Positions 1 to 64,000 of a DNA stretch of 64,000 bases are shown one piece after another. Within the stretch, counting starts at the first letter, position 1, and every line of letters starts with the position of its first letter. The position numbers and the translations under genes were made by a program. Under the pieces are notes generated by a model. That model was not told where the DNA came from. It was given only the letters and a program-made list of their open reading frames with translations, and made no database searches. Source of the DNA: an uncultured Alphaproteobacteria bacterium (lineage in GTDB: Bacteria; Pseudomonadota; Alphaproteobacteria; M2410); contig CBFDBJ010000003.1 in assembly GCA_965603015.1 (NCBI GenBank), forward strand, positions 8,013 through 72,012. Direction: 5' to 3'.

Positions 1-388
1 TCTTTTTCTTCGATTTCGGTGTCCGCGTGTGGTCCACCTTCTCGGTAATTCGAGCTGCCTTACCGCGCAGACCGCGAAGGTAGTACAGCTTTGCACGACG
101 AACCTTGCCGCGGCGCACAACATCGATCGAGTCAACGAGCGGCGAGAACAACTGGAACACACGCTCCACGCCCTGGCCGTAGGAAATCTTCCGGACCGTG
201 AAGTTTTCGTTGATGCCGCCACCGGACCGGCCGATGCACACGCCTTCAAAGGCCTGAAGACGCTCGCGCGTGCCTTCTGTCACCTTGACGTTGACCCGCA
301 GCGTATCGCCTGGACCAAATTCAGGAATGTTCTGCTTGTTGGCCATGGACGCCATTTGTTCGGCTTCAAGCTCTTCAATAATATTCAT
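1..388 (-). CDS. rplS: 50S ribosomal protein L19 (N-terminal ~129 aa in window; C-terminal end runs off the left edge)
   Basis: Reverse-complement from ATG at 388-386 translates [78 protein letters not shown]..., a textbook L19. No stop before position 1. It sits downstream of trmD in the conserved rpsP-rimM-trmD-rplS operon. The listed + ORF 29..571 is its antisense. Confidence 0.85.
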
Positions 389-445
389 CGGTCTACCCTT
401 TGCTCTTCATCGTCGCTCACGCCTCTTGCGCGAAGACTTCAATTT

Positions 446-1165
446 CTATCTCTCGCCGTTCTCGTCCAGATAACTCTTTTTGTATCTGGCCCAAAGATCG
501 GGTCGCCGCTCTTTCGTTATCCTCACCGCCTCGGCTTTTCGCCAGGCTTCAACGTTGCCGTGATGCCCTGATGTGAGCACCTGAGGTATTTCATGTCCTT
601 CCCAAACTGCGGGCCGCGTGAAGTGCGGATATTCCAGCAGATGGCTCTCAAAACTCTCATCCTCGGCGCTCGCCTCCTTGCCGAGGATCCCCGGCAGAAG
701 TCTGACCGTCGCCTCAATCAGCGCCATGGCCGCGACCTCGCCGCCGCAGAGGATAAAATCGCCAAGGCTGATCTCCATGATCCGCCGCGCCTTTATCACT
801 CGATCATCAACCCCTTCAAATCGCCCGCAGAGCAGCGACAGTCCAGGGCCTTGTGCCAGCTCTTTTACCCGCTCCTGCGCCAGGGGTTTGCCCCGGGGTG
901 ACAGGTAGATAACCGGCCGTTCTTCTTTCTCCTTGTCGCGGACGCTGTCGATAGCCCCTGCAACAATATCGGCTCGCATTACCATGCCCGGGCCGCCGCC
1001 GGAAGGCGTGTCATCCACGGAGCGGTGTTTATCGCTCGCAAAGTCCCGAATGTCCACCGTTTCAAGGCTCCAGATGCCTTTTTCAAGACCGCTTCCCGGT
1101 AAAGAGCCGCCCAGCGGCCCGGGGAACATCTCCGGAAAAAGGGTTAACACTGAAACATCAAACAT
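446..1165 (-). CDS. trmD: tRNA (guanine37-N1)-methyltransferase TrmD
   Basis: ORF 446..1285 (-). The TrmD-like sequence begins at the internal Met: [32 protein letters not shown]...SPRGKPL...[10 protein letters not shown]. The first 40 codons of the track ORF overlap rimM and are probably not translated. Confidence 0.9.
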
Positions 1166-1781
1166 CCTCGCCACCGCTTTTTGCGCCACTTTGGCGGATC
1201 TTCCTTTTGCCGCTCTTGGCACCGGCAGACCTGTCCTTTGGCGCTTTTGGTTCCGGCAAGACGCCTTCGGGCGGATCAACAACAATGTGGCCTTCGCTGA
1301 TCAGAACCTGGGGCACCGCCTCCAGCGTGAACGGCAGCATGGCAACGCCCCCTGCAGCCAAACTCACTTCCAGCATCTCGCCAGCGCCAAAATCATAAAC
1401 GGCCAAAACCGTTCCCAATGTCGCTCCGCCGAGATCCAGGGCGGTGAGCCCGATCAGATCCGCATGGTAAAACTCGTCCTCCTCTTCGCCGGGCAACAGC
1501 GCCCGATCGACATATAGTTCGTGACCCTTAAGCGCTTCAGCCGCATCGCGGTCCTCTACGCCCTCCAGTCTTGCGATCACGGCGTCCCTCGCGGCGCGCA
1601 CGATACTGATCTCAACACCCGTTGCCCCGCCTGCTTGAGCCTCGGCAACCAGATCCACCGACCCATAGGCCCCGACATCTTCAGGGGCGCCGGTGTAAGG
1701 CTTTATCTTCACCTCACCGTGGACACCCGATGCGCCGATGATGAGGCCAAGACAAACTCTTTTGCCGCTATCAGGAGCCAT
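1158..1781 (-). CDS. rimM: 16S rRNA processing protein RimM, with a Lys/Gly-rich C-terminal tail
   Basis: 207-aa ORF. The RimM/PRC-barrel pattern reads [19 protein letters not shown]...VDPPEGVL. Operon position is between rpsP and trmD. Confidence 0.85.
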
Positions 1782-1793
1782 CCGTCCGAGGTC

Positions 1794-2216
1794 CTAGCTT
1801 GCCGCTTCTTCGGCTGGAGCCTCTTCAGCAGGCGCTTCAGCAGGTGCAGCAGCGGCAGCTTCAGCAGCAGCTTTTGCGTCTTCGACGGCCTGCGCCTTTT
1901 CTGCGACACGTTCCTGCGCCTTCTTGCCAGGCTTGGCTCTGTTCGGGTTATTGCCGTGCTTCCAGTCACCAATGTCGATGGTCTTGAGGAAACGGGCGAC
2001 GCGGTCCGTCGGTTTGGCGCCAACAGAGAGCCAGTACTCGATCCGGTCCTTGACGAAGGTCAGACGGTTTTCGTCGTCCTTTGCCAGCATTGGATTGTGG
2101 GTGCCGACCTTTTCGATGAACTTGCCATCGCGAGGGCTGCGGGTGTCCGCAACGACGATCCGGTAGTAAGGACGCTTCTTGGTGCCGCCGCGGGCCAGTC
2201 TGATTTTTAGTGACAT
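1794..2216 (-). CDS. rpsP: 30S ribosomal protein S16, with an Ala/Glu-rich C-terminal extension
   Basis: Start [42 protein letters not shown] is canonical S16. ATG checked at 2216-2214. C-terminal tail is [24 protein letters not shown]. Confidence 0.92.
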
Positions 2217-2259
2217 GAGTTTGTTTTTCCTTGTTCAACAAATGTGTTCTTGAAATTCG

Positions 2260-3774
2260 CTACTTCTTCTTCGTTCCAGGCAGTCCGGGCAACCCCCCCA
2301 TGGCGCCTTTGGGACCACCAAGCCCTGGCAATCCGCCCATACCTTTTGGCAAACCTCCGCCAGGGCCGGTTAATTTCGAAAGATCGGGCAATGCTGCGGG
2401 GTCCATGCCCTGCATATCCGGCATGGCTCCGCCGCCCATGCCGCCGAGCAGGCCCTTCATGCCCTTCTTGCCCATCTTCTTCATCATGTCCGCCATCTGG
2501 CGATGCATCTTGATCAGCTTGTTAACATCCTGAACCTGAACGCCGGCGCCTTTGGCAATGCGTTTCTTGCGCGACGCGTTGAGGAGTTTGGGTGTTGCGC
2601 GTTCCTTCGGCGTCATCGACGAGATGATGGCTTCCTGATGGATCAGCACCTTGTCATCCATATCGAGGCCGCCGGCCTGCTTCTTCATCTTGCCCATGCC
2701 GGGCAGCATTCCCATGATGCTCTGCATACCGCCCAAACGGCGCATCTGCTTGAGCTGTTCGGCAAGGTCTTCGAGATCGAAGGTGCCTTTTTTCATCTTG
2801 GCCGCGATCTTCTCGGCCTTTTCGACGTCGATGCTTTCGGCGGCTTTCTCGACGAGAGAAACCACGTCGCCCATATCGAGGATACGGTTGGCAATGCGCG
2901 AGGCATCAAATGCCTCGATGGCATCCATCTTTTCGCCAACGCCGAGGAACTTGATCGGCGCGCCGGTGACCTGGCGCATGGACAGCGCCGCGCCGCCGCG
3001 GCCATCGCCGTCGGCGCGGGTCAACACGATGCCGGTCAGATTGAGCCTTGAATTAAACGCTTCAGCGGTCTTGACCGCGTCCTGGCCTGTGAGACTGTCA
3101 GCCACCAGCAAGGTCTCGACCGGATTGGTGGCGGCGGCAACGTCAGCGACTTCCTGCATCAGGGCTTCGTCAACGGTGACGCGGCCCGCGGTATCGAGAA
3201 TGACAAGATCATAGCCGCCCAGTTTGGCGGCTTCCACGGCCCGCCTGGCAATGGCGACCGGCATCTGGCCTTCGATAACGGGCAAGGTCGCAACGCCGGT
3301 GTCTTCGCCCAGAATGCGCAGCTGTTCCTGAGCCGCCGGGCGGCGCACGTCGAGGGAGGCGAGCAGGACTTTCTTGTTTTCCCGCGTGGTGAGGCGCAGC
3401 CCGAGCTTGGCGGTCGAGGTGGTTTTACCGGAACCCTGCAGACCGGCCATCAGCACGACGGCGGGCGGGGCAACATTCAGGTTAAGCAGCGGCTGGCCCG
3501 CGTCGCTGACCCCGCCGAGCATTTCAACCAGTTCGTCGTGAACGATCTTGATGACCATCTGGCCCGGCTGCACCGAGCGCAGCACTTCGGCGCCGACAGC
3601 GCGCTCACGCACGGCATCGACAAAGGTCTTTACAACCGGCAGCGCCACATCGGCCTCAAGCAACGCCACGCGCACTTCGCGCAAGGCGGCCGCGACATCG
3701 GACTCAGATAGCGAGCCGCGCCGCGTCAGTGCGTTAAGGACGCCGTTGAGGCGATCTGACAAGGTCTCGAACAA
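2260..3774 (-). CDS. ffh: Signal recognition particle protein Ffh (SRP54)
   Basis: NG domain with GLQGSGKTT P-loop and DTAGR. Met-rich M domain and a Gly/Met-rich tail. The track ORF starts at a TTG at 3831. An in-frame TTG at about 3774 gives the canonical N-terminus (M)FETLSDRLNGV, so the shorter start is preferred. Confidence 0.9.
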   Translation of the reverse strand: MFETLSDRLNGVLNALTRRGSLSESDVAAALREVRVALLEADVALPVVKTFVDAVRERAVGAEVLRSVQPGQMVIKIVHDELVEMLGGVSDAGQPLLNLNVAPPAVVLMAGLQGSGKTTSTAKLGLRLTTRENKKVLLASLDVRRPAAQEQLRILGEDTGVATLPVIEGQMPVAIARRAVEAAKLGGYDLVILDTAGRVTVDEALMQEVADVAAATNPVETLLVADSLTGQDAVKTAEAFNSRLNLTGIVLTRADGDGRGGAALSMRQVTGAPIKFLGVGEKMDAIEAFDASRIANRILDMGDVVSLVEKAAESIDVEKAEKIAAKMKKGTFDLEDLAEQLKQMRRLGGMQSIMGMLPGMGKMKKQAGGLDMDDKVLIHQEAIISSMTPKERATPKLLNASRKKRIAKGAGVQVQDVNKLIKMHRQMADMMKKMGKKGMKGLLGGMGGGAMPDMQGMDPAALPDLSKLTGPGGGLPKGMGGLPGLGGPKGAMGGLPGLPGTKKK

Positions 3775-3850
3775 AGAGCGTTTCCTGTTTCCTCGGGTTC
3801 CTCTTCCAGTTCGAGGCCGAGGGACCCTCAAACTTTCTATCTCTCATTTT

Positions 3851-3931
3851 GTCATTGCCGGGCTTGACCCGGTAATCCAGTGGCACCGAATTCCGACGCT
3901 TCTGGATACCCGGATCAAGTCCGGGTATGAC
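3851..3931. repeat. REP-like palindromic element, subfamily A (copy 1)
   Basis: Left arm is gtcattgccgggcttgacccggtaatccag. A near reverse-complement right arm is ctggatacccggatcaagtccgggtatgac. Same architecture as the copies at 22736 and 25402. Confidence 0.8.
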
Positions 3932-4120
3932 ATGGCGTTTGTTGGTCGTTTTGGCGTAACACACTCAAAACAAAGAGGTATCGCACCAGTGGGCGAAAAC
4001 TTCGCTGACTGGTGTTGACCCCCGAACTCCAACGATCGGCGGCGGAAGAACAAGTGGTTCTACCGGAATTGATGCGGTTTCTAGGGGGTTAGAGGAAGAG
4101 AGTCAAGGGTTACGGCAGCC

Positions 4121-4525
4121 TCACCAGCGCCACCGTCGCCATGCCACCACAGCCACGAACCAGAAGAACAGGCCGATGGTGATCCAGTCGGCGTGGCGGA
4201 AGACCCACCAGCGGCCGAAGAAGATCCACATGAACAGGATCGGGACGCCGGCGAGGAGGCCGTAGAAGGCGAAGTCGGCCAGTACCGTGTCGGCGACCGG
4301 GCCGAGCCAGCGGCCACGGACGGCCGGGTCGGGGGCAGGCTGCGCGCGGGTGACCTCTTCGAAGGCGGGTTCGGGGGGCTCGACTTTGGCAGGCGGCCTT
4401 ACGATCAGCTCGGTCACATCAGCCGTTTGAGCCGCTTCTTCTGGCACCTCCGGCGCAGACCCCACTGACGCAGGCTGGCGGCGCGGGGTGACTTCGGAGG
4501 TGTTGTCTTTGCGGCAGTCGTTCAC
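4121..4525 (-). CDS. hypothetical small membrane protein (Pro-rich N-terminus, two C-terminal TM helices)
   Basis: Track ORF 4121..4621 begins inside the REP-B element. A GTG at about 4525, preceded by gagagatggaaa, gives 134 aa ending ...FYGLLAGVPILFMWIFFGRWWVFRHADWITIGLFFWFVAVVAWRRWRW. No recognisable family. Confidence 0.3.
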   Translation of the reverse strand: MNDCRKDNTSEVTPRRQPASVGSAPEVPEEAAQTADVTELIVRPPAKVEPPEPAFEEVTRAQPAPDPAVRGRWLGPVADTVLADFAFYGLLAGVPILFMWIFFGRWWVFRHADWITIGLFFWFVAVVAWRRWRW

Positions 4526-4540
4526 TTTCCATCTCTCAAA

Positions 4541-4660
4541 CTGTCGTCCCGGGCAAGCAACGCGCGACCCGGGATCTCGGGGCAAGGTCCCCGAACCGGT
4601 CGTGGATCCTGTTTGTAGCACAATCGTGCCCGGAGGTCCCGGCTCAAGGCCGGGACGACA
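4541..4660. repeat. REP-like palindromic element, subfamily B (copy 1)
   Basis: Reads tgtcgtcccgggcaagcaacgcgcgacccgggatctcggggcaag ... gcccggaggtcccggctcaaggccgggacgaca. Composite nested palindrome. Confidence 0.8.
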
Positions 4661-4690
4661 CGGGGATTTAATGTACTTCGGGGAATTAAT

Positions 4691-5833
4691 CTACCCCAGC
4701 GCCCGCTCAATAAAGCCGGCCCACAACATGCCGCCGCGCAGGTCACCGACGAGGCCGCCGGCCATCTGGTTCATGACATAGGCCCCGCTCAAATGGGCGT
4801 CGGTGTCGATGACGACGAGAGAGCCACCCCAGCCACCCCAGAAACAGGTGTTTGGGTTGGGCGACAGGGGCGTGGCTTCGGAGTTCAATCCAAAGCCCAT
4901 GCCAAAGCGAACCGGCATCGCCAGCACCAGGTCCTCGCCCTCGGTCTGGACATCAAAAATCGTTTTGACCCCGGCCTCGGACAGATAGCGCTTGCCGCCT
5001 GCTTGCCCGCCATTGGCCAGGATGGTGTGAACCTCGGCGATGGACCGTGCATTGCCATGACCATTGGCGGCCGGGATTTCGGCGCGGCGCCAGGCCTCGT
5101 GCCCGGCCCAGGTGGCATCCACCGCCGGGCTGGCGAAGGTCCTGTGCGCGATACTGCCCTTCTCGCCGGTCGCCAGGGCCGCTGATGCTCCGGCAGCAGG
5201 AATAATCGTGATGACCTGCGCGTCTTTTTCAGGGGGGACGCCGATGAAAAAGTCGGCCCCCATGGGGCCGGCCACTTCTTCAGCAAAGAAGGTGCCCAGG
5301 GTCCTGCCGGTAACCCGGCGCACGATTTCGCCCTGCAACTGGCCCTGGGTCAGCGCGTGATAACCCGACTGACTGCCCGGCGTCCACCACGGGGCCTGTG
5401 CGGCCAACAGTGAGGCAATATAGTCGTGATCGCAAACCTGCGCCTCGGTGACCGGCTGGTCGAGGCCTGACAGGCCCGCCGAGTGCGACATGATATGGCG
5501 GACCTCGATGTCCTGTTTGCCGTTTTGGGCAAACTCCGGCCAATACTTTGAAACCTTTTCATGGAAGTCAATGTCGCCGCGGTCGGCCAGCATCAGCATG
5601 ACAAGGGCGGCCATGGTCTTGGTCGAGGAATAGACGTTGACGATGGTGCCTTCCTCCCAGGCCAGGGTTTTTTCCTTGTCCTTGTACCCGCCCCAGATAT
5701 CGATGACCGTTTCGCCTTCAACGGTGGCGCAGAAACTCGCGCCAACATCGGCGCCGCTCTCAAGATTTGATGCGAAGGCTTCTCTCACACTTGCGAACTT
5801 CTCGTCGCATTTTCCGTGTACATCAACTGACAT
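4691..5833 (-). CDS. serine hydrolase of the beta-lactamase/transpeptidase-like superfamily (EstB/class C-like)
   Basis: SxxK motif in YSSTKTMAALVMLML. Start reset to the internal ATG at 5833-5831, which follows GGAGAAG (MSVDVHGKCDEKF...). The longer track ORF runs into the REP-C element. Confidence 0.75.
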   Translation of the reverse strand: MSVDVHGKCDEKFASVREAFASNLESGADVGASFCATVEGETVIDIWGGYKDKEKTLAWEEGTIVNVYSSTKTMAALVMLMLADRGDIDFHEKVSKYWPEFAQNGKQDIEVRHIMSHSAGLSGLDQPVTEAQVCDHDYIASLLAAQAPWWTPGSQSGYHALTQGQLQGEIVRRVTGRTLGTFFAEEVAGPMGADFFIGVPPEKDAQVITIIPAAGASAALATGEKGSIAHRTFASPAVDATWAGHEAWRRAEIPAANGHGNARSIAEVHTILANGGQAGGKRYLSEAGVKTIFDVQTEGEDLVLAMPVRFGMGFGLNSEATPLSPNPNTCFWGGWGGSLVVIDTDAHLSGAYVMNQMAGGLVGDLRGGMLWAGFIERALG

Positions 5834-5877
5834 GTTCTTCTCCCCTGTTTTTGTTTTTATTGTCAATACACCCTGTC

Positions 5878-5998
5878 TGTCATCCTCGACGAGCGGAGCG
5901 AGATCGGGGATCCACACCATAAAACCTTCATCTCGCGTGATGATAGCCTTCAGGTATGGATCCCCGATTCCGCCTTCGGCGGCCCGAGGATGACAACA
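5878..5998. repeat. REP-like palindromic element, subfamily C (copy 1)
   Basis: Reads ctgtcatcctcgacgagcggagcgagatcggggatccacacc ... ggtatggatccccgattccgccttcggcggcccgaggatgacaaca. Termini match the other subfamilies. Confidence 0.8.
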
Positions 5999-6010
5999 CA
6001 AGAGTGTTGT

Positions 6011-8065
6011 TTAATTGCGGCCAAGTTGACGCCATAGATAGGTGTATTGCAAGGCGTAATGCCTTGCGTGCTGGGCCATGTTAACGCCGCGGCCGTGGCC
6101 GCCTTCGGTGTTCTCGTAATAGAGCGGAGCGTGGCCCTGCTCTTTCATGCGGGCCATCATCTTGCGGGCGTGGCCGGGATGGACGCGGTCGTCTTTGGTG
6201 GACGTGTAAAAGAAGACGCGCGGGTAGGTCTTGCCCTCATGGACATTTTGATAGGGCGAATATTTTTCTATCCAGGCGCGCTCTTCGGGAATATCCGGGT
6301 CGCCATATTCTCCCATCCAGCTGGCTCCGGCGAGCAGCTTGTTATAGCGCAGCATATCGAGCAGCGGGACATCGCACAGCACCGCATTAAAAAGCTCCGG
6401 GTTCTGAGTAAAGGTTGCGCCGACGAGAAGCCCGCCGTTTGAGCCGCCGGAGATGCCAAGGTGGCGCGGCGCTGTGATCTTGCGGGCGATGAGATCGCGC
6501 GCCACGGCTGCGAAGTCATCAAACGCCTTCTGGCGATTTTCTTTCAGCGCCGCCTCATGCCACTTCGGGCCAAACTCGCCGCCGCCCCGGATATTGGCCT
6601 GCACATAGACACCGCCGGATTCCAGCCAGCCTTTGCCCGTTATCGGCATATAGGCGGGCGGTCTGGAGATTTGAAAGCCGCCATAGGCATCAAGAACTGT
6701 CGGGTTAAGGCCGTTCAGGGCCATGTCCTCGCGGGCGACAACAAAGTAGGGAATGAGTTCGCCGTCGGTGCTGGCGACTTCGAACTGCCAGACCTCAAGC
6801 CCGTCCGTGTCAAACCGCTGTGGCAGGGACATGACAGGCCGGCAGGTCGCTCCGCCCTTTGCCAGATGATACAGCGTCGGGGGCGTGAGGAAATTTTCAT
6901 AGGAGATAAAGGCGTCATCGGTGCCGGAACTGGTGGCAAGGGACCCAATCGCGCCGTTGCCGGGCATGTCGACGGCGGTTTCTGTCCAAGCCCCCTCCCG
7001 GGTGTCCGAGTTAAATTCAAAATGACTGACCTTGCCGATGACATTATCGAGGGTCACGAGATAGACGCCGGATTTGGCGATGCCGCCGAAATCGATGGCC
7101 GAGCGCGAACCCGGTTCATGGACGAGGGCAACACGGGAGATGGCGCCATCCGTCAGAAAATCATCCAGGCTAAAGGAAACGAGCGCGCCAGCGTTCCAGA
7201 TCTTGCCACCGACCTGCCAGTCTTCGCGTAAAAGCACAATCGCTTGTTGCCCGTGGAATCCGTAGAAGTCAAATTTGGCGGGAAGTGGAACCGGGACGGT
7301 CTGCCCATCGACATGAAAGCTGAGTTCATAGGTAAAGAATGTCACCCACCGATTGAGCACGCCGACAAATTTCGTGCCAACAAGGTGGCTTGACGGGAAC
7401 ATGCCGGTGTCGTCGACACTGCCTTCAACAAGGATTTGCGCATCGGCGATATCAGTGCCGCGCTGCCACAATTTTGCAAACCGTCCGTAGCCGGATGTTG
7501 TCAGGCTACCCTCGCCAAAATCGGTGCGGACAAGAAGCGTATCGGGGCCCATCCAGGCGACAACAGATTTTGCCTCGGGCAGGTAGAAACCACCGTCAAC
7601 AAACTGGCGTGACATAACATCAAACTCGCGCACGACCGAGGCGTCCTTGCCGCCGCGCGAGAGCCGAATGAGGGCGCGGGTGTGATCGGGGGCGCGCGAT
7701 GTTGCGTCTTGCCAGACCCAATTTTCATCCTCGGCTGCGGCCAGCGCATCAAGATCAAGCAGGGTCTCCCAGACCGGCTCACCTGCGGCGTAGGTTTTGA
7801 GCGGCGCGCGGCGCCAGATCCCGCGCACATGGGCAGCATCCTGCCAGAAATTATAGACAAAGGCGCCGTCCCGCCCGGCCCGAGGGGTGCCATAGGGAAT
7901 GCGTGCCTCGTCGTTGAGGACCTCAAGAGCGGCGGCCTCGATGACCTCGTAGCGCGGGTCGGCGGAGAGCTCTTCAAGCGTCGCCTCACTCTCGGCGGCA
8001 GCCCATTTCAGGGCTTCGGCGCCCTCAACCTCTTCAAGCCAAAGCCAGGGATCTTCTGTCGACAT
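6011..8065 (-). CDS. prolyl oligopeptidase family serine peptidase (S9A)
   Basis: 684 aa. N-terminal beta-propeller region, then a C-terminal alpha/beta hydrolase with GISGGSNGGLLVG (GxSxGG) and the catalytic-region pattern ...DDRVHPGHARKM... Confidence 0.85.
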   Translation of the reverse strand: MSTEDPWLWLEEVEGAEALKWAAAESEATLEELSADPRYEVIEAAALEVLNDEARIPYGTPRAGRDGAFVYNFWQDAAHVRGIWRRAPLKTYAAGEPVWETLLDLDALAAAEDENWVWQDATSRAPDHTRALIRLSRGGKDASVVREFDVMSRQFVDGGFYLPEAKSVVAWMGPDTLLVRTDFGEGSLTTSGYGRFAKLWQRGTDIADAQILVEGSVDDTGMFPSSHLVGTKFVGVLNRWVTFFTYELSFHVDGQTVPVPLPAKFDFYGFHGQQAIVLLREDWQVGGKIWNAGALVSFSLDDFLTDGAISRVALVHEPGSRSAIDFGGIAKSGVYLVTLDNVIGKVSHFEFNSDTREGAWTETAVDMPGNGAIGSLATSSGTDDAFISYENFLTPPTLYHLAKGGATCRPVMSLPQRFDTDGLEVWQFEVASTDGELIPYFVVAREDMALNGLNPTVLDAYGGFQISRPPAYMPITGKGWLESGGVYVQANIRGGGEFGPKWHEAALKENRQKAFDDFAAVARDLIARKITAPRHLGISGGSNGGLLVGATFTQNPELFNAVLCDVPLLDMLRYNKLLAGASWMGEYGDPDIPEERAWIEKYSPYQNVHEGKTYPRVFFYTSTKDDRVHPGHARKMMARMKEQGHAPLYYENTEGGHGRGVNMAQHARHYALQYTYLWRQLGRN

Positions 8066-8072
8066 GGGGGGG

Positions 8073-8927
8073 CTACTTTCCTATTACGCGAGCGCGGTAG
8101 TTACGCACGGCATGGGCGACCGTCGAGGGATGCACCTCGAAGTGCGCCGCGATATCAACCTGGCGGTGACCGCCGTCAAGATGGGCGGCGGCCATGGCTT
8201 CGCCGCGGCCTGTCCAGGTCCGCTGATAGTGGTCAAGCGAGTGTTTGGGTTCACGCGGCGCACGGCGACCTGATGCAAGAGCCTCAAGGACTTTCGGATC
8301 CATATCCGGCTCCTGACGCAGCAGCTTGAGGCCGGGCGGTGTTTTGGCCAGCTCGCGCTCAAGCCCGGGGATATTGTCGATGCCATCGTTTACATATTTG
8401 CAAAACGCCGCACGGCCATCCGTATCCTGACTTTTGAAATCCGAAAGAATTATCTCGCGGCCGTGCCACGACGGCACCGCTGCGGCGCCCGGCAAGAAGG
8501 TGGCGTAGTTTGACCATTGCCAGTCTTCAGGCTTTTGGGTGAGGCCGGCCTTGACCGGGTTGAGCGCGATGTAGCGCAGCAACGCCATGAGGTAGCGCTC
8601 CTCCTCCACGAGGAAAGATTTGTAGCGGCCCTGAAAAAGATGCCCGACATTCTCGTGCCGCCAGTTGGCCGATTGCGAGAAGCGCGAATTGAGACGACGC
8701 ATGCCGCTGGCCAGATTGGCCTCCTTCGTGCGCAGCAGCAGATGATAGTGGTTCGGCATCAGGCAATATGACAGGACCGACCAGGACAGCTCGTCGGCGA
8801 TCTCGCCGAGCAGGGTCAGGAATTTGCGGTAGTCCGAGGCGTCGAGGAAGATCTCCTGTTTGCGATTGCCGCGGGCGATGATGTGGTGGGTCGCACCGGC
8901 GAAATCTGCACGTAAGGGACGGGGCAT
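8073..8927 (-). CDS. IS200/IS605-fold HuH (Y1) transposase-like protein, RAYT-like, with a C-terminal DnaA-domain-IV-like HTH
   Basis: COG1943-type signature HHIIARGNRKQEIF...YCLMPNHYHLLL...GHLFQGRYKSFLVEEERYLMALLRYIALNPVKAGL (HuH = HYH, catalytic Y region). C-terminal part ...MAAAHLDGGHRQVDIAAHFEVHPSTVAHAVRNYR resembles the DnaA C-terminal HTH. Start reset to the ATG at 8927, preceded by GGAGG. Confidence 0.7.
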   Translation of the reverse strand: MPRPLRADFAGATHHIIARGNRKQEIFLDASDYRKFLTLLGEIADELSWSVLSYCLMPNHYHLLLRTKEANLASGMRRLNSRFSQSANWRHENVGHLFQGRYKSFLVEEERYLMALLRYIALNPVKAGLTQKPEDWQWSNYATFLPGAAAVPSWHGREIILSDFKSQDTDGRAAFCKYVNDGIDNIPGLERELAKTPPGLKLLRQEPDMDPKVLEALASGRRAPREPKHSLDHYQRTWTGRGEAMAAAHLDGGHRQVDIAAHFEVHPSTVAHAVRNYRARVIGK

Positions 8928-8957
8928 GGGGAGGTCCTCCTTCGGGTTTTCCCCCTG

Positions 8958-9001
8958 ATACCATGATTTGGGGTCAGGCACCATATGGGAAATCATGGTA
9001 T
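8958..9001. promoter_or_regulatory. nested palindrome in the divergent RAYT-like/dapF intergenic region
   Basis: ataccatgattt - 20 nt - aaatcatggtat gives a 12-bp perfect stem. The loop carries the palindromic ccatatgg. Confidence 0.35.
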
Positions 9002-9037
9002 GGTGCGGAGGGGCGGCTGGCCCTATAAGCTTGGGCC

Positions 9038-9943
9038 ATGTCCAAATCCTCTTCACATAAGTCGCGGCCGTTCGTCAAAATGCACGGGCTGGGCAATGAT
9101 TTTATCATTATCGATGCCCGCACGGAGCCGTTTGCGCTGGGCGAAGCTGCTGTCCGCCTGCTCGCCGACCGCAAGCTCGGCGTCGGCTGTGATCAGCTCA
9201 TCGTGATGGAACCACGGCGCGGCCAGGGCGACACCTATATGCGGATCTGGAACCCCGATGGCGGCGAGGTCGAGGCCTGCGGCAATGCCACGCGCTGTCT
9301 CGGCCGGATCCTGATGGAGGAAAGCGGCAAGGCCGAAGCCGTCATCGAGACCGTCGCGGGGGATCTGAAGGCAACTTCGGGCGGACCCGGCATTGTCACC
9401 GTCGATATGGTCACCGTTGATATGGGTAGGCCAAAATTCGACTGGCAGGACATCCCCTTGCGCGAGAGCATGGACACGCGGCTGATCGACTATATGGCGG
9501 TGCCGGGGACGGCCTTCGGGCTGACCGGACCGAGCGCCGTCAATATCGGCAATCCGCACTGTGTGTTTTTTGTCGAGGATGTGCACGCGCATGACCTTCA
9601 GGCGCTGGGCCCCGGCATTGAAAATCACATGCTGTTCCCCGAGCGCACCAATGTGGGTTTTGCCGAAGTTCGAGGCGCGGGCAAAATTCGCCTGCGCGTC
9701 TGGGAACGCGGCACCGGAGAGACGCAGGCCTGCGGCACCGGGGCTTGCGCTGCAGCGGTGTGCGCCATGCGCCAGAGCCTGACCGACCGCACGGTTGATG
9801 TCGAGCTCGACGGCGGAACCTTGACCATTGAATGGGATGCGGCCACGGACCATATCTTCATGACCGGCCCCGCGACGCTTGCCTATCGCGGCGAGCTTGC
9901 ACCTGAACTTATTGACGAGCTGCTGAAATTAGCGACCGCATGA
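9038..9943 (+). CDS. dapF: diaminopimelate epimerase
   Basis: N-terminal MHGLGNDFIIID and NPHCVFFVED motifs. 301 aa. Confidence 0.9.
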   Translation: MSKSSSHKSRPFVKMHGLGNDFIIIDARTEPFALGEAAVRLLADRKLGVGCDQLIVMEPRRGQGDTYMRIWNPDGGEVEACGNATRCLGRILMEESGKAEAVIETVAGDLKATSGGPGIVTVDMVTVDMGRPKFDWQDIPLRESMDTRLIDYMAVPGTAFGLTGPSAVNIGNPHCVFFVEDVHAHDLQALGPGIENHMLFPERTNVGFAEVRGAGKIRLRVWERGTGETQACGTGACAAAVCAMRQSLTDRTVDVELDGGTLTIEWDAATDHIFMTGPATLAYRGELAPELIDELLKLATA

Positions 9944-11271
9944 CCGATACCCTTGAAAAATCAGACGAGCTGGTAAAATCAAAGGCGCCGGAGATCGTCA
10001 CCTTTGGTTGCCGCCTCAATGTGTTTGAGGGCGAGGTGATGCGCGGCGCGGCCAAAGAGGCCGGGCTTGAAGGCGCCGTGATCTTCAATACCTGCGCCGT
10101 CACCGCAGAAGCGACCCGTCAGGCGCGTCAGGCCATTCGCCGCATGGCGCGGGAAAACCCGGATACGCAAATTATTGTCACAGGCTGCGCGGCGCAAATC
10201 GCGCCGGAGACGTTTGCCGACATGCCCGAGGTTGCCCGGGTTGTCGGCAATCAGGAGAAACTCAAGGCCGATACCTGGGCCCGCACGATCCCTGAAGGTC
10301 GTAATGCCCAAGGCGCGCTGGTCGAGGTCGACGATATCATGGCGCGCGCCAGCGTTGATGCCTCAATGGTCGAAGGGCTTGAAGGGCGCACCCGCGCTTT
10401 TGTTCAGGTCCAGAACGGCTGCGACCATCGCTGCACGTTTTGCATTATCCCCTATGGCCGGGGGCCGAGCGCCAGCGTGCCGCAAGGCTCGGTTGTCACT
10501 CAGGTGCGCCGTCTGGTTGAGAACGGTTTCAAGGAGGTCGTCCTTACCGGGATTGATATCAACTCCTACGGGCCGGACCTTCCGGGCAGCCCGAGGCTTG
10601 GCCGTCTGGTCGAACAGATCCTGACCCATGTGCCGGAGCTGGAGCGGCTGCGCTTCGGGACGCTCGATCCGGCGGCGATTGATGACAGGTTGTTTGATCT
10701 TCTGGCCTCACATCCCCGGGTCATGCCGAACGCGCATTTTTCCATGCAGGCGGGGCACGACATGATCCTCAAGCGCATGAAGCGGCGTCATTTGCGCGCC
10801 GAAGCTATCGAGCTGTGCAAGGCTCTGAAAAAGGCGCGGCCCGAAATGATGTTCGGGGCTGATTTCATTGCCGGGTTCCCGACCGAAACCGAAGAGATGT
10901 TTGAGGCGAGCCTGGCGCTGGTCGATGACGCGGATCTGACGTTCCTGCATGTCTTCCCCTATTCGGTGCGCGAAGGAACGCCGGCGGCCAAAATGCCCCA
11001 GGTTTCCGGCGACACCATTCGGGCGCGGGCGGCCCGGCTGCGGACAAAGGGCGAAGCGGCCCTGGCGCGCCATCTGACCTCGCAGGTCGGAACCCGTCAA
11101 AGAGTGCTGGTGGAGCGACCGGACTTCGGGCATACGGATCAGTACACCCGCATTCGCCTTGAAGGCGGGGCAACCCCGGGCGCGATTTCAGAGGTTCTGA
11201 TTACCGGGCATGACGGGCACGCGCTCATCGGCGAGACCCGGCCCCTTACAGAAGCAAGACGTCCCTTATGA
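9940..11271 (+). CDS. mtaB: radical-SAM methylthiotransferase, MiaB/RimO family, MtaB-like
   Basis: TFGCRLNVFE MTTase N-domain. Radical SAM motif CDHRCTFCIIPYGRG. C-terminal TRAM region. Conserved dapF-mtaB-ftsY neighbourhood. Confidence 0.85.
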   Translation: MTDTLEKSDELVKSKAPEIVTFGCRLNVFEGEVMRGAAKEAGLEGAVIFNTCAVTAEATRQARQAIRRMARENPDTQIIVTGCAAQIAPETFADMPEVARVVGNQEKLKADTWARTIPEGRNAQGALVEVDDIMARASVDASMVEGLEGRTRAFVQVQNGCDHRCTFCIIPYGRGPSASVPQGSVVTQVRRLVENGFKEVVLTGIDINSYGPDLPGSPRLGRLVEQILTHVPELERLRFGTLDPAAIDDRLFDLLASHPRVMPNAHFSMQAGHDMILKRMKRRHLRAEAIELCKALKKARPEMMFGADFIAGFPTETEEMFEASLALVDDADLTFLHVFPYSVREGTPAAKMPQVSGDTIRARAARLRTKGEAALARHLTSQVGTRQRVLVERPDFGHTDQYTRIRLEGGATPGAISEVLITGHDGHALIGETRPLTEARRPL

Positions 11272-12386
11272 GTGAAGAGCCGACAGAAAAGAAACGGTTT
11301 GGCTGGCTACGCGGCAAGGACAAGGCCGCAGCGGTCGAAACCACCGCGACAACCGAACCGGTTGAAGAGCCGGTTGCGGAGCGTGCCCCTCCCCTTGAGA
11401 CTTCTGACACGGCGGAGCCCGAGGCGCCGAAAAAGAAATCTTTCTTTCAGCGCCTGAAATCCGGCCTCGCCCGATCATCCAGCTCGCTGTCTGAAGGCAT
11501 CACCGGGATTTTCACCAAGGCAAAGCTCGATGCCAGTACACTCGAGGAGCTTGAAGATCTGCTGATCATGACCGACCTCGGCGTCGAGACGGTGACCGCG
11601 ATCACGGCGAAACTGGCAAAGGACCGGTTCGACAAGGAAATCTCCAGCGAAGAGATCAAACAGTTTGTCGCTGATGAAATCACAGCCATCCTTGATCCGC
11701 TGGCCAGGCCGTTTGAGGTCAATGCCTCCCACAAGCCTCACGTGGTCCTGATGGTCGGGGTCAACGGCACCGGCAAAACGACGACACTGGGCAAGATGGC
11801 GGCGCGCGAAATCGCTTCAGGGCATAAAGTGATGATCGCGGCCTGCGATACGTTCCGGGCCGCCGCCACCGAACAACTCAAGGTTTGGGGGGAGCGCTCC
11901 GGTGCGCCGGTGATTTCAGCCGCCCCCGGGGCCGACGCCGCCGGGCTTGCCTTTGACGCGCTGAAAAAGGCCAGGGATGAGAATGTTGACGTTCTGTTTA
12001 TCGATACGGCAGGACGTTTGCAGAACAAGACAGAACTGATGGCGGAACTTGAGAAGATCATCCGCGTGATCAAGAAGCAGGATGAAAGCGCGCCGCACTC
12101 GGTGCTTCTGGTGCTTGATGCCACAACCGGCCAGAACGCGCTCGGCCAGGTTGAAGTCTTCAAGGCGGTCACCGATGTCACCGGCCTTGTCATGACAAAG
12201 CTCGACGGGACGGCCCGCGGCGGCATTCTGGTGGCAGTTGCCGCCAAATATGGCCTGCCGCTGCATGCCATTGGCGTTGGCGAGGATATTGATGACTTCC
12301 AGCCGTTCGAGGCGGCGGCTTTTTCGGCTGCGCTGGTCGGGCTGGACACGGATCTTAACCAGGATGCAATTGACGCCGAGGCATAA
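11268..12386 (+). CDS. ftsY: signal recognition particle receptor FtsY
   Basis: Acidic N-terminal region. NG domain with GVNGTGKTTTLGKMA, DTAGR and TKLDGTARGG. Confidence 0.9.
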   Translation: MSEEPTEKKRFGWLRGKDKAAAVETTATTEPVEEPVAERAPPLETSDTAEPEAPKKKSFFQRLKSGLARSSSSLSEGITGIFTKAKLDASTLEELEDLLIMTDLGVETVTAITAKLAKDRFDKEISSEEIKQFVADEITAILDPLARPFEVNASHKPHVVLMVGVNGTGKTTTLGKMAAREIASGHKVMIAACDTFRAAATEQLKVWGERSGAPVISAAPGADAAGLAFDALKKARDENVDVLFIDTAGRLQNKTELMAELEKIIRVIKKQDESAPHSVLLVLDATTGQNALGQVEVFKAVTDVTGLVMTKLDGTARGGILVAVAAKYGLPLHAIGVGEDIDDFQPFEAAAFSAALVGLDTDLNQDAIDAEA

Positions 12387-12404
12387 TCAGGCCAGGTAGA
12401 GATC

Positions 12405-12432
12405 ACGCCGTTTGGGCGTCTTTGTTTGCAAT
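12405..12432 (+). terminator. possible weak intrinsic terminator after ftsY
   Basis: acgcc-gtttg-ggcgt followed by ctttgtttg. Short stem, so weak. Confidence 0.25.
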
Positions 12433-12452
12433 GAAAGAAGTTCGCAAGGCCC

Positions 12453-13076
12453 ATGACCCAACGTATGCGTACAGCCCTTGATTTCGGACCCTTGCTGGCC
12501 TTTTTGGCTGCTTTTTTGCTGTTTGACATATTTGTTGCCACAGCCGCGGTGATGGTGGCCTCGTTCATCTCGCTGGCGATTCACTACAAGATTACCAGGA
12601 AGATCGCCCCCATTCCCGCCTTTACGTGCGTGGTGATGCTCATCATGGGTGGACTAACACTCTATCTCAGGAACGAAACGTTTTTGATGATGAAGCCGAC
12701 GATCGTCTATGTCTTCATGGGGGCAGGGCTGATTTTCAGCGCCCGGACTGGCAAAAACATTCTTGGCACAGCCATGGGCCCCTATATGAAGATGCCGCCA
12801 GAGGGATGGAAAATCTTTCTGACACGGTTTGGGGTCTTTTGCTTTTTTGCAGCCGGGCTCAACGAAGTCTTGCGTCACCTGGTGCAGATTGAAATTCTAA
12901 CCCTGAAGAATTGGGTCACTTTCAAGGTCTTCGGCTTTACTGCCCTCTTCTTTCTTTTTTCCATGTCGCAGGCGCCGCTTCTGTCGAAGTACCTTGAACT
13001 TGAGGAAGACGAAAGTCAGGACCCCGACACAGCTTTGGCTAGCGCTGAAAATGGAACTGAAACTTCGGGTCAGTGA
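12453..13076 (+). CDS. yciB: intracellular septation protein A (YciB/IspZ family inner membrane protein)
   Basis: 207 aa, 5 TM, YciB-like pattern. Conserved position after ftsY. Confidence 0.8.
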   Translation: MTQRMRTALDFGPLLAFLAAFLLFDIFVATAAVMVASFISLAIHYKITRKIAPIPAFTCVVMLIMGGLTLYLRNETFLMMKPTIVYVFMGAGLIFSARTGKNILGTAMGPYMKMPPEGWKIFLTRFGVFCFFAAGLNEVLRHLVQIEILTLKNWVTFKVFGFTALFFLFSMSQAPLLSKYLELEEDESQDPDTALASAENGTETSGQ

Positions 13077-13626
13077 GATCCGGGTTACCAAAGGGAGCGA
13101 TCACGTCCCTGCCCGCCACTTCCCGGTCATGCACCAGCGCCCAGACGACGGACGGAAAGGCCAGCTCCTGCCAGGGAATGTCCTCATATCTGACGAGATC
13201 GACCTCGAGGCTTTCAAAACCGGGTGAAAGATCCGGGTCAAGCAACCGGGCGCGGTACATCAGCTGGACCTGACTGATGTGGGGCACATCATAAAGTGCC
13301 AGCAAATCGCGGATCGCGATTTGAGCGTTCGCCTCCTCCATGGCCTCACGTTTTGCCCCGTTTTCTGCGGTCTCGCGCTCCTCCAGGAAGCCTGCTGGCA
13401 GGGTCCAGAAACCCTTGCGTGGCTCAATGGCGCGCCGGGCCAGGACAATCTTGTCCTCCCACTGAATCACCGAGCCAACGACAATTTTTGGATTAACGTA
13501 GTGAACCCATCCGCACGTGTCGCAAACCTGACGCTCTTTATCGTCCCCGTCAGGAACTTTCGAAGAGAAATCAAACCCGCGTGTCAGCGGATTGTCCGTG
13601 CCCGCCTTTGTGGTCTTGTCCGCCAT
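13039..13626 (-). CDS. NUDIX hydrolase with N-terminal zinc-ribbon
   Basis: CDTCGWVHYVNP zinc ribbon. Nudix box GFLEERETAENGAKREAMEEANA. Start reset to the internal ATG (MADKTTKAG...) at about 13626. Convergent 38-bp overlap with yciB. Confidence 0.8.
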   Translation of the reverse strand: MADKTTKAGTDNPLTRGFDFSSKVPDGDDKERQVCDTCGWVHYVNPKIVVGSVIQWEDKIVLARRAIEPRKGFWTLPAGFLEERETAENGAKREAMEEANAQIAIRDLLALYDVPHISQVQLMYRARLLDPDLSPGFESLEVDLVRYEDIPWQELAFPSVVWALVHDREVAGRDVIAPFGNPDLTDPKFQFHFQR

Positions 13627-13872
13627 CACTTGTATCTTTCCATAAAGCAAACTATATTGTCCGTGGGTTGACTGTCCGATCACCCCGTTTGTACTTCCAG
13701 TGAGGAAATTCGCATACGAACGGACAAAAAGCGCTTAAAATCAGGAAGTTTTCACCCCCCGATTCATTGCATACGGATAAATTCACGTTATCTTTACCTC
13801 GTTCGAATCAATGTACATCACATGATTACAAACTCTGATAACAACTCTCTCTAACAAACCGAGGAAATTAAA

Positions 13873-14514
13873 ATGGCTGGTCCCAAATTTGATCTGTCTG
13901 ATTCACCTGGCCACCTGCTGCGCCGGGCTCAACAATATTCATTTGATCTCTTTTCGAAAGAGATCGGCAACAGCAGACTGACACCGCGCCAGTTCGCCGT
14001 TCTGCTCACGGTACAACAAAACGAAGGCCTCAGCCAAACGGATCTTGTCAAGCGCACCGGTATTGACCGCTCGACGCTGGCTGACATGATCTCCCGGCTG
14101 ATCAGCCGCAAGCTTCTCTCCCGCACCCGGACCAAGGCCGATGCGCGGGCCAATTCGGTCAAAATCACGGCCTCAGGTGCGAAAGAGCTCTCTTCGCATG
14201 CCGCCAAGGTCAAATCGGCTGAAGCCAAGATCATGGGCCCGCTTGCCGCTTCCAAGCGGAAAGACTTCATGGCCGCGCTGAAGGCTATTGCTGCCGCCGC
14301 TGACGCTCTTGAAGCTGCTGCTGCCAAACCTGCCAAGAAGGCCGCCAAGAAGAAAGCTGCGCCAAAGAAAAAGGCTGCAAAGAAGAAGGTTGCCAAGAAG
14401 AAAACAGCCAAAAAAGCTGCCAAGAAGAAGGCCGCTCCCAAAAAGGCTGCGAAAAAGAAGGCGGCACCAAAGAAAAAGGCTGCAAAGAAGAAAGCTGCCA
14501 AGAAGAAGAGATAG
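13873..14514 (+). CDS. MarR-family transcriptional regulator fused to a histone H1-like Lys/Ala-rich (AKKAA-repeat) C-terminal tail
   Basis: N-terminal 140 aa show the MarR winged-HTH pattern (LTPRQFAVLLTVQQNEGLSQTDLVKRTGIDRSTLADMISRLISRKLLSRTRTKADAR). The last ~65 aa are AKKAAKKKAAPKKKAAKKKVAKKK... repeats. Confidence 0.8.
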   Translation: MAGPKFDLSDSPGHLLRRAQQYSFDLFSKEIGNSRLTPRQFAVLLTVQQNEGLSQTDLVKRTGIDRSTLADMISRLISRKLLSRTRTKADARANSVKITASGAKELSSHAAKVKSAEAKIMGPLAASKRKDFMAALKAIAAAADALEAAAAKPAKKAAKKKAAPKKKAAKKKVAKKKTAKKAAKKKAAPKKAAKKKAAPKKKAAKKKAAKKKR

Positions 14515-14538
14515 CTTTCATTTTAACTGCAAAATTAC

Positions 14539-14570
14539 GGGTCGGAGCTGTCATGCTCCGGCCCTTTTTT
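14539..14570 (+). terminator. rho-independent terminator after the MarR-H1 gene
   Basis: gggtcggagc-tgtcat-gctccggccc stem (1 mismatch) followed by tttttt. Confidence 0.7.
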
Positions 14571-14607
14571 GTTTCCTGCTCTTTTCAACTTCAATGAGGA
14601 AAAGGTG

Positions 14608-15153
14608 CTATTCGCCCCGCGCGGCTTTGACTACGGGCTCGATCTTGCCCACCCAGTCACTCGGCCGCATGGGCCCGACATGTTTGAGAATAATCTCGCC
14701 CTTGCCATTGATGACAAAAGTCTCGGGCACGCCGTAGACACCAAAGTCAATGCCGACGCGGCCCGTCACATCGGCGCCGGTTTTTGTGTAGGGATTGCCC
14801 AGCTCGGTGAGGAACCCCAGGGCATCCTCGGACTTGTCCTTGTAATTGAGCCCATAGATCGGGACCGCCCCTGCCCTTGCCAGTTTCATCAGCACGGGAT
14901 GCTCGGTCCGGCACGGACCGCACCACGACGCCCAGACATTGAGCACAATGACCTCGCCGGTCATTAAATCCTGTCTGGACAACCCGCCATCTTGTCCGGA
15001 CTGAAGACCGGGAACAGCCGACAGGGCAAAATCCGGGGCCGGTTTTCCGATCAGAGCAGAGGGAATGTCCTGCGGGTTACCCTGAAGTCCGACATAGAGG
15101 AGAAGAGCGAGGCCGCCGAACAGCGCGAGCGGGATCATGGACAGCCGCCGCAT
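14608..15153 (-). CDS. ccmG: cytochrome c biogenesis thiol:disulfide oxidoreductase CcmG/DsbE
   Basis: Signal anchor plus thioredoxin motif WASWCGPCRTEHP. Terminal gene of ccmABCDG. Confidence 0.9.
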   Translation of the reverse strand: MRRLSMIPLALFGGLALLLYVGLQGNPQDIPSALIGKPAPDFALSAVPGLQSGQDGGLSRQDLMTGEVIVLNVWASWCGPCRTEHPVLMKLARAGAVPIYGLNYKDKSEDALGFLTELGNPYTKTGADVTGRVGIDFGVYGVPETFVINGKGEIILKHVGPMRPSDWVGKIEPVVKAARGE

Positions 15154-15362
15154 CAGGGCGCCGCATTTGCCTCGGCCGGGTCGGCCGGGTCGGCTTTTTT
15201 GGAATAGACCGGCACGCCCGCCTCCAGGCTGGCGACATCGCGCGAGGCCCGCCGGTAAGCGGCAATACTCTCCAGCGTGAGGCCGATGAGGACCAGAGCG
15301 GAAATGCCGTAGGCGGGCCAGATATAGCCCGCGTAGCCGCCCATGGCGAAGAACTCACTCAT
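15153..15362 (-). CDS. ccmD: heme exporter protein CcmD
   Basis: 69 aa, single TM. Pattern GGYAGYIWPAYGISALVL. Lies between ccmC and ccmG. Confidence 0.8.
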   Translation of the reverse strand: MSEFFAMGGYAGYIWPAYGISALVLIGLTLESIAAYRRASRDVASLEAGVPVYSKKADPADPAEANAAP

Positions 15363-16111
15363 GCTGCACCTGCCTGAACGGCCGCGCGGGCCCGTGAAAG
15401 CTGCAACGAGCGGACCCGTCGCTTCAAAATTTCCGTGCGCATACGAAGCAGCAACAAGGCGACAAAGAGAGCGCCGTAGGCCAGCGCCATGATCGCCAGC
15501 GGCCAGAGCATCGACGAATGAATTGCAGGGCCGTCCATTTTAGCCAGGCTGGTGGGCTGATGCAGCGTGTTCCACCATTCGACCGAAAATTTGATAACCG
15601 GAATATTGACGACACCGACAAGGCACAGAACCGCAGCGGCCTTGGCAGCCTTGACCGGTTCTTCCATGGCCTCCCAGAGGGCCATGTAGCCGATATAAAG
15701 GAAGAACAGCACCAGCACGGACGTAAGCCGCGCGTCCCAGACCCACCATGTGCCCCACATGGGTTTGCCCCAGAGCGAGCCTGTGATCAGCGCCAGCAGC
15801 GTGAACCCGGCACCGATCGGGGCGGCGGCCTTGGCGGCCATATCGGCCAGCGGATGTTTCATGATCAGCGCCACGGCGGAGGATGCGGCCATGAACATAT
15901 AGACCATTGTCGCCATGGAGGCGGCTGGCACATGGATGAACATCATGCGGACGGTCTCGCCCTGCTGATAATCCGGCGGGGCGACGAAAAGCGCCATATA
16001 GAGGCCTGTACCGAGGAGCCCGACCGCGATCACCCAGATCCACGGCAGGAGTTTGGCGGACAGATCCATGAAGCGTTTCGGATTGGCTAATTCAAAATTG
16101 AGCTTAAACAT
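15359..16111 (-). CDS. ccmC: heme exporter protein CcmC
   Basis: 250 aa polytopic membrane protein with the WWxWD-type tryptophan-rich motif (WGTWWVWDARLTS). Confidence 0.9.
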   Translation of the reverse strand: MFKLNFELANPKRFMDLSAKLLPWIWVIAVGLLGTGLYMALFVAPPDYQQGETVRMMFIHVPAASMATMVYMFMAASSAVALIMKHPLADMAAKAAAPIGAGFTLLALITGSLWGKPMWGTWWVWDARLTSVLVLFFLYIGYMALWEAMEEPVKAAKAAAVLCLVGVVNIPVIKFSVEWWNTLHQPTSLAKMDGPAIHSSMLWPLAIMALAYGALFVALLLLRMRTEILKRRVRSLQLSRARAAVQAGAA

Positions 16112-16216
16112 GACACCGGTGTAGCTGTTTTAAAAAGGGTTCGCAACAAGGCATAAGCGCCATCGCCTGAGACCAAACAACGCAGCTGCGACCAGGGCGA
16201 CTGCGGTCAGGGCCGT

Positions 16217-16885
16217 TCAGGTCATATTGAGTTTCAAGGCTGCGCCTGAGGCCAGCGGGGAGACGACGAGGGTCATCAGCGTCACAGCGGCAAGCAGCAT
16301 ATGGCTCGGGCTCCACAACGCCTCGGATTTGGCCGCGGCGACCCCGAAAATCAGCACCGGAACCTGAAGCGGCAGCACCAGCAGGGAAAGCAGGAGGCCG
16401 CCACGCCGCAGACCCACGGTGAGCGACGCGCCGATCGCCCCGATCAGCGACATGGCGGGAGTGCCAACAAGCAGCCCGACCAGCAGCGGACCCAGCAGGC
16501 CGTCGGGCAATTGCAGCAGGATGGCCAGGATCGGGCTGGCGACGATCAGCGGCAGGCCTGTTGTGAGCCAGTGGGCGGTGCATTTGACCAGAACCAGGGC
16601 GCCCCTGGGCAGGGACGAGAGCATCAGCAGGTCGAGGGTGCCATCTTCAAAATCTGCCTGAAACAGCCGGTCGAGCGAAAGCAGCATCGACAGGACGACG
16701 CCGACCCAGATCATACCGGCGGCGATCTTCGACAGAAGCGCACCTTCCGGCCCAACACCAAAGGGAACCATGGACACGACAATAATGAAAAAGATGACCG
16801 CAAGCAGACCACCGCCGCCGATCCGCGCGGACAGGGTAAGATCACGTCTCAGGAGCGCTGTCATGGTGCCGAGGAGTTCAAACAT
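16217..16885 (-). CDS. ccmB: heme exporter permease CcmB
   Basis: 6-TM ABC permease. Start reset to the ATG at about 16885 (MFELLGTMTALLRRDL...), 2 nt after the ccmA stop. Confidence 0.85.
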   Translation of the reverse strand: MFELLGTMTALLRRDLTLSARIGGGGLLAVIFFIIVVSMVPFGVGPEGALLSKIAAGMIWVGVVLSMLLSLDRLFQADFEDGTLDLLMLSSLPRGALVLVKCTAHWLTTGLPLIVASPILAILLQLPDGLLGPLLVGLLVGTPAMSLIGAIGASLTVGLRRGGLLLSLLVLPLQVPVLIFGVAAAKSEALWSPSHMLLAAVTLMTLVVSPLASGAALKLNMT

Positions 16886-17570
16886 TGTTACCCTCCTTTT
16901 GGCCACTCTCCTTTTGACCACTCCGAGGCATTTCCACCGTCAGCGTGCCCTGCACCGAGAGCCGCAGCGACTGAAGCGCCTCGGCCTTCAAACCGATGTC
17001 CACATGGGTGGTGACGAGGAGGGCCCCGCCGGTCTCGCAATGGGTTTTCATCAGGCTCGCGACCAGCGCAACGCCCTCCACATCAAGCGAAACGCTGGGT
17101 TCATCAAGGATCCAGAGCGGCCGGGTGCCGAGCAGAAGTTTTGCCAGACCGAGGCGCTTTTTCTGGCCCGCCGACAGGAACGCGCCCGGCACATCGGCGA
17201 GACCGCCAAGGCCGAGGGTCTGAAGCGCCCGCTCAACATCGCCCGGGACACCGTAGAGCCCGGCCCAGAAGTCGAGATTTTCGCGCACCGTCAGGCTTGG
17301 CTTGACCGCATCAAGATGACCCACATAGTGAAACAGCGACGTGTACTGCTCGTCTTCTTCCGTGATCACCTGTCCCGCCTCATCAAGCCAGCTGAGCGCG
17401 CCCTCCTGATAATCCACCAGCCCGGCGACAACGCGCAGCAGGGTTGATTTGCCCGAGCCGTTGGGGCCACGCAGGATTGAGGCGACGCCGGGATTGAGCT
17501 CGAGAGAAACACTCTCCAGAACATGGCGGCCGCCGCGAAAGCAGGTGATGTCCGACGCAACAAGTTTCAT
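16878..17570 (-). CDS. ccmA: heme ABC exporter ATP-binding protein CcmA
   Basis: Walker A GPNGSGKSTLLR, signature LSAGQKKRLGLA, Walker B ILDEP. Confidence 0.9.
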   Translation of the reverse strand: MKLVASDITCFRGGRHVLESVSLELNPGVASILRGPNGSGKSTLLRVVAGLVDYQEGALSWLDEAGQVITEEDEQYTSLFHYVGHLDAVKPSLTVRENLDFWAGLYGVPGDVERALQTLGLGGLADVPGAFLSAGQKKRLGLAKLLLGTRPLWILDEPSVSLDVEGVALVASLMKTHCETGGALLVTTHVDIGLKAEALQSLRLSVQGTLTVEMPRSGQKESGQKEGNNV

Positions 17571-17585
17571 AAATACTCGATATCT

Positions 17586-18401
17586 CTACTCAAATTTACC
17601 GCCCCGGCCCTTGCCCTTGACGAAACCGCCGACGCCTTCGCGCAGCTGCGGCGAGGCAAGGCTGGCGCGGCCATGTTCAAATTCACGGGCCATGGCCTCG
17701 GGGTAGGCCAGATCCCATTGCTCAATGGCCGACAGGCGGTCGTTGCGCATGCAGTCCTGCGGGAACTTAGCAATGTCTGCAGCCAGTGCAAGGGCCATCT
17801 CCAGTGCGCCGCCCTTTGGCGCGATCCGGTTGGCAAGACCGATGGCAAGGGCTTCTTCGGCTGCGACAGGACGCCCGGTCAAAATCAGATCAAGCGCGCG
17901 CGAGTGACCGATCAGCCGGGGCAGACGCACGGTGCCGCCATCGACCAGCGGCACGCCCCAGCGCCGGCAAAAGATCCCCATGACGGCATCTTCTTCCACG
18001 ACCCGCATATCGCACCACAGCGCCAGCTCCATGCCGCCGGCTACCGCATAGCCCGAGATCGCCGCAATGACCGGCTTGGACAGCACCATGCGGCTTGGAC
18101 CCATGGGGCCCTCCATCAGCCGATCAAAATCCGCGCCGGTCTTTGGTTCTTCAATCGGATTTGAATCGCGGCGTTCACCACTCATCATGGCTTTGAGATC
18201 AGCCCCGGCGCAAAAGGTCTGGTTGGCGCCGTGAAAAACAGCAACCTTCTGGCTGTCATCGGCATCAAAGGCGGTGAAGGCTTCGGCAAGGGCGCGAGCC
18301 GTTGTGCCATTCACCGCATTTTTGACTTCGGGACGGTCGAGGGTGACGATAGTTATGGACCCGCGTTTTTCGCTGCGGACGGATTCAATATTTTCGTTCA
18401 C
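17586..18401 (-). CDS. enoyl-CoA hydratase/isomerase (crotonase) family protein
   Basis: Crotonase fold pattern ITLDRPEVKNAVN...FCAGADLKAM...ISGYAVAGGMELALWCDMRV. Confidence 0.85.
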   Translation of the reverse strand: MNENIESVRSEKRGSITIVTLDRPEVKNAVNGTTARALAEAFTAFDADDSQKVAVFHGANQTFCAGADLKAMMSGERRDSNPIEEPKTGADFDRLMEGPMGPSRMVLSKPVIAAISGYAVAGGMELALWCDMRVVEEDAVMGIFCRRWGVPLVDGGTVRLPRLIGHSRALDLILTGRPVAAEEALAIGLANRIAPKGGALEMALALAADIAKFPQDCMRNDRLSAIEQWDLAYPEAMAREFEHGRASLASPQLREGVGGFVKGKGRGGKFE

Positions 18402-18418
18402 AACTCTGTCCTCACTGT

Positions 18419-18586
18419 TTGTCGTCCCGGCCGTAGCGTAGCGAAGAGCCGGGATCTCAGGGCAAGATCAATCTACACATTCAGACCAGTACCTGTTTCA
18501 AAATCCTGCCCTGAGATCCCCCTCTCGGGTGTGCATAGCACGCCCTGACGGGCAGTGGGGTCGCGCTGCGCTTGCCCGGGACGACA
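18419..18586. repeat. REP-like palindromic element, subfamily B (copy 2, extended with an inner palindrome)
   Basis: Reads tgtttgtcgtcccggccgtagcgtagcgaagagccgggatctcagggcaag ... cctgccctgagatccc ... gcgcttgcccgggacgacaag. Confidence 0.8.
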
Positions 18587-18876
18587 AGAACTGGAATCTG
18601 ATTCTAAAACTGGTTCCATACCCCCAAGGGTTACCCGGTCGTTAACACCGATGGAAGCGCTTTCAGGCCATCGGACTTCCGTGCGACGTTCGGTCCCTGA
18701 CAAATCGCAATAAATCTCAAAAAATCGGGTAAAAACGCAAGAAAATCGAACCGCCGCGATTGTCTATTAAGGCTCACGGGTCTACAAAGGCCTCATCTTC
18801 CCCCGTTGGTGCGCACGCCTCGTGGGAGCGAATTCACCCCGGATAGACACCTAAATCCAAAGCATTCCGGAAGACG

Positions 18877-18894
18877 CCCTCCTCTAAAGGAGGG
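18877..18894 (+). promoter_or_regulatory. hairpin in acnA leader (ccctcct-ctaa-aggaggg)
   Basis: 7-bp perfect stem about 30 nt upstream of the acnA ATG at 18925. Pairs an SD-like AGGAGG with CCUCCU. Confidence 0.3.
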
Positions 18895-18924
18895 CCGCTC
18901 CCGCATATTGAAAGGAACGCACCC

Positions 18925-21615
<2,691 letters not shown>

Positions 21616-21643
21616 GCTAGTTTGATAGATTGAAAATGACGAA

Positions 21644-21672
21644 AGGCCTCGGAGAGATCCGGGGCCTTTTTT
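21644..21672 (+). terminator. rho-independent terminator after acnA
   Basis: aggcctcgg-agagat-ccggggcct followed by tttttt. Confidence 0.65.
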
Positions 21673-21695
21673 CACTGCGATTACATCTACGTGAT

Positions 21696-22694
21696 CTAGA
21701 GGGAATTTTCCCAAGAAATTTCAGGCACTGGATACATGGTATGTAACTTTGCGGTGCTTTCGAAGGAACTCCAGATATTGGCGTTCAGCGGCCGATACTT
21801 CGAGCCATCATTGATAGGTGGATCTCCAATATCAAGAAAATCACAAAAAATCTCTCTTGCGACCGTGATAATTTTGGCTTCAGTCGGAGCCTCCCGAGCG
21901 ACAGTTCCAATATCCATTCGAGCGAAGGGAAAGAGTTTCCCCACCATATAATTCAATATCGCCAGATCATACATCCTTTGCGCCACAGATGTCGCCTCAA
22001 CTTCAATCGGATCTTCGTGGAAGTCCTCCTTCTTGAATTCAAGGCGCGCATTATGCACTTGATAGTGTATGACCATTTCCATCATTACTTGAGCCGTGTC
22101 TTTGTCCATATGCTCAATTGCTGACTTGAGAACACCAATGTCTTCTTTGGGTTGCTGGGGAAGCATACCTTCTCGACCTCCCGCGACAAACGCAATATAA
22201 CTCGTGCACTCTTCCAGATAACTGGCAATTGCGGCCAAGGCATCCGGCATTTGAGCTCTCAAAGACATAGTTCTGCGAAGCGCTACATCCCTGTGTCTTG
22301 CAGTCTCCTCTGAAGCGACTTTTCTTTGCAGCGTAATCTGCCTCTTGATAGTTAGAACCGTCCAGACAGCAGCGATGATCGCCCCCAATGCCCCAACCAG
22401 AGTTTGCCATCTTTCCAAGGTATCCCATAACACATCCCAGGAAACCAAGAACGCGAACTCGAGCCATCCACCAACGATCAATCCAACACCAAAGATCAGA
22501 AGAAGGGCTCGCCTCTTTCTTATCCACCCAATCAGAGAGTTGAGCATGCTGCTGTTCCTTCTGACGAATTTTGCCTTCTTCCAGATATCATCGCCCAGTT
22601 CCGGGATATCGCTGAAGTCGATGTCCCTGTCTTTCACGGCTGCCAGTTCAGAACGTGATTTTTCGGTTGGTGTTTCAGGGTCATTGCTCATCAT
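21696..22694 (-). CDS. hypothetical membrane protein (two TM helices plus ~200-aa cytoplasmic domain), no recognised family
   Basis: Long ORF in a visibly AT-richer stretch. TM segments LLLIFGVGLIVGGWLEFAFLV and LVGALGAIIAAVWTVLTI. The track start at 22712 is GTG; ATG ATG lies at about 22694/22691. Confidence 0.5.
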   Translation of the reverse strand: MMSNDPETPTEKSRSELAAVKDRDIDFSDIPELGDDIWKKAKFVRRNSSMLNSLIGWIRKRRALLLIFGVGLIVGGWLEFAFLVSWDVLWDTLERWQTLVGALGAIIAAVWTVLTIKRQITLQRKVASEETARHRDVALRRTMSLRAQMPDALAAIASYLEECTSYIAFVAGGREGMLPQQPKEDIGVLKSAIEHMDKDTAQVMMEMVIHYQVHNARLEFKKEDFHEDPIEVEATSVAQRMYDLAILNYMVGKLFPFARMDIGTVAREAPTEAKIITVAREIFCDFLDIGDPPINDGSKYRPLNANIWSSFESTAKLHTMYPVPEISWENSL

Positions 22695-22735
22695 AATACG
22701 AGTGTATACCACACTTTCTCCACCATTTTAGATCT

Positions 22736-22821
22736 GTCATCCCCGGGCTTGACCCGGGGATCCAGAGCTTCACCCTCCGAGCCAACCGCTTCTGGATTAC
22801 CGGGTCAAGCCCGGCAATGAC
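22736..22821. repeat. REP-like palindromic element, subfamily A (copy 2)
   Basis: gtcatccccgggcttgacccggggatccag ... ctggattaccgggtcaagcccggcaatgac. Confidence 0.8.
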
Positions 22822-22836
22822 AAAGGGAGAGAGTAT

Positions 22837-23208
22837 ATGGAGAAGAGAACATTTGACGAACGTCTGCACCTCGCCTACCCTCCCCCCATGGATGCCTTTG
22901 ACTTCAAGACCCTGCAGGCCCGCTGTGAGGCGATCTCGGCGCGCTATGCTGAAGCGAACGACTTCGCGCGCGATGCGGACTGGTTTTTGTTGAAGCTGCA
23001 GGAAGAGATGGGCGAGGTGACGCAAGCCTATATGAAGGTCTCGGGGCGCGGACGGGCACATGGCAAATCGCGCGGCGCCCTCAAGCAGGATCTTGCCGAC
23101 GAGGTTGCCGACCTGTTCGGACATCTGCTGCTGTTCTGTGAGCACAATGACATCGACCTGGCACAAGCCTTTGAAGACAAGTGGCTGGTGCATGAGAAAA
23201 ACCTCTGA
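22837..23208 (+). CDS. MazG-like nucleoside triphosphate pyrophosphohydrolase (small single-domain)
   Basis: 123 aa. Carries EExGE-type motif LQEEMGEVTQA and second acidic motif LADEVADLFGHLLLF. RBS GGGAGAGAG precedes the ATG. Confidence 0.65.
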   Translation: MEKRTFDERLHLAYPPPMDAFDFKTLQARCEAISARYAEANDFARDADWFLLKLQEEMGEVTQAYMKVSGRGRAHGKSRGALKQDLADEVADLFGHLLLFCEHNDIDLAQAFEDKWLVHEKNL

Positions 23209-23228
23209 GAGCCGCTCGTCCCCCTCGT

Positions 23229-23354
23229 GTTGTCGTCCTCGGGCCGACCGAAGGGAGGAACCGGGGATCCATACCTGAGAACTGTCACCAAGCGGGATGC
23301 GCGTTCTCGGGTATGGATCCCCGATCAGCGCCCCGGCGCTATCGAGGACGACAT
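23229..23354. repeat. REP-like palindromic element, subfamily C (copy 2)
   Basis: tgttgtcgtcctcgggccgaccgaagggaggaaccggggatccatacc ... gggtatggatccccgatcagcgccccggcgctatcgaggacgacat. Confidence 0.8.
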
Positions 23355-24074
23355 CGCGAGCGGTTGGGAAAACCCATATCGACCGCCGCTTACCGATACA
23401 GCCGGTGGCAGGTGTGAAACCTCAAACAGGTCATGACCTTGCTTGAGGTTTTGCCAGAACTCTTCCCAGTTCTCACCGTCGATCTTCTTCATCGCCTCAT
23501 CTGTCATGCGAAAAGGGAAGATGTGAACGTCAAAGCCTGCCTGGCCGTTGTTCAGGGCGGCTTCCGCCAGGACGTAGATTTTTTCGATACCGAAATTCTT
23601 CATGGCGTAGCAGCCAATGGAAACACAGGATCCGTGGACCATGAGAAAACTGCCCGTGCGCCCGTTGGCGCGGTCAAATGCATTGGGGAAGCCAAGATTG
23701 AAGGAAAGATGATAGCGGCTCGCAGGATTCATTTGTTCGGGCTCCACACGATAGAACCCCTCCGGGGACTGGCCATCGCCCTCAGCCAGCTTCGGACCGA
23801 GACGGCCTGACCAGGTGCAAATCTCGAAGGTTTTAAAGAGACGGTATTGATCGCCATCTCTTAGCCAGACTTCAAGCTCCTTTTCCGTCTTGAAAATTAT
23901 TATGAAGACGGCGCTGCCCATCTTGAGGCCAGCCTTGCCGAGCTCTTCTGCGAGGCCTGGCACCACGCGGGCTCGAACCGCATCAGAGCGCTGCGAGACC
24001 GGAACGGGGTCGGCGAGCGCGGCGGCAGAACTGGTCAGGAGGACCGCCAGAGTAACAAGGTGGACAAACTTCAT
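23325..24074 (-). CDS. L,D-transpeptidase-fold (YkuD/YafK-like) secreted protein
   Basis: Signal peptide MKFVHLVTLAVLLTSSAAALA. Catalytic-type motif FLMVHGSCVSIGCYAM (H-G-x-x-x-S-x-GC). The 3-prime end of the ORF extends into REP-C. Frame taken from the ORF track. Confidence 0.55.
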   Translation of the reverse strand: MKFVHLVTLAVLLTSSAAALADPVPVSQRSDAVRARVVPGLAEELGKAGLKMGSAVFIIIFKTEKELEVWLRDGDQYRLFKTFEICTWSGRLGPKLAEGDGQSPEGFYRVEPEQMNPASRYHLSFNLGFPNAFDRANGRTGSFLMVHGSCVSIGCYAMKNFGIEKIYVLAEAALNNGQAGFDVHIFPFRMTDEAMKKIDGENWEEFWQNLKQGHDLFEVSHLPPAVSVSGGRYGFSQPLAMSSSIAPGR

Positions 24075-24157
24075 ACTCGAGATGCTGCACCATGGATGAG
24101 GCAACTTCAAGGCATGGCCAGGGCTGGTATATGAGAGATACCTCTGACCTCGGGTTT

Positions 24158-24277
24158 GTCATCCCGGACAAGCAAAGCGCGATCCGGGATCTCGGGGCAA
24201 GACGCGGGGGTCAACTCAAATCACAACATGGAGCACCATCTTGCCCTGAGGCCCCGGATCAAGTCCGGGGCGACAAG
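24158..24277. repeat. REP-like palindromic element, subfamily B (copy 3)
   Basis: tgtcatcccggacaagcaaagcgcgatccgggatctcggggcaag ... cttgccctgaggccccggatcaagtccggggcgacaag. Confidence 0.8.
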
Positions 24278-24358
24278 ACTGAATGATAGAGGGTGCGCTT
24301 GACACTACCTGCCGTGCCACTCAAACTCCACGCAAACAAAAACACAGGGAGAGAGTTC

Positions 24359-25378
24359 ATGGCTGATACACGTGCCGAGATGAAGGCCTGGCTGGACCAG
24401 GTTGTTGAGCCGATCATCGATCCGGAGCGCGCCATCATTGATCCGCATCATCATCTTTGGGAGCGGCCGGGCATGTCGCCCTATATGCTGGAGGATCTGT
24501 GGGGCGATACGTCGAGCGGGCACAATATTATCAAGACTATTTTCATGGAATGCGGATCGGCCTATCGCGAGGGCGGGCCGGAGCATCTCAAATGCGTCGG
24601 CGAGACCGAGTTTGTCATGAAGGTTGCCGAGGAGAGCACCCGGCGCGCGGCGCACGGCCATCCGGAAATTGCGGCGATTGTTGGTGCGGCGGATCTGCGC
24701 CTTGAGGGCGATGTTCTGGACGAGGTTCTCGATGCCCAGGTCGAGGCGGGCAAGGGGCGGTTTCGCGGCATTCGTCATGCGCTGGCCTGTGCCCCCGAAG
24801 GCGAACCGATGATGATTGCCGGGCGGGCGCCGAAAGGCCTCAGCGAGGACGCAGGCTTTCGGGCCGGCGTCAAGCGACTTGGCGCGCGCGGTATGACCTA
24901 TGACTCATGGCACTATCACTTCCAGAACCGGGAGTTTGCGGCGCTGGCCCGCGCCTGCCCTGATACCTCCATGGTCATTGACCATTTCGGCACGCCCATC
25001 GGGGTCGGCTCCTTTGCCGAAAAGAGAGACGAAATTTTTGCGGCCTGGCAAGACGATATTGCAGAGGTTGCGGCCTGCGAGAATGTCACGGCCAAGGTTG
25101 GCGGACTGGCGATGCCGGACAACGGCTTTGGCTGGATGGGCCGTGCGGTTCCTCCGACATCGGATGAACTGGTTGAAGCGCAGGGGCGTTATTACACACA
25201 CATCATCGAGTGCTTCGGGCCGCAGCGCTGTATGTTTGAATCCAACTTCCCGGTCGACAAGTTTTCGCTCAGCTATCAGGTCTACTGGAACGGCATGAAG
25301 AAGATCGCGGCGGATTTTTCAGAAGACGAAAAGAACGCGCTGTTCAGCGGGACGGCGGCGCGGATTTACGACATTTAA
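24359..25378 (+). CDS. amidohydrolase-2 (TIM-barrel metal-dependent hydrolase) family protein
   Basis: Start at the ATG after GGGAGAGAG (MADTRAEMKAW...). HHH at IIDPHHHLWE and the pattern DSWHYHFQ...IDHFGTP are typical of PF04909-type amidohydrolases. Confidence 0.7.
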   Translation: MADTRAEMKAWLDQVVEPIIDPERAIIDPHHHLWERPGMSPYMLEDLWGDTSSGHNIIKTIFMECGSAYREGGPEHLKCVGETEFVMKVAEESTRRAAHGHPEIAAIVGAADLRLEGDVLDEVLDAQVEAGKGRFRGIRHALACAPEGEPMMIAGRAPKGLSEDAGFRAGVKRLGARGMTYDSWHYHFQNREFAALARACPDTSMVIDHFGTPIGVGSFAEKRDEIFAAWQDDIAEVAACENVTAKVGGLAMPDNGFGWMGRAVPPTSDELVEAQGRYYTHIIECFGPQRCMFESNFPVDKFSLSYQVYWNGMKKIAADFSEDEKNALFSGTAARIYDI

Positions 25379-25401
25379 CCCTTCCCTCTCACCCCTTCTT
25401 T

Positions 25402-25473
25402 GTCATTACCGGACTTGATCCGGTAATCCAGAAGGCGACGCACTGGATACCCGGGTCAAGCCCGGGCATGACA
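25402..25473. repeat. REP-like palindromic element, subfamily A (copy 3)
   Basis: gtcattaccggacttgatccggtaatccag ... ctggatacccgggtcaagcccgggcatgac. Confidence 0.8.
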
Positions 25474-25507
25474 GAAATTTATATTGGGTGCTGAGTGCAA
25501 TCGGGCC

Positions 25508-25969
25508 CTAGTTTTCCTCGTCGCGGCGTGGCTTGAGGTCGAGGGCGGCGAAGGGCGTCGGGTTATCTTCTGATGCATCAACGACGGCGCGGCCGATGGG
25601 CCAGATGGCGAAACCGGAAAACTTCATGTGCTGCCAGGCGAAGGGGATGCCGATAATGGAAACGGCCAGTCCGAACGCCATGACCAGGTGAGCGATGGCC
25701 AACCAGAACCCGGCAAACAGCAACCAGACGATATTGCCAACAACGCCGAAGCGGCCTGTTCCGATATCGACCTCACCGGTCAGCTCGGACCGGTCGATGA
25801 CCTTGCGGCCAAACGGCCACAAAGCGAAGAGGCCCATGTTGATGGCGGCGCGCGCGAAAGGGATGCCGACAATCGAGATGATCATGATGAGCGCCGAGAC
25901 AAACCACCAGGCCGCAAAGGCGAGGCCGCCGAAGATCAGCCAGAGAATATTCAAAATGATATTGATCAT
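25508..25969 (-). CDS. yccF: YccF-family inner membrane protein (DUF307)
   Basis: Tandem internal repeat ...IVGIPFARAAINMGLFALWPFGRKV... / ...IIGIPFAWQHMKFSGFAIWPIGRAV... is diagnostic of YccF. Start reset to the internal Met (MINIILNILW). Confidence 0.75.
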   Translation of the reverse strand: MINIILNILWLIFGGLAFAAWWFVSALIMIISIVGIPFARAAINMGLFALWPFGRKVIDRSELTGEVDIGTGRFGVVGNIVWLLFAGFWLAIAHLVMAFGLAVSIIGIPFAWQHMKFSGFAIWPIGRAVVDASEDNPTPFAALDLKPRRDEEN

Positions 25970-26089
25970 GCGCTTTCCCCAAGCCGAATTGCTGTGGAAC
26001 TCCAGTAGCTCCGGCTCAAAGGAGCCGAGCACATAATCTAGTTATGCGACAGGCAAAACTCTGCAAAGAGGTTTACATATAATCTGTTT

Positions 26090-27121
26090 CTAGACGGAAA
26101 TATCAGCGAAGCTGCCGGGGCGAATGTCACGCGGAGGATTTGCCTGCGAAGAGGGCTGTGAGGGGGCATGGGCGGCACCAGGCGCGGTAAATTGGGGCGC
26201 TTCCGGCGCTGAGCCGATGCCTGTCCGCTTCTCATCCGTCCCTGTTTGTGGCCCTATTCCAAATCCGACTTCCGGTTTGCCATCTGGCAGTGCCGCGGGC
26301 TGTGCGCCTGTCGGAGCCGCTGGCGCTGTTGTCGCCTCCGGCTTTTCCGCGCCCTCAACGGGTTTTATCTCTTCTGGTGCGCCAGATTTGTCAGCAGGTT
26401 TTTCAGTCGTCTGGTCAGCAGCCTTTTCGGTGCTTTGAGCAAGCAACTCGGCCTGAGCCCGCTGGCTGATGGCATCGGCTGTTGCGGCTACGGAGCGGTC
26501 CTGGCCGGAGGGCTGCGCCGGAGCGTTTGCCGCGGCCTTGACCTGACGCATTTTCTGAATGGTGGCGCCCGGATCTCCTGCGACCGGAGAGACATCGATG
26601 GGAACCTCGCCGCCTACTGCGTAACGCTGGCCATCAGGGCCCTGCTGATACTGATAGGAGGGTGCGCCCGCATGAGCACCGCCGGCAGCGGCGTGTGCCT
26701 GTTCATGGCGGCGGACTTCCTGGTCGCGCGCCTTGAGTTCTCTAACCTGGTCGGTTTCCTCCTCGGACAGCTCGCCCGGAGCGGCTGCCTTTTCGCCTCG
26801 ATGGTCGACCTTCTCGTCAGCCTTCTGGTCAACTTTCTCTTCTGGTGCTTTGGGCTTGATACCCTGGAGCGCCTCGATCCCGTCCATGCCGATCGCCAGA
26901 AGTCCCTGGGGCGGGGCGACAGGACGCGGCGTTTCGGTGGCTGTTGCACTGCGCGCTTCGGGGCCGGTGCCGCGGGCCTGGGGGCCGCCTTGCGGAGCGG
27001 CTGGATCTTTTGACTGGCCCTGGTAAGAGGTGCCGCGCCCGACGCGAGCTTCATCGCCGCCGCGCAGGTCGGACTGCGGGGTCGAGGGAGAACGAACGAA
27101 GGGTGTCAGGGCGCCGATCAT
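26090..27121 (-). CDS. SprA-related family protein (low-complexity P/A/Q-rich protein with conserved ELKARDQEVRRHEQAH...GPDGQRYAVGGEV core)
   Basis: Core motif EEETDQVRELKARDQEVRRHEQAHAAAGGAHAGAPSYQYQQGPDGQRYAVGGEVPIDVSPVAGDPGATIQKMRQV matches, as I recall it, the family annotated as putative metalloprotease CJM1_0395/SprA-related. Flanks are compositionally biased. Confidence 0.5.
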   Translation of the reverse strand: MIGALTPFVRSPSTPQSDLRGGDEARVGRGTSYQGQSKDPAAPQGGPQARGTGPEARSATATETPRPVAPPQGLLAIGMDGIEALQGIKPKAPEEKVDQKADEKVDHRGEKAAAPGELSEEETDQVRELKARDQEVRRHEQAHAAAGGAHAGAPSYQYQQGPDGQRYAVGGEVPIDVSPVAGDPGATIQKMRQVKAAANAPAQPSGQDRSVAATADAISQRAQAELLAQSTEKAADQTTEKPADKSGAPEEIKPVEGAEKPEATTAPAAPTGAQPAALPDGKPEVGFGIGPQTGTDEKRTGIGSAPEAPQFTAPGAAHAPSQPSSQANPPRDIRPGSFADISV

Positions 27122-27193
27122 ATGCACACTCAGGTAATTGCAGGGATGGCAAACCTATCCGGCAAAGCTCAACGGGGTCTGAAGAAATATGGT

Positions 27194-28258
27194 TTAAGAA
27201 ATATTATCCATGTTTTCGGCAAAAAACCGGTCATCTGCAGCATAATTAAAATCTTCGGGATTGATATCCACGAGACATTTCAACTCCCAGGTAACCATGC
27301 GGTCGATGGCGGTTTGGAAATCAACAGGCGCGTTGAACCCCAGCTTTTCCCCGATTTTCAACGCATCGATCTGCAGCATCTGGTTGAAATTGCCGCCTGC
27401 GGCCAGCGCGGCGCGGTTTTCCGGCAGATCGGCGAGCGGCGCGGTGACAATTTTGCCTTGCCAGTTCATTGACGCGGCGATGGCCTCAGCCCAGCCCTTT
27501 TGGGCCAGGGTATTCACATCGGCGACATTGAAGATCTCCCCGCCCGCCGCTTCATGGGTGGCAGCAAGAGCGATCGCGGCGGCAACATTGTCGATGTAGC
27601 CATACGTCGAGATCCAGTTGGCATAGAAGTCGGGAAACAGAATCGCGGGCCGCTCATCAGCCATATGTTTGACCATGTCGCGGAAACGGTGCTGGCGATC
27701 CCCGGGGCCATAAATCATCGGCAGACGCATGACCGTACCTTCAAAATCGAAATCTTCCAGGCAGGCCTTTTCAAGCGGGATCTTGTCGTAGTTGCCGCCG
27801 CCGGAATGATCCATAATCTCGCGGTAGGGATAGAGCTTTTCTCGTAACGGGCCCGTTTCGGATTGAAAACCGGTTATTACGGGACCGGGTTCAACACCCA
27901 GCAGCCGCCCCATGGCGCGGTAGACATCACAGGATGACGCCATCACATAGCGGCGGACCCGGCCGGAGAAGAATGCCATGACCGGCAGATCGTCCTGCGC
28001 CGTCATGGCATAGATATCAATGATTGTTTCGGGGCCGAAATAATTAATCTCAGAGATTGTTTCGGATCCGGTGCGATTATTCTCGTCGGCATATGCGGCC
28101 AGGTCCGTGCGATCTGCCATGATGTGCCGGACGCCCGGAGGCAAGTCTACCGGCTTCTGGCCGCGGGAGAGGACACACAGTTCATGACCCTGGATTGCAA
28201 GGTTATGACAAAGAGGTTTGCCGATAAAGCCGGTGCCGCCTAAAATCAGAATACGCAT
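27194..28258 (-). CDS. NAD-dependent epimerase/dehydratase family protein
   Basis: N-terminal Rossmann motif MRILILGGTGFIGKPL. Size and pattern of the extended SDR family. Confidence 0.8.
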   Translation of the reverse strand: MRILILGGTGFIGKPLCHNLAIQGHELCVLSRGQKPVDLPPGVRHIMADRTDLAAYADENNRTGSETISEINYFGPETIIDIYAMTAQDDLPVMAFFSGRVRRYVMASSCDVYRAMGRLLGVEPGPVITGFQSETGPLREKLYPYREIMDHSGGGNYDKIPLEKACLEDFDFEGTVMRLPMIYGPGDRQHRFRDMVKHMADERPAILFPDFYANWISTYGYIDNVAAAIALAATHEAAGGEIFNVADVNTLAQKGWAEAIAASMNWQGKIVTAPLADLPENRAALAAGGNFNQMLQIDALKIGEKLGFNAPVDFQTAIDRMVTWELKCLVDINPEDFNYAADDRFFAENMDNIS

Positions 28259-28376
28259 GGAGCAATCGCCTCTCTTTGAGTTATTTGGCCGCGTCCGCTG
28301 TTTTTCTTCCCATTCAGGGCAGAATGCCTATAGTGCGCGCGGCTCGACAAGAAGGCCCTGATTAAGGAAAACACCC

Positions 28377-29588
28377 ATGGCACAAGAAGACGTCAAAAAA
28401 GTAGTTCTCGCCTATTCCGGCGGGCTCGATACCTCGATTATCCTGAAATGGCTGCAGGATGAATACAAGTGCGAGGTGGTCACCTTCACCGCCGATCTGG
28501 GCCAGGGCGAGGAGCTGGAGCCGGCGCGCAAAAAGGCCGAACTGCTCGGCATCAAGGAAATCTATATCGAGGATCTGCGCGAGGAGTTCGTGCGCGACTA
28601 TGTCTTCCCGATGTTCCGCGCCAATGCGCTTTACGAAGGGATCTATCTGCTGGGCACCTCGATCGCCCGGCCGCTGATCGCCAAACGCCAGATCGAGATC
28701 GCCCGGGAAACCGGCGCTGACGCCGTGTGTCACGGCGCGACCGGCAAGGGCAACGATCAGATCCGCTTTGAGCTTGGCTATTATGCCCTCGAGCCTGGCA
28801 TCAAGGTTATTGCCCCGTGGCGCGAGTGGGACCTCAACTCCCGCACCAAACTGATCGACTATGCTGAAAAGCACCAGATTCTGGTGCCAAAAGACAAGCG
28901 CGGCGAAGCGCCGTTCTCGGTCGACGCCAACCTTCTGCACACCTCGTCGGAAGGCAAGGTTCTGGAAAACCCCGCCGATATCGCGCCGGAGTATCTTTAT
29001 CAGCGGTCGGTGTCGCCGGAGGCCGCACCCGACACGCCAACGATCATCGAAATCGGATTTGAGTCAGGTGACGCCGTCTCCATAGATGGCAAGACGCTCT
29101 CTCCGGCGCAGCTCCTCACCAGACTCAACGAACTGGGCGGGGCCAACGGTATCGGCCGCATCGATATTGTGGAAAATCGCTTCGTTGGCATGAAGTCCCG
29201 CGGCGTCTATGAGACCCCCGGCGGGACCATTCTTCTTGCCGCGCACCGGGGCATCGAGACCCTCACCCTCGACCGCGGCGCAGCTCACCTGAAAGACGAA
29301 ATCATGCCGCGCTATGCAGAGCTGATCTACAACGGGTTCTGGTTTGCGCCGGAACGCGAAATGCTCCAGGCGTTGATCGACAAGTCCCAGGAGCACGTCA
29401 CCGGCAGCGTCACCGTCAAGCTTTACAAGGGCAACGTGGATGTGATTGCACGCACGTCGCCCAATTCTCTGTACTCGGAAGAGCATGTCACGTTTGAAGA
29501 AGACACCGTCTACGACCAGCGCGATGCGGAAGGGTTCATCAAATTGAACGCTCTCAGACTGCGCCTTGCCGCGAAGCGGAATCGTTAA
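28377..29588 (+). CDS. argG: argininosuccinate synthase
   Basis: [12 protein letters not shown]-binding motif. 403 aa, type 1 ArgG. Confidence 0.95.
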
Positions 29589-29706
29589 CCATGGGCTTGC
29601 GCCCATAGCCTTTCAAAGTTGTTGATGTTGCGACCAAATGTCGCTACCTTTCACCTCATCATCCGGGGCCATTTACGGCCGCTTCGGGGTGCAAGGGAGT
29701 TGACGT

Positions 29707-31605
29707 GTGAGGGGCGAGCCAATCTCGGATGTTGCGGTGAAACCGCTGTCCATACGGCGCACCATACGGCTCGCCTTGGCGGCCTATGTCTCCTTCATCA
29801 TTACGGTTTTCGCAATCCTGCTGTTTGGCGTCAGGTACGCGCCGTTGACCTCGCTTGCGATTTTTGGTTGCGTGCTTGTTGCCGCGTCGCTGACGCTCTC
29901 CTGGTTCGTGCTCTACACCTTTCGCCAGCCCGTCCGGGAACTCCTTGAGCGCTCTCGTGGCCTGTCCGAAGCCGGAGAGCCGGAAAATCCCGGCGGCGGA
30001 GACTTCCATCATCTGGCCAGCGCCTTCGATGAGATTTCAGGCCGTCTTGTTGACACCCGGGAAACTCTGGTCAAGGAAGAGAGCCGCACGCGCGCTCTTC
30101 TGGAAAACACGGTCGATGCCATTGTGTCAACCGATGCCGGCGGCGCCATCCTGACCGCTAATGCCGCGACCAAAAAGCTCTTTGGTCATGACCCTGACAA
30201 TCTGATCGGCATGAATGTCCGCACACTGGCGGGCGGCATGGACCGCCTCCATCATGATCAGTATATACAAAGTCATCTGGAGAGCGGCGAAAAGCGGATC
30301 ATCGGGCGGCCGCGTGAAGTCCTTGGTCAACGTGCTGACGGGACGACCTTTCCGGTCGATCTGTCGGTTGCCCGCATGCAGATCGAAGGCGAGGTTATCT
30401 TCATCGGCGTGATGCGGGACCTGACCGACCGTGTCGCCCTTGAAGAACAGTTGCGCCAGGCGCAAAAAATGGAAGCGGTCGGGCAACTGACCGGCGGCGT
30501 GGCGCACGACTTTAACAATCTTCTGGCCGTGGTTCAGGGTAACCTGGAAATGCTGCGCAGCGATATGCAGAGCGATGGCCCGCTCAATCGCGAGGAACTT
30601 CTCGAGCTGTGCACCGAATCCCTGCATGCCGCAAAGCGCGGTGCTGACCTGACACAGGGCCTGCTCGCGTTCTCGCGCAAGCAGACGCTCAAGCCCGAAC
30701 TCTTCGATGTCAATGAAGCCATCGACCGCATGGAAAACCTTCTGCGCCGCACACTGGGCGAGACGATCGACCTCAAAATTGCAAAGAAGGTGGGCGGCTG
30801 GCAGGTCAAGGCAGATCCGGCGCAGCTTGAAAGTGCGATCCTCAACCTTGCCGTCAATGCCAATGACGCCATGGGTCATGTCGGCACGTTGACGATTGAG
30901 ACAACTGACACGACCCTTGATGAACATTACGCCGCGACCCACGAAGAGGTCGAACCGGGTGAGTATGTTCTTATCGCGGTCAGCGACAACGGACCGGGCA
31001 TATCAGAAACGGTTCTCAAACGGGTGCTTGAGCCCTTCTTCACGACCAAGGAAGTTGGCGAGGGCAGCGGCCTTGGCCTTTCCATGATCTATGGCTATGC
31101 CAAACAATCGCGCGGTCACCTCAGTATTTATAGCGAAGAAGGCGTTGGAACGACGGTCAAGCTCTACCTGCCGCGATCATTGTCGAAGAACGAGGCCGCT
31201 GCAGAATTTGAAGCCGGGGAAGCCAATGTAGACGGCAGCGAGGTTATCCTGGTGGTCGAGGATGACGAGGCGCTGCGCCGCACGGTCACGCGCATCCTGA
31301 AGCGAAAGGGATATGAGGTTCTGGTCGCCCAAGACGGGCCCGACGCGCTCCTCCAGCTGGATACCGCCGACCATATTGACCTCATTTTGTCAGACGTCAT
31401 CCTGCCCGGCGGCATGACCGGCCCCGCGCTTATAGCAGAGGCTCAAAGAACGCACAGCGGGATCAAGACCATCCTTATGTCAGGCTATACCAAGGAAGCC
31501 ATCATGCACCGCGGCGACATCTCCGAAGATGTCCGCCTGATCCACAAACCGTTCTCGCCGCAGGACCTGGGCGTCGCTCTGAGGGAAATTTTGGGGGAGC
31601 GGTGA
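29707..31605 (+). CDS. hybrid sensor histidine kinase/response regulator (TM - PAS - HisKA - HATPase_c - REC)
   Basis: Two N-terminal TM helices and a PAS region. H-box [20 protein letters not shown]-boxes. C-terminal receiver [11 protein letters not shown]...[15 protein letters not shown]. The start is GTG in the track. Confidence 0.85.
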
Positions 31606-31676
31606 TTTTTGCAATGTGTCGCCCTGAAGCACTGTCTTCTGCGGCCAAATATCAACCGATGGAGACTTGGGGGCCG

Positions 31677-33131
31677 TCAGGCCTCTCCTAACGGGGCTGC
31701 ATCTCCCAGAATCGTCCTGAGTTCCTTGTGTGGATTTGGATCGGTTTGCACCGTCGCCTGGATATATGACAAGACCGATGTGGGCCAGACGTGAACTTTG
31801 ATGTTGCCTGCCTTGATTGTACCATAGTGGGTTCTTGAGGACATGATGGCGCTCTTCAGCCGATGTTTTTTGGCGAATGATATGAGGGGCTTCAGCACGT
31901 CGCCATTACGAGCCATTCGGTCGCTCCACTTTATCTCATAGATCCGTCTGGGCTTTTGCGTCCCTGGATGGAGCACGACAAAATCCACCTCCCCTGTATC
32001 CCAATGGGCATAAACGGGCTCTTCACCGAAGCTTCCCGGACGCCATTGCGCAAGAAATGCTGTCTCTATAACAAGCCCTACGTCCTGATCGTCCGGCGCC
32101 GAAAACCCAAACATCGCAGATCGAAGAGACGGGTTTGTTAGATAGACTTTGAACCGTGAAGCTCTCTTGAACCTCTTCGCACTTCGGTCGATCTTGTATA
32201 GGCGCCGCACGAGGAAGGCGGCCTCAAGATAGGTGAAGAACTTCTCTATTGTCGGCGCCGTCAAGCCTGTCGACTGAGCCAATTCGCCGGGGCTGATTTC
32301 CTGACCGGAATTAAAGGCTATAACCCTGAAGAACTGAGCAAGATCTCTGAAGTCGGCAATTCCATATATATTCGGGAGATCTCTGGAAAGAGCCTTTTCA
32401 ATTATATCTCCACCGACGAACTTCGATATTTGGTCCGATGTCAAATCGCCTATCGCCATTTCGGGAAATCCCCCGAAGTTGATATACTGAAAGAACAGTT
32501 CGTTGAACTCTTCTACCCTCGATTCAATATCAGACGTTCGGTCTACAAGACCCGCCGCATCACCAATCCGCAGATCAACAAACTCCTTGAAATTCATTGG
32601 CGGCAGTAGAAAGTCGGAGAACCGACCCGCACCGGACTCGGCACTTTGGGCTCGCAGCGCCGCCGCAGCGGAACCTGATGCTATAAACTTGCCTTTGGGT
32701 CTTCGGTCGACAAGAGACTTCAGATGAATTTCCCAATTCGTCAAATACTGAATTTCATCAAAGAACACGAAGTACTCTTCATCGTCGGCAATGTTATTTG
32801 CTTCCAGAAAACACGCTACGAGACGCTCCAAAGGCAACCCCAGAAAGACCGGGTCATCCAGCGAGCAATACAGTATCTTCGATGCCTCGATATCCCTTGC
32901 GATAAATTGTTCGATCACCTGGTGCAAAAGGACGGTTTTACCAACCCGTCGCGGGCCCATGAGCAAAACTGCCCGTCGAATGGCCCGCTGGCTGGCCTGC
33001 TCAAACAGGGGCGAAAAATAGTGCCGGCGATAGCTCTGTTCAGCCCGATAGTCTTTCTTCTTTTCCCACCAGGGATTGTCGGATTGAAATCTGCCACGGA
33101 TTTCCTTGTCTGACAGTTCTTTGATCGCCAT
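31677..33131 (-). CDS. COG1373-type uncharacterised AAA ATPase (AAA_14 + DUF4143 architecture)
   Basis: P-loop LLMGPRRVGKT, Walker B FFDEIQ, long C-terminal DUF4143-like region. The gene and the 200-bp region upstream (33132..33340) are markedly AT-rich compared with neighbours. Confidence 0.7.
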   Translation of the reverse strand: MAIKELSDKEIRGRFQSDNPWWEKKKDYRAEQSYRRHYFSPLFEQASQRAIRRAVLLMGPRRVGKTVLLHQVIEQFIARDIEASKILYCSLDDPVFLGLPLERLVACFLEANNIADDEEYFVFFDEIQYLTNWEIHLKSLVDRRPKGKFIASGSAAAALRAQSAESGAGRFSDFLLPPMNFKEFVDLRIGDAAGLVDRTSDIESRVEEFNELFFQYINFGGFPEMAIGDLTSDQISKFVGGDIIEKALSRDLPNIYGIADFRDLAQFFRVIAFNSGQEISPGELAQSTGLTAPTIEKFFTYLEAAFLVRRLYKIDRSAKRFKRASRFKVYLTNPSLRSAMFGFSAPDDQDVGLVIETAFLAQWRPGSFGEEPVYAHWDTGEVDFVVLHPGTQKPRRIYEIKWSDRMARNGDVLKPLISFAKKHRLKSAIMSSRTHYGTIKAGNIKVHVWPTSVLSYIQATVQTDPNPHKELRTILGDAAPLGEA

Positions 33132-33409
33132 GGGCTGAGAACCTTTTGCTCCTTTAACATTAACATCTTTATACTATACCAGTAAATCTAAATGTCAAAT
33201 ATAATTCAATGGGTTACAGAAGGTGAAAATAAAATACGTATATTAGAAAATGACTGTATCATTATCTACTGTATTTGTATTTTTCTAATAACTACAGTAT
33301 GTTATGGGAATAGATAGTGTAGATCCCGGTTCTTTCTTCACTTGCCGTATGCACAGCTGAGGCAATCCTGTACTGACATCAACTGCATCCCTTCATTCCG
33401 GCAGGCCGC

Positions 33410-34732
33410 ATGCCCGACTTTCCTTCTGATTTCATATTCGGTGTCTCGACCTCGGCCTATCAGACCGAGGGGGCGGTGCGCACGGGCGGGCGCGGGGAGA
33501 GCGTCTGGGACCGGTTTTGCCACCTGCCGGGCAATATTGCGAACGGCGATCACGGCGATGTGGCGTGCGATCATTATCACCGCTATGGCGAAGACATCGA
33601 CCTGATGGCCGAACTCGGTCTTGATGCGTGGCGGTTTTCGATTTCGTGGCCGCGGATTTTTCCAGATGGCTCCGGCGCGATCAACCGCGAAGGCCTCGAT
33701 TTTTATGACCGGTTGATCGATACGGCTCTGGAGCGCGGCGTTACGCCGTGGGCCTGTTACTATCATTTCGACCTGCCACAGAAGCTTCACATTAAAGGCG
33801 GCTGGGCGGTACGCGATGTGGCCTATTGGTATGCTGATTATGTCGGCGAGATGGGCGCGCGGATTGCCGACCGGGTGAAAAACCACATTCTGATGAACGA
33901 GCCGTCGACCAGTGCCGCCCTGACCACCCTGCATGGTACGCGGCACCGGGACCTTACGCCCGCTGATATGCATCATGCAGCGATGCACCATCTCAACCTT
34001 GCCACGGGTCTGGGAGCCGAAGCGCTGCGCAGCCTGAAGCACGAACTGCGCATCGGTACCGCCATCGAGGCGCCGTGGATCCAGCCGGCGCGGCAAGAGG
34101 AGGAAGACTTTGCGGCCTGCGAAAAGGCGAGAGACTGGCATGAGCGGGCGTTTCTTGATCCGCTGCTGCACGGCAGCTACCCCGAAGCGATCTATGAGCG
34201 CCTGCTGCCGTTCATCCACGACGGCGACCTGGGCAAGACGCTGTGCGCTCTCGATTTTCTCGGGCTCAATCACTCTTCGCGCAAGCGCATCCGGGCGGCG
34301 GATAACAGCCGTGGGTACCGCGACGCCGGGCCACCGGACGGCGCGCCGTTGACCGAGACGGGGCTCGAGGTCTGGCCCGCCGGGATCGGCAAACTGGCGG
34401 CGCACATGAGCCAGGCCTGTCCCGGGCTTGATCTTTACATCACCGCAAACGGCGCCGCCTTTGCCGACAAGCCTGAACTCAATGGCTATGTCGAAGACCC
34501 CGGCCGGATCTCCTATCTGGCTGAAAACCTCAACGCCTGCCTTGAGGCCATGGACAAGGGCGCAAGGTTGAAAGGCTATTTCGCGTGGTCCCTCACCGAC
34601 AGTTTCGAGTGGACCCGGGGCTATGCACCGCGCTTCGGGCTCGTGCGAGTTGACTATGGGACGCAGGCCCGCACGCCCAAGGCCTCTTACAACTGGTACC
34701 GCGATGTGGTTCAATCGCGGCGCCTCAAATAG
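33410..34732 (+). CDS. GH1 family beta-glucosidase
   Basis: N-terminal FIFGVSTSAYQTEG. Catalytic-nucleophile region ITANGAAF (ITENG-like). The 516-aa antisense ORF 33338..34888 is rejected. Confidence 0.85.
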   Translation: MPDFPSDFIFGVSTSAYQTEGAVRTGGRGESVWDRFCHLPGNIANGDHGDVACDHYHRYGEDIDLMAELGLDAWRFSISWPRIFPDGSGAINREGLDFYDRLIDTALERGVTPWACYYHFDLPQKLHIKGGWAVRDVAYWYADYVGEMGARIADRVKNHILMNEPSTSAALTTLHGTRHRDLTPADMHHAAMHHLNLATGLGAEALRSLKHELRIGTAIEAPWIQPARQEEEDFAACEKARDWHERAFLDPLLHGSYPEAIYERLLPFIHDGDLGKTLCALDFLGLNHSSRKRIRAADNSRGYRDAGPPDGAPLTETGLEVWPAGIGKLAAHMSQACPGLDLYITANGAAFADKPELNGYVEDPGRISYLAENLNACLEAMDKGARLKGYFAWSLTDSFEWTRGYAPRFGLVRVDYGTQARTPKASYNWYRDVVQSRRLK

Positions 34733-34745
34733 AAAGAGCCGCACC

Positions 34746-35273
34746 ATGGACATGTCAAAAATCCCCGTTGGAGCCAACCCGCCGGAAGAAGTGAATGTGA
34801 TGATCGAAGTGCCGCTTGGCGGCGCGCCGGTGAAATATGAGCTGGAAAAGGAAAGCGGTGCGATCTTCGTTGACCGCTTCCTGCACACCGCGATGTTCTA
34901 TCCGTGCAACTATGGCTTCATTCCCCATACGCTGGCCGCCGATGGCGACCCGGTCGATGTGCTGGTCGCGGGGCCAACGCCGGTCATCCCCGGCGCCATC
35001 ATCAGGTCGCGCCCTGTGGGCATGCTGGTGATGGAAGACGAAGCGGGGATGGACGAGAAGGTTATCGCGGTCCCGGCCGATGCGCTGCATCCCTATTATT
35101 CCAACATTCAGTCCTACAAGGATCTGCGGCAGATCCTGCTCGATCAAATCTCCCACTTCTTTGCCCACTACAAGGACCTTGAACCGGGCAAGTGGGTCAA
35201 GCTGACCGGCTGGGAAGACGCCGACGCGACCCGTGCGATGATCCTGGCCTCGATTGAGCAGGCGAAAGACTGA
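34746..35273 (+). CDS. ppa: inorganic pyrophosphatase
   Basis: Start at ATG 34746 (MDMSKIPVGANPPEEVNVMIEVP...). Family I PPase motif DGDPVDVLV. Confidence 0.9.
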   Translation: MDMSKIPVGANPPEEVNVMIEVPLGGAPVKYELEKESGAIFVDRFLHTAMFYPCNYGFIPHTLAADGDPVDVLVAGPTPVIPGAIIRSRPVGMLVMEDEAGMDEKVIAVPADALHPYYSNIQSYKDLRQILLDQISHFFAHYKDLEPGKWVKLTGWEDADATRAMILASIEQAKD

Positions 35274-35279
35274 CGCCCT

Positions 35280-37253
35280 ATGGATACGGTCTTGCTTCCT
35301 GTTCCCTGTGATATTCAATGGAAAGATGGCTGTTTACCGTTTCCGGCTCATGGCGTTCCCGACACGCCAGAGCTGGGGGAGTTGATAACAAGCTGGCTGT
35401 CGGATTGCGGAGATCTCTTTCAAATCGACACAAGGCCGCAAGCAGGAGAAATCCCATCATCGCGCCTTGTTCTTTCCTGCCCTGCACCGGAAGAAACCCT
35501 CCCGTCATTTGAGGATGACGCTTCCTACGCGCTGGACATTGATGGCGAAGGCATCCGTCTGTCCGCCCCGACACGGACAGGCATCTTCTACGGGTTTCAG
35601 ACCCTGCTTCAACTGGTCAAACAGCAAGACGGCGGGTTGGTCTTCCCGCACTGTTCCATTCGCGATACGCCGCGCTTTGCCTGGCGCGGATTGATGCTCG
35701 ATGTTTCGCGCCACTTCATGCCGCTCGATCTTGTGAAGCGCATGATTGATGGCATGAGCAAAGTGAAGCTGAACGTGCTGCATCTCGGGCTTTCCAACAA
35801 TCAGGGCTTCAGGGTTGAAAGCAAAAACTTCCCGCGCCTGCACACCGTCGCATCAAACGGCGCGTTCTACACTCAGGATGAAATTCGCGAGCTTGTTGAT
35901 TTTGCCGCCAAACGGCGCGTGCGCATCGTGCCGGAGTTCAACATGCCGGGCCATTCGACTTGCTTCACCCTCGCCTACCACGAGCTTGCGACGGGCAAAC
36001 CGCCAACACAGCTGCGCAAGACCTCAGGCGTCTTTGACGACGAAATGAACCCGGCGTCGGCGCACATGGACCGCTTCCTTGAGGGCTTTATCGGCGAGAT
36101 GGCCGCACTCTTCCCCGACCCGTACTGGCATTTCGGCGGCGACGAGGTGACCGGCAAGGCCTGGGATGCGGACGACGGGGTGCAGGCCTTCATGAAAGCC
36201 AATGGTCTGGCAGACAACAGGGCGCTGCAGGCGCATTTTACGGCCCGGGTTTTGAGGGAATTGAACAAACATGGCAAGAAGGCCATCGGCTGGGAAGAGG
36301 TTGCCGAAGGTTCGCCACCAAAAGACACAATTATTCAGCCGTGGATGACACCGGCCTCCAACGATATCTTCGAGGGCTACCCGCTCATCGTTTCGACAAG
36401 CTATTATCTTGATCATTTTCTGCGAGCCGAGGACTACACCACCATTGATCCGGAGCCGGACGATAGCACCCGCACTGTGATCGGCGCGGAAGCCTGCGTC
36501 TGGAGCGAGGTGATGAACGCCGACAATGTCGAGGCGATTATCTGGCCCGGCGCACTCGCGCTGGCCGAGCGCTTCTGGTCGCCGCAGGGCACTTCCGATG
36601 TGCCCGGCAAGACATCGGCGTGGCCGCGGATCATGGCAGCGCAAGACCGGATGGAGAAGCTTGACTGCGCTGACCTTGACGCGCCGAAGCGGCTGGCGGA
36701 GCGGCTTTGCGGCGGCACTGTCCCGCCGTCTGTTGCGCTCCTGCGGGACTATACCGCGCCGCTGGTCTACTATTTTGTAATCAACCGGGCAAAAGCGCCG
36801 CACGATGTCACCGCGCCATTTTCGCGGTTGATTGAAACATTGCTGCCCGAGACAGACGCCATGCACAGGTTTGAAGCACTGGTTGATGCGGCGCTGGCAG
36901 GCGACAGAGCCTCTCTTATTGTTGAATTGAACCGTCTTGCCGGGCTCAGGGACGCCTTTCGCTCAGAAACCGCGCGGCTCCCGGGTCTGCAGGAAAATCA
37001 ACCACTGGCGGATGCACTAAGTGATATTGGAAAGTCCTGCCTTGAGGTGCTGGAAGGCCGTCCTGCCAGCCACGATCTGCCGCTCGATGCCCTGATGCCG
37101 CCCGCATCAAACGACCTTACCGGTGTGCTTCAGGCGGTGGCGAGACGACGCAAGGCAGACCTTCCCGTGCTGCTGAAGGAAACGAACATTGCAATTCTTC
37201 CGGCGCTTCGACGAGTGCTTGAGAGCGCGGATCCCGGCGCGACACCATGTTGA
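35280..37253 (+). CDS. GH20 family beta-N-acetylhexosaminidase
   Basis: Catalytic region RGLMLDVSRHF...HLGGDEV-type (WHFGGDEVTGKAWD). 657 aa. Confidence 0.8.
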   Translation: MDTVLLPVPCDIQWKDGCLPFPAHGVPDTPELGELITSWLSDCGDLFQIDTRPQAGEIPSSRLVLSCPAPEETLPSFEDDASYALDIDGEGIRLSAPTRTGIFYGFQTLLQLVKQQDGGLVFPHCSIRDTPRFAWRGLMLDVSRHFMPLDLVKRMIDGMSKVKLNVLHLGLSNNQGFRVESKNFPRLHTVASNGAFYTQDEIRELVDFAAKRRVRIVPEFNMPGHSTCFTLAYHELATGKPPTQLRKTSGVFDDEMNPASAHMDRFLEGFIGEMAALFPDPYWHFGGDEVTGKAWDADDGVQAFMKANGLADNRALQAHFTARVLRELNKHGKKAIGWEEVAEGSPPKDTIIQPWMTPASNDIFEGYPLIVSTSYYLDHFLRAEDYTTIDPEPDDSTRTVIGAEACVWSEVMNADNVEAIIWPGALALAERFWSPQGTSDVPGKTSAWPRIMAAQDRMEKLDCADLDAPKRLAERLCGGTVPPSVALLRDYTAPLVYYFVINRAKAPHDVTAPFSRLIETLLPETDAMHRFEALVDAALAGDRASLIVELNRLAGLRDAFRSETARLPGLQENQPLADALSDIGKSCLEVLEGRPASHDLPLDALMPPASNDLTGVLQAVARRRKADLPVLLKETNIAILPALRRVLESADPGATPC

Positions 37254-38220
37254 GCTTTTCCGGTCTGGCCAACAGCAGACGCTTGCGGCCGTAGTCAACG
37301 GCAAACGGCGTTTGGCCCATCAGGTCCATGCCGAGCAGCATGGAGAACCGATCGGCGCGCCCGACGGTGAACTGCGCGAAAACCACCTCGACATCCTTCC
37401 AGACCTTTGAGCCGGCCTTCAGCGCCGGGAGGCGCACGATATAGCCGCGAATCGGATTGCCATTGACGCCGGTCATGGTGACTTGCTGTGCGCCTTCGAG
37501 GCTGACGCCCAGCTTTTTGTGCTCCGACGTCAGGATGGTGGTCATACTGGCGCCGGTATCGACCAGCGCGTTGAGCCTCTTGCCATTGATACCGGCTTTG
37601 ACAAACAGGGCTTTCTGCTCACCCTCAAACCGCAAGGGAATGGAATCAAAATATCCTGGCATGCTGCGCGTCAGGTTTGTCGTCTTCGGATAAAGCACCA
37701 TCATGTCGCGGGGAAAATCAAAGACCACAACATGATTTGTCAGATAGTCTGCCCCAAGAATACCTGAGAGGGGGCGACGATAATAGGAATAGTAATCGGG
37801 ATACTCCATCAAATGAGCCGGGTCGAGAGCAAAGACGGCAGCGCGGACAGAGCCAAATTCAAGAATTTTCAAGCGGACAAGACCGTCCGCCGCAGAGACC
37901 GTGATGGTTTCAACATGGTTGTTCTCGAGCGCGTTTTGCTGCACCACGGAATTCCAGATCCCGCTGGATGTGGCTCCGGTATCCACAACAAATTCAAACG
38001 GCCCCTTGCCATTGACATAGACGGGAGCGGAAATTTCATTGGCGCCGTGGACGGTCATGGCCATCTCCGCCACGACTTTGGCGGGGTCCTGAAGCGGCAC
38101 GTCTTCTGCAAGGGCTGACCCGGACAGGTCGGCGGCCGCGACCAGCACTGAAATCAGCACCTGACAACCCCGAAAGAGACGCGCGGAGCTCTCCCCCTTT
38201 TTGCAGGATTTGGCCTTCAT
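37117..38220 (-). CDS. secreted pseudo-dimeric retropepsin-like aspartic peptidase (two DTGA active-site motifs)
   Basis: Signal peptide. FEFVVDTGATSSGIW and LNALVDTGASMTTIL, i.e. tandem clan-AA Asp_protease_2-type lobes. The last 137 bp overlap the convergent GH20 gene. Confidence 0.65.
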   Translation of the reverse strand: MKAKSCKKGESSARLFRGCQVLISVLVAAADLSGSALAEDVPLQDPAKVVAEMAMTVHGANEISAPVYVNGKGPFEFVVDTGATSSGIWNSVVQQNALENNHVETITVSAADGLVRLKILEFGSVRAAVFALDPAHLMEYPDYYSYYRRPLSGILGADYLTNHVVVFDFPRDMMVLYPKTTNLTRSMPGYFDSIPLRFEGEQKALFVKAGINGKRLNALVDTGASMTTILTSEHKKLGVSLEGAQQVTMTGVNGNPIRGYIVRLPALKAGSKVWKDVEVVFAQFTVGRADRFSMLLGMDLMGQTPFAVDYGRKRLLLARPEKLNMVSRRDPRSQALVEAPEELQCSFPSAAREGLPCVVSPPPEAHR

Positions 38221-38333
38221 TTAGTCTTTTCCCCTGTTCGGCAACATTGCCCCCCGGCACGGCATTTCCCTGTCAGGTTAACCGACCGGTGTATTTGAGG
38301 CAACAGATCAACTCGCAGGCCGAAAAGCAGCGA

Positions 38334-39344
38334 TCAAACTTCCATGGGGATTTTGGGGCGGTAGAAGTTGAGGCGCAGGGCGTCGATTTTGCTGATGAGT
38401 TCGGGGGCGAGCGGGCCTTTGGCAAGACCCTCGACCAGCTCCTTTTGCTCCTGGCGGTTCTTGACGCCGGTCACGACGGTGGACACGCCCTCCATAGAAA
38501 GAGAGTAGCGATGGGCCAGGACCGCCGGGTTTTCACCCAGTTCCTCGCACAAGTCACGCCACGGTTTGGCGCGAATATAATCCATCATGTCGGGATCCGT
38601 GGTGTCGAGAAGCCGGTCCATTTTTGCGGTGAGCGCGCCGGCCTGGACGGCGCGAATGCCGATCACACCGACGTTATTATTGATTGCTGTACGGATAATA
38701 TTGCGCGGTTCGGGCGGCTCTTCATAGCGCCGGATGCCGCCGGGGCTGTCCATCAGGTTGGCGATGACCTGAACCGCATCAGGTTTTTGTTCGTGGCGCA
38801 GCGCCTGCATGACAAGCGAAGGCAAGCCAACACCGGTAATCCCCCACGCGGCAATCAGGCCCTTGGCCTTGAGTGCTGCGATGGCTGGCAGAAAGGCATC
38901 TTCGTAAGACCGCCACCGCGTGCACCACAGGTGCTGCGTGTCGGCGTTCTGCTTCATCTCGTAGTCTTCAGGAATAATCTGGGAATGCAAAAAGAAAATA
39001 TCGGCCTGCTCGCGTTTCATAGTCTTCAGAGAGCGAACGATGGAGCGCTCGATTTTCTCCAACATCTTGTCTGCGCTGAGTGTCCCCGCATTACATTTTG
39101 TGGTGATGCGCACGCCATCCGGCAGCTTGCCGTCAAACGCCTCGCCGATTACGCTTTCCGCCTCGCCCTTGCCATAGGACGGCGCCATATCGAGCAGGTT
39201 GATGCCCAGATCAACGGCTTCGCGCGCCGTGGCAATGGCCTCCTCGCGCGTGGTCTCGCCCCAGATCTGGCCAAGCCCGCCGCCGCCGAGCGCCAGTGCG
39301 CTAACCGGCCAGAGATTTCCAAGTTGTCGCCGTTCCATCATCAA
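38334..39344 (-). CDS. aldo/keto reductase
   Basis: AKR pattern LDMAPSYGKGEAESVIGEA...HSQIIPED. 336 aa. Confidence 0.85.
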   Translation of the reverse strand: MMMERRQLGNLWPVSALALGGGGLGQIWGETTREEAIATAREAVDLGINLLDMAPSYGKGEAESVIGEAFDGKLPDGVRITTKCNAGTLSADKMLEKIERSIVRSLKTMKREQADIFFLHSQIIPEDYEMKQNADTQHLWCTRWRSYEDAFLPAIAALKAKGLIAAWGITGVGLPSLVMQALRHEQKPDAVQVIANLMDSPGGIRRYEEPPEPRNIIRTAINNNVGVIGIRAVQAGALTAKMDRLLDTTDPDMMDYIRAKPWRDLCEELGENPAVLAHRYSLSMEGVSTVVTGVKNRQEQKELVEGLAKGPLAPELISKIDALRLNFYRPKIPMEV

Positions 39345-39369
39345 TCTCCTGTCGGTCGCCGAGGTCTAT

Positions 39370-40272
39370 CTAGTTCAGGGCAGAGGGTACAGGCACGCCG
39401 GCGATGCGGCAAGCGGCGGCCACCGTATTGCGCAGCAGACAGGCGATGGTCATGGGGCCGATGCCGCCGGGGACAGGGGTGATCGCTCCGGCCACCTCTT
39501 TGGCGGCCTTGTAATCCACGTCGCCGACGAGGCGGGTCTTGCCCTCCCCGCGTTCCGGCGCATCGATCCGGTTGATCCCCACGTCAAGGACCAGGGCGCC
39601 CGGTTTAATCCAGTCACCCTTGACCATTTGCGGCACGCCGACGGCGGCAACGAGAATATCTGCCGTGCGGCAGAGGTCGGGCAGATCTTTGGTACGCGAA
39701 TGCGCCATGGTGACGGTACAGTTTTCTGCGAGCAGCAATTGGGCGACCGGCTTGCCGACCAGGATCGAGCGTCCGATAACGACCGCATGTTTGCCTGTGA
39801 GGTCGCCAAGCGTGTCCTTTGCCAGCATCACGGTACCAAGCGGCGTGCAAGGGACGAGCCCCTCCTGGCCCAGCATCAACTTGCCGGCGCTCATCGGGTG
39901 AAGACCATCGACATCCTTTGATGGCTCGATGGTTTCAACGACTTTCTTTTCGTCGATGTGATCCGGCATCGGCAGCTGGCACAGGATACCGTGGACAGAG
40001 GGATTGGCATTGAGATTTTTGACAAGCGCGATGACGTCAGCCTCGGGCGTGTCGGCGGGCAAGAGATGTTCAAAACTCTCCATCCCGGCTTCGCGGGTCT
40101 TGATGCCCTTGTTTTTGACATAGACCTGGCTGGCCGGGTCGTCGCCAACCAGAACCACGGCAAGACCGGGGGTCAAATCATGGTCTTTTTTCAGGCTTGC
40201 GACGGCGTCGGCGACACGGGCGCGCAGGCCTTCGGCAAATTCAGTTCCGCTAATACGTTTGGCTTCACTCAT
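39370..40272 (-). CDS. folD: bifunctional methylenetetrahydrofolate dehydrogenase/methenyl-THF cyclohydrolase
   Basis: Pattern [16 protein letters not shown]...GGIGPMT. 300 aa. Confidence 0.92.
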
Positions 40273-40582
40273 TAAATTGTCCGAGCCAGGCTGTCAGTAT
40301 TTCTTCAAGCCGTTTTGGCTCTCCCTCGATCAGAATCATTTTGTTGCGTGACTGCTCACCGGCTATCACGCGCATGGTCGAGGGCGCAAGTCCTGTCTCT
40401 TTGCCGAGCAGTTTTATCAGCACTTTATTGGCTTTGCCGTTCTCCGGCGCGGCCGTGACGCGGACTTTCAGAGAAACCTTGCCATCTGCGGCCACATAGA
40501 GCCCGGCAACCGCATCGGATGAGGATTTTGGCGTCACCCGGCAGGCGAGGCGCGCGCCCTTCTGGTCCTGGCGGAGAGGCAT
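40265..40582 (-). CDS. yggU: DUF167 (YggU) family protein
   Basis: 105 aa. Pattern [22 protein letters not shown]. Conserved folD-yggU-yggT vicinity. Confidence 0.75.
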
Positions 40583-40600
40583 CCGCAGACCCTCTACGGC

Positions 40601-40882
40601 TTACTGAAACAACATTGAAGCCAGCAACCACCATGCAACCTGCACGCCGACGATGAGAACGATGGGCGAAAGATCGAGACCACCAATGGGCGGAATGACA
40701 CTGCGGAGCTTTTTGTAGGCCGGATCGGTCATCTTGAAGGTGAACGTATGAACACTCCGCACGAAGGCACTGCCACTGTTAATCACCTGGAAGTTGATCA
40801 ACCAGCTCAGGATGACATCGGCGATGATGATCCAGACGTAAAGACGGACCAGCAGGTCTATGGCTTGGAAGGGAGACATCAT
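40601..40882 (-). CDS. yggT: YggT family membrane protein
   Basis: Start reset to ATGATG at about 40882 (MMSPFQAIDLLVRLYVWIIIADVILSWL...). The track ORF is over-extended upstream. Confidence 0.7.
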   Translation of the reverse strand: MMSPFQAIDLLVRLYVWIIIADVILSWLINFQVINSGSAFVRSVHTFTFKMTDPAYKKLRSVIPPIGGLDLSPIVLIVGVQVAWWLLASMLFQ

Positions 40883-41071
40883 TTTGCCGTTTCTCCTTGA
40901 TTGGCGGGCTAAAGGGACATGTAGCGATTGATGCGGGCAACTGCAACCCCCGGGCCCCGTCCCGCCGGCAGGTTTCCGGGACAGGTCTTGCCATTTCCCG
41001 TCAGGCCTGAAAATCTTGCTCGCACGGCTCATTGATGTTGAAGTGATTGACATGTTTAGCCCTCCCCTTCA

Positions 41072-41201
41072 TGTCATCCCGGACGTAGCGATAGCGAAGA
41101 TCCGGAATCTCGGGATGAGATCGGGGAGGAGTTCGCGCGATCCTGTCCCGCGGAATCGTGCCCTGAGACCCCGGGTCGCGCTTTGCTTGCCCGGGGCGAC
41201 A
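41072..41201. repeat. REP-like palindromic element, subfamily B (copy 4)
   Basis: tgtcatcccggacgtagcgatagcgaagatccggaatctcgggatgag ... cgtgccctgagaccccgggtcgcgctttgcttgcccggggcgaca. Confidence 0.8.
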
Positions 41202-41221
41202 TTTATTTAGATGAGGGAAAC

Positions 41222-41959
41222 ATGACAGATCTTCTCGACTTCACAGGCAAGACGGTGCTCGTTGTGGGCGGCTCAAGCGGCATCGGCAATGGCATTGCAC
41301 AGGGCTTTCGGGCCAAAGGCGCGACGGTTCATGTCTGGGGCACGAGGGCGAGCGCGGCTGACTATGACGGCGAGGAAGGCAGCGACCTTGAAGGACTGTC
41401 CTACACACAGGTCGATGTCAGCTCCTCGCAAAATGTGGCCGAAGCGCCGCTTTCCTTCGACGCTCTTGATGTTCTGGTGCTGAGCCAGGGGACGGTGATC
41501 TATGGTCGCGGCGAGTTCGAGATGGAGGGGTTTGAGCATGTCATGGATGTCAACCTGACCAGCCTGATGGCCTGTGCGGTGCGCTGCCATGATCTCATCG
41601 CCGCCACCAAAGGCTCGGTCATTACGGTCAGCTCGACGGCAGGGTTTCAGGCAACGATGGGCAATCCGGCCTATGCGGCGTCCAAATCCGCTGCGGTCGG
41701 CCTGACCAAGGCGCTGGCCAAGGCGTGGGCGCGCGATGGTATCCATGTCAACGGGATCGCGCCCGGGCTGGTCGATACCAAACTGACCAAAATCACCACC
41801 GATAGTCCCGAGCGCCTCAAAGGCTCGCTGCGCGCGATCCCGGCGCGGCGCCTCGGCACGCCGCAGGACATGGCCAACGCCGCCCTCTTTCTGGCCTCGC
41901 CGATGGCGTCCTATATCTACGGGCAGACGATCATTGTTGATGGCGGGATTGTGCTTTAG
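41222..41959 (+). CDS. SDR family oxidoreductase
   Basis: Motifs TVLVVGGSSGIGNGIA and YAASKSAAVGLTKALA (YxxxK). Start at the ATG after gagggaaac. Confidence 0.85.
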   Translation: MTDLLDFTGKTVLVVGGSSGIGNGIAQGFRAKGATVHVWGTRASAADYDGEEGSDLEGLSYTQVDVSSSQNVAEAPLSFDALDVLVLSQGTVIYGRGEFEMEGFEHVMDVNLTSLMACAVRCHDLIAATKGSVITVSSTAGFQATMGNPAYAASKSAAVGLTKALAKAWARDGIHVNGIAPGLVDTKLTKITTDSPERLKGSLRAIPARRLGTPQDMANAALFLASPMASYIYGQTIIVDGGIVL

Positions 41960-42121
41960 GGCGCAGGGCTGGTCCTTCTTTTGTGCCTGACCGGCTTGCA
42001 GAACAGCTTGCTTGCGGCAAAAAGCCCGAGCTGCTATGGCTCGATTTCAAAGTTTCAAGGCGACGGGACATTGCAATTTGCCTAAAAATGAAGGCCCAAC
42101 ACGCCAGGACTTCAGTTTGGT

Positions 42122-43129
42122 ATGATGACCACAGGGCTCACCACTATGTCGCGCGGTAGAATTATTGGCGTGTCCACCGCGATTAGTCTCGTTACGCTGA
42201 TCGCCCTCCTCCTCTATAGTGACCTGGGCGTCTTGCGAGGCATTTTCCTGCAAGCCGATCTGTATTATTTTTTATTATGTGTTGCAGCCTACCTGGCGAT
42301 TGTTTTCTTCAGGGCCTGCCGGCTCCGGGTACTATTGCCTGCAGAGTCTCGCACGTCCCTGGCGTCCTGCTTTCAGCTCATTCTGGGTCATCAGATGATT
42401 TTTGCCATTGCCCCGGGGGGCCTGGGCGACCTCGCCTTTCCAGCGATGGCCAAAGTGCAGCTCAAGATTGGATGGCAGGAGGCGCTCAACAATCTCCTCA
42501 CCGTGCGTATTCAGGATTTTCTTTTCTTGAGTGTCATAGCGGGCATCAGCGCCGTGATTATGCTGACCGAGATCGGCGCCACAGTATCACTCCTGTTGCT
42601 CATTTCAGGAAGCATAATCTGCATACTGATATCAACACTGACGCCCGTCGCGTCAATGCTTCTGAACACTGTGATCCCCTGGGTGCAGAATAAATCACAT
42701 CAAATTCGAGCAAAGTTTCATTTGCCCGTAGATGCGCGCGAGAACACCTTTGTCAGCATCGACCATATTTCCGCCACCGCCCGCGCCCTTTCCATGGGCT
42801 TTACCGTCCTGTCATGGTTCGCAGCGGCACTTATGTTATGGATGGCGTTCTTGACCTTCGGCTTTGAGATCGCCGAATTTCACATCCTTATCCTTTTGCT
42901 CGGCCTCAATCTGATTGGAGCCGCCGCGATCTTCACAATAGGAGGAATGGGGATTGCCGAGGCGGGCCTGGCCGGCCTCCTCGTTGCCCTGGGCTATGAC
43001 AAGAGCAGCGCAATTCCTGTCGCTATGCTGGTCAGGCCAATGATTCTTTTCATTACACTCGGATTTGGAGGCGGCTACATTCCCCGCCTGCTAACCCTCA
43101 CCAAACTGCCAGACCGAAACCCTGAATAA
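42122..43129 (+). CDS. flippase-like membrane protein (lysylphosphatidylglycerol-synthase TM region / UPF0104 family)
   Basis: 335 aa, about 8 TM. Pattern typical of the YbhN/MprF-flippase-domain family. Confidence 0.55.
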   Translation: MMTTGLTTMSRGRIIGVSTAISLVTLIALLLYSDLGVLRGIFLQADLYYFLLCVAAYLAIVFFRACRLRVLLPAESRTSLASCFQLILGHQMIFAIAPGGLGDLAFPAMAKVQLKIGWQEALNNLLTVRIQDFLFLSVIAGISAVIMLTEIGATVSLLLLISGSIICILISTLTPVASMLLNTVIPWVQNKSHQIRAKFHLPVDARENTFVSIDHISATARALSMGFTVLSWFAAALMLWMAFLTFGFEIAEFHILILLLGLNLIGAAAIFTIGGMGIAEAGLAGLLVALGYDKSSAIPVAMLVRPMILFITLGFGGGYIPRLLTLTKLPDRNPE

Positions 43130-43771
43130 GGGCAAAGACAATGGCAGAGATGCACCCGAAACCAACGTGAACAGCTCCTTCACCTCTCGCTCGATCGCAT
43201 AGATGTTGGTCTCGTGATAATGGCCGTCAAAGCCGGCGATCTTGCGCCCCAGGCGATACAGCATGTTTTCTGTCGGTCCGGAGATGACGAGGAGCCCACC
43301 AGGCTTCAAGGCCGTTCTTAATTTGACAAGTATCTCCACAAAATTGCTGTTGTGCTCAAGAGAGTCCAACGCAAATATCAGGTCATAGTGCGCCGCGGGC
43401 AAGTGCTCCAGGTTTTGCTCATGCGCATCGGGAATTTGCTTTGCCAGGAAGTTTCGGGCCACAGCCTCTTCTTCGACAAAATGATACTCCCAGTTACCTG
43501 TCAGATGCGCCAGTTCTCCAACTGATGCACCAAAGTCCAGAACCGAAAGGCTCCGATTATTGCTACCTTCAGGGGGGTTGTTTCGCAGGCCGGTTTTCGC
43601 CATTGCCACGGCTTTGAACAACCGCCACCAGCTGACATAGGCTGCCAGGATATTTGGATGGCAATAAGACGGAACACAGGTTTCTTCCCATTCTTCAAAG
43701 TGGCCTTTTACATTAATGGCGTTGGCAAGCACCTTGCGTCTGTTTGATATGTGTCGGAACGCGCTAATCAT
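43091..43771 (-). CDS. class I SAM-dependent methyltransferase
   Basis: Motif I VLDFGASVGELAH. Motif post-I/II LVISGPTENMLYRLGRK. Start uncertain: the track ORF overlaps the GT2 gene by 56 bp, and an internal Met (MISAFRH) lies at about 43771. Confidence 0.65.
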   Translation of the reverse strand: MISAFRHISNRRKVLANAINVKGHFEEWEETCVPSYCHPNILAAYVSWWRLFKAVAMAKTGLRNNPPEGSNNRSLSVLDFGASVGELAHLTGNWEYHFVEEEAVARNFLAKQIPDAHEQNLEHLPAAHYDLIFALDSLEHNSNFVEILVKLRTALKPGGLLVISGPTENMLYRLGRKIAGFDGHYHETNIYAIEREVKELFTLVSGASLPLSLPLFRVSVWQFGEG

Positions 43772-43814
43772 TTGCTCTCTCACTTCATCCTGTTCGTATG
43801 GCTCTCGCCGGGTC

Positions 43815-44780
43815 TCAGAGTTTTCGCAGATCTTTGTGGATTGGCCTGGACGGTAAATTGGAAATGTCAAAATTCAGAAAATTGAACAACATTTGAATAC
43901 CAACCAGGAATGGCAAGGCAGCAAGCATCACTGTTCCCGTTGTCGCGGTTACGCCAGTTTCAATAGACTGCCCCCAGGCCGTCACACCGACCACCAGTCC
44001 AAACAAAGTCAGGCACGTTCCGGTTATGATCGATATCGAGGCAATCGAAAAGCCACGCAGGAAATAGTTATACATCAGTCGTTTCAGGAAGTTCCGGGCA
44101 TGCAGGAACGGGAACGTCATCAATACCTTGAATTCACTCATGTTGCTGGTCTCTTCGGCATAGACACTCACCATGGGGATCTCCACAACCTTGCCTCTGA
44201 CAATCGCCATTCGGAACAAGATATCGGATTCAAAGAAATACCGATCATTTAACTTGTTCAACTCCAGTTCATTGGCCACTGCGGCATGGATCGCGGTGAA
44301 CCCATTGACCGGGTCGAACAGATCCCAGTAGCCGGTTGACAATTTTGTCAGAAAAGACAGCGCAATATTGCCCAACATTCTGGATCGGGGAATCTGCTTG
44401 ATGGACGCCATATTGAAAAAGCGATTGCCCTTTACATAGTCTGCTTCGCCCTGAAGAATGGGGGCAATCAGATCGGGGATAATGGCCGGGTCCATCTGCC
44501 CATCACCATCCAATTTCACAATTACATCCATGCTGTCGTCGATTGCCGCCTGATAACCGGTTTTTGTCGCGCCTCCCACTCCGGTATTCACGGTGTGATG
44601 AACGACCGTGACACGGGGGTCCGTGGTGGCAAGGCGATCAAGGATCGACCCCGTTTCACCGGGACACGCATCATTAACACAATATATCCGGACGACTTCA
44701 TCACCGATGCGATTGACCACATCAGCAATGCTGTCAGATACCTTGAAACACGGAATGACAACTGCAACTTTCGCCTTCAT
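43815..44780 (-). CDS. GT2 polyprenyl-phosphate glycosyltransferase (GtrB/ArnC/DPM1-like) with C-terminal TM anchor
   Basis: VVIPCFKVSDSI...VNDACPGET N-terminal GT-A pattern. DGD motif in KLDGDGQMD. Two C-terminal TM helices. Confidence 0.8.
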   Translation of the reverse strand: MKAKVAVVIPCFKVSDSIADVVNRIGDEVVRIYCVNDACPGETGSILDRLATTDPRVTVVHHTVNTGVGGATKTGYQAAIDDSMDVIVKLDGDGQMDPAIIPDLIAPILQGEADYVKGNRFFNMASIKQIPRSRMLGNIALSFLTKLSTGYWDLFDPVNGFTAIHAAVANELELNKLNDRYFFESDILFRMAIVRGKVVEIPMVSVYAEETSNMSEFKVLMTFPFLHARNFLKRLMYNYFLRGFSIASISIITGTCLTLFGLVVGVTAWGQSIETGVTATTGTVMLAALPFLVGIQMLFNFLNFDISNLPSRPIHKDLRKL

Positions 44781-46339
44781 TGAATGTCCTCACCAAATTC
44801 CTGCTCATCCGCTTGAACATAAAAATCAAACCCTTCAACGCTGCTCACTTTCCTGTACTTTTCCCAGAGCTCGGCAAATTTCAAATCCTCGCTATAAAAG
44901 GCCGTAAAATCAAATGGCCGATCAGCGATTGCATGCTGCACCTTGCGCCGGTCTACCAAAACCAGATGCGGAGAAAAGGTCTCGAGGGTCAGCATGACCT
45001 CCGATCGGGCAAACTTTTCCAGCCCTTCGTCCCGCACGTGTCTGTCTGTCCTCGACTTGACGATGGCAGGGATAGCCATGTGGCTGTTGCTTCTTCCCAC
45101 CCATCGGGCGCTCACCACTAAGGCCGTTGGAAAGCCGGGGAACGGGTGCGTTGAAAAGGCTGTGAAGGTGCGGTTCGCAGCAAGCTTCTCTACTTCAGCT
45201 GAAATTCGGGTTTGCCGCAGCTGCAGCGGGCCTGCCTCGCCGGTCTCCCGGATTGACCAGAGTGCCGCGGGCAGGCCAAACCCGACGAAGAGCATGAGCA
45301 GGATCAAATAGAGGATGCTCCGTGACGCTCTCGGCCTTATCACGCTGGATTGAAAGCTCCGGTCCGGCGCATTCGCTGTCGCCAGAATGCCAATGGCAAC
45401 CGTCACGTAGACCGGGAACACATGATAGGTATATCCCTTGGACTGCCACAGAAAACTGAAGGCAAATCCCAGTGCAACAATCAGCAAAATGACCTGCTCC
45501 GAGGACAGGCGGAACCGGTTTACCGAAAGGATCGCAACCCAGGCCAGCAGAGCCAAAAACAGGGACTTGTAGGCGCCGATAATATCCATCTTCGCTTCAT
45601 TGAAGCCCCAGTAAAGATCCGTAATAAGAGGAATAACCTCAGTCAAATAGGCCGGGGCAAAAAGCACTGTGCTGGTCAGAGCTATAATTATTGATACGGC
45701 CAGGGCGTAATACTCAATCCAGGTGAACACCTTCAGGCCGGACCTGTACAACGAGTACAAGCCCATCACTGCGGGAATGAATAACAAGTAGGGCTTTAAC
45801 AGGATACCGATTGCAGCCAGTATACCAGCGGTAATGGCTGATACAGCGCCCGGCGTGAGACCGCGCAACCGCACGATGTTAGTGGAGGCAAAGACGAGAA
45901 TACAAAAGAGGGATATGTATTCGCGCTGCCCAAAATCCCGCCAGGCGAAGGCAAAACAAAAGAAGGCGATACAGCCGACCACTTGCCAGGCCAAAAGACA
46001 GTCTTCCTTGCGCCTTGTCATATTCAGATTGACGTAAATTTGGTACAGGCCTGCTGTGGCGCCAAGCAGAATAGCGACGCGGTAAACCTCATAGGACGGT
46101 CGTCCAAGACCCTGGGCCAACCACACAACAGGGAGGTTCAAAAACCAGATAAACGGCGGATTTGGCTCTATGATATCCCGGCCATAGACGGCGCCTTGTG
46201 TCATCCTCTCGGCGCCAAACAAAATCCATCCGATATCATGATTGATGGGAACGTTGAATTGAACCAGTGTGCACACTAATATGCTGAGCAGCACTGCAAA
46301 CACTCGCCAGTACGGGTCCACCCTCATTAAGAATGTCAT
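44777..46339 (-). CDS. GT-C superfamily polytopic membrane glycosyltransferase (ArnT/PMT/Gtr-type-specific-like)
   Basis: About 12 TM helices followed by a C-terminal soluble domain. The 4-bp ATGA overlap with the GT2 gene suggests translational coupling. Start is either at 46384 (track) or at MTFLM about 46339. Confidence 0.6.
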   Translation of the reverse strand: MTFLMRVDPYWRVFAVLLSILVCTLVQFNVPINHDIGWILFGAERMTQGAVYGRDIIEPNPPFIWFLNLPVVWLAQGLGRPSYEVYRVAILLGATAGLYQIYVNLNMTRRKEDCLLAWQVVGCIAFFCFAFAWRDFGQREYISLFCILVFASTNIVRLRGLTPGAVSAITAGILAAIGILLKPYLLFIPAVMGLYSLYRSGLKVFTWIEYYALAVSIIIALTSTVLFAPAYLTEVIPLITDLYWGFNEAKMDIIGAYKSLFLALLAWVAILSVNRFRLSSEQVILLIVALGFAFSFLWQSKGYTYHVFPVYVTVAIGILATANAPDRSFQSSVIRPRASRSILYLILLMLFVGFGLPAALWSIRETGEAGPLQLRQTRISAEVEKLAANRTFTAFSTHPFPGFPTALVVSARWVGRSNSHMAIPAIVKSRTDRHVRDEGLEKFARSEVMLTLETFSPHLVLVDRRKVQHAIADRPFDFTAFYSEDLKFAELWEKYRKVSSVEGFDFYVQADEQEFGEDIQ

Positions 46340-46350
46340 GCTGTACGCGT

Positions 46351-46572
46351 TCACTGGTCCGGCACCTTGCTGATCTGCGACCATGCGCGCAGCCGGTCAT
46401 CAGGATCTCGGTCTGCGCGGTCGGGACCTGCGGCGCACGACAAGTCCTCAGACGCATAACTGAAACGCTTGTGCAATTCCTCCAGCCCGTCTTCCTCGTT
46501 AAAAACAGGAATAAGGATGGAGAGCGTGTAGCTTTCCTTTTCTGCACTCTCGCAGCTGATCTCTTGTGTCAT
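46351..46572 (-). pseudogene. remnant N-terminal fragment of a GT2 glycosyltransferase
   Basis: MTQEISCESAEKESYTLSILIPVFNEEDGLEELHKRF matches the DPM1/GtrB-type N-terminus (SIVIPVYNEE...). It then degenerates and stops after 73 codons, overlapping the GT-C gene. Confidence 0.4.
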
Positions 46573-46776
46573 CGGGCGCGCATTGCTCTGCCGTGTTTAC
46601 AGTGCGCTAACCCTAGCTCAACAGCCTTTAATGACCGTTAAGCAACCCTCGAAACCCCGGAACCGGCATTAAGACTTTGATAATCTGCTCGATCCCCGGC
46701 CCCCCCGCACCTGACGGGACATCACGAAGAGCATAATTTCAGAAGTAAACGGGGAGCTTAGTGTGCCGGGCTGGCG

Positions 46777-46911
46777 TATCAGGCCAGCGCCAGAAAGCTG
46801 CCGACGGCAACGACGGCAACCGTTAGATAGCCGGCCACGAAGAGAAGGAAGGCTTCTCTGGTTTTTCCGGGCTTGCGCCCATTTTTCTGTTCGGAATTCG
46901 ATACGTGGGAC
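46777..46911 (-). CDS. possible 44-aa single-TM small protein
   Basis: ATG preceded by GAAGGAA. Reads MSHVSNSEQKNGRKPGKTREAFLLFVAGYLTVAVVAVGSFLALA then stop. Below the track size cutoff. Weak evidence. Confidence 0.2.
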
Positions 46912-47022
46912 ATGCATCATTCCTTCGACAAAAATAATTACCCCTGAATGCGAGAAGTCCTAGACCCTTGTGCCGGATCTGACAACCCTCAATCGAGCTA
47001 CATTTTTGTGAAAAACCCGATC

Positions 47023-47949
47023 TTAAAATCTGCCACCTTCGTGGAGCCAGCGCCGCAGATCCGCGGGAAGTTTTCTTGCGACTGCTTCTTCATAGAATGC
47101 AAGATCGTCACCTGAAAATGCGGTCTGCCATTTGCCGGATCCACCCTGGTTGAAGAAGCGGCTGTTGTCTTTCCAGCCACCCCAGTCGACGTCCGGCGCC
47201 ATCTGATCTGCAGCGCCCTTCATCGCGTCAAAGCGCGCGGCCTCAACCAGAGACGGCCAGACCTCCTCGTTCACGGCAACCCCGAGAACACCGGAAATTC
47301 GCCGCATTTCACCATCAAGATCACGCAGCAGATCGCCATAATGGACAAAGTGAATATTCGGCAGGGTACGGAACTTCCAGAAACTTGTGGCATGGGAAAA
47401 CAACGACCAGAAGGGCCAGCCGTCGTCCTCCCAGTCAAAGCAGCCGGTGGTGAGCCAGGCGCGCAGCATGGACGCAAGATCCGTTGGCATCTCGTCCAGC
47501 TCAACCCGCGAACGGGTCGAGTTCGCCTGGAGAACCTCGCCCGCCGCATCGTTGGAATTGTCCATGTGATTGAGCATGGACATAAAAATATCGCGCGGAT
47601 CACGGGCAACGAAAAGATAGGTCGCTGCGCGGCGATACGGCAGACCGTCGAGCGGGGTATGGCTCTTGATGAAGCGCCGGTGGGTTTGTGCCTCGTAGTC
47701 GGCGCGTAACTTCTCGATTGGTTGCCCGTTAATCTCGAGCCAGGGCGAATAGGTCGTCAGCGGCTGTTCCAGCTCCGGCGTCTGGAACACCAGCAGCGAA
47801 CAGATGCGCTGCATCCACGTGGTACCGGCCTTGTAGGCGGTACAGATCAGGATATCGTCATCACGATGTTTGAAACCCTCCCATCTGGCAGAATTCCAGA
47901 TGAAATGCTCATAGTGACGCGTCAGCTCAGGCAGATGCTCATCAGCCAT
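47023..47949 (-). CDS. PAPS-dependent sulfotransferase family protein
   Basis: 5-prime-PSB motif ICTAYKAGTTWMQRI. 3-prime-PB region RDPRDIFMS. 308 aa. Confidence 0.75.
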   Translation of the reverse strand: MADEHLPELTRHYEHFIWNSARWEGFKHRDDDILICTAYKAGTTWMQRICSLLVFQTPELEQPLTTYSPWLEINGQPIEKLRADYEAQTHRRFIKSHTPLDGLPYRRAATYLFVARDPRDIFMSMLNHMDNSNDAAGEVLQANSTRSRVELDEMPTDLASMLRAWLTTGCFDWEDDGWPFWSLFSHATSFWKFRTLPNIHFVHYGDLLRDLDGEMRRISGVLGVAVNEEVWPSLVEAARFDAMKGAADQMAPDVDWGGWKDNSRFFNQGGSGKWQTAFSGDDLAFYEEAVARKLPADLRRWLHEGGRF

Positions 47950-48123
47950 TGTCAGACATCCTCCCCTGGATTCTCTTGCTTGAGTTCGGAGGGATTAAAT
48001 AGATGGTTTCTCGCCGGATCAAGCATCACCATCAAGCATCTCTGTCAGGCGGTGGATCAGTCGTCGATTGACGGGTCGGCGATATTTTGATATTTGTCGA
48101 AATATGAACAGGGAGCGAAGCGC

Positions 48124-49428
48124 ATGAACGAAGAAAATCCTGAAATCACTAGCGCCGCGGAAGACTGCGACTGCAAGGAGGGCATGTTTCCCGATCCGGG
48201 CAGGCGGGCGCTCTTGCTCGGTGGCGCGGCTCTGGCGGGGACCGGATTGCTCGCTGGCAGGGCCGGGGCACAAGCGGCTCAGGGCGCATCGCAGCACGCG
48301 GTACTTGATGATCCAACGAGCCAGCCCGGCCCCGCATCCGGTGGCGGCTATGGCCTGCGCTCACAGTTTGAGACCGTATCGCGCTGGGAATTTCCCCTGC
48401 CCCAACCAGGTGTGTCCGGTTCCTTCACACCACTGGCCGGCACCCATGGCACGATCACGCCCTCGGGGCTTCACTATGAGGTCCACCGAGGCGGTGTGCC
48501 GACGATTGATCGGGCGCGGCACAGGCTCTTGATCCATGGCAAGGTGAAGCGCGCCAAAGTTTTCACCATGGCTGATCTCTATCGTTTTCCCTCCGTCACA
48601 CGCACCGCGTTTCTTGAGTGCGCTGGCAATGGCGGTATGGAATATGCGCGGCCCAGCATGCCACATGTTCAGGGCACGCATGGATTAACCTCCAATTCTG
48701 AATGGACCGGTGTTGCACTCTCGACCCTGCTGCGCGAAGTCGGTCTTGACGATGGCGCAGAGTGGCTTTTGGGCGAGGGTTCGGACGCTGGCATGCACAC
48801 CCGCTCGATCCCGATCGACAAGGCGATGGACGATGCGATCCTGGCCTATGCGCAGAACGGCGAGGCGATCCGCCCGGAACAGGGTTATCCGCTGCGTCTC
48901 CTTCTGCCCGGCTTTGAAGGCAATATGTCGATCAAATGGCTGCGCCGCCTTGACGTGACCGACAAGCCGAGCTTCACCCGGCCAGAGGTTACCACCTATG
49001 CCGACACGCTGGCGGACGGGACAACACGCTATTTCACCTGGGAGATGGAAGCCAAGTCCGTCATCACCTTTCCGTCTGGCACCATGAAGCTGCCGATCCC
49101 TGGCACCTACGAGGTTACCGGCCTTGCCTGGTCCGGTCGCGGCAAGATAACCGGCGTTGAAATATCTACCGACGGCGGCAAGACATGGGGGCAGGCAAAT
49201 CTTGTCGCGCCGGTCCTGTCCATGGCCCACACGCGCTTTACCTTCGGCTGGCGCTGGGATGGCAAGCCCGCCGTCCTGCAATCGCGCGCCACAGACGAGA
49301 CCGGTTATGTGCAACCGACCATCAAGGCGCTGGTTGATGTGCGCGGGGTCAATTCGAAAGACCACAATAACGGCATCCAGAGCTGGGCCATCGACGCAGA
49401 AGGGAATGTGACCAATGTTCATGCCTGA
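48124..49428 (+). CDS. sorA: sulfite dehydrogenase molybdopterin subunit (sulfite oxidase family, Tat-exported)
   Basis: Tat motif RRALLLGGAALAG. Moco-Cys motif FLECAGNGG. C-terminal dimerisation domain. Start chosen at ATG 48124 after GGGAG. Confidence 0.8.
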   Translation: MNEENPEITSAAEDCDCKEGMFPDPGRRALLLGGAALAGTGLLAGRAGAQAAQGASQHAVLDDPTSQPGPASGGGYGLRSQFETVSRWEFPLPQPGVSGSFTPLAGTHGTITPSGLHYEVHRGGVPTIDRARHRLLIHGKVKRAKVFTMADLYRFPSVTRTAFLECAGNGGMEYARPSMPHVQGTHGLTSNSEWTGVALSTLLREVGLDDGAEWLLGEGSDAGMHTRSIPIDKAMDDAILAYAQNGEAIRPEQGYPLRLLLPGFEGNMSIKWLRRLDVTDKPSFTRPEVTTYADTLADGTTRYFTWEMEAKSVITFPSGTMKLPIPGTYEVTGLAWSGRGKITGVEISTDGGKTWGQANLVAPVLSMAHTRFTFGWRWDGKPAVLQSRATDETGYVQPTIKALVDVRGVNSKDHNNGIQSWAIDAEGNVTNVHA

Positions 49429-49954
49429 GAACAAAATCCGGACAAGCCTTCTGTGCGGGCTTTTACTTGCGGCTTGCAATCCCGACAGCAACGCCCGGAC
49501 CGGCGAGCAATTTCCGGAGCTTGGCAGCCCGGCGCCGCATGCGTTGATCGAGGCCTGGGATCGGGATGTGCGCTATGACGGCGCCGGACTGCCGCCGGGC
49601 GAAGGCACATACGATCAGGGGGCCCGGGTCTATGCCAAACACTGCACCGCCTGTCACGGCGAGGCGCTGCGCGGCGTCGAAGGTGTTCAGGGTGGGCCGC
49701 TGATCGGGGAGGGTCCGACCGTGACACAGCACTGGCCCTACGCGCCGACCTTCTTTGACTACGTGCGCCGCGCCATGCCGTTCAACGCGCCGAACTCGCT
49801 TGCCGATGACCAGATCTATGCGCTTGCTGCCTATATCTTCGCCGAGGGCGGTATTTACCCGGCAGACAAGCCGATGAATGCGGCGGCGCTGACGGCAATG
49901 GAAATGCCAAACCGTGATAATTTCGTGCCCGACCCGAGGCCGGATGTGAAGTGA
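49415..49954 (+). CDS. sorB: sulfite dehydrogenase cytochrome c subunit
   Basis: Signal peptide. Single heme motif KHCTACHGE. Start overlaps the sorA stop. Confidence 0.75.
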   Translation: MFMPENKIRTSLLCGLLLAACNPDSNARTGEQFPELGSPAPHALIEAWDRDVRYDGAGLPPGEGTYDQGARVYAKHCTACHGEALRGVEGVQGGPLIGEGPTVTQHWPYAPTFFDYVRRAMPFNAPNSLADDQIYALAAYIFAEGGIYPADKPMNAAALTAMEMPNRDNFVPDPRPDVK

Positions 49955-50002
49955 TGCGGCACCCTTCCCGGGCGAACGATCATCTGACCGCGCCCGGCCC
50001 CG

Positions 50003-51400
50003 TCAAGACCCGGCCCGACTAAAGGCAAGAGTGACCGTCGTGCCTTTGCCGACTTCGGAGGCCAGCGTTACAGTGCCGCCGTGCAGATCCATCAAACCCT
50101 TGACCATGGAGAGCCCCAGCCCTGTGCCCTGGCGTTGACCACGATAACTGTTGTCGACCTGCTGAAAGGGCATAAAGAGATTCTTTTGAACCTCTTCGGG
50201 GATGCCTTCGCCCTCATCAGCGATGGCGATATAGACAAACTCTTCGTCCTGACGACAGGCTATATCGAGCTTCTTGTCCTCGGGAGAATATTTAATCGCG
50301 TTGGAAAACAGGTTGAAAAAGATCTGGCGCGCCGCGCGCTCGTCAACTTCTACATGCCCAACGGTATCGGCACCACTGATCGACACATCAAAACCTTCTT
50401 TGCTGATGTCGCTGTCGAGCAACCGCAGACTGGTGCGCATGACGTCCGGAATCGCAAGGGGCTGAGTGTGCAGCTCAAGCTGACCGGATTCAATTTTGGC
50501 CAGGTCGAGAACGTCGTTGAGGATGGACAATAGATGGTGGCCACTATCATGAATATTGGTAATAAAATTGATATTTTGCGGTCTGGGCAGGTCTTCTGCC
50601 CTGGTTCCAGCCAGGATCTCCGAAAACCCGATGATGGCATTCAGGGGCGTGCGTAGCTCATGGCTCATATTCGCCAGGAATGCGGATTTGGCCTTGTTGG
50701 CGCGAACCTCATCATCGCGAACCGCACGAACTTCGTCGCCAAGCATTTCATGATTGATCCGAAGCATCACATGACGACGGTATCTTTCGTTCAACTGCTG
50801 ACAGATAATGATGAGCCACAGAATAAAAGGAATAGAAAGACCAAAAGTGAGGACACTCATTGGCGTGGGGTAGATGGCAAACAGGGCAAGAACGGTCAGG
50901 AAGGGCGGTATTGCGGTTACAATGAAGTGAGAGCGCAAGTTGGAATACTGAACGACGCCGGTGAACAAATATCCAAACAGCATGATCTCAAGAAAGAGAT
51001 TGTTTACCAGATCGCCTGGCACCCACATCAAGACAGAAACATAGGACCAGGTGAGCCCCGCCAGGAGCTGGTTCACCAAAAATAGTCTGTGCCATTTGTC
51101 AGAGTTCGGGCTTTTTTCTTCAAAGTATACGCGTGCCGCCAGGAATGAAACTCCCGAACAGATCATGACCGCCGCCAGTGCGAACAGACTGTTGCGCAGG
51201 GGAACCGCACCCAAAATACTGGAAACATGCGCCAGAAGGGTGACTATACCCCCCCAGATCAGCATACCGGTCGCGCTGGTTCGGTAGGACCCGGCCGTTG
51301 TCCCAACCTGCTCGGCAAAAAGACGGTCACACATTGCCGACCCCTCTGCATCGCAGGTCACACCAGGCGTTTTGTGATTTCCTGAAAGTTCCCCAACCAC
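50003..51400 (-). CDS. membrane sensor histidine kinase
   Basis: Six N-terminal TM helices. H-box MSHELRTPLNAIIGFSEIL. N/G-boxes GTGLGLSMVKGLMDLHGG. Confidence 0.85.
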   Translation of the reverse strand: MVGELSGNHKTPGVTCDAEGSAMCDRLFAEQVGTTAGSYRTSATGMLIWGGIVTLLAHVSSILGAVPLRNSLFALAAVMICSGVSFLAARVYFEEKSPNSDKWHRLFLVNQLLAGLTWSYVSVLMWVPGDLVNNLFLEIMLFGYLFTGVVQYSNLRSHFIVTAIPPFLTVLALFAIYPTPMSVLTFGLSIPFILWLIIICQQLNERYRRHVMLRINHEMLGDEVRAVRDDEVRANKAKSAFLANMSHELRTPLNAIIGFSEILAGTRAEDLPRPQNINFITNIHDSGHHLLSILNDVLDLAKIESGQLELHTQPLAIPDVMRTSLRLLDSDISKEGFDVSISGADTVGHVEVDERAARQIFFNLFSNAIKYSPEDKKLDIACRQDEEFVYIAIADEGEGIPEEVQKNLFMPFQQVDNSYRGQRQGTGLGLSMVKGLMDLHGGTVTLASEVGKGTTVTLAFSRAGS

Positions 51401-51518
51401 TCAAACACATGCCCTGTCTTGAACTTTACTATTGAGCCCCTTCAACAGCACCGACTATTAAGACAATCCGGTAAAGGATGTGTTGCGAAAGAGCCTGGAT
51501 ACACCCCTGGCCCGTGGA

Positions 51519-52178
51519 TCAGGCAAAACGCTCACCCCATGTGTCAGCAAAGAAGAGCTCGGCAACAGGCTTTCGCGCGACAGGTCCATGGCCCTTGCCG
51601 ACAGGATAGCCGAGCGGGATCATGGCGGCGGTGCCCCAACCCTCAGGGATGCCGAGCAGTGTCTTCACGGCGTCCTCTTCCATGCACAGCAATGTGGTCA
51701 GGACACAGCCGAGCCCCTCGGCGCGGGCGGCGAGGAGAAGGTTTTCCACCGCCGGGTAGATCGAGCCGCCGCCGACGACCGAGACACGGTCCAGCCCGGC
51801 ATCGGTCACGGCCATATAGTCCGGATTAAAGCAGACGACGACCAGAACCGGCAACGCCTTCATATGGTCTGCCAGATGATCGCCTGCGGCCAACGTTCGT
51901 TCTTCTTTTGCTCGCTCTTCATCAGACAAACGGGACGACCCCTTCCTGTGCATCGCCGCGTAGTCGTTCCATCTTGCCTTGTAGAGCTCGCCGAGGCGGG
52001 TCTTTGCGACTGTGTCTGTCACGGCAATCATGCGCCACGGCTGCCGATTGCCGCCGGTCGGGGCGAAGGTCGCGGCCTCAAAAACCCTCGTCAGCACGTC
52101 GTTCGGGATCGGATCCGGCCGTAGCTTGCGGACTGCCCTCATCGTGCTCATGGCTTCGTACAGTTTCATATCGCTCAT
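51519..52178 (-). CDS. nitroreductase family protein
   Basis: MRAVRKLRPDPIPNDVLTRVFEAATFAPTGGNRQPWRMIAV. Start at the internal ATG (MSDMKLY). Confidence 0.8.
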   Translation of the reverse strand: MSDMKLYEAMSTMRAVRKLRPDPIPNDVLTRVFEAATFAPTGGNRQPWRMIAVTDTVAKTRLGELYKARWNDYAAMHRKGSSRLSDEERAKEERTLAAGDHLADHMKALPVLVVVCFNPDYMAVTDAGLDRVSVVGGGSIYPAVENLLLAARAEGLGCVLTTLLCMEEDAVKTLLGIPEGWGTAAMIPLGYPVGKGHGPVARKPVAELFFADTWGERFA

Positions 52179-52310
52179 GGGATCACCCTTTCTGCAGACC
52201 TGTCTCATACTGTTTGATCAATCTCTGGCGTGCTCGTGTCAAGATCTTTGGTCGACAGATGTTGGCACATGAGGCTGGTATCGCGATCCTTTATTCGCTA
52301 TCCAGGGGAC

Positions 52311-53462
52311 ATGAAGTCTTTTGATATTGTCATTATTGGCGGCGGCATTGCCGGGGCGTCACTGGCCTGGCGGCTGGCACGGGAGCCAGGGGGGCGTTCG
52401 ATCGCCCTTCTGGAAACCGAGGGTCAGCCAGGGCAGCACGCGACAGGCCGCTCGGCAGCGTTCTTTTCGGAGACCTATGGCAACGAGACGATCCGTGCCC
52501 TGACAACGGCCAGCCGCGTGTTTTACTATTCACCGCCGGAGGGTTTCTCGGAGACGCCGTTGCTGGCGCCCAGCGGTGCGCTTTTTATTGCCCGCAAGGA
52601 CCAGTTGGCGGCGCTTGAGGAACACTATCAATCCACCCGGGTTCTGACGCCGAGCATTGAAAAGCAGACACGCGACTTTGCCCTTTCGCTTGTGCCCGTG
52701 CTGGAGCCGGACGCGGTTGAGGCGTGTGTCTGGGAGCCGGACAGCCAGGCGATCAATGTCCATGAGCTGCTGCAGGGCTACCTGCGCGGCGCGCGGGCGG
52801 GTGGCACGCAAATCCTGACCCGGCGCACAGTCACCGGCCTTGAGAACCGGGGCGGCTCCTGGGCTGTGACAACTGGCGACGAGACTATTGAGGCCGGGCT
52901 TGTGGTCAATGCCGCCGGGGCCTGGGCCGGACAGGTCGGCGCGCTTGGCGGCGCGCTTGATATCGGTCTTGAGCCGCTGCGCCGCTCGGTCTGCGTGATC
53001 GATCCCGCAAAGGCCGACGGTATTGAGGGCGATATCTCCGGCTGGCCTCTGGTTCTGGATGTGGACGAGGCGTTTTACTTCAAGCCCAGTGGCGGCATGA
53101 TCTGGCTGTCGCCTGCCGACGAAGATCCCAGCCCGCCGTGCGATGCAGCGCCCGATGAACTGATCCTGGCGCAGGCGGTCGATCAGCTTGAGCGCGCCAC
53201 CGGCATTCGGGTGCGCCGGTTTGAACACAAGTGGGCGGGCCTGCGAAGCTTCGTCGCGGACCGCACCCCGGTGGTCGGGTTCGACCCGCTTCAGGATGGG
53301 TTTTTCTGGCTGGCGGGGCAGGGCGGCTATGGCATCCAGACATCCCCGGCGCTGTCAGAGGTGGCTGCGGAGCTGATCCTGGGCCGCGGCCTGCCGCCGG
53401 CTTGCACCAAAGCGGGCGTCACGCTTGAGGCGCTCGACCCGAAGCGACTTCAAGTGGTTTAA
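52311..53462 (+). CDS. FAD-dependent oxidoreductase (DAO family)
   Basis: DIVIIGGGIAGASLAWRLA dinucleotide-binding motif at the reset start (MKSFDIV...). Confidence 0.8.
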   Translation: MKSFDIVIIGGGIAGASLAWRLAREPGGRSIALLETEGQPGQHATGRSAAFFSETYGNETIRALTTASRVFYYSPPEGFSETPLLAPSGALFIARKDQLAALEEHYQSTRVLTPSIEKQTRDFALSLVPVLEPDAVEACVWEPDSQAINVHELLQGYLRGARAGGTQILTRRTVTGLENRGGSWAVTTGDETIEAGLVVNAAGAWAGQVGALGGALDIGLEPLRRSVCVIDPAKADGIEGDISGWPLVLDVDEAFYFKPSGGMIWLSPADEDPSPPCDAAPDELILAQAVDQLERATGIRVRRFEHKWAGLRSFVADRTPVVGFDPLQDGFFWLAGQGGYGIQTSPALSEVAAELILGRGLPPACTKAGVTLEALDPKRLQVV

Positions 53463-53484
53463 GCGGCTAATGATCAGCCTGTAA

Positions 53485-53898
53485 TCAGCTGAAAATATCG
53501 AGCAGCGTGTCCTGCATCTGGCCGACCGTCCGCACAACATTGGCGGAGGCCTTGTAGGCGTGCTCGGCGACCATCATATCCGTGAGCTCATATTCCAGCG
53601 AAACATCAGACGGCTTTTCAGGCGGTCGATCCTGAGGTAAATTGTCAAAAGGCAGCGACAATTGCTGCGCCAATTGCTGTGGCTGAGCAGGGGCGGCAGC
53701 CCCGCCGGATTCCTGGTTGGTAACTTGATCCACCGGCAAACGCTCGGATACCACGGGACCACTGCCGGTGGATTGCTGTACCACTTCGGAAGCTCTATAG
53801 CCCGGGGTCAAAACGTTGGCCACGTTGTCGGCGCGGATCGCGAGGCGATCAGCGGCGGCATTCATTCCGGCTACGGAAGATGTTAATGCAATGCTCAT
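53485..53898 (-). CDS. flagellar basal-body rod protein family (FlgB/FlgC-like), orphan
   Basis: N-terminal Flg_bb_rod signature LAIRADNVANVLTPGYRA. C-terminal rod motif VSLEYELTDMMVAEHAYKASANVVRTVGQMQDTLLDI. Gln/Pro-rich linker between them. Confidence 0.55.
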   Translation of the reverse strand: MSIALTSSVAGMNAAADRLAIRADNVANVLTPGYRASEVVQQSTGSGPVVSERLPVDQVTNQESGGAAAPAQPQQLAQQLSLPFDNLPQDRPPEKPSDVSLEYELTDMMVAEHAYKASANVVRTVGQMQDTLLDIFS

Positions 53899-54179
53899 GG
53901 CCGAAGCCTACGACAGCACCAACGATGTGTCAAGTTTTCTCAAGTAAAAACAATGGTTTACGAAATTTAACCATCCGTATCCGGATGATAGTTAAGGGGA
54001 TGTAAACAAAATATTTCAATTTGTCTTAACGGCTTGGCGCGCGGGTTACAGCGACATCAAAGACCATCTGCCTTCAAAACCACCTGCCTGACAGGTCCCT
54101 TTGTCTGAAAAATCCGGGATGGTTCAGGTATGATCCGCGACCCTGCGCGCAAGCGAACAGGGCCGATCCGACCTGATCA

Positions 54180-54199
54180 TGATTGATCATGATCAATCA
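54180..54199. promoter_or_regulatory. perfect 20-nt palindrome tgattgatcatgatcaatca
   Basis: Exact reverse-complement symmetry. Contains two GATC. Confidence 0.5.
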
Positions 54200-54245
54200 G
54201 GGCCCTTAACCAATTTGCAGCGGATTCGAATGTCGGGATAAAGTA

Positions 54246-54293
54246 GAGCGGAACAGATCCTATGAAGGGGTCGCGACTGGATCTGTTCCGCTC
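54246..54293. promoter_or_regulatory. hairpin with perfect 15-bp stem (gagcggaacagatcc - 18 nt - ggatctgttccgctc)
   Basis: Read directly. No U-tract, so not a canonical terminator. Followed by a second 7-bp stem, ttgctct-aattaacgcc-agagcaa. Confidence 0.5.
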
Positions 54294-54438
54294 GAAGCTC
54301 TGTTGCTCTAATTAACGCCAGAGCAATGCAGACCTCGCAAAGACCATGCCAGGCACGCGGCGCGCGCAATATCCTGTATTTTTTCCATAATTTGGCTTTC
54401 GAGCAACTTTGAAGAGAACTTCCGGGGTGGTCTTTGCA

Positions 54439-54472
54439 TTTTGCAATTCGATTTGCAAATCGAATTGCAAAA
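54439..54472. promoter_or_regulatory. perfect 34-nt palindrome ttttgcaattcgatttgcaaatcgaattgcaaaa (candidate operator)
   Basis: Exact 34-nt dyad built from TTGCAA and TCGAA modules. Ends about 50 bp upstream of the FliL-like ORF. Confidence 0.55.
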
Positions 54473-54524
54473 CACGATTCCGGCTCTGGCGCTATCATGG
54501 GCCAGGTCCACCTCCCCTTAACGC

Positions 54525-55064
54525 TTGTCGCCTATGGTCGGAGCCATGAAAACACCAGCAACAAAGGTTAATGGCATGAGGACGTCACAGATCCCGGGTC
54601 TGAGGCACCGCTCTTTGAGCCGCCAATTGTCCTTCAGTATTACCCACAGCCTGATGGCGCCCCTTATACTGTTACTGGTGTTATCATTCCATCACGAGAG
54701 CGCACTGGCCGCCAGCGGCGGGGGCAACAGTGGCGGTGGTGGAGGCGGCATGGACAGGATGGTGGCCATTGTGCCGATGCCCATCACGATCATCCATCAG
54801 TCCAGGATCAAGGGCATCCTGATGGTGGAATTTTATCTCGAGGCTCCGGACGGAGCCGAAGCAGGACGGATCAATCAGTTGATGCCACGGCTGATGGATG
54901 CCTATCGGACCGGGCTGACCGAGTTTGCGGTGAACGAAGTTCGCCTTGACCGGCCGGTTGATCTGGATCGCCTGGAGCTTTATCTGAACCGCGAAACCCG
55001 CAGCGTCACCGGCAACACGGGCGCCCGCGTCATCTACAAGCAAATCATGGTTCAAAGAAAATAG
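54525..55064 (+). CDS. FliL-like flagellar basal-body-associated protein (start uncertain)
   Basis: TM segment APLILLLVLSF. Gly-rich linker. FliL-like C-terminal pattern ...IKGILMVEFYLEAPD...INQLMPRLMDAYRTGL...ARVIYKQIMVQ. The true start is probably one of the internal Mets. Confidence 0.45.
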   Translation: MSPMVGAMKTPATKVNGMRTSQIPGLRHRSLSRQLSFSITHSLMAPLILLLVLSFHHESALAASGGGNSGGGGGGMDRMVAIVPMPITIIHQSRIKGILMVEFYLEAPDGAEAGRINQLMPRLMDAYRTGLTEFAVNEVRLDRPVDLDRLELYLNRETRSVTGNTGARVIYKQIMVQRK

Positions 55065-55072
55065 ATCCGGCG

Positions 55073-57049
55073 CTAGTTTCCGATGTGCTTGTCGAGAAAC
55101 GCTTCCAGCTCGGTGAGAGCACGTATCCGGTTTTTTTCAAATGACAGATTGTGATCACCACCTTCAAAGATGACAAGCTTGTACGGTTTGTTTTCCTTTT
55201 TCAGGCGTTTAGCCATGAGTTTCGACTGATCTACCGGAACAACCCGGTCGTTTTCGCCGTGCATTAGAAGAATTGGTATTGCTATTGCGTCGACGTTGTT
55301 TGCTGGCGAGGTGTCACGGAGACGACCACTGTCATCCCACCGATCACCAATTCGGGGATCATTGCCGTCGTTGAATTTGAACGCACCCCAATGGGCCAGA
55401 AGTTTCTTAACATCCGACACTCCGCCAAAGCTGGCCGCACACTGATAAAGATCGGATGTCTTGACGGCACCCATGAGCGCTGCATAACCGCCGTAAGAGC
55501 TGCCGACGATGCAAATGCGCTGCGGATCAGCAATACCCTGCGCAATCAAGGCAAGGGTCCCGTCGGTCAAATCATCCTGCATCGCAAGACCCCATTGATG
55601 ATGACCGGCCTCCTCGAATTCCTTGCCATATCCGGTTGACCCTCTGAAATTGGGCTGCAACACAGCATAGCCCCGACTCGCGAGAAACTGTGCCCGGTAA
55701 TTGAAGGCCATGGTATCGCGCGAGTTTGGCCCGCCGTGAGGCATGACGACTGTCGCGTAGGGGCCGGGCCCGACCGGTCTGGTCAGGTAGCCGGGGATAG
55801 CAAGGCCGTCGCGTGCCACAAATTCGAAAGGCTCAACGGGCATCAATTGCCGGCCCTTGAGCAGGGGGTACTTGCGAGCGATCTCGACAACACGGGCCTC
55901 ATTTTTCAAGTAAAGAAACCAGGTCCCTGGTTCATTACCATTGCTTGAGAGTACAGCCCATTTCTGGCCAGCGCTGTCCCTGCTGACCAATGTGGTCTCA
56001 TTTCCCGGAAGCAGTTTATTCACAGCTTCGGCTGCGCGCTTCCAGGCACTGTCAAAGTATGTGGACCGCGGGTAGTGATCCACATACCAGACCCCAACGG
56101 CGACACTGCCGGCTTCGTCAAGCCTGACGCCGCCAGCATCTAGCTTGTCGTTTGAAAATACCGTACGAATAACTTTCGAAGATGGCAGATCGAGCAGGTG
56201 AATCTCTTGCCGACCACCCGCCCCCTTGCTGCTGACGAACAATCTGTTTGGATCTTTGCTGAATGCAAGGGCTGAGTAGCCGCCCAAACCGTCTATGTCG
56301 TCATCCAGTATCTTGCGCCAACCCGACTTTTCCTTATCCTTCAGCTCGGTGATGAAATCGCGCTGATTTACTCGATACCTATACCTGATCCGCACATCCC
56401 CATCGGCATCTGCCTCGTACCCGCCGATTTTGCTATCCTTGCCGGAAACAACTCTCTTGAGGCCCCCGGTATAAACATCAAGCTTGTAAACCTGCAGTTC
56501 CCATCCATTGCCCTCCCGATCCAGTTCAATCAGAATGTTGTCCGGGTCGTTCGGAAGTATATGCAGAACTCTGTCCTGCAATTGTGCAACCCGACCACTG
56601 GTCAATTCAAACTTCGACTTCGTGGCACGCCTGGCCTTCGGTATCATCTGTTTGTTGCGCAGGTCGCTGTCCATGGCCACCATGCGGGTTTCAACTACTC
56701 CGGTACCCCCTCGATATGCGGGGATCTCCAGAACCGCAACCAGACGCGTGTCATTGACCCAGAAGATCCGACTGAGCTCTTCATCAAGCTTCTTTCTGCC
56801 CTCAAAGGTCAGGACCTTAACGTTTTCTCCCGGCGTTCCATACATGTCATAGACTGTCAGAACCTTGGCTCCCTTGTAGGTCTGGATTGCAGCGTAGTGC
56901 GTTCCGCCAGGGGAGAGTTTGACCGACTGAACCATAGGCAGCTGCCCAAAGGCCTCAACCGGCGGCGGCGTGGTGGCTGCAAGGGCCGAACTGCAGAACA
57001 ACGCCGTCACTATTGAAAATACCGCCGAATATCTGGACACGCCTGCCAC
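55073..57049 (-). CDS. S9 family serine peptidase (periplasmic beta-propeller plus alpha/beta-hydrolase)
   Basis: Signal peptide. Motifs GSSYGGYAAL (GxSxG) and PILLMHGENDRVVP. 658 aa. Confidence 0.85.
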   Translation of the reverse strand: MAGVSRYSAVFSIVTALFCSSALAATTPPPVEAFGQLPMVQSVKLSPGGTHYAAIQTYKGAKVLTVYDMYGTPGENVKVLTFEGRKKLDEELSRIFWVNDTRLVAVLEIPAYRGGTGVVETRMVAMDSDLRNKQMIPKARRATKSKFELTSGRVAQLQDRVLHILPNDPDNILIELDREGNGWELQVYKLDVYTGGLKRVVSGKDSKIGGYEADADGDVRIRYRYRVNQRDFITELKDKEKSGWRKILDDDIDGLGGYSALAFSKDPNRLFVSSKGAGGRQEIHLLDLPSSKVIRTVFSNDKLDAGGVRLDEAGSVAVGVWYVDHYPRSTYFDSAWKRAAEAVNKLLPGNETTLVSRDSAGQKWAVLSSNGNEPGTWFLYLKNEARVVEIARKYPLLKGRQLMPVEPFEFVARDGLAIPGYLTRPVGPGPYATVVMPHGGPNSRDTMAFNYRAQFLASRGYAVLQPNFRGSTGYGKEFEEAGHHQWGLAMQDDLTDGTLALIAQGIADPQRICIVGSSYGGYAALMGAVKTSDLYQCAASFGGVSDVKKLLAHWGAFKFNDGNDPRIGDRWDDSGRLRDTSPANNVDAIAIPILLMHGENDRVVPVDQSKLMAKRLKKENKPYKLVIFEGGDHNLSFEKNRIRALTELEAFLDKHIGN

Positions 57050-57215
57050 CCCCGTTTGAAAACACCCTTGTTGGTCGTGGCGAGGTTAATGGGGTCACAA
57101 CCGGAGCGCAACTGTAGCCGCCACATACTTGCAAGACATTGAGTGGCGCGAAATCGGGGGGCTGCTCGGAAAATCGTCAGATTCAGGCTTTTCGCAGTGC
57201 AGCATTATCCGTTAG

Positions 57216-57248
57216 AGTGCCTGTGGAGTGCCTGTAGAGTGCTCGTGG
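57216..57248 (+). promoter_or_regulatory. three tandem 11-bp repeats AGTGCCTGTGG / AGTGCCTGTAG / AGTGCTCGTGG upstream of mutA
   Basis: Read directly, about 55 bp upstream of the mutA ATG. Candidate binding-site array. Confidence 0.35.
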
Positions 57249-57303
57249 CAAACTGGCCGGGGCGCGAGCCTCTGGCCCAAACAAAAACAACAAGAAGAAT
57301 GCA

Positions 57304-59238
57304 ATGAGCGAAACAGCCGATAGCACAGGGCAAGCCCTGAACCTTGACCTCAGGGACGACGGGGGTTTTCCGGTGATCGACGAGGCGGCGTGGCGCGGCC
57401 TTGTGGACCAGACCCTGAAGGGGGCGGATTTTGACAGGCGCCTGGTAAAGAAAACCGCCGATGGCATCGCCGTCAAGCCGCTTTACGGCGCTGCGGACAC
57501 CTGCGGCGAGACCGGCCTGCCCGGCCAGATGCCGTTTACGCGCGGCGGTGCGGCGGCGCACGCGCTGTCGCGGCCATGGGATATTACCCTGCGGGTCGAG
57601 CATCCTGACCTTGCCCAAGCCAATGCGATCATCCTCGAGGGTCTGGAAGGCGGCGTCAGCCATCTTGATCTGGTGATCGCCGATCACACCCAGGGCGGCC
57701 TGACGATCAGGGACAAGGCGGACATGGAGGCCCTGATGCAGGGGGTCGACCTGTCGCTGATATCTGTTTCGATTACCGGCGGCGAGGATGCCGGCATGGT
57801 GTCGCGCTTTGTGGCGATGATCGGCGGGCCAAAGGTTGTCAAAGGCGCCATTGGCCTTGATCCGCTCGGGGCTCTGGCGACCCGGGGCGGCCTTGCCAAA
57901 AGCCTTGAGGAAAGCCTTGGCTTTGCCGGCTCTGTGGCGCAGCAGACAGCCGGTATGACCGATACCTTCCGTACCATGAGCGTCGATATGCGCGGCTATG
58001 ATGCGGCGGGGGCCTCACCTGCCCTGTCGCTGGGGATTGCCATGGCAAGCGGCGTGACTTATTTGCGCGCGCTAGAGGCGGCCGGACTTTCGATTGATAC
58101 CGCTGCGAAGCAAATTTCTTTTACCCTGACCACAGATACCGATTTGTTTGTGTCCATCGCTAAATTGCGGGCGGCACGGACCTTGTGGGCGCGCATTGTT
58201 ACCGCTTCAGGCGGCACGCCAGACAGCGCAGCGATGGTCATCGGGGTTGAGACGGCAAGTCGGGTCATGGCGCAGCGCGATCCACATACCAATATCCTGC
58301 GCACGGCGATTGCCGGGTTTGGTGCAGCAATCGGCGGCGCCGACGCGCTTTCGATTTTGCCGTTCACTCACGCCCTCGGGTTGCCGAATGAGCTGGCCCG
58401 CCGGGTTGCACGCAACATCCATGTCCTGCTCGCCGAGGAGACAAACCTTGGCCGGGTGATCGATCCGGCGGGCGGTTCCTTTGCGCTTGAGCGCCTCACC
58501 GATGACGTGGCAGCGGCGGCATGGCGCCATTTTCAGGAGATTGAGGAGCAAGGCGGCATGGCCGCAGCCCTGACCTCCGGGTGGGTCCAGAGCCGCATCG
58601 CAGAGCTCGACGCCGCGCAGGCGCGCGACGTGGCGACACGCAAGATCACGCTGACCGGCGTCTCCGAGTTTCCGGACATTGCCGGGGCTGTGGTGGATCT
58701 GGAGCCGCGCCGCCGCCCTGACACTAACGGGGCAGACATTGCCGCGCCGGAGTTTGTCATTCAAGTTGAGGCGCTTGAAGCGAGGCGTCTGGCGGAACCC
58801 TTTGAAGCCTTGCGCGACCGGGCCGATGCGCACGCCAAATCCAGCGGTGCAGCGCCGTCGATCTTCCTTGCCAATATTGGCCGCCTTGCCGACTTCACGG
58901 CGCGGGCCGGGTTTGCTCAAAATATTTTTGAATCAGGCGGCATCCAGGCACGATCCGGAGAGGGGCATACCAGTGCTGCAGACGTCGTAAAAGCTTTCAA
59001 GGCCAGCGGCACGTCTGCCGCTTGCCTGTGTTCGAGCGATGCTCTTTACGGGGAGCATGCGACCAACTTTGGCAAGGCGCTGAAAGACGCCGGAGCGAAA
59101 CTGATCTTCCTGGCCGGCAATCCGGGCGAGGCGCGCGCGGCTTATGAGGCCGCCGGGGTTTCACACTTTATCCATGTCGGGACGAATGTCCTCGAAGCGC
59201 TCGCAGAAGCGCAAGACGCCTTAGGAGTTCCCGCATGA
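57304..59238 (+). CDS. mutA: methylmalonyl-CoA mutase small (beta) subunit
   Basis: 644 aa with MCM-beta architecture. Overlaps the mutB start by 4 bp. Confidence 0.85.
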
Positions 59239-61412
59239 GCCAGATCCCTGATTTCACACAAGTTGCACTTGAGGCAGATGCTTCCCCGGACGCGGCGAAG
59301 TGGGCGCAAGCTGCAGAGGCTATACGCGGCGAGGAGGCCCTCACATGGGAGACGCCGGAGGGCATTCCGGTCAAGGCGCTCTACACCGCCGAGGACGTGA
59401 AAGGCCTTGATTACCTCGACACATATCCCGGTTTTGCGCCGTTTATTCGCGGGCCCTACCCGACGATGTATGCCACGCGGCCATGGACGATCCGGCAATA
59501 TGCCGGGTTTTCGACCGCCGAGGACTCCAATGCGTTCTACCGGCGCAATCTGGCGGCGGGACAAAAAGGCCTGTCGGTGGCCTTCGATCTTGCGACCCAC
59601 CGCGGTTATGATTCCGATCATCCGCGCGTTGCCGGCGATGTCGGCATGGCGGGGGTTGCGATCGATTCCATCTACGACATGCGCACATTGTTTGCGGGCA
59701 TTCCGCTCGACGAGATGTCCGTCTCGATGACCATGAACGGCGCGGTGCTTCCCATACTCGCGCTTTATATTGTCGCGGCAGAAGAACAGGGCGTGCCCCC
59801 GGAAAAACTGTCCGGCACGATTCAGAACGATATTCTGAAAGAGTTCATGGTGCGCAATACCTATATTTATCCGCCGACGCCCTCGATGCGGATTATCTCG
59901 GACATCTTTGCCTATACCTCAAAGAACATGCCGAAATATAATTCGATCTCGATCTCCGGCTATCACATGCAGGAAGCCGGGGCGAGCGCGGACCTGGAAC
60001 TGGCCTATACGCTGGCGGATGGTCTGGAATATGTCCGCGCCGGGATCAAGACCGGCCTTGATGTCGATGCCTTTGCGCCGCGCCTGTCCTTCTTCTGGGC
60101 CATTGGCATGAACTTCTTCATGGAGATCGCCAAGATGCGCGCGGCGCGGCTGATCTGGGCGAAGATGATCCACGAGTTCAATCCGAAGAATGAGAAATCA
60201 CTGTCGCTGCGCACCCATTGCCAGACCTCCGGATGGTCGCTCACGGCGCAGGATGTCTACAATAATGTAACGCGCACAGCCATCGAGGCCATGGCGGCGA
60301 CGCAGGGCCACACCCAGTCGCTGCATACCAATGCGCTTGATGAAGCGCTCGCCCTGCCGACGGATTTCTCGGCGCGGATCGCACGCAACACGCAGATCCT
60401 GATCCAGCAGGAAACCGGCACCTGCCGCATTATCGACCCGTGGGCGGGCTCATACTATGTTGAGAAGCTGACCCACGATCTTGCCGCCCGCGCCCTCGTC
60501 CACATCAATGAAGTCGAAGAAATGGGCGGCATGGCCAAAGCCATCGAGGCCGGTATCCCGAAGATGCGGATCGAGGAAGCCGCGGCGAAAACCCAGGCCC
60601 GGATCGACACCGGGACCCAGACCGTGGTCGGCGTCAATAAATATCAGGTGAGCGACGATGCTGTGCTTGACGTGCGCAAGGTGGATAATTCCGCGGTGCG
60701 GGCGCAACAGATTGCCTCGCTCAAAAAACTGCGCGCCTCGCGCGACCAGCCGGCCTGCGATGCAGCGCTGGAGGCCCTGACAAGGGCAGCGGCGAGCGGC
60801 GACGGCAATCTGCTGGCGCTGGGCGTCGATGCGGCGCGCGCCATGGCCTCGGTCGGAGAGATTTCCGATGCGCTGGAAAAGGTCTATGGTCGTCACCGGT
60901 CCGATATCAAAACCATCAGCGGGGTCTATGCACAAGCCGTGAACAAGAATTCAAAAAATATCAAACGGGTCCGAGACCTCGTCGAAAGTTTCGAGACCCA
61001 TGAGGGTCGCCGCCCGCGCATTCTCGTTGCCAAGATGGGCCAGGACGGCCACGACCGCGGCCAGAAGGTGATCGCCACGGCGTTTGCCGATCTCGGCTTT
61101 GATGTCGATATCGGCCCCCTGTTCCAGACCCCCGAGGAAGTGGCGCAGCAGGCGGTTGAAAACGATGTCCACATGGTCGGTGCCTCGTCGCTCGCCGCCG
61201 GACACCTGACACTCATCCCGGCGCTGAAAAAGGCGCTGACCGCGCTCGGCCGTGACGACATCATGATCGTCGTCGGCGGCGTCATCCCGTCGCAGGATTT
61301 TGACGCGCTCTATGCAGCGGGCGCGAAGGCGATCTTCCCGCCGGGTACGGTGATTGCCGACGCGGCGGTGAAGCTGCTGGAAGATTTAAGCGCGGCGCTC
61401 GGGGTGGAGTGA
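59235..61412 (+). CDS. mutB: methylmalonyl-CoA mutase large (alpha) subunit
   Basis: 725 aa. Substrate-binding barrel. C-terminal B12-binding domain with DxHxxG motif [17 protein letters not shown], ending ...[15 protein letters not shown]. Confidence 0.95.
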
Positions 61413-61447
61413 GAATCCGAACCTGTTGACTTTCCGAAAGAAGATGC

Positions 61448-61954
61448 ATGCTCGATTTTATTACTGGCTTCGAAGACCCCGAAATTCAAAAAAGGGCTTT
61501 TCGAGTCTATCTGGTTTTTGTTGCAAGCTTGTTTGCGCTGGCAATCCTGTCGGTCGCACTGGGGTATGTATTCAGCTCAGAGTTTCGGAGCGAGGCTTCC
61601 TTAAGTAGCCTGCTCACGCAAGTTTTCATGATACCGCTCTTGGCGGGCTATACAGCCTGGCCGTTTGGCGTCTATCGACATTGCCCGGATCCAATTTCCA
61701 CAAAAATCGCAATCGGATTTCCGATGATGCTGGGAACTCTCTTCGGACCTCTCATGATTGTTGTGATGCTGACAATGCCGCCGGTGGAGCAAGAGGCGTC
61801 TCTAAGCCTGATTGAGCTTTTTCTTGTTCCTCTGTTCTTTAGTGCTGTTGGTCCCTTGATGATGGGATTCATGAGCTCTGCCGCTTTGTTTTCTTTGCGG
61901 GTGGTCTTGAAAGGAAAATTGAGAGTCGCCGCACCTAATCCGGACAATGGATGA
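61448..61954 (+). CDS. hypothetical 4-TM membrane protein (cassette 1)
   Basis: 168 aa. ATG after GAAAGAAG. AT-richer than mutB. No family recognised. Confidence 0.5.
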   Translation: MLDFITGFEDPEIQKRAFRVYLVFVASLFALAILSVALGYVFSSEFRSEASLSSLLTQVFMIPLLAGYTAWPFGVYRHCPDPISTKIAIGFPMMLGTLFGPLMIVVMLTMPPVEQEASLSLIELFLVPLFFSAVGPLMMGFMSSAALFSLRVVLKGKLRVAAPNPDNG

Positions 61955-62104
61955 TCGGCGGCGGCGACGGCGGCGGCATCCCGCCCCAAGACTTCGACGA
62001 GCTCTATGCCTCGGGCGCCAAAGCGATTTTCCCTCCGGGCACGGTGATTGCCGATGCGGCGGTGAAGCTGCTGGAAGATTTGAGTGCGGAGTTGGGAGTG
62101 GAGT
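61955..62104 (+). pseudogene. orphan diverged copy of the mutB 3-prime end (encodes [51 protein letters not shown])
   Basis: About 80 percent nucleotide identity to mutB 61283..61412, including synonymous differences. Ends in a TAA at the position homologous to the mutB stop. Confidence 0.75.
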
Positions 62105-62133
62105 AATACAGGTCAACCGGAAATGACTTTGAA

Positions 62134-63036
62134 ATGATACCTGACTGGATGAACTCGGTAGAAGGCTTTGTTGGCCTCTACCTCACAACACTGGCGTGCT
62201 GGTCGGTGCTTATTTGGAGGTTGGGTGGTGGCCAGAAACGTTTGATTCTGATTATCGGAATGACTCTTCCTGGCTTTGTTGTCTCATTGTTTGCCTTTGG
62301 CCCTCTTGAATCAGACTTTGTTGAAAAACACGCGTTCATTGTAATCAGCCTGATTACTATGGCGGTGTCAGGCCCGCCCTTTGCGCTTCATCTAGACTTT
62401 GCAAACTACCGCGAGCGACAAGACGAGAAGTGGGCGTTTAGTGTCGCTCTGCCGAACAGCATCTCGCTAATCCTTGGTTCGTTTGTCGCCTTGATCCCTG
62501 TAGTATCAATCTTCACAACGCTGATTGCAGTGCTAGCACTTGTTATCGTAGACAAGGCTCGTGATCCCCTCGTCCCGCCACAAAATCTACCAATTGAACT
62601 GGAGGTTCATTGGTTTCTATTTCCTCCTTTTCTTCATCTCCTGCTGCTGTTCTTTCCCTTCCTGTTCCTTTGGATGCATCTGGAAACCAGAGAGCCCCTC
62701 TGGCTAGCCCTCTTTGTCTTTTTATTAGTAGGGCCCGCTCTCCAGGTCTTTTTCTTCTTCAAACCAATGCGCGTGCATTTCTTGTCCGACAAGATTGTCC
62801 TCAAGCTCCTGGGCCGCACCTATTTTTACGATTGGTTGAAGATCGAGAAATTCGAAGTTCAGAGCATTGGCGTCGTCACAACGATAAAGGCGGCCTGTAA
62901 AGCTGGCACACCAATCAGACAAGTCCTTCGCTTTCCCTATTATGGCGCTTACCATCCACGTGACCTTGTGGAAACCCTCAATGCTCTGCTCGACGCAGGT
63001 GCTGGCTCACACTCCATAATTCAAGGCAGAACCTAG
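62134..63036 (+). CDS. hypothetical polytopic membrane protein with C-terminal soluble domain (cassette 2)
   Basis: 300 aa, about 6 TM. C-terminal ...HFLSDKIVLKLLGRTYFYDWLKIEKFEVQSIGVV... could be a bacterial PH-like domain. No confident family. Confidence 0.5.
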   Translation: MIPDWMNSVEGFVGLYLTTLACWSVLIWRLGGGQKRLILIIGMTLPGFVVSLFAFGPLESDFVEKHAFIVISLITMAVSGPPFALHLDFANYRERQDEKWAFSVALPNSISLILGSFVALIPVVSIFTTLIAVLALVIVDKARDPLVPPQNLPIELEVHWFLFPPFLHLLLLFFPFLFLWMHLETREPLWLALFVFLLVGPALQVFFFFKPMRVHFLSDKIVLKLLGRTYFYDWLKIEKFEVQSIGVVTTIKAACKAGTPIRQVLRFPYYGAYHPRDLVETLNALLDAGAGSHSIIQGRT

Positions 63037-63041
63037 GAGCG

Positions 63042-63788
63042 ATGCCCGACAACCACTACATACACTCCCGACTGGCGCAGGTCTATGACGTATCCGATCA
63101 GCCTTATCCTGCCGAGAAGACATTCTATCTATCGCTTGCGGGCGCGCCACCGCGCAAGGTCCTTGACCTTGGCTGCGGGGTCGGCAACCTGTGCCACGGG
63201 TTTCGCGAGAACGGTCACGAAGTGACCGGCGTTGACCCGGCCCCGGCGATGCTTGATGTTGCGGCTGCCAAGCCCGGCGGCGCGGCGATCAAGTGGATCA
63301 CCTGCGATGCGCAATCGTTTCGGTCAGATGAGCGCTTCGACCTCATCATCATGACCGGCCACGCCTTTCAGGTGCTTCTGAATGATGAGGATATTCAGGC
63401 AACACTCAAAACCATGCGCGATCATATTGCACAGGACGGCACGCTGGCCTTTGAGTCTCGTAATCCCGAAATCGACTGGGTCACCCGCTGGACCGCCAGA
63501 CCTGATACCGTGTGGGAGCTGAACCCGCGCGAAACCGTCTCGATTTCAACACACGTTCTGGACCGGTCCGGAGACACGATCTCTTTTGAGCATCATTACC
63601 GGTTCCCTGATGAGGAACTGGTGTCGTCCAGCACTCTGAAATTTACAACACTGGCTGACCTAACCAAATTTCTGGAAGATGCCGGATTTCAGGTTGAAGC
63701 CTGTTACGGCGACTGGGATCGCTCGCCCTTTGTACCCGAGACTTCCCTGGAAATGATCATCGTCGCGAAACCAGGGGATGAGGTCTGA
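63042..63788 (+). CDS. class I SAM-dependent methyltransferase (cassette 2)
   Basis: Motif I VLDLGCGVGNLCHGF. Motif II region FDLIIMTGHAFQVL. 248 aa. Confidence 0.75.
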   Translation: MPDNHYIHSRLAQVYDVSDQPYPAEKTFYLSLAGAPPRKVLDLGCGVGNLCHGFRENGHEVTGVDPAPAMLDVAAAKPGGAAIKWITCDAQSFRSDERFDLIIMTGHAFQVLLNDEDIQATLKTMRDHIAQDGTLAFESRNPEIDWVTRWTARPDTVWELNPRETVSISTHVLDRSGDTISFEHHYRFPDEELVSSSTLKFTTLADLTKFLEDAGFQVEACYGDWDRSPFVPETSLEMIIVAKPGDEV

Positions 63789-63815
63789 GGCGGAGCCAGA
63801 GGCTTGAGGCCACCT

Positions 63816-63880
63816 TCCCTCCGGGTACGGTGATTGCCGTCGCGGCGGTCAAGCTGCTGGAGGATTTGAGTGCGGAGGCC
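63816..63880 (+). other. third, truncated copy of the mutB 3-prime end segment
   Basis: ttccctccgggtacggtgattgccgtcgcggcggtcaagctgctggaggatttgagtgcggag encodes [21 protein letters not shown]. It breaks off at gcggag/gcctttaa. Confidence 0.7.
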
Positions 63881-63883
63881 TTT

Positions 63884-64000
63884 AATAGGCCTCAGCTACG
63901 GCTTCTTCTACCAACTGTTTCAACTGTTCATAACCAAAGCTGGGCATAGGCCGACCATTGACAAAAAACTCGGGAGTAGCGCGGACATTAAGCGTTTGTC
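63884..64000 (-). CDS. DsbA-like thioredoxin-fold protein, C-terminal end only (gene continues past the right edge)
   Basis: Reverse-complement reads ...QTLNVRATPEFFVNGRPMPSFGYEQLKQLVEEAVAEAY then stop, resembling a DsbA-family C-terminus. A gaggcc-tttaata-ggcctc hairpin lies at its stop. Confidence 0.4.

Follow-up and report, generated by a model that had tools for sequence, protein, structure and literature searches.

The window, that is, the whole 64-kb stretch of DNA analysed, carries nine palindromic elements of 73-167 bp, all between 3850 and 41201, in three subfamilies (A, B and C). The nine copies claimed by the initial annotation were all present, at offsets of 0-2 nt. Every element is built from one module used as an inverted pair: an unpaired TGTC tag, a G+C-rich stem of 8-9 bp, a loop, and a C. 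All nine are intergenic, save for a nine-codon ORF overlap at C2. By the gene map three elements lie between tandem genes, two between convergent genes and four between divergent genes; the 'convergent or tandem' siting originally proposed thus holds for five of the nine and fails for the four divergent cases. We list the elements below with window coordinates, build, z-score of DNA folding (z), E-value of the halves under a covariance model trained on short-loop units only (model R1), matches to the published SRM search string (given further below) and neighbouring genes; the only transposase-like gene of the window is included.

A1, 3850..3932, no strand: inverted dimer with 9-bp stem, CTTGA loop, CCAG tail and 21-nt spacer; z = -6.3; E ~2e-11 for either half; SRM string hit in the right half; situated in the ffh leader, with the ffh RNA motif on one side and the ffh start on the other.
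B1, 4542..4660, no strand: heterodimer, left loop 14 nt (CAAGCAACGCGCGA), right loop short (CTTGA), inner arms complementary (CTCGGGGCAAG-type); z = -4.8; E 6.5e-5 and 6.6e-9 for its halves; tandem minus-strand genes on either side.
C1, 5878..5995, no strand: heterodimer, unit composed of TGTC, an ATCCTCG(A/G) stem, a 12-16 nt loop, TCGGGGAT and a CCA tail, with inner arms CCA(C/T)ACC...GGTATGG; z = -5.8; E 0.05 for either half; tandem minus-strand genes (beta-lactamase-like and S9 peptidase).
Y1 protein gene, 8073-8927, minus strand: 284 aa, PF01797.
B2, 18420..18586, no strand: heterodimer, left loop 16 nt (CGTAGCGTAGCGAAGA), right unit of CAAGC...GCGCGA type with its stem split by a 36-37 nt insertion at about 18509-18545; E 2.7e-5 (left) and 7 (right); divergent genes (enoyl-CoA hydratase and aconitase).
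A2, 22735..22822, no strand: inverted dimer of A1-type units, 26-nt spacer; z = -8.6; both halves recovered by the covariance model; SRM string hit in the left half; neighbouring genes divergent (a 338-aa ORF on minus, MazG-like on plus), with the A2 end 14 nt upstream of the MazG-like ATG.
C2, 23231..23353, no strand: built as C1 with orientation reversed; z = -6.6; E 0.09 and 0.95; convergent genes, the right arm encoding the final nine codons and stop of a YkuD-like ORF.
B3, 24157..24275, no strand: heterodimer built like B1, the left unit 91% identical to that of B1; z = -5.8; both halves recovered by the covariance model; divergent genes (YkuD-like and amidohydrolase).
A3, 25401..25473, no strand: inverted dimer of A1-type units, 11-nt spacer; z = -5.7; both halves recovered by the covariance model; right half matches the SRM string; convergent genes (amidohydrolase on plus, YccF-like on minus).
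B4, 41072..41201, no strand: heterodimer built like B2, left loop 17 nt, right unit with CAAGCAAAGCGCGA loop; weak as DNA (z = -1.2); E 0.012 and 2e-5; divergent genes (YGGT family and short-chain dehydrogenase).

Some gene boundaries meet the elements. Over-extended N-termini had been suspected at 4121, 4691 and 23325. Two N-termini (4621 and 6001) indeed extend into B1 and C1, and the positions 4121 and 4691 turn out to be the stop-codon ends of minus-strand ORFs; the third case was mistaken, in that ORF 23325-24110 has its C-terminus in C2 (last nine codons plus stop). Copy B2 had been described as carrying a nested inner palindrome, suggestive of one element inserted into another or of modular growth. 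The insertion reading was not borne out: the extra length is an insertion of 36-37 nt that splits the right-hand stem, not a whole nested element, and B2 minus its insertion has a normal right-hand module; the E-value of only 7 for this half is consistent with disruption by the insertion.

Unit anatomy and conservation of structure

The tag TGTC stands directly 5' of the stem in 18 of 18 half-sites, and a C directly 3' of it in 17, the exception being the insertion-disrupted right unit of B2. All six A halves share a 9-bp stem with an AT start, a CTTGA loop and a CCAG tail. Stems in B and C measure 8-9 bp, and eight of the 12 begin with G (G-C or G.T) or GC, not AT. The CTTGA loop is found in eight of the 18 halves (the six A halves and the right units of B1 and B3), and the loops of the remaining ten are 12-17 nt long. 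Halves of A and C all end in a CCA tail; in B halves the tail is CTC. Tags face outward in every dimer, so that either DNA strand, read 5' to 3', opens with a correctly oriented unit. The longer ends TGTC(A/G)TCC, described earlier as common to all copies, do apply to B, C and one A end, but elsewhere they shrink to TGTCRY, the 6 nt present in 18 of 18.

Termini were conserved far beyond chance: TGTCRTCC had 18 occurrences vs. 4.1 +/- 2.3 in shuffles, and TGTCRTYNCCGG at one mismatch or fewer had 20 vs. 5.2 expected. When folded as DNA, seven of the eight elements tested gave z = -4.8 to -8.6, with none of 200 shuffles folding as well. Pairing was retained in 97.9% of stem cells (14-57% in slid controls), and four stem positions were altered on both sides (16 cells), that is, by compensatory changes; the covariation score of 0.465 compares with 0.118 in shuffles, none of 500 reaching 0.465. 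Model R1, despite its training on short-loop units, recovered 18 of 18 half-sites across A, B and C, 16 of them at E < 0.1, which bears out the initial grouping of the three subfamilies as one family. Beyond these 18 half-sites the model gave nothing below E 0.4 in the 64-kb window, and no significant singleton; a structural finder run on the same window returned the nine dimers and no further significant copy.

Repeat class and distribution

Judged by their sequence, the nine palindromes are inverted dimers of CGTC/TGTC-tagged REPs, a class that has since been given the name Ssn-related motifs (SRM; in Neisseria, NTS). Since this repeat class was already known, they are new examples of it and no new kind of element; the earlier description of a REP-like palindromic family, with subfamilies sharing their termini, was sound, as the units conform to CGTC/TGTC-tagged REPs as they have been defined in print (PMC3733652). 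That work (Di Nocera, De Gregorio & Rocco 2013, BMC Genomics 14:522; PMC3733652) describes a CGTC superfamily, with families CGTC-1 to CGTC-4, having an unpaired 5' CGTC tag (variants TGTC and CCTC), a stem of 8-9 bp with A-T then T-A as first pairs, loops of 4-5 nt, and a short unpaired 3' tail, mostly CCA. The units there are for the most part paired as inverted dimers, frequently heterodimers, across spacers of 20-100 bp whose ends may be complementary; they occur mainly in Alphaproteobacteria, with no adjacent transposase gene, and may touch or run into the ends of ORFs. Subfamily A agrees in all these respects and is the canonical short-loop form; its agreement with CGTC-3/4 geometry (9-bp stem, 5-nt loop) is a match by description only, as is our equating of outward tags with the 'HH' class of that paper. 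Subfamilies B and C are long-loop (12-17 nt), lineage-specific composite variants, with tag and stem as in A and complementary inner arms. They depart from the superfamily in loop length (unusual loops are mentioned in the paper for a few families only, e.g. Bradyrhizobium CGTC-1), in that several units begin with G-C or G.T instead of A-T, and, for B, in the CTC tail. The dimers here are all inverted, and the transposase-like gene of the window is not flanked by them; the contexts found in that paper are mostly unidirectional and convergent, whereas four of our nine are divergent.

Other members of the class differ further. The same source assigns to the CGTC superfamily dRS3/NIME of Neisseria and RPE-4/RPE-6 of Rickettsia, which resemble our elements in tagged-hairpin design and in clustering near particular genes, but have stem sequences unlike those here (ATTCCCGC type). 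Neisseria repeats come in large clusters and Rickettsia units often lie within genes, while here we see isolated, intergenic dimers. NTS, which include dRS3, have the form CGTCATTCCCGCG..GCGGGAATC (PMC11893778); they belong to the same hairpin repeat class, with GTC before and C after the palindrome, and NTS/SRM copies bracket genes. The architecture of subfamily A (AT-start stem of 8-9 bp, CTTGA/CTTGT loop) flanks ssn in Rhizobium, Shinella and several MAGs, but no ssn was seen in our window, and B and C lie outside the published string.

Other bacteria carry the same dimers, among them Afipia, Microvirga, Undibacter, Inquilinus, Rhodopila, Lacibacterium, Marinicaulis and Ramlibacter, and the long-loop modules of B recur nearly unchanged in one Bradyrhizobium MAG and one alphaproteobacterial MAG. 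In the closest relative (Ffh 96% identical), A1, B1 and C1 are missing and a B-type dimer stands at another place; in relatives, the orthologous spacers hold other palindromes. A clean empty site was not obtained, the A1 region showing differences from that of the closest relative besides the element itself. The initial annotation had held that repeat status would come into doubt if the copies were unique to the window or their termini alike only by chance; relatives and many Alphaproteobacteria carry the repeat type, and the termini are conserved as reported above.

A proposed Ssn-type nuclease and alternative agents

Ssn is a small, single-domain, ssDNA-specific GIY-YIG nuclease that binds and cleaves NTS/SRM repeats in a strand-specific manner and is inactive on RNA, and its gene usually has the motif on its flanks (Chenal et al. 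2025, Nat Commun 16:2388; PMC11893778). In Neisseria, cleavage needs GTC 5' of the hairpin and binding needs C 3' of it, and altering the stem sequence while keeping the hairpin abolished activity (PMC11893778). The published SRM search string, HGTCWYN(0-2)YYVSBRHN(0-5)WNVSBRGN(0-2)RNCYNB (PMC11893778), had exactly three matches on both strands of the 64-kb window, one per A element and none elsewhere. The remaining three A halves fall one position short of it, and no B or C half matches, because of the G after the tag and the loops of more than 5 nt. We found no ssn gene in the window or in ~112 kb from relatives (best profile-search E ~1).

MITEs such as Correia elements are likewise short, abundant, intergenic and provided with inverted repeats, and may occupy promoters and leaders; they make target-site duplications and originate in DDE-transposase insertion sequences. 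The size (73-167 bp), terminal inverted repeats, intergenic siting and presence/absence differences among relatives would all suit a reading as classical MITEs, that is, IS deletion derivatives that have TGTC... terminal inverted repeats and owe their movement to a DDE transposase working on double-stranded ends. We find this scarcely credible, as neither hallmark applies: target-site duplications are missing from all nine copies, with no direct repeat of 2 nt or more at the borders, and neither an IS with matching ends nor a DDE transposase was seen in the window. Moreover, each 'terminal repeat' is a hairpin with its stem kept by compensatory changes, from which recognition of folded ssDNA is expected, not of a linear double-stranded end, and such units also occur singly or otherwise arranged in other genomes. 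An RNA-level function for the host (terminators, 3'-end stabilisers or leader structures under selection, with no dedicated DNA enzyme) we consider unlikely, although RNA roles have been proposed for many REPs in the literature, the RNA hairpins are very stable (-41 to -93 kcal/mol), and five of the nine elements lie downstream of at least one gene. A T run follows none of the nine, a terminator scan of 18-26 kb picked up no element, and transcript ends are not expected between divergent genes, where four elements lie; intrinsic (Rho-independent) terminators were thus ruled out, and with them the terminator-like function that had been suggested. The conserved unpaired tag and following C, furthermore, serve no purpose in a plain RNA hairpin, whereas for Ssn on ssDNA they are the determinants, and the orthologous spacers of close relatives carry no such elements, or unrelated palindromes.

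Were the Y1 (HUH) tyrosine transposase of the window to mobilise the elements in trans, as proposed for RAYTs and GTAG REPs, they would be REPIN-like doublets. The Y1 protein matches Pfam PF01797 (E 1.8e-12) and, just above the cut-off of 80, the NCBIfam REP-associated tyrosine transposase model (80.5 bits), its best relative of solved structure is E. coli TnpA-REP (4er8), and GTAG REPs and REPINs have a comparable build of hairpin dimers with a tetranucleotide tag on the 5' side. The likeness to REPIN-RAYT systems is one of outline (tagged hairpin, inverted doublets, a small nuclease-type protein that recognises folded ssDNA, a gene with its own repeats on its flanks); the tag is GTAG there and (C/T)GTC here, and the partner there is a Y1 HUH enzyme, not a GIY-YIG enzyme. 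We rate such mobilisation as very improbable. The Y1 gene of the window is without flanking TGTC units, the nearest being 2 kb off and past another gene. It has its own upstream inverted repeat with GGGGTCAG, which occurs nowhere else in the window and does not vary among orthologues; this inverted repeat together with the C-terminal HTH marks the protein as TIRYT / subclass 2.1, a group reported without REPs nearby. Syntenic Y1 orthologues lie in two loci (L005 and L006) without dimers, and according to the CGTC survey there is no CGTC-positive species in which CGTC units flank a Y1 gene (PMC3733652).

We favor, as the probable explanation overall, inverted dimers of CGTC/TGTC-tagged REPs (SRM), with an Ssn-family nuclease proposed as partner by site homology. 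On the strength of this homology, where DNA becomes single-stranded (replication, repair, incoming DNA) every unit would form its own hairpin; a single-domain GIY-YIG nuclease of the Ssn family would bind the hairpin and the following C, and would cut a few nt 5' of the GTC tag, on each strand just outside the element. The source genome may accommodate an Ssn enzyme acting on A, B and C; ssn was absent from 19% of genomes with >200 SRMs in a published survey (PMC11893778). The earlier proposal that the shared ends fit one enzyme agrees with the Neisseria determinants, GTC before and C after the hairpin (PMC11893778); nonetheless, the loss of Neisseria activity upon stem-sequence change implies that a single enzyme may not serve A, B and C. 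The shown role of Ssn is to restrict transforming ssDNA in naturally competent Neisseria, and repeat mobilisation is not among its shown roles (PMC11893778); we infer that the elements move, by Ssn or by anything else.

In other genomes the association of such hairpins with ssn is direct. A GIY-YIG gene of 91-129 aa directly adjoined hairpins in four of 120 genome loci selected for repeats, two of which (L077 and L084) have the layout unit(+)-gene-unit(-), and 751 kb of metagenome loci that were in effect random yielded no GIY-YIG gene of that type. Reciprocally, tagged hairpins flank both sides in five of nine loci selected for ssn. The dimers of our window share their geometry with these unit-ssn-unit cassettes of other bacteria and are best viewed as their gene-less relatives, accumulating and turning over in intergenic DNA. 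The cassettes of Rhizobium CIAT894 and Shinella have the 9-bp stem, CTTGA loop and CCA tail of subfamily A, and the L077 protein shares 54-57% identity with the homologue from Neisseria gonorrhoeae.

Nine dimers of one tagged hairpin

The grouping of nine palindromes into three subfamilies, made by the initial annotation, was borne out, with repeat detection grouping them likewise (families D4, D5, D6, D9 and D20; inverted pairs I1-I12). Their limits are listed with their neighbors on a gene map based on ORFs and Pfam.

Palindromic elements of the window and their gene context
A1, 3850-3932: subfamily A; tandem genes, membrane-protein ORF / ffh
A2, 22735-22822: subfamily A; divergent gene starts, 338-aa ORF / MazG-like
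A3, 25401-25473: subfamily A; convergent gene ends, amidohydrolase / YccF-like
B1, 4542-4660: subfamily B; tandem genes, beta-lactamase-like gene / membrane-protein ORF
B2, 18420-18586: subfamily B; divergent gene starts, enoyl-CoA hydratase / aconitase
B3, 24157-24275: subfamily B; divergent gene starts, YkuD-like / amidohydrolase
B4, 41072-41201: subfamily B; divergent gene starts, YGGT / short-chain dehydrogenase
C1, 5878-5995: subfamily C; tandem genes, S9 peptidase / beta-lactamase-like gene
C2, 23231-23353: subfamily C; convergent gene ends, MazG-like / YkuD-like

The end motif TGTCRTCC was found 18 times in the window, far above chance (4.1 +/- 2.3 in shuffles). Folding as ssDNA gave z values of -4.8 to -8.6 for seven of the eight elements tested, B4 being weak (z -1.2). 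A structural finder applied to the window returned the nine elements and one weak coding-region match, with nothing beyond 41.2 kb. Examination of the flanks revealed no target-site duplication at any of the nine copies.

In every element, units of a single kind form an inverted pair; each unit consists of an unpaired TGTC tag, an 8-9 bp stem, a loop, the return stem and a C; GTC is present in all 18 units and the C after the stem in 17. All nine dimers are heterodimers with their tags outward. The six units of subfamily A all read TGTC, an AT-initiated 9-bp stem, CTTGA, the return stem and CCAG, with 11-26 nt between paired units. Subfamily B units have the stem (A/G)(T/C)CCCGG(N) and one of three interchangeable loops (CTTGA; CAAGCAA(A/C)GCGCGA; CGTAGCG(A)TAGCGAAGA); after their CTC tail come inner arms complementary to each other, RGGGCAAG...CTTGCCCY. 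Two builds occur, one in B1 and B3 and the other in B2 and B4. The subfamily C unit is TGTC, (A/G)TCCTCG(A/G), a 12-16 nt loop, (T/C)CGGGGAT and CCA, with further complementary arms, and C1 and C2 lie in opposite orientations. The extra length of B2 is due to a longer central spacer and to a 36-37 nt insertion that splits the stem of the right unit, removal of which restores GATCCCGGGTCGCGC....

To build a covariance model, R1, 12 short-loop units, taken from the window and from two relatives, were aligned. Pairing held in 97.9% of the aligned stem cells, and at four stem positions both partners had changed (16 cells). The alignment scored 0.465 for covariation against 0.118 in shuffles, none of 500 reaching it, and sliding the partner columns as a control reduced pairing to 14-57%. 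Searching the window with filters off, R1 recovered all 18 half-sites (one hairpin each, two per element), 16 of them at E < 0.1, the right unit of C2 at E 0.95 and the disrupted right unit of B2 at E 7, this lowest score being consistent with the stem-splitting insertion. Since the best match outside the nine elements had E 0.42, the window has nine dimers but lacks any significant singleton, and since all half-sites were recovered, the B and C ends are variants of the A unit. A weak unit-like hairpin, TCTC ATCCTCGGC ... GCCGAGGAT CCCC, lies at 655-691 within trmD (446-1285, minus strand); tried as a further unit it scored R1 E 0.69, judged not significant, and may have arisen by chance or be an old unit within the gene.

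The elements had been called REP-like, a reading upheld here and narrowed to a described class, the CGTC/TGTC-tagged REPs, which are the Ssn-related motifs (SRMs). [quoted passage not shown] 2013, PMC3733652). Subfamily A agrees with this description in every defining item. Subfamilies B and C are alike in tag, stem length and dimer form, and C also in its tail, but differ in loop length. Rfam contains no family matching the TGTC elements, and a literature search with the repeat sequence itself found nothing relevant.

A degenerate unit pattern was scanned against one genome per species, which is not a census, and matched at least 120 stretches. Among the matches listed, complete tags-outward dimers of the A design occurred in Afipia, Microvirga, Undibacter, Inquilinus, Rhodopila, Lacibacterium, Marinicaulis and Labrys, and also in Ramlibacter, other Betaproteobacteria and some unrelated phyla. 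Long-loop B modules were nearly unchanged in a Bradyrhizobium MAG and an alphaproteobacterial MAG among these matches; the inner arms of B and C appeared only in the window and in one relative (locus L001). The repeats and their likely partner enzyme family are already described; what sets the window apart is how densely the dimers are packed (nine within 37 kb, whereas relatives have none or one per 9-21 kb stretch), the three coexisting builds and long-loop units not covered by the published SRM string. In this uncultured alphaproteobacterium the tagged hairpins of the window are both dense and diverse.

Gene context and spacer turnover

No T run follows any of the nine elements, and a terminator scan covering 18-26 kb called none of them terminator-like. 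The loop sequence CTTGAC was considered as a -35 promoter box and rejected: no -10 element is suitably spaced from it, and nothing inside the elements came up in the promoter scan. At A2, B1, B2 and B4 the element ends 4-20 nt from a ribosome-binding site or start codon. Within the window two N-termini are over-extended and one C-terminus, with its stop, is supplied by an element. The N-terminal extensions proposed for ORFs 4121-4621 and 4691-6001 were confirmed, running through B1 and C1. A third proposed at 23325 proved to be a C-terminus: the last nine codons of the YkuD-like ORF 23325-24110 (minus strand), MSSSIAPGR, and its stop come from the right arm of C2 (23325-23353). TGTC repeats give rise to spurious ORFs and misplaced gene boundaries, and should therefore be masked ahead of gene calling.

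An exact look-up of the MazG-like protein encoded between A2 and C2 gave no record. Ffh homologues place the source among uncultured Alphaproteobacteria: best matches to the Ffh protein had identities of 96, 87, 85, 84 and 78%, and named matches at about 65-70% were in Parvibaculum, Hyphomicrobiaceae and Parvularculaceae. The closest relative (L001, Ffh 96%) keeps the gene order without A1, B1 and C1, and has one B-type dimer downstream of leuD; another (L004, Ffh 78%, on a 3.5-Mb contig) has one A-type dimer, and no dimers were found at the loci of three other relatives. Upstream of ffh, whose start was placed by alignment with relatives at a TTG near 3773, is an Rfam ffh RNA motif (RF01793, 51.8 bits; 3976-4029, minus strand), and A1 lies between motif and start. 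When the ffh leader was aligned with that of the closest relative the difference exceeded A1 alone, and no clean insertion boundary could be read. The gap from motif to start comprises A1 and about 80 further bases here, and about 40 nt in the closest relative. If the RNA motif regulates ffh in cis, the A1 insertion may matter.

Palindromes were also seen in the relatives' spacers orthologous to the C1 and B1 sites (6595-6720, 7920-8030 and 9225-9380 in L001; 8252-8284 in L005): a CGTC-tagged long one, a CCTCATCCTGAGG-type, a CCCTCTCCC...GGGAGAGGG-type and a minimal 33-nt TGTCATCCTCGGGC hairpin. The CGTC-tagged palindrome occupies the S9/beta-lactamase spacer of L001, and the minimal hairpin, TGTCATCCTCGGGC..GCCCGAGGATGACA, is in L005. 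Orthologous spacers are thus filled by different palindrome families, marking them as turnover hot spots.

Candidate enzymes: a local Y1 gene and the Ssn nuclease

The window encodes one transposase-like protein that could be considered as mobilizer of the TGTC dimers.

8073-8927, minus strand: Y1 gene, 284 aa, between dapF and the S9 peptidase gene, ending 7 nt before the peptidase start

Its product matches Pfam Y1_Tnp (E 1.8e-12) and the NCBIfam 'REP-associated tyrosine transposase' (80.5 bits, cut-off 80); its best solved relative is E. coli TnpA-REP (4er8), and it shows weak C-terminal HTH matches. As mobilizer the gene nevertheless fails on three counts: what flanks it, the distinct inverted repeat that it has of its own, and the comparison of orthologous loci. 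A search of the window found no TGTC units flanking it. The inverted repeat upstream of it, ATACCATGATTT...CCTGACCCC...AAATCATGGTAT at 8958-9001, is unique in the window and invariant among orthologues (74-88% protein identity); within it, GGGGTCAG matches the GGGGWSAS signature of the 'TIRYT' class, which has been equated with subclass 2.1 of Quentin et al. and near which no REPs were found. Syntenic orthologues are present in L001, L005 and L006, the one in L005 abutting the peptidase start; those of L005 and L006 occur at loci without any dimer. The Y1 gene has the appearance of a single-copy gene that is fixed and possibly domesticated, with no relation to the TGTC repeats.

Experiments in Neisseria and Wolbachia have identified an enzyme partner family for repeats of this class, the association of ssn with such hairpins having been published in 2025 (Chenal et al., PMC11893778). 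Ssn is a GIY-YIG nuclease of roughly 94 aa that binds NTS/SRM hairpins, CGTCATTCCCGCG..GCGGGAATC (encompassing dRS3), as ssDNA only; it cuts a few nucleotides upstream of the hairpin, cleavage depending on the three bases before the palindrome, and binding depends most strongly on the C right after the palindrome (PMC11893778). In the same study 71% of ssn genes had an SRM nearby and 42% had them on both sides, and ssn was present in 81% of genomes with > 200 SRMs (PMC11893778). The published SRM string, searched on both strands, matches the window at three sites in all, once per A element and nowhere else; because it misses long-loop forms, string-based SRM censuses undercount.

We searched the scanned loci for genes enclosed by inverted units, and then used tblastn for homologues. 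A 129-aa GIY-YIG protein lies exactly between two units at locus L084. Homologues, all single-domain, adjoin units at L077, L098 and L113; L077, whose protein shares 54-57% identity with its N. gonorrhoeae homologue, has the same order as L084, unit(+)-gene-unit(-). At L113, from a Terriglobia MAG, five near-identical TGTC dimers form a tandem array (3279-4426), and the gene occupies the largest gap between them. As a random control for the ssn search we used the chance-match loci of a metagenome scan, whose query was the B-arm 16-mer CCGGGATCTCRGGGCA and in which 119 of the 120 stretches listed were chance matches outside repeat context; no Ssn-type gene was found in these 751 kb of effectively random metagenome loci. 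In a reciprocal check, five of nine ssn-selected loci had tagged hairpins on both sides. The cassettes of Rhizobium CIAT894 and Shinella resemble subfamily A, with an AT-initiated stem of 9 bp, a CTTGA loop and a CCA tail, and the Shinella stem ATCCTCGGG equals the C-type outer stem. No ssn gene was found in the window or in the relatives' loci.

The identical tags-outward geometry suggests that the dimers may be gene-less derivatives of unit-ssn-unit cassettes, handled by the same nuclease, and offers a concrete, testable lead on how the repeats spread. Two readings, which we consider rather unlikely, go further. In the first, the dimers would be miniature gene-less cassettes that Ssn moves whole by cutting a little beyond both ends. 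In the second, the coexistence of short-loop A with long-loop B and C would reflect an Ssn of relaxed specificity or, within a single genome, several Ssn paralogues that differ in specificity. If Ssn does move dimers, it would be a GIY-YIG-based counterpart of the RAYT/REPIN system.

Some further observations concern these loci and the window. The L084 cassette (unit-ssn-unit, A-like hairpins, 5486-5996) is on a contig labelled as a Flavobacteriales MAG, and its G+C content of 63%, atypical for that order, could reflect a binning error or horizontally acquired DNA. For repeats of this class the L113 array is unusually regular, and it comes from outside the Proteobacteria. In the window, a lysine/alanine-rich coding repeat of 15-nt periodicity (AAGAAGGCNGCN...) at 14315-14507, within ORF 13873-14514, probably specifies a basic tail protein, histone-H1-like or polyamine-like. 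A coding segment present in three copies, 84-90% identical, within 2.6 kb (61268-61410, 61962-62104 and 63807-63875) suggests tandem paralogous genes or domains.

Follow-up and report, generated by a model that had tools for sequence, protein, structure and literature searches.

Within the 64-kb stretch of DNA analysed here (the window), which holds several REP-like families, one gene encodes a RAYT-like HuH/Y1 protein that carries a fused helix-turn-helix (HTH) at its C-terminus. The question raised by this locus is which DNA the protein serves: the REPs of its own genome, which an earlier note on this DNA had suggested it might bind or mobilise, a replication origin, or sequences belonging to its own family. 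The same architecture has been published as TnpAY1 subclass 2.1 (Quentin, Siguier, Chandler, Fichant 2018, PMC6006769), with RAYT group 1 (Bertels et al. 2017, PMC5581495) and TIRYT/TIRtron (Di Nocera et al. 2013, PMC3733652) as equivalents, and the published definition comprises a tail resembling Bac_DnaA_C, HTH_23 or HTH_28, the absence of REPs, and ends in which GGGGWSAS is common. The Y1-HTH fusion is not new, having been described in 2013 and 2018, and we consider it likely that the window protein is a further member of this subclass, with a HuH/Y1 core for the nicking and joining of single-stranded DNA (ssDNA) and a helical tail with a short DnaA-IV-like HTH at its end. The features of the locus are collected in Table 1.

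Table 1. Features of the Y1 locus, by position in the window
Feature	Position	Strand	Basis or remark
S9 prolyl-oligopeptidase-family gene	6011..8065	-	starts 7 nt after the Y1 stop codon
Y1/HuH protein with C-terminal HTH, CDS	8073..8927	-	ORF list and translation; homologues; dN/dS
C-terminal HTH (residues 231-283), probable short form of a DnaA-domain-IV-related module	8079..8237	-	HTH_28/HTH_23, hhalign, fold
Proximal tail and linker	8238..8477	-	W138-S139, helices 157-195; low-confidence linker residues 196-230 (AF2)
Y1 (IS200-like) catalytic core, residues 1-150	8478..8927	-	Pfam, Foldseek, pLDDT
Tyrosine motif Y119-I-A-L-N-P	8556..8573	-	Tyr codon 8571-8573; aligned to YIYINP of TnpAREP
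HuH motif N59-H60-Y61-H62	8742..8753	-	read from the sequence; aligned to HMH of 4er8
Shine-Dalgarno AAGGAGG	8936..8942	-	8 nt before the ATG; AAGGAG/AAAGGAG kept in orthologues
Conserved upstream block, remnant of the putative cognate hairpin	8955..9006	.	invariant columns, 7 orthologous loci
Perfect 12-bp inverted repeat around the tip	8958-8969 / 8990-9001	.	12/12 complementary, 20-nt loop
Tip GGGGTCAG (CTGACCCC on the gene strand)	8970..8977	+	50 nt before the ATG; GGGGWSAS inverted
Junction (approximate) of the 48-nt deletion	8980..8981	.	between direct repeats CCATGATTTCCCATATGG and CCATGATTTGCTGTATGG; alignments A1, A6
dapF, divergent neighbour marking the other side of the insertion site	9038..9943	+	synteny
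Canonical family end			sequence GGGGTCAGGTCTTGCATTTTGCA

A HuH/Y1 core with a helical tail

The gene reads from an ATG at 8927 to a TAG at 8073-8075 and specifies 284 amino acids (ORF list, translation); the ORF given in the earlier note is real, but its length of 285 residues is not. A longer frame opening with a GTG at 9056 was ruled out as the true start, because homologues begin with MxRP, which forms the N-terminus in all of them, and because AAGGAGG stands at 8936-8942. A homologue search returned 2175 homologues of the protein.

With a HuH motif and a catalytic tyrosine on an IS200-like fold, the protein belongs to the HuH/Y1 transposase superfamily (Pfam Y1_Tnp, E=1.8e-12). The core was modelled at a pLDDT >90 (AF2), and its top match in Foldseek is TnpAREP (4er8, E=1.9e-8), the matches to 4er8, 2a6m and 2xo6 ranging from E=2e-8 to 4e-5. 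Among the NCBIfam models, REP_Tyr_transpos scored 80.0 bits (cut-off 80) and the IS200 model NF033573 scored 13 bits (cut-off 55). Residues H60, H62, Y119, N123 and P124 are invariant among 84 homologues, and the core carries GHLFQGRYK and R118-Y119-IALNP as additional motifs. PADLOC gave no match to the gene, and PHROGs gave only a weak match, to a family without assigned function. Pfam, Foldseek and the AF2 model together bear out the fusion of a RAYT-like HuH/Y1 protein to a C-terminal HTH, as had been read from the letters in the earlier note.

Assignment to subclass 2.1 follows the published features of the group. The motif YIALNP has the form Y-x3-NP that distinguishes TnpAY1 class 2 from enzymes with Y-x3-Q, and NHYH, GHLFQG and YIALNP agree with the subclass signature NH[YF]H, W[EQ]/FQ, Y[IV]xLNP in the Table 1 of that publication. 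Subclass 2.1 proteins are long, with an 'SS' proximal tail and a distal HTH, and we found the same here (284 aa, W138-S139, HTH_28/HTH_23), with no REP adjoining the gene. W138 and S139 are almost invariant among homologues, SN standing for SS, and the proximal tail is the counterpart of the 'SS' proximal tail of the subclass. RAYT group 1 has been reported to be rare in Alphaproteobacteria. The closest named relative of the window locus (L085) is an alphaproteobacterial MAG.

The C-terminal extension, put at about 100 residues in the earlier note, is present but comprises ~135, and the resemblance of its HTH to DnaA appears real but indirect, running via the long-form tails of sister proteins. 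In the AF2 model the HTH consists of three helices (241-250, 256-263 and 267-283). Bac_DnaA_C (PF08299), which had been expected of the tail, gave no match to the whole protein at E<=1 in Pfam and is matched by only 4 of 84 homologues; the best Pfam matches of the tail, HTH_28 (E=7e-4) and HTH_23 (E=4e-3), are both sub-threshold. A PDB search with a profile of the whole family did not have DnaA among its matches, and a profile of the short tails (A4) matched the HTHs of sigma region 4, LacI and DeoR, DnaA being absent from the PDB matches at E<=10. However, hhalign matched the short tail A4 to the long tail A5 of sister proteins (99.1%, E=4.9e-19), and the long-tail profile in turn matched DnaA domain IV in the PDB at E=5.3e-10. 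A fold search with the window HTH gave zero matches at E<=1e-3; among the HTH folds listed, the highest TMq belonged to E. coli DnaA domain IV (1j1v; TM 0.56, rmsd 3.1 A, prob 0.97), a match that is not significant (E=0.79). As part of the overall explanation that we favour, the short HTH would probably derive from a DnaA-domain-IV-like module.

Family ends and the upstream palindrome

Canonical relatives are compact units whose left end (GGGGTCAGGTCTTG) precedes the ATG by ~45 nt and recurs, inverted, at the stop codon or across it. In distant homologue loci a forward tip lay within 150 nt upstream of the gene in 58 of 78 cases, with a mode of -44 to -46, and an inverted tip lay at the stop codon in 40 of 76, 17 of these having a TGA stop inside the tip; the background frequency of the tip is 0.058 per kb. 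Canonical bracketing by both ends was seen in 33 distant loci, and a Shine-Dalgarno sequence in none of 38 canonical members. The window protein belongs to a sub-clade (bootstrap 100/100) whose genes are preceded by both tips, which are able to form a 60-130-nt ssDNA hairpin; ssDNA folding of the relatives' two-tip regions gave z = -3.6 to -4.5.

Upstream of the window gene, the intergenic DNA around the block at 8955-9006 is not alignable among seven orthologous loci. The block includes the 12-bp palindrome recorded in the earlier note (8958..9001), within which an 8-nt pair is nested (8978-8985 / 8999-9006). By a rough estimate the chance of a perfect 12-bp inverted repeat in 64 kb is not very low, and we take the palindrome to be more than chance because the block is conserved among orthologues with near-saturated synonymous sites. 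GGGGWSAS is not enriched across the window (13 observed against 16 expected), and the argument for the tip therefore rests on its position and conservation. According to alignments A1 and A6, a 48-nt deletion in the window's species took out the spacer together with the distal tip GGGGTCAGACAC. Because the outgroups L085 and L087 keep both tips, the state with the deletion is the derived one, and the deletion allele is found in all four orthologues with >90% identity. In comparison with L003, L001 and L004, the inverted repeat is the outer part of an ancestral long inverted repeat, and the palindrome is the residue of a family-specific hairpin after the deletion. The palindrome is present as first described, but the label 'distinct' does not suit a remnant of the gene's putative cognate element.

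A search of the DNA 3' of the stop codon turned up no right-end inverted repeat, and a CCCCCCC in that region was rejected as a vestige of TGACCCC; close orthologues carry TAATCAAC there. The 64-kb window gave neither a further copy of the upstream block or tip nor another cognate hairpin. In JGI metagenomes an exact-pattern scan for the block returned zero matches, Rfam has no family for the upstream element, a sigma-70 scan of the gene strand found no promoter, and searching the literature by sequence string yielded nothing but irrelevant matches to primers.

Hairpins that have the same core but no gene occur commonly in metagenomes, and some are identical dispersed copies. Tentatively, such GGGGTCAGRC-cored hairpins might stand to subclass 2.1 proteins as REPs and REPINs stand to RAYTs, widespread and made and maintained in trans, in which case the window sub-clade, with its gene beside one hairpin, might represent a REPtron-like domesticated state whose HTH recognises the conserved core. 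We offer this as a possibility that is more doubtful than probable; if true, a domesticated REPtron-like state would concern the largest and least understood RAYT group.

Insertion and vertical inheritance of the locus

The Y1 gene with its hairpin was inserted between dapF and the S9 gene, at a site that is empty in more distant relatives: in L211 and L213 dapF adjoins the S9 gene without a Y1 gene. These empty sites could in principle be losses instead of the ancestral state. A 12-nt match, ATCAGGGGGAAA, is common to the empty site of L211 and the window. The Y1 locus is syntenic in seven assemblies, at dS up to about 1.4, and dN/dS among syntenic orthologues is 0.11-0.16 in core and tail alike. 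Since its insertion, the gene has been inherited vertically, under purifying selection and, within the 64-kb window, as a single copy; the search for additional copies proposed in the earlier note found no second Y1 gene in that stretch. All orthologues have the S9 gene directly downstream on the same strand except L210, which has an insertion of ~480 bp, and the Y1-S9 arrangement is repeated in L001-L004 and L209; the S9 peptidase gene is probably co-transcribed with the Y1 gene. The closest named assembly carrying an orthologue is GCA_030614785.1. A scan of genome contigs found no close relative, the best match having ~40% identity (48% over a partial match).

Possible roles and comparison with known systems

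By analogy with related enzymes, the HTH would bind the double-stranded GGGGTCAG-core at the gene's own 5' end, where binding might tether the enzyme or autoregulate the operon, and the Y1 core would nick and rejoin the hairpin strand once this strand is single-stranded, in the manner of TnpAREP acting on REPs. In the window lineage the unit presumably no longer moves. Selection on the protein persists though half of its presumed substrate hairpin is deleted, such that a role as a regulator, or another host role, fits at least as well as that of a nuclease acting on the hairpin.

The proposal that the protein is a RAYT binding or mobilising the REP families of this genome draws on a REP_Tyr_transpos score exactly at the cut-off, on TnpAREP as the closest fold and on the several REP-like families in the window. 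However, no REP flanks the gene, as the earlier note had itself observed, the nearest REP-like repeat (5905-5968) lying beyond the next gene. The REP cores of the window (3858-25451) are unrelated in sequence to the upstream block, the conserved adjoining sequence is GGGGTCAG-tipped rather than a CCGGGCTTGACCCGG REP core, and ~20 kb of orthologous contigs bearing the gene contain no such core. Subclass 2.1 is documented as not associated with REPs, and publications and our locus survey tie it to GGGGTCAG-tipped ends; we therefore abandon this proposal as very unlikely. We also hold it to be quite improbable that the gene is a still autonomous, active mobile element (a TIRtron) sitting here by chance. 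Its catalytic residues are intact, the site is empty in relatives and the gene was therefore inserted once, and the ends of the family give gene-less multi-copy derivatives, yet a right end is absent from the stop codon onwards, a deletion has removed half of the 5' hairpin, the position is unchanged across the seven assemblies despite the dS reached among them, and the 64 kb contain neither a second copy nor another cognate hairpin.

Alternatively, the protein could be a domesticated transcription factor, with an HTH that represses or activates the S9 operon via the upstream block and a Y1 core kept for ssDNA binding or oligomerisation and not for catalysis. In every orthologue other than L210 the gene immediately precedes the S9 gene on the same strand; this position, the conservation of the upstream block, purifying selection on the tail as strong as on the core, and persistence of the gene after one hairpin arm was lost would all fit such a role. 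We nonetheless regard it as unlikely: none of 84 homologues, the window's included, departs from the HuH histidines or the tyrosine, which argues that catalysis is still selected, and no partner gene is conserved outside the narrow lineage. Finally, the DnaA-like HTH might direct the enzyme to DnaA boxes, the origin of replication or the replication fork. The recognition helix HPSTVAHAVRNY seems similar to DHTTVLHACRKI of E. coli DnaA. Long-form tails match DnaA domain IV, and the possibility has been raised for subclass 2.1 by Quentin et al. (PMC6006769). The short form, however, is without a DnaA match, the adjoining GGGGTCAG sequence is unlike the DnaA box TTWTNCACA, as Quentin et al. (PMC6006769) also note, and as a conserved DNA partner the family's own ends are the obvious choice, which leaves origin targeting extremely unlikely.

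Membership in subclass 2.1 is the reading we prefer, and the finding is real but largely ordinary, a further member of a described family. Publications from 2013-2018 already report the fusion, the DnaA-like tail and the absence of REPs, and the locus alone matters little. It is a clean natural example of an element becoming a resident gene, offering a dated insertion with empty sites, selection on both domains, one lost end and an eroded hairpin. It also lends itself to simple tests of the HTH and the Y1 core, with one protein, a single conserved DNA block of 50 nt, and natural variants that have or lack the second hairpin arm; what the HTH and Y1 core do is a question for the largest RAYT group.

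Sub-group 2.1.2 of the subclass has in common with the window protein NHYH, FQ, Y-I-x-L-NP, a proximal tail with a conserved serine, an HTH_23/HTH_28-scoring distal HTH apparently related to Bac_DnaA_C, a low copy number, no REP nearby, and GGGGWSAS adjoining the gene. In contrast to the leaderless layout of canonical 2.1 members, the window gene has a Shine-Dalgarno leader, is fixed at one chromosomal site and is probably part of an operon. TIRtrons carry their gene within long terminal inverted repeats, many with GGGGWSAS, whereas the window gene is not bracketed; its sub-clade has both tips upstream as a hairpin, and the window itself has lost one. DnaA domain IV (Bac_DnaA_C; PDB 1j1v, 1l8q, 3pvp) is matched significantly by sequence by long-form sister tails, and the window HTH aligns to its last three helices. 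The window domain is without the first helices and the basic loop region and without a direct Pfam or PDB sequence match; it is attached to a nuclease and not to an AAA+ initiator, and the conserved DNA adjoining its gene is not a DnaA box.

The TnpA enzymes of IS200/IS605 elements (IS608, ISDra2, IS200) have the same HuH/Y1 fold and, like the window protein, act or are presumed to act on single-stranded hairpin DNA, and the 5' stem-loops of IS200 insulate and regulate tnpA. These enzymes have Y-x3-Q, ~130-150 aa and no HTH, unlike the 284-aa window protein with its HTH, and their elements have directly oriented subterminal hairpins and occur in many identical copies, whereas the window has one copy. 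E. coli TnpAREP has ~165 aa and no HTH tail, and its cognate DNA, GTAG-tagged REP hairpins, flanks the gene on either side and is present in hundreds of dispersed copies. The window gene lacks the REP flanks and dispersed family of REPtrons and canonical RAYTs (subclasses 2.2 and 2.5); its putative cognate DNA is an inverted repeat tipped with GGGGTCAG, of which the 64 kb contain no dispersed copies. The E. coli TnpAREP/RAYT and its REPtron (PDB 4er8) are reportedly the subject of work by Ton-Hoang in 2012 and Messing in 2012. TnpAREP has the same Y-x3-NP HuH/Y1 core, is the best structural match of the window protein and, like the window gene, is single-copy, vertically inherited and adjoined by what is, or appears to be, cognate palindromic DNA.

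A Y1 nuclease with a C-terminal helix-turn-helix

The open reading frame to which the earlier note assigned 285 residues is real and encodes a protein of 284. A longer ORF from a GTG at 9056 was excluded because homologues all begin at MxRP and a strong Shine-Dalgarno (SD) sequence, AAGGAGG, lies 8 nt before the ATG. The protein's catalytic motifs are N59-H60-Y61-H62 (HuH) and Y119-IALNP (tyrosine), and it matches Pfam Y1_Tnp (E=1.8e-12). Against NCBIfam models it reached 80.0 bits for 'REP-associated tyrosine transposase', a score equal to that model's cut-off, and 13 bits for IS200. E. coli TnpAREP (PDB 4er8) was the top match in a PDB sequence search and also ranked first in Foldseek (E=1.9e-8), followed by IS608, ISDra2 and IS200 transposases, when we used an AlphaFold model built from 84 homologues (pLDDT 88). 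The core of this model is confident and its tail helical, ending in three helices at 241-283. The original reading of a Y1 nuclease with a helix-turn-helix (HTH) was correct; the C-terminal extension comprises ~135 residues rather than the ~100 first estimated.

The proposed likeness of this HTH to DnaA domain IV appears to hold through longer relatives and not by a direct match. Bac_DnaA_C had no Pfam match in the window protein, whose tail best matches HTH_28 and HTH_23, both below threshold. Among the 84 homologues, tails matched HTH_23 in 55, HTH_28 in 38, sigma-70 region 4 in ~25 and Bac_DnaA_C in only 4. Homologue tails split into a short type, which includes the window protein, and a long type. 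The long-type profile (A5) matched DnaA domain IV in the PDB (2hcb/1l8q, E=5.3e-10; 3pvp, 6e-5; 1j1v, 0.02), and the short-type profile (A4) matched generic HTHs (sigma region 4, LacI, DeoR, MntR) and no DnaA. The two profiles align with 99.1% probability (E=4.9e-19), mapping the last ~45 residues of the window protein onto the HTH portion of the DnaA-like module. Modelled separately (pLDDT 81), the tail had no significant PDB match; among the matches listed, the highest TMq, 0.56, belonged to E. coli DnaA domain IV (1j1v; rmsd 3.1 Å, probability 0.97, non-significant). Because A5 matches DnaA domain IV, A4 aligns to A5 and 1j1v leads in TMq, we conclude that the C-terminal domain is an HTH, in all likelihood a shortened relative of a DnaA-domain-IV-like module. 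Quentin et al. 2018 (PMC6006769) drew the same conclusion on the DnaA-related HTH.

In that work, Quentin, Siguier, Chandler and Fichant defined TnpAY1 subclass 2.1, the second largest subclass, which comprises long proteins with a Bac_DnaA_C-, HTH_23- or HTH_28-like C-terminal extension, genes without REP-like sequences nearby, and the motifs NH[YF]H, W[EQ] or FQ, Y[IV]xLNP and a proximal tail 'SS' (PMC6006769). NHYH, FQ, YIALNP and W-S-N in the window protein conform to this signature, and the protein belongs to the subclass. The same authors identify subclass 2.1 with two earlier groupings. One is the TIRYTs (Di Nocera et al. 2013), in which terminal inverted repeats with a common GGGGWSAS bracket the gene (PMC3733652); the other, matching for 291 of 292 sequences, is group 1 of the RAYTs (Bertels et al. 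2017), described as widespread, rare in Alphaproteobacteria and more IS-like than any other RAYT group (PMC5581495). Our literature search found no functional study of subclass 2.1.

Features of the Y1 locus and repeats in the window
Feature	Window positions	Strand	Remark
Y1 gene	ATG at 8927 to TAG at 8073-8075	minus	284 aa
Palindrome arms	8958-8969 / 8990-9001		12/12 paired
Tip motif GGGGTCAG in palindrome loop	8970-8977	plus	
GGTATCAGGGGGAAAACCC	8941-8955		
REP-like family 1, CCGGGCTTGACCCGG core	3848-3932, 22733-22822, 24246-24276, 25399-25473		often inverted pairs
Further REP-like families	4542-4586 / 24157-24201; 5905-5968 / 23262-23325		
Coding tandem repeat	14315-14507		15-nt phase
Mutually similar segments	61268-61410, 61962-62104, 63807-63875		84-90% identical

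Family ends and the upstream palindrome

The palindrome upstream of the gene, with fully paired arms, is accompanied by a nested 8-nt pair, and the tip in its loop reads CTGACCCC on the gene strand, 50 nt before the ATG. We inspected the flanks of 80 homologue loci (33-48% identity, many phyla). Of 78 usable loci, 58 have the extended tip GGGTCRNDTCT in forward orientation no more than 150 nt upstream, its positions peaking sharply at -44 to -46; of 76 loci, 40 have its inverse at or just past the stop codon. Both occur in 33 loci, the background frequency being 0.058 per kb. Because of this position and frequency, the GGGGTCAG-tipped end appears to be the family's cognate DNA, one tip of which lies inside the window palindrome. 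In the 38 canonical loci (L006-L082) the left end carries a -35-like TCTTGN; 33 of them have a TANNNT 5-13 nt ahead of the ATG, and none has an SD. The canonical unit is therefore apparently leaderless and transcribed from a promoter within its own end repeat.

In 17 of 76 distant loci (e.g. L023, L033, L043, L059) the TGA stop lies within the right terminal repeat (CAAGACCTGACCCC), so that element end and gene end coincide. Short tandem tip arrays outside both ends of canonical units (L011, L019, L024, L064, L066, L203; for example CTGACCCCTTGACCCTCTGACCCGACCCCTTGACCCGACCCC downstream, with GGGGTCA repeats mirrored upstream) may be traces left by repeated nicking and joining, or sites preferred as targets.

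A metagenome scan for GGGGTCAGRC-N35-65-GYCTGACCCC returned at least 120 matches, and a Y1 gene adjoins only one among those listed. Complementarity in the listed hairpins extends a mean of 12 nt inward past the 10-nt core, often outward too, and the matches are real hairpins; one arm, in locus L130, is GGGGTCAGGCACCAAATGGGACAT vs GGGGTCAGGCACCATATGGGAAAT in the window. Di Nocera et al. 2013 (PMC3733652) reported 'moderately abundant TIR families', with which these hairpins agree, and the result shows the tip to be a conserved core of gene-less elements. Locus L135 has two identical 75-bp gene-less copies (1739-1795, 6468-6524) 4.7 kb apart in unrelated flanks, and L203 has three related ones with the same tips within 1.7 kb (12188-13850).

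Insertion and decay at the dapF-S9 locus

The syntenic orthologues L001-L004 (74-88% protein identity) have the divergent dapF upstream and, directly downstream, an S9 peptidase gene, as in the window, and carry two inverted copies upstream of the Y1 gene, TATGGGGTCAGACAC ... GTGTCTGACCCCATA. The nearest outgroups, P0012 (an alphaproteobacterial MAG) and P0011, lie in other genomic contexts and have the same layout, with the forward tip at about -100 and the inverted one at -28 or -42; the stop codon has no tip. Neighbour-joining of 82 family proteins united the window lineage, P0011 and P0012 (six proteins) in 100/100 bootstraps. Folded as single-stranded DNA, two-tip segments form long hairpins (z-scores -4.5, -4.2 and -3.6); the window remnant gives only -2.0. 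The window and three other assemblies more than 90% identical, GCA_030614785.1 among them, lack 48 nt, one tip plus spacer, between two imperfect direct repeats. This deletion is the derived state, since the outgroups retain both tips. The nested palindrome, present as previously described, is therefore not a 'distinct' structure but the outer portion of a longer ancestral inverted repeat, a remnant of the family's tip element.

Relatives L211 and L213 have no Y1 gene between dapF and the S9 peptidase gene (orthologues at 72% in L211 and 55% in L213, a 3.5-Mb genome); both retain the order ftsY-mtaB-like-dapF, and the gap between dapF and the peptidase gene that it faces is 121 or 218 nt. The simplest reading is a single insertion into the dapF-S9 intergenic region, then vertical descent. 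Among four orthologues dN/dS is 0.11-0.16 (dS 0.6-1.4), equally low in core and tail; both are intact in the window protein and under selection. In most orthologues the Y1 stop overlaps the peptidase start or precedes it by 7 to 17 nt. The sequence record indicates insertion and then fixation of the Y1 gene, and erosion of the hairpin.

In L210, an orthologue more than 90% identical, the Y1 and peptidase genes are separated by a ~480-bp insertion (2355-2837) with an ORF of 125 aa in the opposite orientation. The empty site of L211 (3380-3500) contains GAATCAGGGGGAAATATC, and GGTATCAGGGGGAAAACCC stands just 3' of the window palindrome on the gene strand; their 12-nt match (chance ~1e-3) may go back to old intergenic DNA, be a footprint or have arisen by chance. 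JGI sample 3300082554 yields both L211 and L087, a sub-clade Y1 gene between GST and YjbR genes; if these share one genome, related hosts have received the sub-clade unit at more than one site.

Candidate function and relation to known systems

The biochemistry of TnpAREP and IS608 is established and serves as an analogy for the Y1 core, which would nick and rejoin single-stranded hairpin DNA; the HTH may bind the conserved core as duplex DNA, which would tether the enzyme or let it regulate its own operon. The cognate tip DNA adjoins the gene. The alternative that the protein mobilises the window's REPs is less probable: the REP-like families, of which there are at least three, lie elsewhere in the window; as the earlier note observed, the gene's flanks contain no REP, and none of the families occurs in ~20 kb of relatives' orthologous contigs. 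That proposed link is unsupported, and the subclass 2.1 literature also speaks against it. Two other window repeats are a coding repeat rich in GCC/AAG/AAA codons, whose Ala/Lys-rich, AAKKAAKK-like product is of the kind typical for histone-H1-like or basic repeat proteins, and three segments at spacings of 694 and 1786 nt, which suggest tandem paralogous genes.

A still-active transposon is likewise less probable: the synteny, the lack of a right end and the deletion all contradict it; within the window there is no second Y1 gene, nor a further copy of the upstream block or of the GGGGTCA...TGACCCC hairpin. A pure regulator is possible, but invariant catalytic residues make it the weaker reading, and targeting of a DnaA box or origin, also less favoured, gains no support from the short HTH or the adjacent DNA.

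The window protein is a further member of a published subclass, and the fusion itself is not new. The 38 canonical loci lack an SD, whereas the window's sub-clade has one. Our results may go modestly beyond published accounts in the layout of this sub-clade, with both tips upstream as a hairpin, in a dated insertion with known empty sites, and in the abundance of gene-less GGGGTCAG-core hairpins.

Follow-up and report, generated by a model that had tools for sequence, protein, structure and literature searches.

Related glycosylation systems

The Gtr serotype-conversion clusters of Shigella and Salmonella phages consist of a GtrA flippase, a GtrB bactoprenol glucosyltransferase and a type-specific GT-C Gtr enzyme. 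The Arn lipid A pathway is built from ArnC, ArnD, ArnE/F and ArnT and has relatives in Francisella (FlmF/NaxD/FlmK) and Bordetella (LgmABC); ArnD deformylates, and NaxD deacetylates, the lipid-linked sugar while it is still on the cytoplasmic side and has yet to be flipped. The scheme of three components, a lipid-linked donor synthase, a flippase and a GT-C enzyme, is set out by Kelly et al. 2024 (PMC11127046), where a new GT-C family, GT136, was defined from three-component pentofuranose loci. In archaea, the neighbourhoods of UPF0104 proteins (arCOG00899) contain an AglD-like GT2 and an STT3/PMT-like enzyme, and COG0392/PF03706 proteins are predicted to flip lipid-linked saccharides (Makarova et al. 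2015, PMC5898192).

We analysed 64 kb of DNA from an uncultured alphaproteobacterial lineage (the window), in which the core of one locus, 42122-46354, would by analogy follow the three-component logic of Gtr, Arn and related systems. The likeness to Gtr lies in a membrane-anchored GT2 coupled to a GT-C enzyme, in a small, swappable gene set and in the proposed periplasmic addition after assembly, and it extends to the alternative cassette of a related metagenomic contig (L032), which uses a GtrA-family flippase. The window differs in that its flippase candidate is a PF03706/UPF0104 protein and not GtrA, that the GT-C gene comes first and the GT2 gene second, that a methyltransferase is integral to the cassette, that there is no prophage context, and that the GT-C protein, here called X, cannot be linked to any known GT-C family by sequence. 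With Arn, the locus shares a structural resemblance, X being matched best overall by ArnT (TM 0.55), a relic, orf73, of the ArnC type, and a proposed cytoplasmic tailoring of the lipid-linked sugar ahead of flipping; it is because of the ArnD/NaxD precedent that we place the methyltransferase before this step. X, however, has no ArnT, PMT or PMT_2 match in Pfam, the cassette is devoid of ArnD-, ArnA- and ArnB-like genes and of an SMR-type flippase, and its tailoring enzyme is a methyltransferase.

The GT136 systems have the same three-part architecture, their lipid-linked donor is acted on by auxiliary enzymes, and their GT-C enzyme carries a periplasmic domain at its C-terminus, but their donor synthase is a polyprenyl phosphoribose synthase and not a GT2, their flippase is a MATE protein, and their loci lie inside O-antigen clusters (PMC11127046), whereas the window cassette stands alone. 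The archaeal UPF0104 neighbourhoods hold the same trio of protein classes as the window (PMC5898192). They are, however, archaeal, dolichol-based and tied to S-layer N-glycosylation, and their GT-C partner is of another family. Teichoic acids are not expected in the Gram-negative lineage of the window. These polymers are the acceptors of the Gram-positive CsbB/GtcA/YfhO multi-component transmembrane glycosylation systems (PMC8035078), in which a GT2, a small flippase and a GT-C enzyme likewise decorate a pre-made polymer outside the cytoplasm, although the flippase and GT-C families are others.

Composition and content of the locus

All six features named in the original prediction were found in place by an ORF check (Table 1). 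The stretch had also been described as AT-richer than its surroundings, and the measurements bear this out: GC content is 0.531 for 42122-47949 compared to 0.582 for the rest of the window, this is the lowest-GC 5.8-kb stretch of the window, and no equal-size, non-overlapping segment falls below 0.550 (mean 0.582, sd 0.014). It is the four core genes that account for the drop (0.49-0.535); the sulfotransferase gene, at 0.571, is near normal. GC3 is also down, if modestly (0.59-0.64 vs 0.63-0.74).

Table 1 Features of the locus, with positions in the window
Feature	Position	Strand	Basis
Flippase-like PF03706/UPF0104 membrane protein (MprF-flippase-domain family)	42122..43129	+	Pfam E 1.4e-25
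SAM-dependent methyltransferase (Methyltransf_23), third operon gene	43091..43771	-	Pfam E 1e-10
GT2, polyprenyl-phosphate glycosyltransferase type (DPMS/GtrB/ArnC class)	43815..44780	-	PF00535 (Glycos_transf_2) E 1.5e-19
X, GT-C-fold membrane glycosyltransferase	44777..46354 (GTG start)	-	AF2 + Foldseek
orf73, 5' relic of an ArnC-like GT2	46351..46572	-	Homology to intact L032 GT2
Non-coding spacer, sulfotransferase gene to relic	46573..47022	.	ORF broken in relatives
Cytosolic-type PAPS sulfotransferase (Sulfotransfer_1)	47023..47949	-	Pfam E 1.6e-39

Most likely, the four core genes constitute an accessory cassette by which a sugar is loaded on a lipid carrier, flipped over the inner membrane and attached to an envelope molecule. 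In the scheme that we infer, for the order of the steps as well as for the sugar, the methylation target and the acceptor, the membrane-anchored GT2 would use a common nucleotide sugar to load polyprenyl phosphate with one sugar at the cytoplasmic face, the soluble SAM methyltransferase would modify the lipid-linked sugar or its precursor, the PF03706 protein would flip the product, and X would pass the sugar to an envelope acceptor at the periplasmic face. We consider it likely that the core is an accessory cassette, complete in itself, that serves glycosylation in the periplasm after assembly and took the place of an earlier cassette, and that the Sulfotransfer_1 gene belongs to the backbone. 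All four core genes are under purifying selection (dN/dS 0.06-0.22).

The GT2, methyltransferase and flippase-like genes

The sole PDB match of the GT2 is the dolichol-phosphate mannose synthase (DPMS) of Pyrococcus (5mlz, E 1.7e-13), and its best NCBIfam matches, PpgS, AglJ and ArnC, all lie far under their cut-offs. The protein has two C-terminal hydrophobic helices, at 246-264 and 277-295, is found directly after X across phyla at 47-61% identity, has a dN/dS of 0.06, and is predicted to make the lipid-linked sugar donor.

For the methyltransferase, the listed ORF is 43091-43870, but homologues align only from residue 34, so that the real gene is 43091-43771; its 226-aa product is present, exactly, in public collections. 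No hydrophobic helix was found in this product, which is thus soluble. It has homologues following GT2 in 10 other loci (46-58% identity), its dN/dS is 0.2, and the Methyltransf_23 gene of the alternative cassette in L032 encodes a protein 27% identical to it. We predict that it acts on the cytoplasmic side, with a sugar or lipid-linked sugar as putative substrate; the target could also be something other than the carrier-linked sugar.

The flippase-like protein has about eight hydrophobic helices and matches positions 3-299 of the 302-position PF03706 (LPG_synthase_TM) profile, as well as the TIGR00374 'flippase-like' model (44.9 bits against a cut-off of 43.2); comparison to solved MprF, by sequence and by profile, gave no match. 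Its gene converges with the methyltransferase gene, the 3' ends overlapping by 39 nt, and has a dN/dS of 0.10-0.17 against the 91%-identical relatives. Its predicted role as the flippase for the lipid-linked sugar is based on analogy to MprF and on what PMC5898192 predicts for PF03706 proteins.

Some 20 unrelated genomes share an arrangement in which a DPMS-like GT2 comes after X, a methyltransferase may or may not be present, and a PF03706 flippase-like gene converges on the set. Among the other X loci, the GT2 follows X in 21 of 26, the methyltransferase is present in 10 and the convergent flippase-like gene in 17 (L001 and L002, being the same contig, were counted once), and no further conserved neighbour of the cassette was found in these genomes.

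A variable slot with a relic

The cassette occupies a chromosomal slot between the sulfotransferase gene and SDR/yggT-yggU-folD. Among relatives, the same cassette is found there in L029-L031, while the slot holds an alternative one, of GT2, X-paralogue, methyltransferase and GtrA, in L032/L033, a third GT2 and a 573-aa membrane protein in L034, and no cassette in L035-L037 and L038. The X-paralogue has 556 aa and matches the X profile at E 1.5e-82, and an intact ArnC-like GT2 heads the cassette in L032. It is to this GT2 that orf73, which Pfam does not recognise, can be related: over the first 47 residues of each, orf73 and the intact protein share 55% identity (E 2e-14), LIPVFNEEDGLEELH is identical between the two, and nt 46446-46523 are 77% identical, in colinear order, to L032 11972-12049. 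Recognisable homology covers about 47 codons (46432-46572), the remainder of the ORF being without any. On this sequence similarity, orf73 is a real GT2 relic of an earlier cassette at the slot, in agreement with the original prediction of a 73-codon GT2 remnant from cassette exchange. Taken as a whole, the explanation that the present cassette came by replacing an earlier one, consisting of an ArnC-like GT2, an X-paralogue, a methyltransferase and GtrA, is in our judgement a probable one.

One could also speculate that orf73 has been kept as a leader ORF, contributing promoter, ribosome-binding site and translational coupling for X, and the frame, which is open in all four close-relative sequences at exactly 73 codons, with no indel at about 15% divergence, would fit this, as would the overlap of its stop with the GTG of X (GTGA). 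We nevertheless regard this as rather unlikely: the substitutions show no codon periodicity (11/10/12 over the codon positions), orf73 evolves fast (85% nt identity vs 94-95% for its neighbours, with a dN 4-10 times that of neighbouring genes), and the probability of its staying open by chance is, by a rough estimate, 0.1-0.2. Nor is the start codon of X certain, given that the protein has 505, 525 or 535 aa depending on the gene caller; public gene calls use the GTG at 46354, and there is an in-frame ATG at 46384. As for the spacer upstream of the relic, an 83-codon ORF was rejected as a gene because of stop codons in the relatives, and searches of 46573-47022 found no Rfam match and no significant promoter or terminator pattern. 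The cassette promoter is presumably located there.

The neighbouring sulfotransferase

The PAPS sulfotransferase had originally been counted as a gene of the module, which the comparison does not uphold. The gene adjoins the slot in all relatives possessing it, regardless of slot content (L032, L034, L035-L037), and since relatives without a cassette (L035, L036, L037) have it too, it probably lies outside the module, as a backbone flank of the variable slot. The protein matches SULT1/2 enzymes in the PDB, and its sequence shows the motifs YKAGTTW, KSH and RDPRDIFMS. The original idea of sulfation as such does find separate support: in 16 of the 26 X loci elsewhere, the gene for a distinct, divergent sulfotransferase directly precedes the flippase-like gene. 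The window cassette is without that gene.

It is precisely this absence that could make the Sulfotransfer_1 gene a working replacement for the dedicated enzyme, sulfating sugar or acceptor. The gene lies on the same strand, 450 nt upstream of the relic, in an arrangement kept in L030 and L031, and one X-family protein carries a fused sulfatase-family domain. We judge this unlikely, given that the gene keeps its place next to an empty slot or a different cassette, that none of 27 other X loci has a homologue, that its family of 'aryl sulfotransferases' is large and generic (3,742 matches), with solved relatives that sulfate small molecules, that its GC content is normal, that its alleles diverge independently of the cassette (77-82% vs 94%), and that a spacer and a dead gene part it from the operon.

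Transfer versus vertical inheritance

The locus had been proposed to be a transferable module, for which conserved synteny across the whole family would be unexpected. The closest relatives, at about 91% nt identity, keep the cassette in stable synteny, with a degree of conservation that does not exceed that of the folD flank, so that nothing points to recent transfer. This stable synteny in the three closest relatives, with a divergence equal to that of the flank, would also suit an ordinary, vertically inherited envelope-biosynthesis operon, with membrane-protein composition and not an island as the source of the low GC, as would the modest GC3 drop and our finding neither a tRNA anywhere in the 64-kb window nor repeats flanking the cassette. 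We find this account very improbable, however, because the slot is empty or holds a different cassette in genus-level relatives that share the backbone, the relic of the previous occupant persists, the flanking genes of the module differ in every other host, and the GC content of the module departs from that of the host flanks in both directions (up to 0.084 lower or 0.083 higher). The varying slot content and the relic thus support both the island and the cassette exchange.

The membrane glycosyltransferase X

Searches with X (535 aa) found no match among Pfam and NCBIfam models or PDB sequences, and hence no link at the sequence level to any characterised GT-C enzyme. Its AlphaFold2 model is confident (pLDDT 94.5, pTM 0.92) and comprises some 12 long helices, with an alpha/beta domain of roughly 150 aa at the C-terminus. 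When compared to the PDB by Foldseek, the model matched GT-C enzymes alone: the top 15 matches are all of this kind (STT3, ArnT, DPY19, ALG12/9/3, AftA/B/D, AglB), at moderate TM-scores of 0.40-0.55, with nothing credible after them. The model thus agrees with the GT-C fold originally proposed, and X belongs to an undescribed family of predicted membrane glycosyltransferases.

The pairing of a GtrB-like enzyme with a GT-C protein, also part of the original prediction, holds up because of this fold, the DPMS-like GT2, the adjacency of the two genes in about 20 genomes, and the existence of GtrA-X (Rosetta-stone) fusion proteins; in the window, the TGA of X overlaps the ATG of the GT2 (ATGA, as predicted), leading to translational coupling. 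That X is not a sugar transferase with a polyprenyl-monophosphate donor but another GT-C-fold or GT-C-like enzyme, such as an oligosaccharyltransferase, ligase or polymerase using polyprenyl-diphosphate glycans, is suggested by STT3 and AglB among its matches and by its sequence, which resembles no enzyme whose donor is known, but is highly unlikely given the tight, translational linkage to a monophosphate-type GT2 in most loci, the GtrA fusions, conserved neighbours among which no initiating phosphoglycosyl transferase, Wzx or Wzy was seen, and ArnT as best structural match. The X family comprises 4,435 clusters of 50% identity at E<=1e-30, with D40, G54, P67, Q143-R144-E145, K187, Y310 and P314 as invariant residues.

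Gene content and corrected annotation

All six open reading frames listed in the original prediction lie where it had placed them, and the ATGA overlap between the stop of X and the start of GT2 is present. After correction, the region is annotated as four genes of the cassette, a pseudogene relic, and a flank gene with no relation to the cassette. According to homologues and public gene calls, the true start of the methyltransferase is ATG 43771, giving a protein of 226 aa. Its 3' end and that of the convergent flippase-like gene overlap by 39 nt (43091-43129), and a comparable overlap of about 30 nt between the same gene pair is seen in the Emcibacteraceae locus (L001:13152-13181). An 83-codon ORF at 46669-46920 was ruled out as a gene by stop codons in relatives; the spacer gave no match to Rfam, and promoter and terminator scans returned nothing above shuffles. 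Over the roughly 100 nt that follow the sulfotransferase stop, the three close relatives show 96-97% identity, with the surrounding coding DNA slightly lower. Since the excess amounts to a few positions and there is no Rfam match, this extra conservation may be due to chance. The sole Rfam match above the gathering score in the window is an ffh sRNA.

Features of the window and of related loci
Feature	Location	Strand	Evidence or content
ffh sRNA	3976-4029	-	RF01793, 51.8 bits, alphaproteobacterial type
Flippase-like gene	42122-43129	+	PF03706 LPG_synthase_TM, E 1.4e-25, near full length
Methyltransferase	43091-43870 (as ORF)	-	Methyltransf_23
GT2	43815-44780	-	PF00535, E 1.5e-19; two hydrophobic C-terminal helices
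X	44777-46354	-	GT-C fold by AlphaFold2 model
orf73	46351-46572	-	GT2 N-terminal relic; stop overlaps X GTG
Conserved spacer segment	46921-47022		directly 3' of sulfotransferase stop
Sulfotransferase	47023-47949	-	Sulfotransfer_1, E 1.6e-39
Sulfite dehydrogenase-type genes	48094-49954		SorA-like molybdopterin oxidoreductase and cytochrome c
Histidine-kinase gene	50003-51400		low GC (0.526)
Alternative cassette (also in L033)	L032:11923-15739		ArnC-like GT2, 556-aa X paralogue, Methyltransf_23, GtrA
Alternative occupant	L034:9818-12632		348-aa GT2 of another type; 573-aa membrane protein, not X family
Divergent sulfotransferase, example	L003:5788-6582
Divergent sulfotransferase, example	L013:4142-4909

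Structural assignment of X

Searches of the 535-aa protein X against Pfam and NCBIfam gave no match, 13 members of its family gave none in Pfam even at E<=1, and sequence profiles placed X in none of the curated GT-C families (PMT, PMT_2, STT3, ArnT-type and similar). A profile of 80 X sequences run against PDB sequences retrieved noise alone (e.g. EmrE and RNase II, E>0.06), and exact-sequence look-ups of the window X, of protein P0001 and of the window sulfotransferase found no record. In an AlphaFold2 model built from the 80-sequence alignment (pLDDT 94.5, pTM 0.92), some 12 long helices precede an alpha/beta domain of roughly 150 residues. Each of the best 15 Foldseek matches of this model in the PDB is a GT-C enzyme (probability 0.99-1.00, E 5e-5 to 2e-2, TM 0.36-0.55), with STT3, ArnT, DPY19, ALG12, ALG9, ALG3, AftA, AftB, AftD and AglB represented. 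Overall, the closest of them is ArnT (TM 0.55/0.54), and the matches after these 15 have a probability of at most 0.5. On the modelled fold we assign X to the GT-C enzymes, as originally proposed, an identity that the silent sequence profiles do not demonstrate on their own. Invariant across the 80 sequences are D40, Q143-R144-E145, K187 and Y310. D40 lies in an N-H-D motif five residues past the first helix (14-33), and the positive-inside rule alone would place it in the periplasm; with sidedness deduced in this way, the acidic and basic loop invariants would suit a GT-C active site.

A k-mer-limited search had suggested a rare family of 88 proteins, a view overturned by an exhaustive profile search, which returned 9,494 clusters at 50% identity with E<=1e-3 and 4,435 with E<=1e-30. 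The family is large and uncharacterised, with no Pfam or NCBIfam model, and would represent a large GT-C family unseen by profile libraries; earlier definitions of such families, GT136 in 2024 for instance, have each given access to a further set of glycans. Among its top 150 representatives, two carry GtrA at the N-terminus and one a C-terminal sulfatase-family domain with SGSH_C; the three fusion proteins are P0311, P0347 and P0317. Because the formylglycine motif of the last type of fusion is non-canonical (S-T-W-T-R versus the usual C/S-x-P-x-R), the activity of the sulfatase-family domain is uncertain.

A predicted three-component module conserved across hosts

GT2 has a GT-A catalytic domain, its hydrophobic helices following past residue 246, and its sole relative of solved structure is the Pyrococcus dolichol-phosphate mannose synthase (5mlz, E 1.7e-13). 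Its best NCBIfam matches, PpgS, AglJ and ArnC, are all users of polyprenyl phosphate and score far below the equivalog cut-offs, so that no specific orthology can be claimed; its sequence assigns it to the polyprenyl-phosphate glycosyltransferase class (DPMS/GtrB/ArnC). The flippase-like protein aligns to positions 3-299 of the 302 in PF03706 (90.8 bits vs a cut-off of 33.4) and also passes TIGR00374, 'flippase-like' (44.9 vs 43.2). We classify it by these profiles as a member of PF03706/UPF0104, the MprF flippase-domain family; neither its sequence nor the family profile found a match in the PDB. MprF has a C-terminal aminoacyl-PG synthase domain (DUF2156), whereas the window protein (335 aa) carries PF03706 alone.

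In Gtr serotype conversion, the flippase is GtrA (PF04138) and the genes belong to a prophage beside an attachment site, tRNA or integrase. The window cassette, in contrast, has a PF03706 protein in its place and shows no such setting in the window-wide tRNA search, the search for flanking repeats or the scanned neighbours, although GtrA does occur in the alternative cassette at the same slot of the related contig L032. The Arn pathway combines ArnT with ArnA, ArnB, ArnD and ArnE/F; X shares the fold of ArnT but not its sequence family, and Pfam revealed no Arn accessory genes in the cassette or the scanned neighbours. The GtrB plus GT-C logic suggested for this region is nevertheless upheld by the GT-C fold, the DPMS-like GT2, the conserved coupling and the GtrA fusions, here combined with a new GT-C family, with tailoring enzymes as integral members and with a PF03706 protein as predicted flippase where Gtr systems have GtrA.

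With one genome taken per species, a pattern scan found at least 27 loci with an X-family gene; tallies use 26 distinct loci, with L001 and L002 counted once because they lie on the same contig. The hosts are marine alphaproteobacteria (Emcibacteraceae, Kiloniellales, Celeribacter, Roseovarius, Roseibium, Pelagibius, Sphingomonas alba, Croceicoccus, Qipengyuania, Novosphingobium, Aestuariivirga), planctomycetes and gammaproteobacterial MAGs; culturable species that carry the module include Celeribacter halophilus, Roseovarius halotolerans, Roseibium denhamense, Sphingomonas alba and Pelagibius marinus. By tblastn with the window proteins, the cognate GT2 directly follows X in 21 of the 26, the methyltransferase follows GT2 in 10, and the convergent PF03706 gene is found in 17. 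Identity to the window is 47-61% for GT2 vs 26-42% for X. The genes flanking the module are never the same across these other hosts, and its GC differs from that of the flanks by -0.084 to +0.083, which fits repeated lateral transfer. Clustering of flanking ORFs across the X loci detected a single extra recurrent partner, a protein of about 260 aa, and no nucleotide-sugar genes travelling with the module. Four gammaproteobacterial-type loci (L017, L019, L022, L026) have no cognate GT2 beside X; an ArnC-like GT2 of the orf73/L032 type lies a few kb off, 30-47% identical to the L032 protein.

Probable cassette replacement at a fixed chromosomal site

The stretch 42122-47949, thought from the outset to be AT-richer than its surroundings, has a GC of 0.531, the remainder of the window standing at 0.582, which puts it some 3.6 sd under the mean. 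It is the lowest 5.8-kb region, no non-overlapping stretch of equal size falling below 0.550. The drop is carried by the four core genes, the sulfotransferase gene being near normal at 0.571. Other low-GC patches (0.50-0.55) of 1-3 kb, shorter than the cassette, lie at 12001-14000, 21001-23000, 32001-34000, 54001-57000 and 62001-63000.

The relatives available for comparison are metagenomic contigs, their relatedness judged from gene identity alone (FolD 77-97%); to the FolD of any named species, such as Tepidicaulis marinus, the window FolD is at most about 70% identical. Three contigs from public metagenomes (L029-L031) are about 91% identical to the window and share its gene order: sulfotransferase, orf73, X, GT2, methyltransferase, convergent flippase-like gene, SDR, yggT, yggU, folD. 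Compared with these, the four cassette genes are under purifying selection (dN/dS 0.06-0.22). In more distant relatives with the same backbone (sulfotransferase 67-79%, FolD 77-89% identical) the differences fall precisely in the interval from the sulfotransferase gene to SDR/yggT, and four slot states occur among the backbone-sharing relatives. In L032 and L033 the alternative cassette is preceded by a protease gene encoding a 919-aa DUF5117/DUF4953 protein, and its 556-aa protein belongs to the X family (266 bits, E 1.5e-82 with the X profile) yet is only 23% identical to X. The occupant in L034 follows Fer2 and MoCoBD oxidoreductase genes, and the contig ends inside it. L035, L036 and L037 have a GST and a U32 peptidase in the slot, without glyco genes, and L038 has neither cassette nor sulfotransferase gene. 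The atypical composition and the differing slot content both bear out the idea of an exchangeable island.

A readable trace of such exchange is left in orf73. Its alignment with the first 47 residues of the L032 GT2 shows 55% identity (E 2e-14), with 15 consecutive identical residues, and its DNA is colinear with that gene (77% over 78 nt); similarity ends after codon ~47, which sets a breakpoint near 46430. Comparison ruled out a duplicate of the resident GT2. Pfam gave no GT2 match, even for a frameshift-repaired version, and NCBIfam gave weak ArnC and GT matches (E 0.04-0.12). Among the close relatives orf73 is 85% identical vs 94-95% for neighbouring genes, with differences spread evenly across codon positions and a dN 4-10 times that of its neighbours, a pattern that reads as unconstrained DNA. 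Since it is open in all four sequences compared and its stop codon shares bases with the GTG of X, it may retain a residual leader role. The most economical account is that the present cassette took the place of one of the L032 type, from beyond codon ~47 of the first gene in that older cassette. Both the L032 homology and the slot states support the original view of orf73 as a relic of cassette exchange, and the slot, its scar still readable, provides a clear case from nature of one cassette replacing another at a fixed site.

There is no tRNA anywhere in the window, no direct or inverted repeats flank the cassette beyond chance-level short matches, and the scanned neighbours (37117-41959 and 48094-52208) are housekeeping or metabolic genes with no integrase or transposase among them. 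The cassettes were likely exchanged through homologous recombination in the flanking DNA, which is conserved. Because cassette and folD-flank identities are equal in the closest relatives, a recent transfer between these was rejected. The histidine-kinase gene, located between the genes for the sulfite dehydrogenase cytochrome subunit and a nitroreductase, has no counterpart in L030 or L031 and therefore looks like a second indel in a plastic neighbourhood.

The neighbouring sulfotransferase as a flank gene

From its profile and motifs the window sulfotransferase is assigned to the cytosolic PAPS sulfotransferases (PF00685): its translation contains YKAGTTW, KSH and RDPRDIFMS (5'-PSB, catalytic His and 3'-PB), and its PDB matches are SULT1/2 structures, up to 8e-16. 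The original interpretation, largely right on the three-component logic, the relic and the island, went wrong in including this gene in the module. The gene sits beside the slot whatever its content (L032, L034), even where there is no cassette (L035-L037), and its family is a generic one with thousands of members. Its identity to the window is 93% in L030 and 77-82% in L029 and L031 (dS 0.9-1.4), with the genes on both sides 91-95% identical in L029-L031, a pattern that points to local recombination or to a divergent allele. Divergence among alleles of the gene does not follow that of the cassette (77-82% in L029/L031 vs 94%). In view of the constant flank position, generic family, normal GC and uncoupled alleles, we treat it as a flank gene and consider it quite improbable that it serves the cassette.

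Sulfite dehydrogenase-type genes lie beside the sulfotransferase gene in the window. The Emcibacteraceae locus, too, has a SorAB pair, with a duplicated SorA and TauD, no more than 6 kb away from the module. As this recurrence is confined to that locus and is on the opposite side of the module, a functional link to the cassette was dropped in favour of coincidence or shared ancestry.

A divergent sulfotransferase and a proposed pathway

The recurrent partner of about 260 aa is a divergent sulfotransferase whose gene immediately precedes that of the PF03706 protein in 16 of the 26 X loci by tblastn (L003-L008, L013-L016, L018, L020, L021, L023-L025); the longest frames of the two genes overlap in 12 of the 12 loci where both ORFs were called. 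Pfam matches of 10 members are all sub-threshold (Sulfotransfer_3 in 7, Sulfotransfer_4 in 4, Sulfotransfer_1 in 1), with no credible non-sulfotransferase match among them and one at noise level (E 0.18). The motifs SAGRTGT and VREPxxWxxS, read by eye, fit two PAPS-binding loops, and the sole match of the profile in the PDB is 4gox (E 0.09), deposited as 'Polyketide synthase', which we take to be a sulfotransferase domain. Comparison by hhalign showed no relation between this protein and the window sulfotransferase, and tblastn over the whole window found no copy of it. A limited collection of literature, when searched, gave no case of a sulfotransferase belonging to a three-component system.

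In the Arn, NaxD/LgmC and DprE systems it is established that lipid-linked sugars are tailored before they are flipped. Such tailoring is also found in GT136 systems (PMC11127046), and a flippase role for PF03706 has been predicted for archaeal neighbourhoods with the same three protein classes (PMC5898192). Starting from the observed protein classes, conserved coupled arrangement, purifying selection and GtrA fusions, we propose that GT2 would make a polyprenyl-phosphate sugar, that the soluble methyltransferase would alter it in the cytoplasm, that the PF03706 protein would flip it, and that X would transfer it in the periplasm. These steps are backed by the precedents and the PF03706 prediction, together with the lack of nucleotide-sugar genes, which also makes the sugar probably a common one. 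A polyprenyl-phosphate-linked donor for X is predicted from GT2 adjacency, ATGA coupling and the GtrA fusions. Sphingomonads are not known to have classical LPS, and their presence among the hosts would argue against an acceptor limited to LPS.

One could speculate, as a doubtful though not far-fetched extension, that where the X family occurs with PF03706 and the divergent sulfotransferase, the sugar is sulfated (in the window, methylated) on cytoplasmic polyprenyl phosphate, flipped by an MprF-like flippase, and installed periplasmically. If true, this would allow bacteria to attach sulfated sugars to molecules of the envelope in a compartment without PAPS, and would be the first defined role of PF03706 outside aminoacyl-lipid flipping. 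The widespread PF03706/UPF0104 family in any case gains a concrete candidate job in flipping lipid-linked sugars, and periplasmic three-component glycosylation leads to surface variation, phage resistance and antimicrobial-peptide resistance. The recurrent link between the X family and a sulfotransferase is a hint that marine alphaproteobacteria and planctomycetes may carry sulfated glycans in their envelopes.

Follow-up and report, generated by a model that had tools for sequence, protein, structure and literature searches.

A predicted sigma-54-dependent small RNA gene with an enhancer of LuxO-site sequence between genes for rod-like and FliL-like proteins in an uncultured alphaproteobacterium

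We analyzed a stretch of 64 kb from an uncultured alphaproteobacterium (the window) and focused on the spacer at positions 53899 to 54524, which separates two divergently transcribed genes. The minus-strand gene (53485 to 53898) encodes a flagellar axial (rod)-like protein of 137 amino acids in which the N-terminal Flg_bb_rod and the C-terminal Flg_bbr_C domains both score above the Pfam cutoffs. Against NCBIfam, this protein gave only subthreshold matches, to the ends of FlgK, FlgE, FlgC, FlgB, FlgF, and FlgG; the best FlgC models scored 34.7 bits (cutoff, 170) and 25.7 bits (cutoff, 102), short of the FlgB/FlgC equivalog level. The rod-like gene is an orphan, surrounded by metabolic genes with no flagellar cluster nearby, and its product has only 19 homologues among 5.8 billion proteins. 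On the plus strand, a FliL-like membrane protein of 172 amino acids is encoded at 54546 to 55064. Translation probably begins at the ATG at 54546 rather than at the TTG at 54525, as judged from a conserved TTTCAT in the alignments. Searches with this protein returned no Pfam match, and two of six members of its family matched Pfam FliL (PF03748) below threshold (best score, 22.7 bits; cutoff, 24.6). In the AlphaFold model, however, the C-terminal domain has a pLDDT of about 90, and the top 11 Foldseek matches in the PDB are all FliL periplasmic domains (including 6AHP, 6AHQ, 7SGN, and 9HMF; target-normalized TM-scores, 0.65 to 0.77; rmsd, 2.6 to 3.5 Å). The model combines an N-terminal membrane segment with a periplasmic FliL/SPFH-like fold, and 17 homologues were found among 5.8 billion proteins. 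An earlier sequence-only reading had called the flanking genes flagellar type; this holds by domain and fold, but the proteins lie below the FlgB/FlgC and FliL family thresholds.

Contigs carrying homologues of the rod-like and FliL-like genes, all of them metagenomic or from metagenome-assembled genomes (MAGs), represent ten lineages. Closest to the window are L001 to L004 and L018, an alphaproteobacterial MAG, with rod-like proteins 70 to 99% identical to that of the window. Further lineages are L005/L006, L009, L023, and L024; in L007/L008 and L010/L011, the rod-like proteins are 55 to 56% identical to the window's. The locus lies at the same syntenic position in the ten lineages, and it is single copy in L018, the only reference MAG in which it was detected.

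Each flanking gene is preceded by conserved sequence of its own. A predicted sigma-70-type promoter of the rod-like gene (53905 to 53933, minus strand) consists of TTGACA at 53933 to 53928, a spacer of 17 nucleotides, and TAGGCT at 53910 to 53905. The arrangement TTGACA-N16/17-TAnnnT-N6/7-ATG is shared by the window, L018, L023, L005, L009, and L007, and from it we infer promoter function. Because only 6 nucleotides separate TAGGCT from the ATG, the mRNA would apparently be leaderless. Upstream of this promoter, a block at 53945 to 54029 (minus strand) is near-invariant in three alignments and includes GGTTAAATTTCGTAAACCATTGTTTTTA (53945 to 53972) and TTAAGACAAATTGAA (54015 to 54029). The TTAACC...GTTAA near-palindrome reported by the sequence-only reading is real (53967 to 53997), but it falls within this block, as part of the rod-like gene's promoter region. 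The promoter-proximal portion of the block is retained beside the rod-like gene in L007, where another gene separates the rod-like gene from the small RNA described below. The CtrA consensus is TTAA-N7-TTAAC. A CtrA box in the TTAACC block was considered and set aside: the conserved element, TTAA-N6-TAAAC, has the wrong spacing and contains only a half-site-like word, TTAACCAT (53967 to 53974). Directly upstream of the FliL-like open reading frame (ORF), the plus-strand motif GTCCAC-N6-CTTAACGCTT-N5-CCTATGG (54506 to 54537) is conserved in the window, L018, L005, L009, L023, L024, L007, and L010 and is presumably the promoter or operator of that gene. Inspection by eye revealed no match of this motif to the sigma-factor consensus sequences compared and no sigma-54 promoter for the FliL-like gene.

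The spacer has a G+C content of about 45 to 52%, compared to about 60% in its flanks, and is rich in inverted repeats. A repeat finder located an exact 34-nucleotide palindrome, TTTTGCAATTCGATTTGCAAATCGAATTGCAAAA (54439 to 54472), which contains three TTGCAA hexamers at 12-bp spacing; an exact 20-nucleotide palindrome (54180 to 54199); and a hairpin with a perfect 15-bp stem (54246 to 54260 and 54279 to 54293) and an 18-nucleotide loop. Adjoining the hairpin is a short stem, TTGCTCT/AGAGCAA (54302 to 54308 and 54319 to 54325). Each of these elements, like the TTAACC near-palindrome, is present where the sequence-only reading had placed it. That reading had also considered a 34-nucleotide palindrome improbable by chance, and we agree: the window contains only three perfect palindromes of at least 14 nucleotides (34, 20, and 14), and the longest palindrome per shuffle was 14 to 22 nucleotides in 30 shuffles, which places the 34-nucleotide palindrome far beyond chance. 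The 20-nucleotide palindrome is borderline by itself and is notable only because it shares the spacer with the longer one. It lies within four 10-bp tandem units carrying GATC (54164 to 54203), where two exact TGATCATGAT units create it in the window. In alignments, L001 to L004 and L018 have three TGATCGGTCC-type units and no perfect dyad, and L005, L009, L023, L007, and L010 lack the array altogether. The GATC dyad had been proposed as an operator; it is not conserved, and we read the array as a variable-number repeat of the closest relatives, possibly without function. Neither the TTGCAA dyads, for which a search for further instances had been suggested, nor the GATC palindrome nor the hairpin arm has another copy in the 64-kb window.

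Inverted repeats in a spacer of lower G+C content than its flanks could also mark the remnant of a mobile element, of the MITE or REP type, and MITE-like hairpin elements do occur elsewhere in the window. The sequence-only reading had named such a remnant as the alternative that would speak against an operator. We consider it highly improbable and saw no sign of it in the data: the structured spacer is single copy both in the window and in L018, is syntenic in ten lineages, is unrelated in sequence to the window's other hairpin elements, and has no match in a plasmid collection.

A near-invariant part of the spacer is a predicted minus-strand small RNA of about 87 nucleotides (54238 to 54325). 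In alignments, conservation starts abruptly at GCUCUGG, after 12 variable nucleotides, and the RNA core (about 80 nucleotides) is 87.5 to 98.7% identical across lineages; the flanking proteins of these lineages are 52 to 61% identical, with a range of 52 to 77% for the FliL-like proteins. The rest of the spacer is largely unalignable. The RNA has a minimum free energy of −39.7 kcal/mol (z = −6.9) and is predicted to fold into two stem-loops: SL1 (54324 to 54297, minus strand), which contains the 7-bp stem, and SL2 (54293 to 54246, minus strand), the 15-bp hairpin. The latter closes the 18-nucleotide, C-rich loop AGUCGCGACCCCUUCAUA (54278 to 54261, minus strand), whose only variant base is in L010. 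Beyond SL2 comes a U-rich tail (54245 to 54238, minus strand). SL1 is invariant in all lineages compared. Because AGAGC occurs twice, two pairings of SL1 are predicted to be possible, one of which is the 7-bp stem singled out by the sequence-only reading.

Base pairing is preserved across the relatives on one strand. Using RNAalifold and explicit pair counting, we found canonical pairs in 184 of 184 pair cells on the minus strand; on the plus strand, 169 of 184 cells pair, and 15 become A·C mismatches. Within SL2, two pairs show compensatory changes (G-C to A-U in L007 and L010; A-U to G-C in L010) and two more vary through G·U, which occurs at one SL2 position in six of eight sequences. The observed covariation score was reached by 8 of 500 shuffles. 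Covariation is thin, with its two pairs, because the RNA hardly varies. We also considered that all dyads of the spacer, the 15-bp inverted repeat included, might be DNA operators for dimeric regulators of the flanking genes, with no RNA involved. Perfect palindromes in a divergent promoter region would fit such an arrangement, as would the palindrome GTCGCGAC inside the SL2 loop. Nevertheless, it is very unlikely: the stem changes keep G·U pairing on a single strand, a constraint that would make no sense in duplex DNA, and operators would leave unexplained the invariant 18-nucleotide "spacer" between the arms, the T-run beside the stem, and a −24/−12 element at fixed distance (see below).

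The same block could in principle be coding, since an ATG-initiated ORF of 17 codons (ATGAAGGGG...TAA, 54262 to 54315) runs across both stem-loops on the plus strand and a 39-amino-acid gene was called at this position in L007. A peptide is scarcely credible, though. In L010, a 1-nucleotide insertion puts everything past codon 11 out of frame; L005, L009, and L023 have lost the stop codon through a 1-nucleotide deletion; and substitutions track base pairing, not codon positions. We reject the ORF because of these frame-breaking indels.

The 3′ end of the RNA would be set by SL2. A T-run follows the stem on the minus strand only; it reads TCTTTTTT in L005, L009, and L023; the window version is TACTTTAT, in which the U-run of the RNA is interrupted (UACUUUAU). 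An intrinsic terminator consists of a G+C-rich stem and a short loop with a U-run immediately after; a loop of 18 nucleotides is large by this measure, and a terminator scan made no call at SL2 because this loop exceeds the limit of the scan. The T-run, the G·U pattern, and the direction of the promoter described next show that the RNA strand is the minus strand.

Upstream of the RNA, at 54337 to 54351 on the minus strand, lies TGGCATGGTCTTTGC (TGGCAT-N5-TTGC), which by its sequence is a textbook candidate for a sigma-54 −24/−12 element (consensus, TGGCAC-N5-TTGCW). TGGCA(C/T)-N5-TTGC is invariant in all ten lineages, and in each the GG and GC dinucleotides, 12 bp apart, lie exactly 26 and 14 nucleotides upstream of the first conserved base of the RNA, and the promoter ends 11 to 12 nucleotides before the putative start. 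The 12 nucleotides between the promoter and the conserved 5′ end vary among lineages. Because conservation begins at this fixed distance from the promoter, the RNA probably starts at about 54325. This element is one of only two matches to the sigma-54 pattern in the 64-kb window; the other, at 49895, lies inside a cytochrome c ORF, has no enhancer, and was discounted. Assignment to sigma-54 presupposes rpoN in this lineage, which we assume.

The arrangement of the genes bears on what this promoter would transcribe. The RNA and the rod-like gene are separated by a glucose/sorbosone-dehydrogenase-type gene in L007/L008 and L010/L011; even there, the FliL-like gene, which is divergent from the small RNA in all lineages, keeps its place beside the enhancer, the promoter, and the RNA. 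Since this module stays intact, the spacer appears to be organized as a unit of FliL-like gene, enhancer, promoter, and small RNA rather than as an operator that two flagellar genes share. As the main rival to an independent small RNA, we considered a 5′ leader or attenuator acting in cis, in which a sigma-54-dependent mRNA would run into the downstream gene and SL2 would be a regulated terminator. Consistent with this, the next downstream gene is co-oriented in every lineage (the rod-like gene or, in L007 and L010, the dehydrogenase gene), and the window clade has an imperfect U-run behind SL2. We nonetheless regard a leader as unlikely. The downstream gene is not the same in all lineages, the 130 to 300 nucleotides beyond SL2 are not conserved, the rod-like gene retains its own conserved TTGACA-N17-TAnnnT promoter abutting the ATG, and in most lineages a clean T-run follows the 15-bp stem.

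Farther upstream of the small RNA promoter is a predicted enhancer, or upstream activating sequence (54434 to 54472), made up of the dyad TTGCAAAATGCAA (54434 to 54446, centered at about −115) and the 34-nucleotide palindrome that it overlaps, whose TTGCAA hexamers lie at about −121, −133, and −145. The whole array extends from about −114 to −153 relative to the RNA start and has the layout [TTGCA-N3-TGCAA]-N6-[TTGCAA]-N6-[TTGCA-N3-TGCAA], of which the outermost half-site is degenerate in the window clade. TGC(A/G) cores are found at −153, −146, −134, −122, and −115 (±1) in nine of ten lineages, and dyads of the TTGCA-N3-TGCAA kind occur in all lineages. The perfect palindrome of the window clade arose as the spacers of the enhancer became symmetric. 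Between the window and L018, two mirror positions differ (TTCGAT...ATCGAA and ATCGAT...ATCGAT); both variants remain perfect 34-nucleotide palindromes, which argues for selection on dyad symmetry. As the RNA hairpins and the enhancer are both kept in the relatives, comparison of orthologous regions, by which the sequence-only reading had proposed to check its interpretation, does not refute it.

The enhancer sequence resembles a known regulator site. The TTGCAA half-site had been said to fit none of the consensus sequences familiar to the sequence-only reading, but it matches that published for LuxO, TTGCAW3TGCAA. TTGCAAAATGCAA fits this consensus and is identical to the Vibrio cholerae qrr1 site, ttgcaaaatgcaa, which was defined by ChIP-seq. 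LuxO sites have been reported at 89 to 120 bp on the upstream side of qrr starts, in the interval that separates qrr1 from the divergent luxO gene. A conserved A/T tract, CAAATTATGGAAAAAATA (54377 to 54394, minus strand), lies at about −52 to −69, downstream of the enhancer and upstream of the promoter; its TTATGGAAA is kept in nine of ten lineages amid otherwise unalignable DNA. The tract may be a bend or a cofactor site; by eye, it contained no match to the IHF consensus.

Together, these results suggest that the spacer contains a compact unit, namely, a conserved minus-strand small RNA gene with a sigma-54 promoter and an upstream enhancer of LuxO-site sequence, a reading to which we assign a probability of roughly 0.7. 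The spacer would thus hold three predicted promoters, with a self-contained small RNA gene at its center. The sequence-only reading had offered an operator array "and/or" a small RNA; both appear to be present, the palindrome as an activator array and the hairpins as the RNA, not as alternatives but as parts of one unit whose promoter that reading had overlooked. We propose that an enhancer-binding protein of the NtrC/LuxO type, encoded elsewhere in the genome, would bind as an oligomer to the TTGCA-N3-TGCAA/TTGCAA array formed by the 34-nucleotide palindrome and the adjacent TTGCAAAATGCAA. The A/T tract, at about −60, would help the bound activator loop to RNA polymerase-sigma-54 on 54337 to 54351, and the activator would then drive open-complex formation, with transcription starting at about 54325. 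The resulting RNA of about 87 nucleotides would fold into SL1 and the 15-bp SL2, and SL2 with the U-run would end the transcript. Its C-rich loop, AGUCGCGACCCCUUCAUA, would most likely pair with mRNAs from other loci, at their purine-rich ribosome-binding regions. Since the bound activator would be about 35 to 75 bp from the presumed promoter of the FliL-like gene, it could influence that gene too. No gene for an enhancer-binding protein was found in the 64-kb window or the fetched loci by searching for GAFTGA and Walker A motifs or by tblastn with the NtrC central domain.

The predicted unit shares several features with the Qrr system of Vibrio. In both, a small RNA gene of about 90 to 100 nucleotides has its own sigma-54 promoter (predicted here), a 13-bp dyad, TTGCAW3TGCAA, lies about 90 to 120 bp upstream of the start (the window site being that of V. 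cholerae qrr1), more than one LuxO-type site is possible, and the small RNA is divergent from a neighboring protein gene with the sites in between. Qrr small RNAs form four stem-loops, whereas two hairpins are predicted here, and the RNA has no sequence or structure match to Qrr or to any Rfam family at an E value of ≤10. The neighbor of the RNA is the FliL-like gene, not luxO as for qrr1, with no enhancer-binding protein gene within 64 kb; the enhancer has an extra central TTGCAA and a five-core layout; and the host is an uncultured alphaproteobacterium. By two criteria, then, the RNA falls outside the LuxO-Qrr circuit: it is not a Qrr RNA, and luxO is not adjacent. It is tentative, and in our judgment rather doubtful, that a LuxO-type regulator with the specificity of Vibrio LuxO drives one sigma-54-dependent small RNA in these alphaproteobacteria as part of a Qrr-like circuit, a signal- or density-dependent switch possibly acting on motility, as the linked FliL-like and rod-like genes would suggest. 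If such a circuit did exist, the LuxO/sigma-54/small RNA design would extend outside Vibrionaceae, either because it arose convergently or because the regulators descend from an old common ancestor. An enhancer of LuxO sequence in this host in any case offers a way to ask how widespread the regulator specificity and the circuit design are.

Other sigma-54-dependent small RNAs offer further comparisons. In Campylobacter jejuni, CJnc230 (FlmE) is an RpoN-dependent flagellar small RNA that arises by processing of the flgE mRNA at its 3′ end. The RNA described here is likewise putatively sigma-54 dependent and physically linked to flagellar-type genes, but it has its own predicted promoter and enhancer and no sequence relationship to CJnc230. 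Sigma-54-dependent small RNAs with an enhancer-binding protein include GlmY/GlmZ with GlrR, CrcZ with CbrB, and NrsZ with NtrC; in these, an NtrC-family response regulator, an upstream array, and a −24/−12 promoter direct the synthesis of a short terminated RNA. The logic that we propose is the same, whereas the binding-site sequences (TGTC-N10-GACA for GlrR) and the RNAs differ. The general type, a small RNA that depends on sigma-54 and an enhancer-binding protein, is therefore already known, and this RNA appears to be a previously undescribed example.

Database searches are consistent with a narrow family. When the whole spacer or the RNA alone was compared to 4,227 Rfam families with cmscan (E ≤ 10), no family matched, and the output contained only subthreshold noise from microRNA and snoRNA hairpins. 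In 185,579 reference species genomes, the exact 18-nucleotide loop marked one true locus, that of L018, from which we take the RNA family to be narrow and undescribed; six other loop matches were coincidences in coding sequences. A gapped pattern gave four matches in JGI metagenome contigs, all by chance. Within the window and the fetched loci, no target match of the loop was better than those of shuffled loops: a 10-nucleotide match inside a nitroreductase gene is not conserved in relatives, and a 9-nucleotide match at the ribosome-binding site of a YggT-family gene is at chance level. Near-total invariance over 85 nucleotides predicts a constrained partner and, being unusual for a small RNA that acts purely by base pairing, may point to a protein. 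Some sigma-54-dependent small RNAs titrate proteins.

The predicted unit would make a readable control region of enhancer, bend, −24/−12 promoter, RNA, and terminator within 240 bp, in a lineage known from metagenomes only. Several of its relatives are represented by contigs that break in this region. The L002 and L004 contigs begin 4 nucleotides inside the palindrome and the L003 contig begins inside the TTGCAA array; the L024 contig stops where the 15-bp hairpin starts, and the L001 contig begins just past this hairpin. Breaks at inverted repeats are expected where a perfect palindrome exceeds the k-mer. Because the palindrome and the hairpin break k-mer assemblies, loci of this kind will be systematically split in public metagenomes and are easily missed.

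The invariant SL2 loop of the predicted sRNA (window positions 54261 to 54278) contains a self-complementary octamer, GUCGCGAC, which in principle would permit loop-loop dimerization of two RNA molecules or the binding of a dimeric protein. The ribosome-binding region of a YggT-family gene (40601 to 41053) is a candidate target of the loop by complementarity: AUGAAGGGGAGGG, located upstream of this gene (41064 to 41072, minus strand), is a perfect 9-nt complement to the loop sequence CCCCUUCAU, a match no better than chance given the 128 kb searched.

The sigma-54-like motif of the sRNA promoter, TGGCAT-N5-TTGC, occurs a second time in the window, on the minus strand at 49895 to 49909. Because this match lies within a cytochrome c ORF (49415 to 49954) and no enhancer-like array was found upstream of it, it is probably a chance occurrence rather than a sigma-54 promoter. 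The flagellar rod-like gene is preceded on the minus strand by TTGACA-N17-TAGGCT, with 6 nt between TAGGCT and the ATG (53896 to 53933 from the ATG through TTGACA). This layout is common to all lineages and suggests that the mRNA is leaderless.

Gene content around the locus differs among relatives. The two lineages that are most distant have a gene of the glucose/sorbosone-dehydrogenase type, with GSDH/TrAA12 domains (L007, 3487 to 4914; L010, 3664 to 4929), inserted after the predicted sRNA terminator and ahead of the rod-like gene, co-oriented with both. Most relatives carry a CheY-like single-domain response regulator gene flanked by the genes for the DAO oxidoreductase and the nitroreductase (contig L002, 2206 to 2592; contig L005, 6703 to 7089; and others); it is absent from the window (corresponding region ~52208 to 52311) and from the 99%-identical L001.

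The contig ends of five relatives in public k-mer assemblies fall exactly at the 34-nt palindrome (window 54439 to 54472) or the 15-bp hairpin, at position 1 in L001, L002, L003, and L004 and at the contig end in L024; the L002 and L004 contigs begin 4 nt within the palindrome. Because such assemblies stop at these inverted repeats, the sRNA locus is systematically divided among contigs.

Elsewhere in the window, a ~62- to 66-bp element is present in two copies (5903 to 5968 and 23262 to 23323), its ends formed by the terminal inverted repeats CGGGGATCCAyACC...GGTATGGATCCCCG. Two further long, G+C-rich hairpins are intergenic (18451 to 18520 and 22743 to 22814). Together, these sequences resemble a family of REP- or MITE-like repeats.
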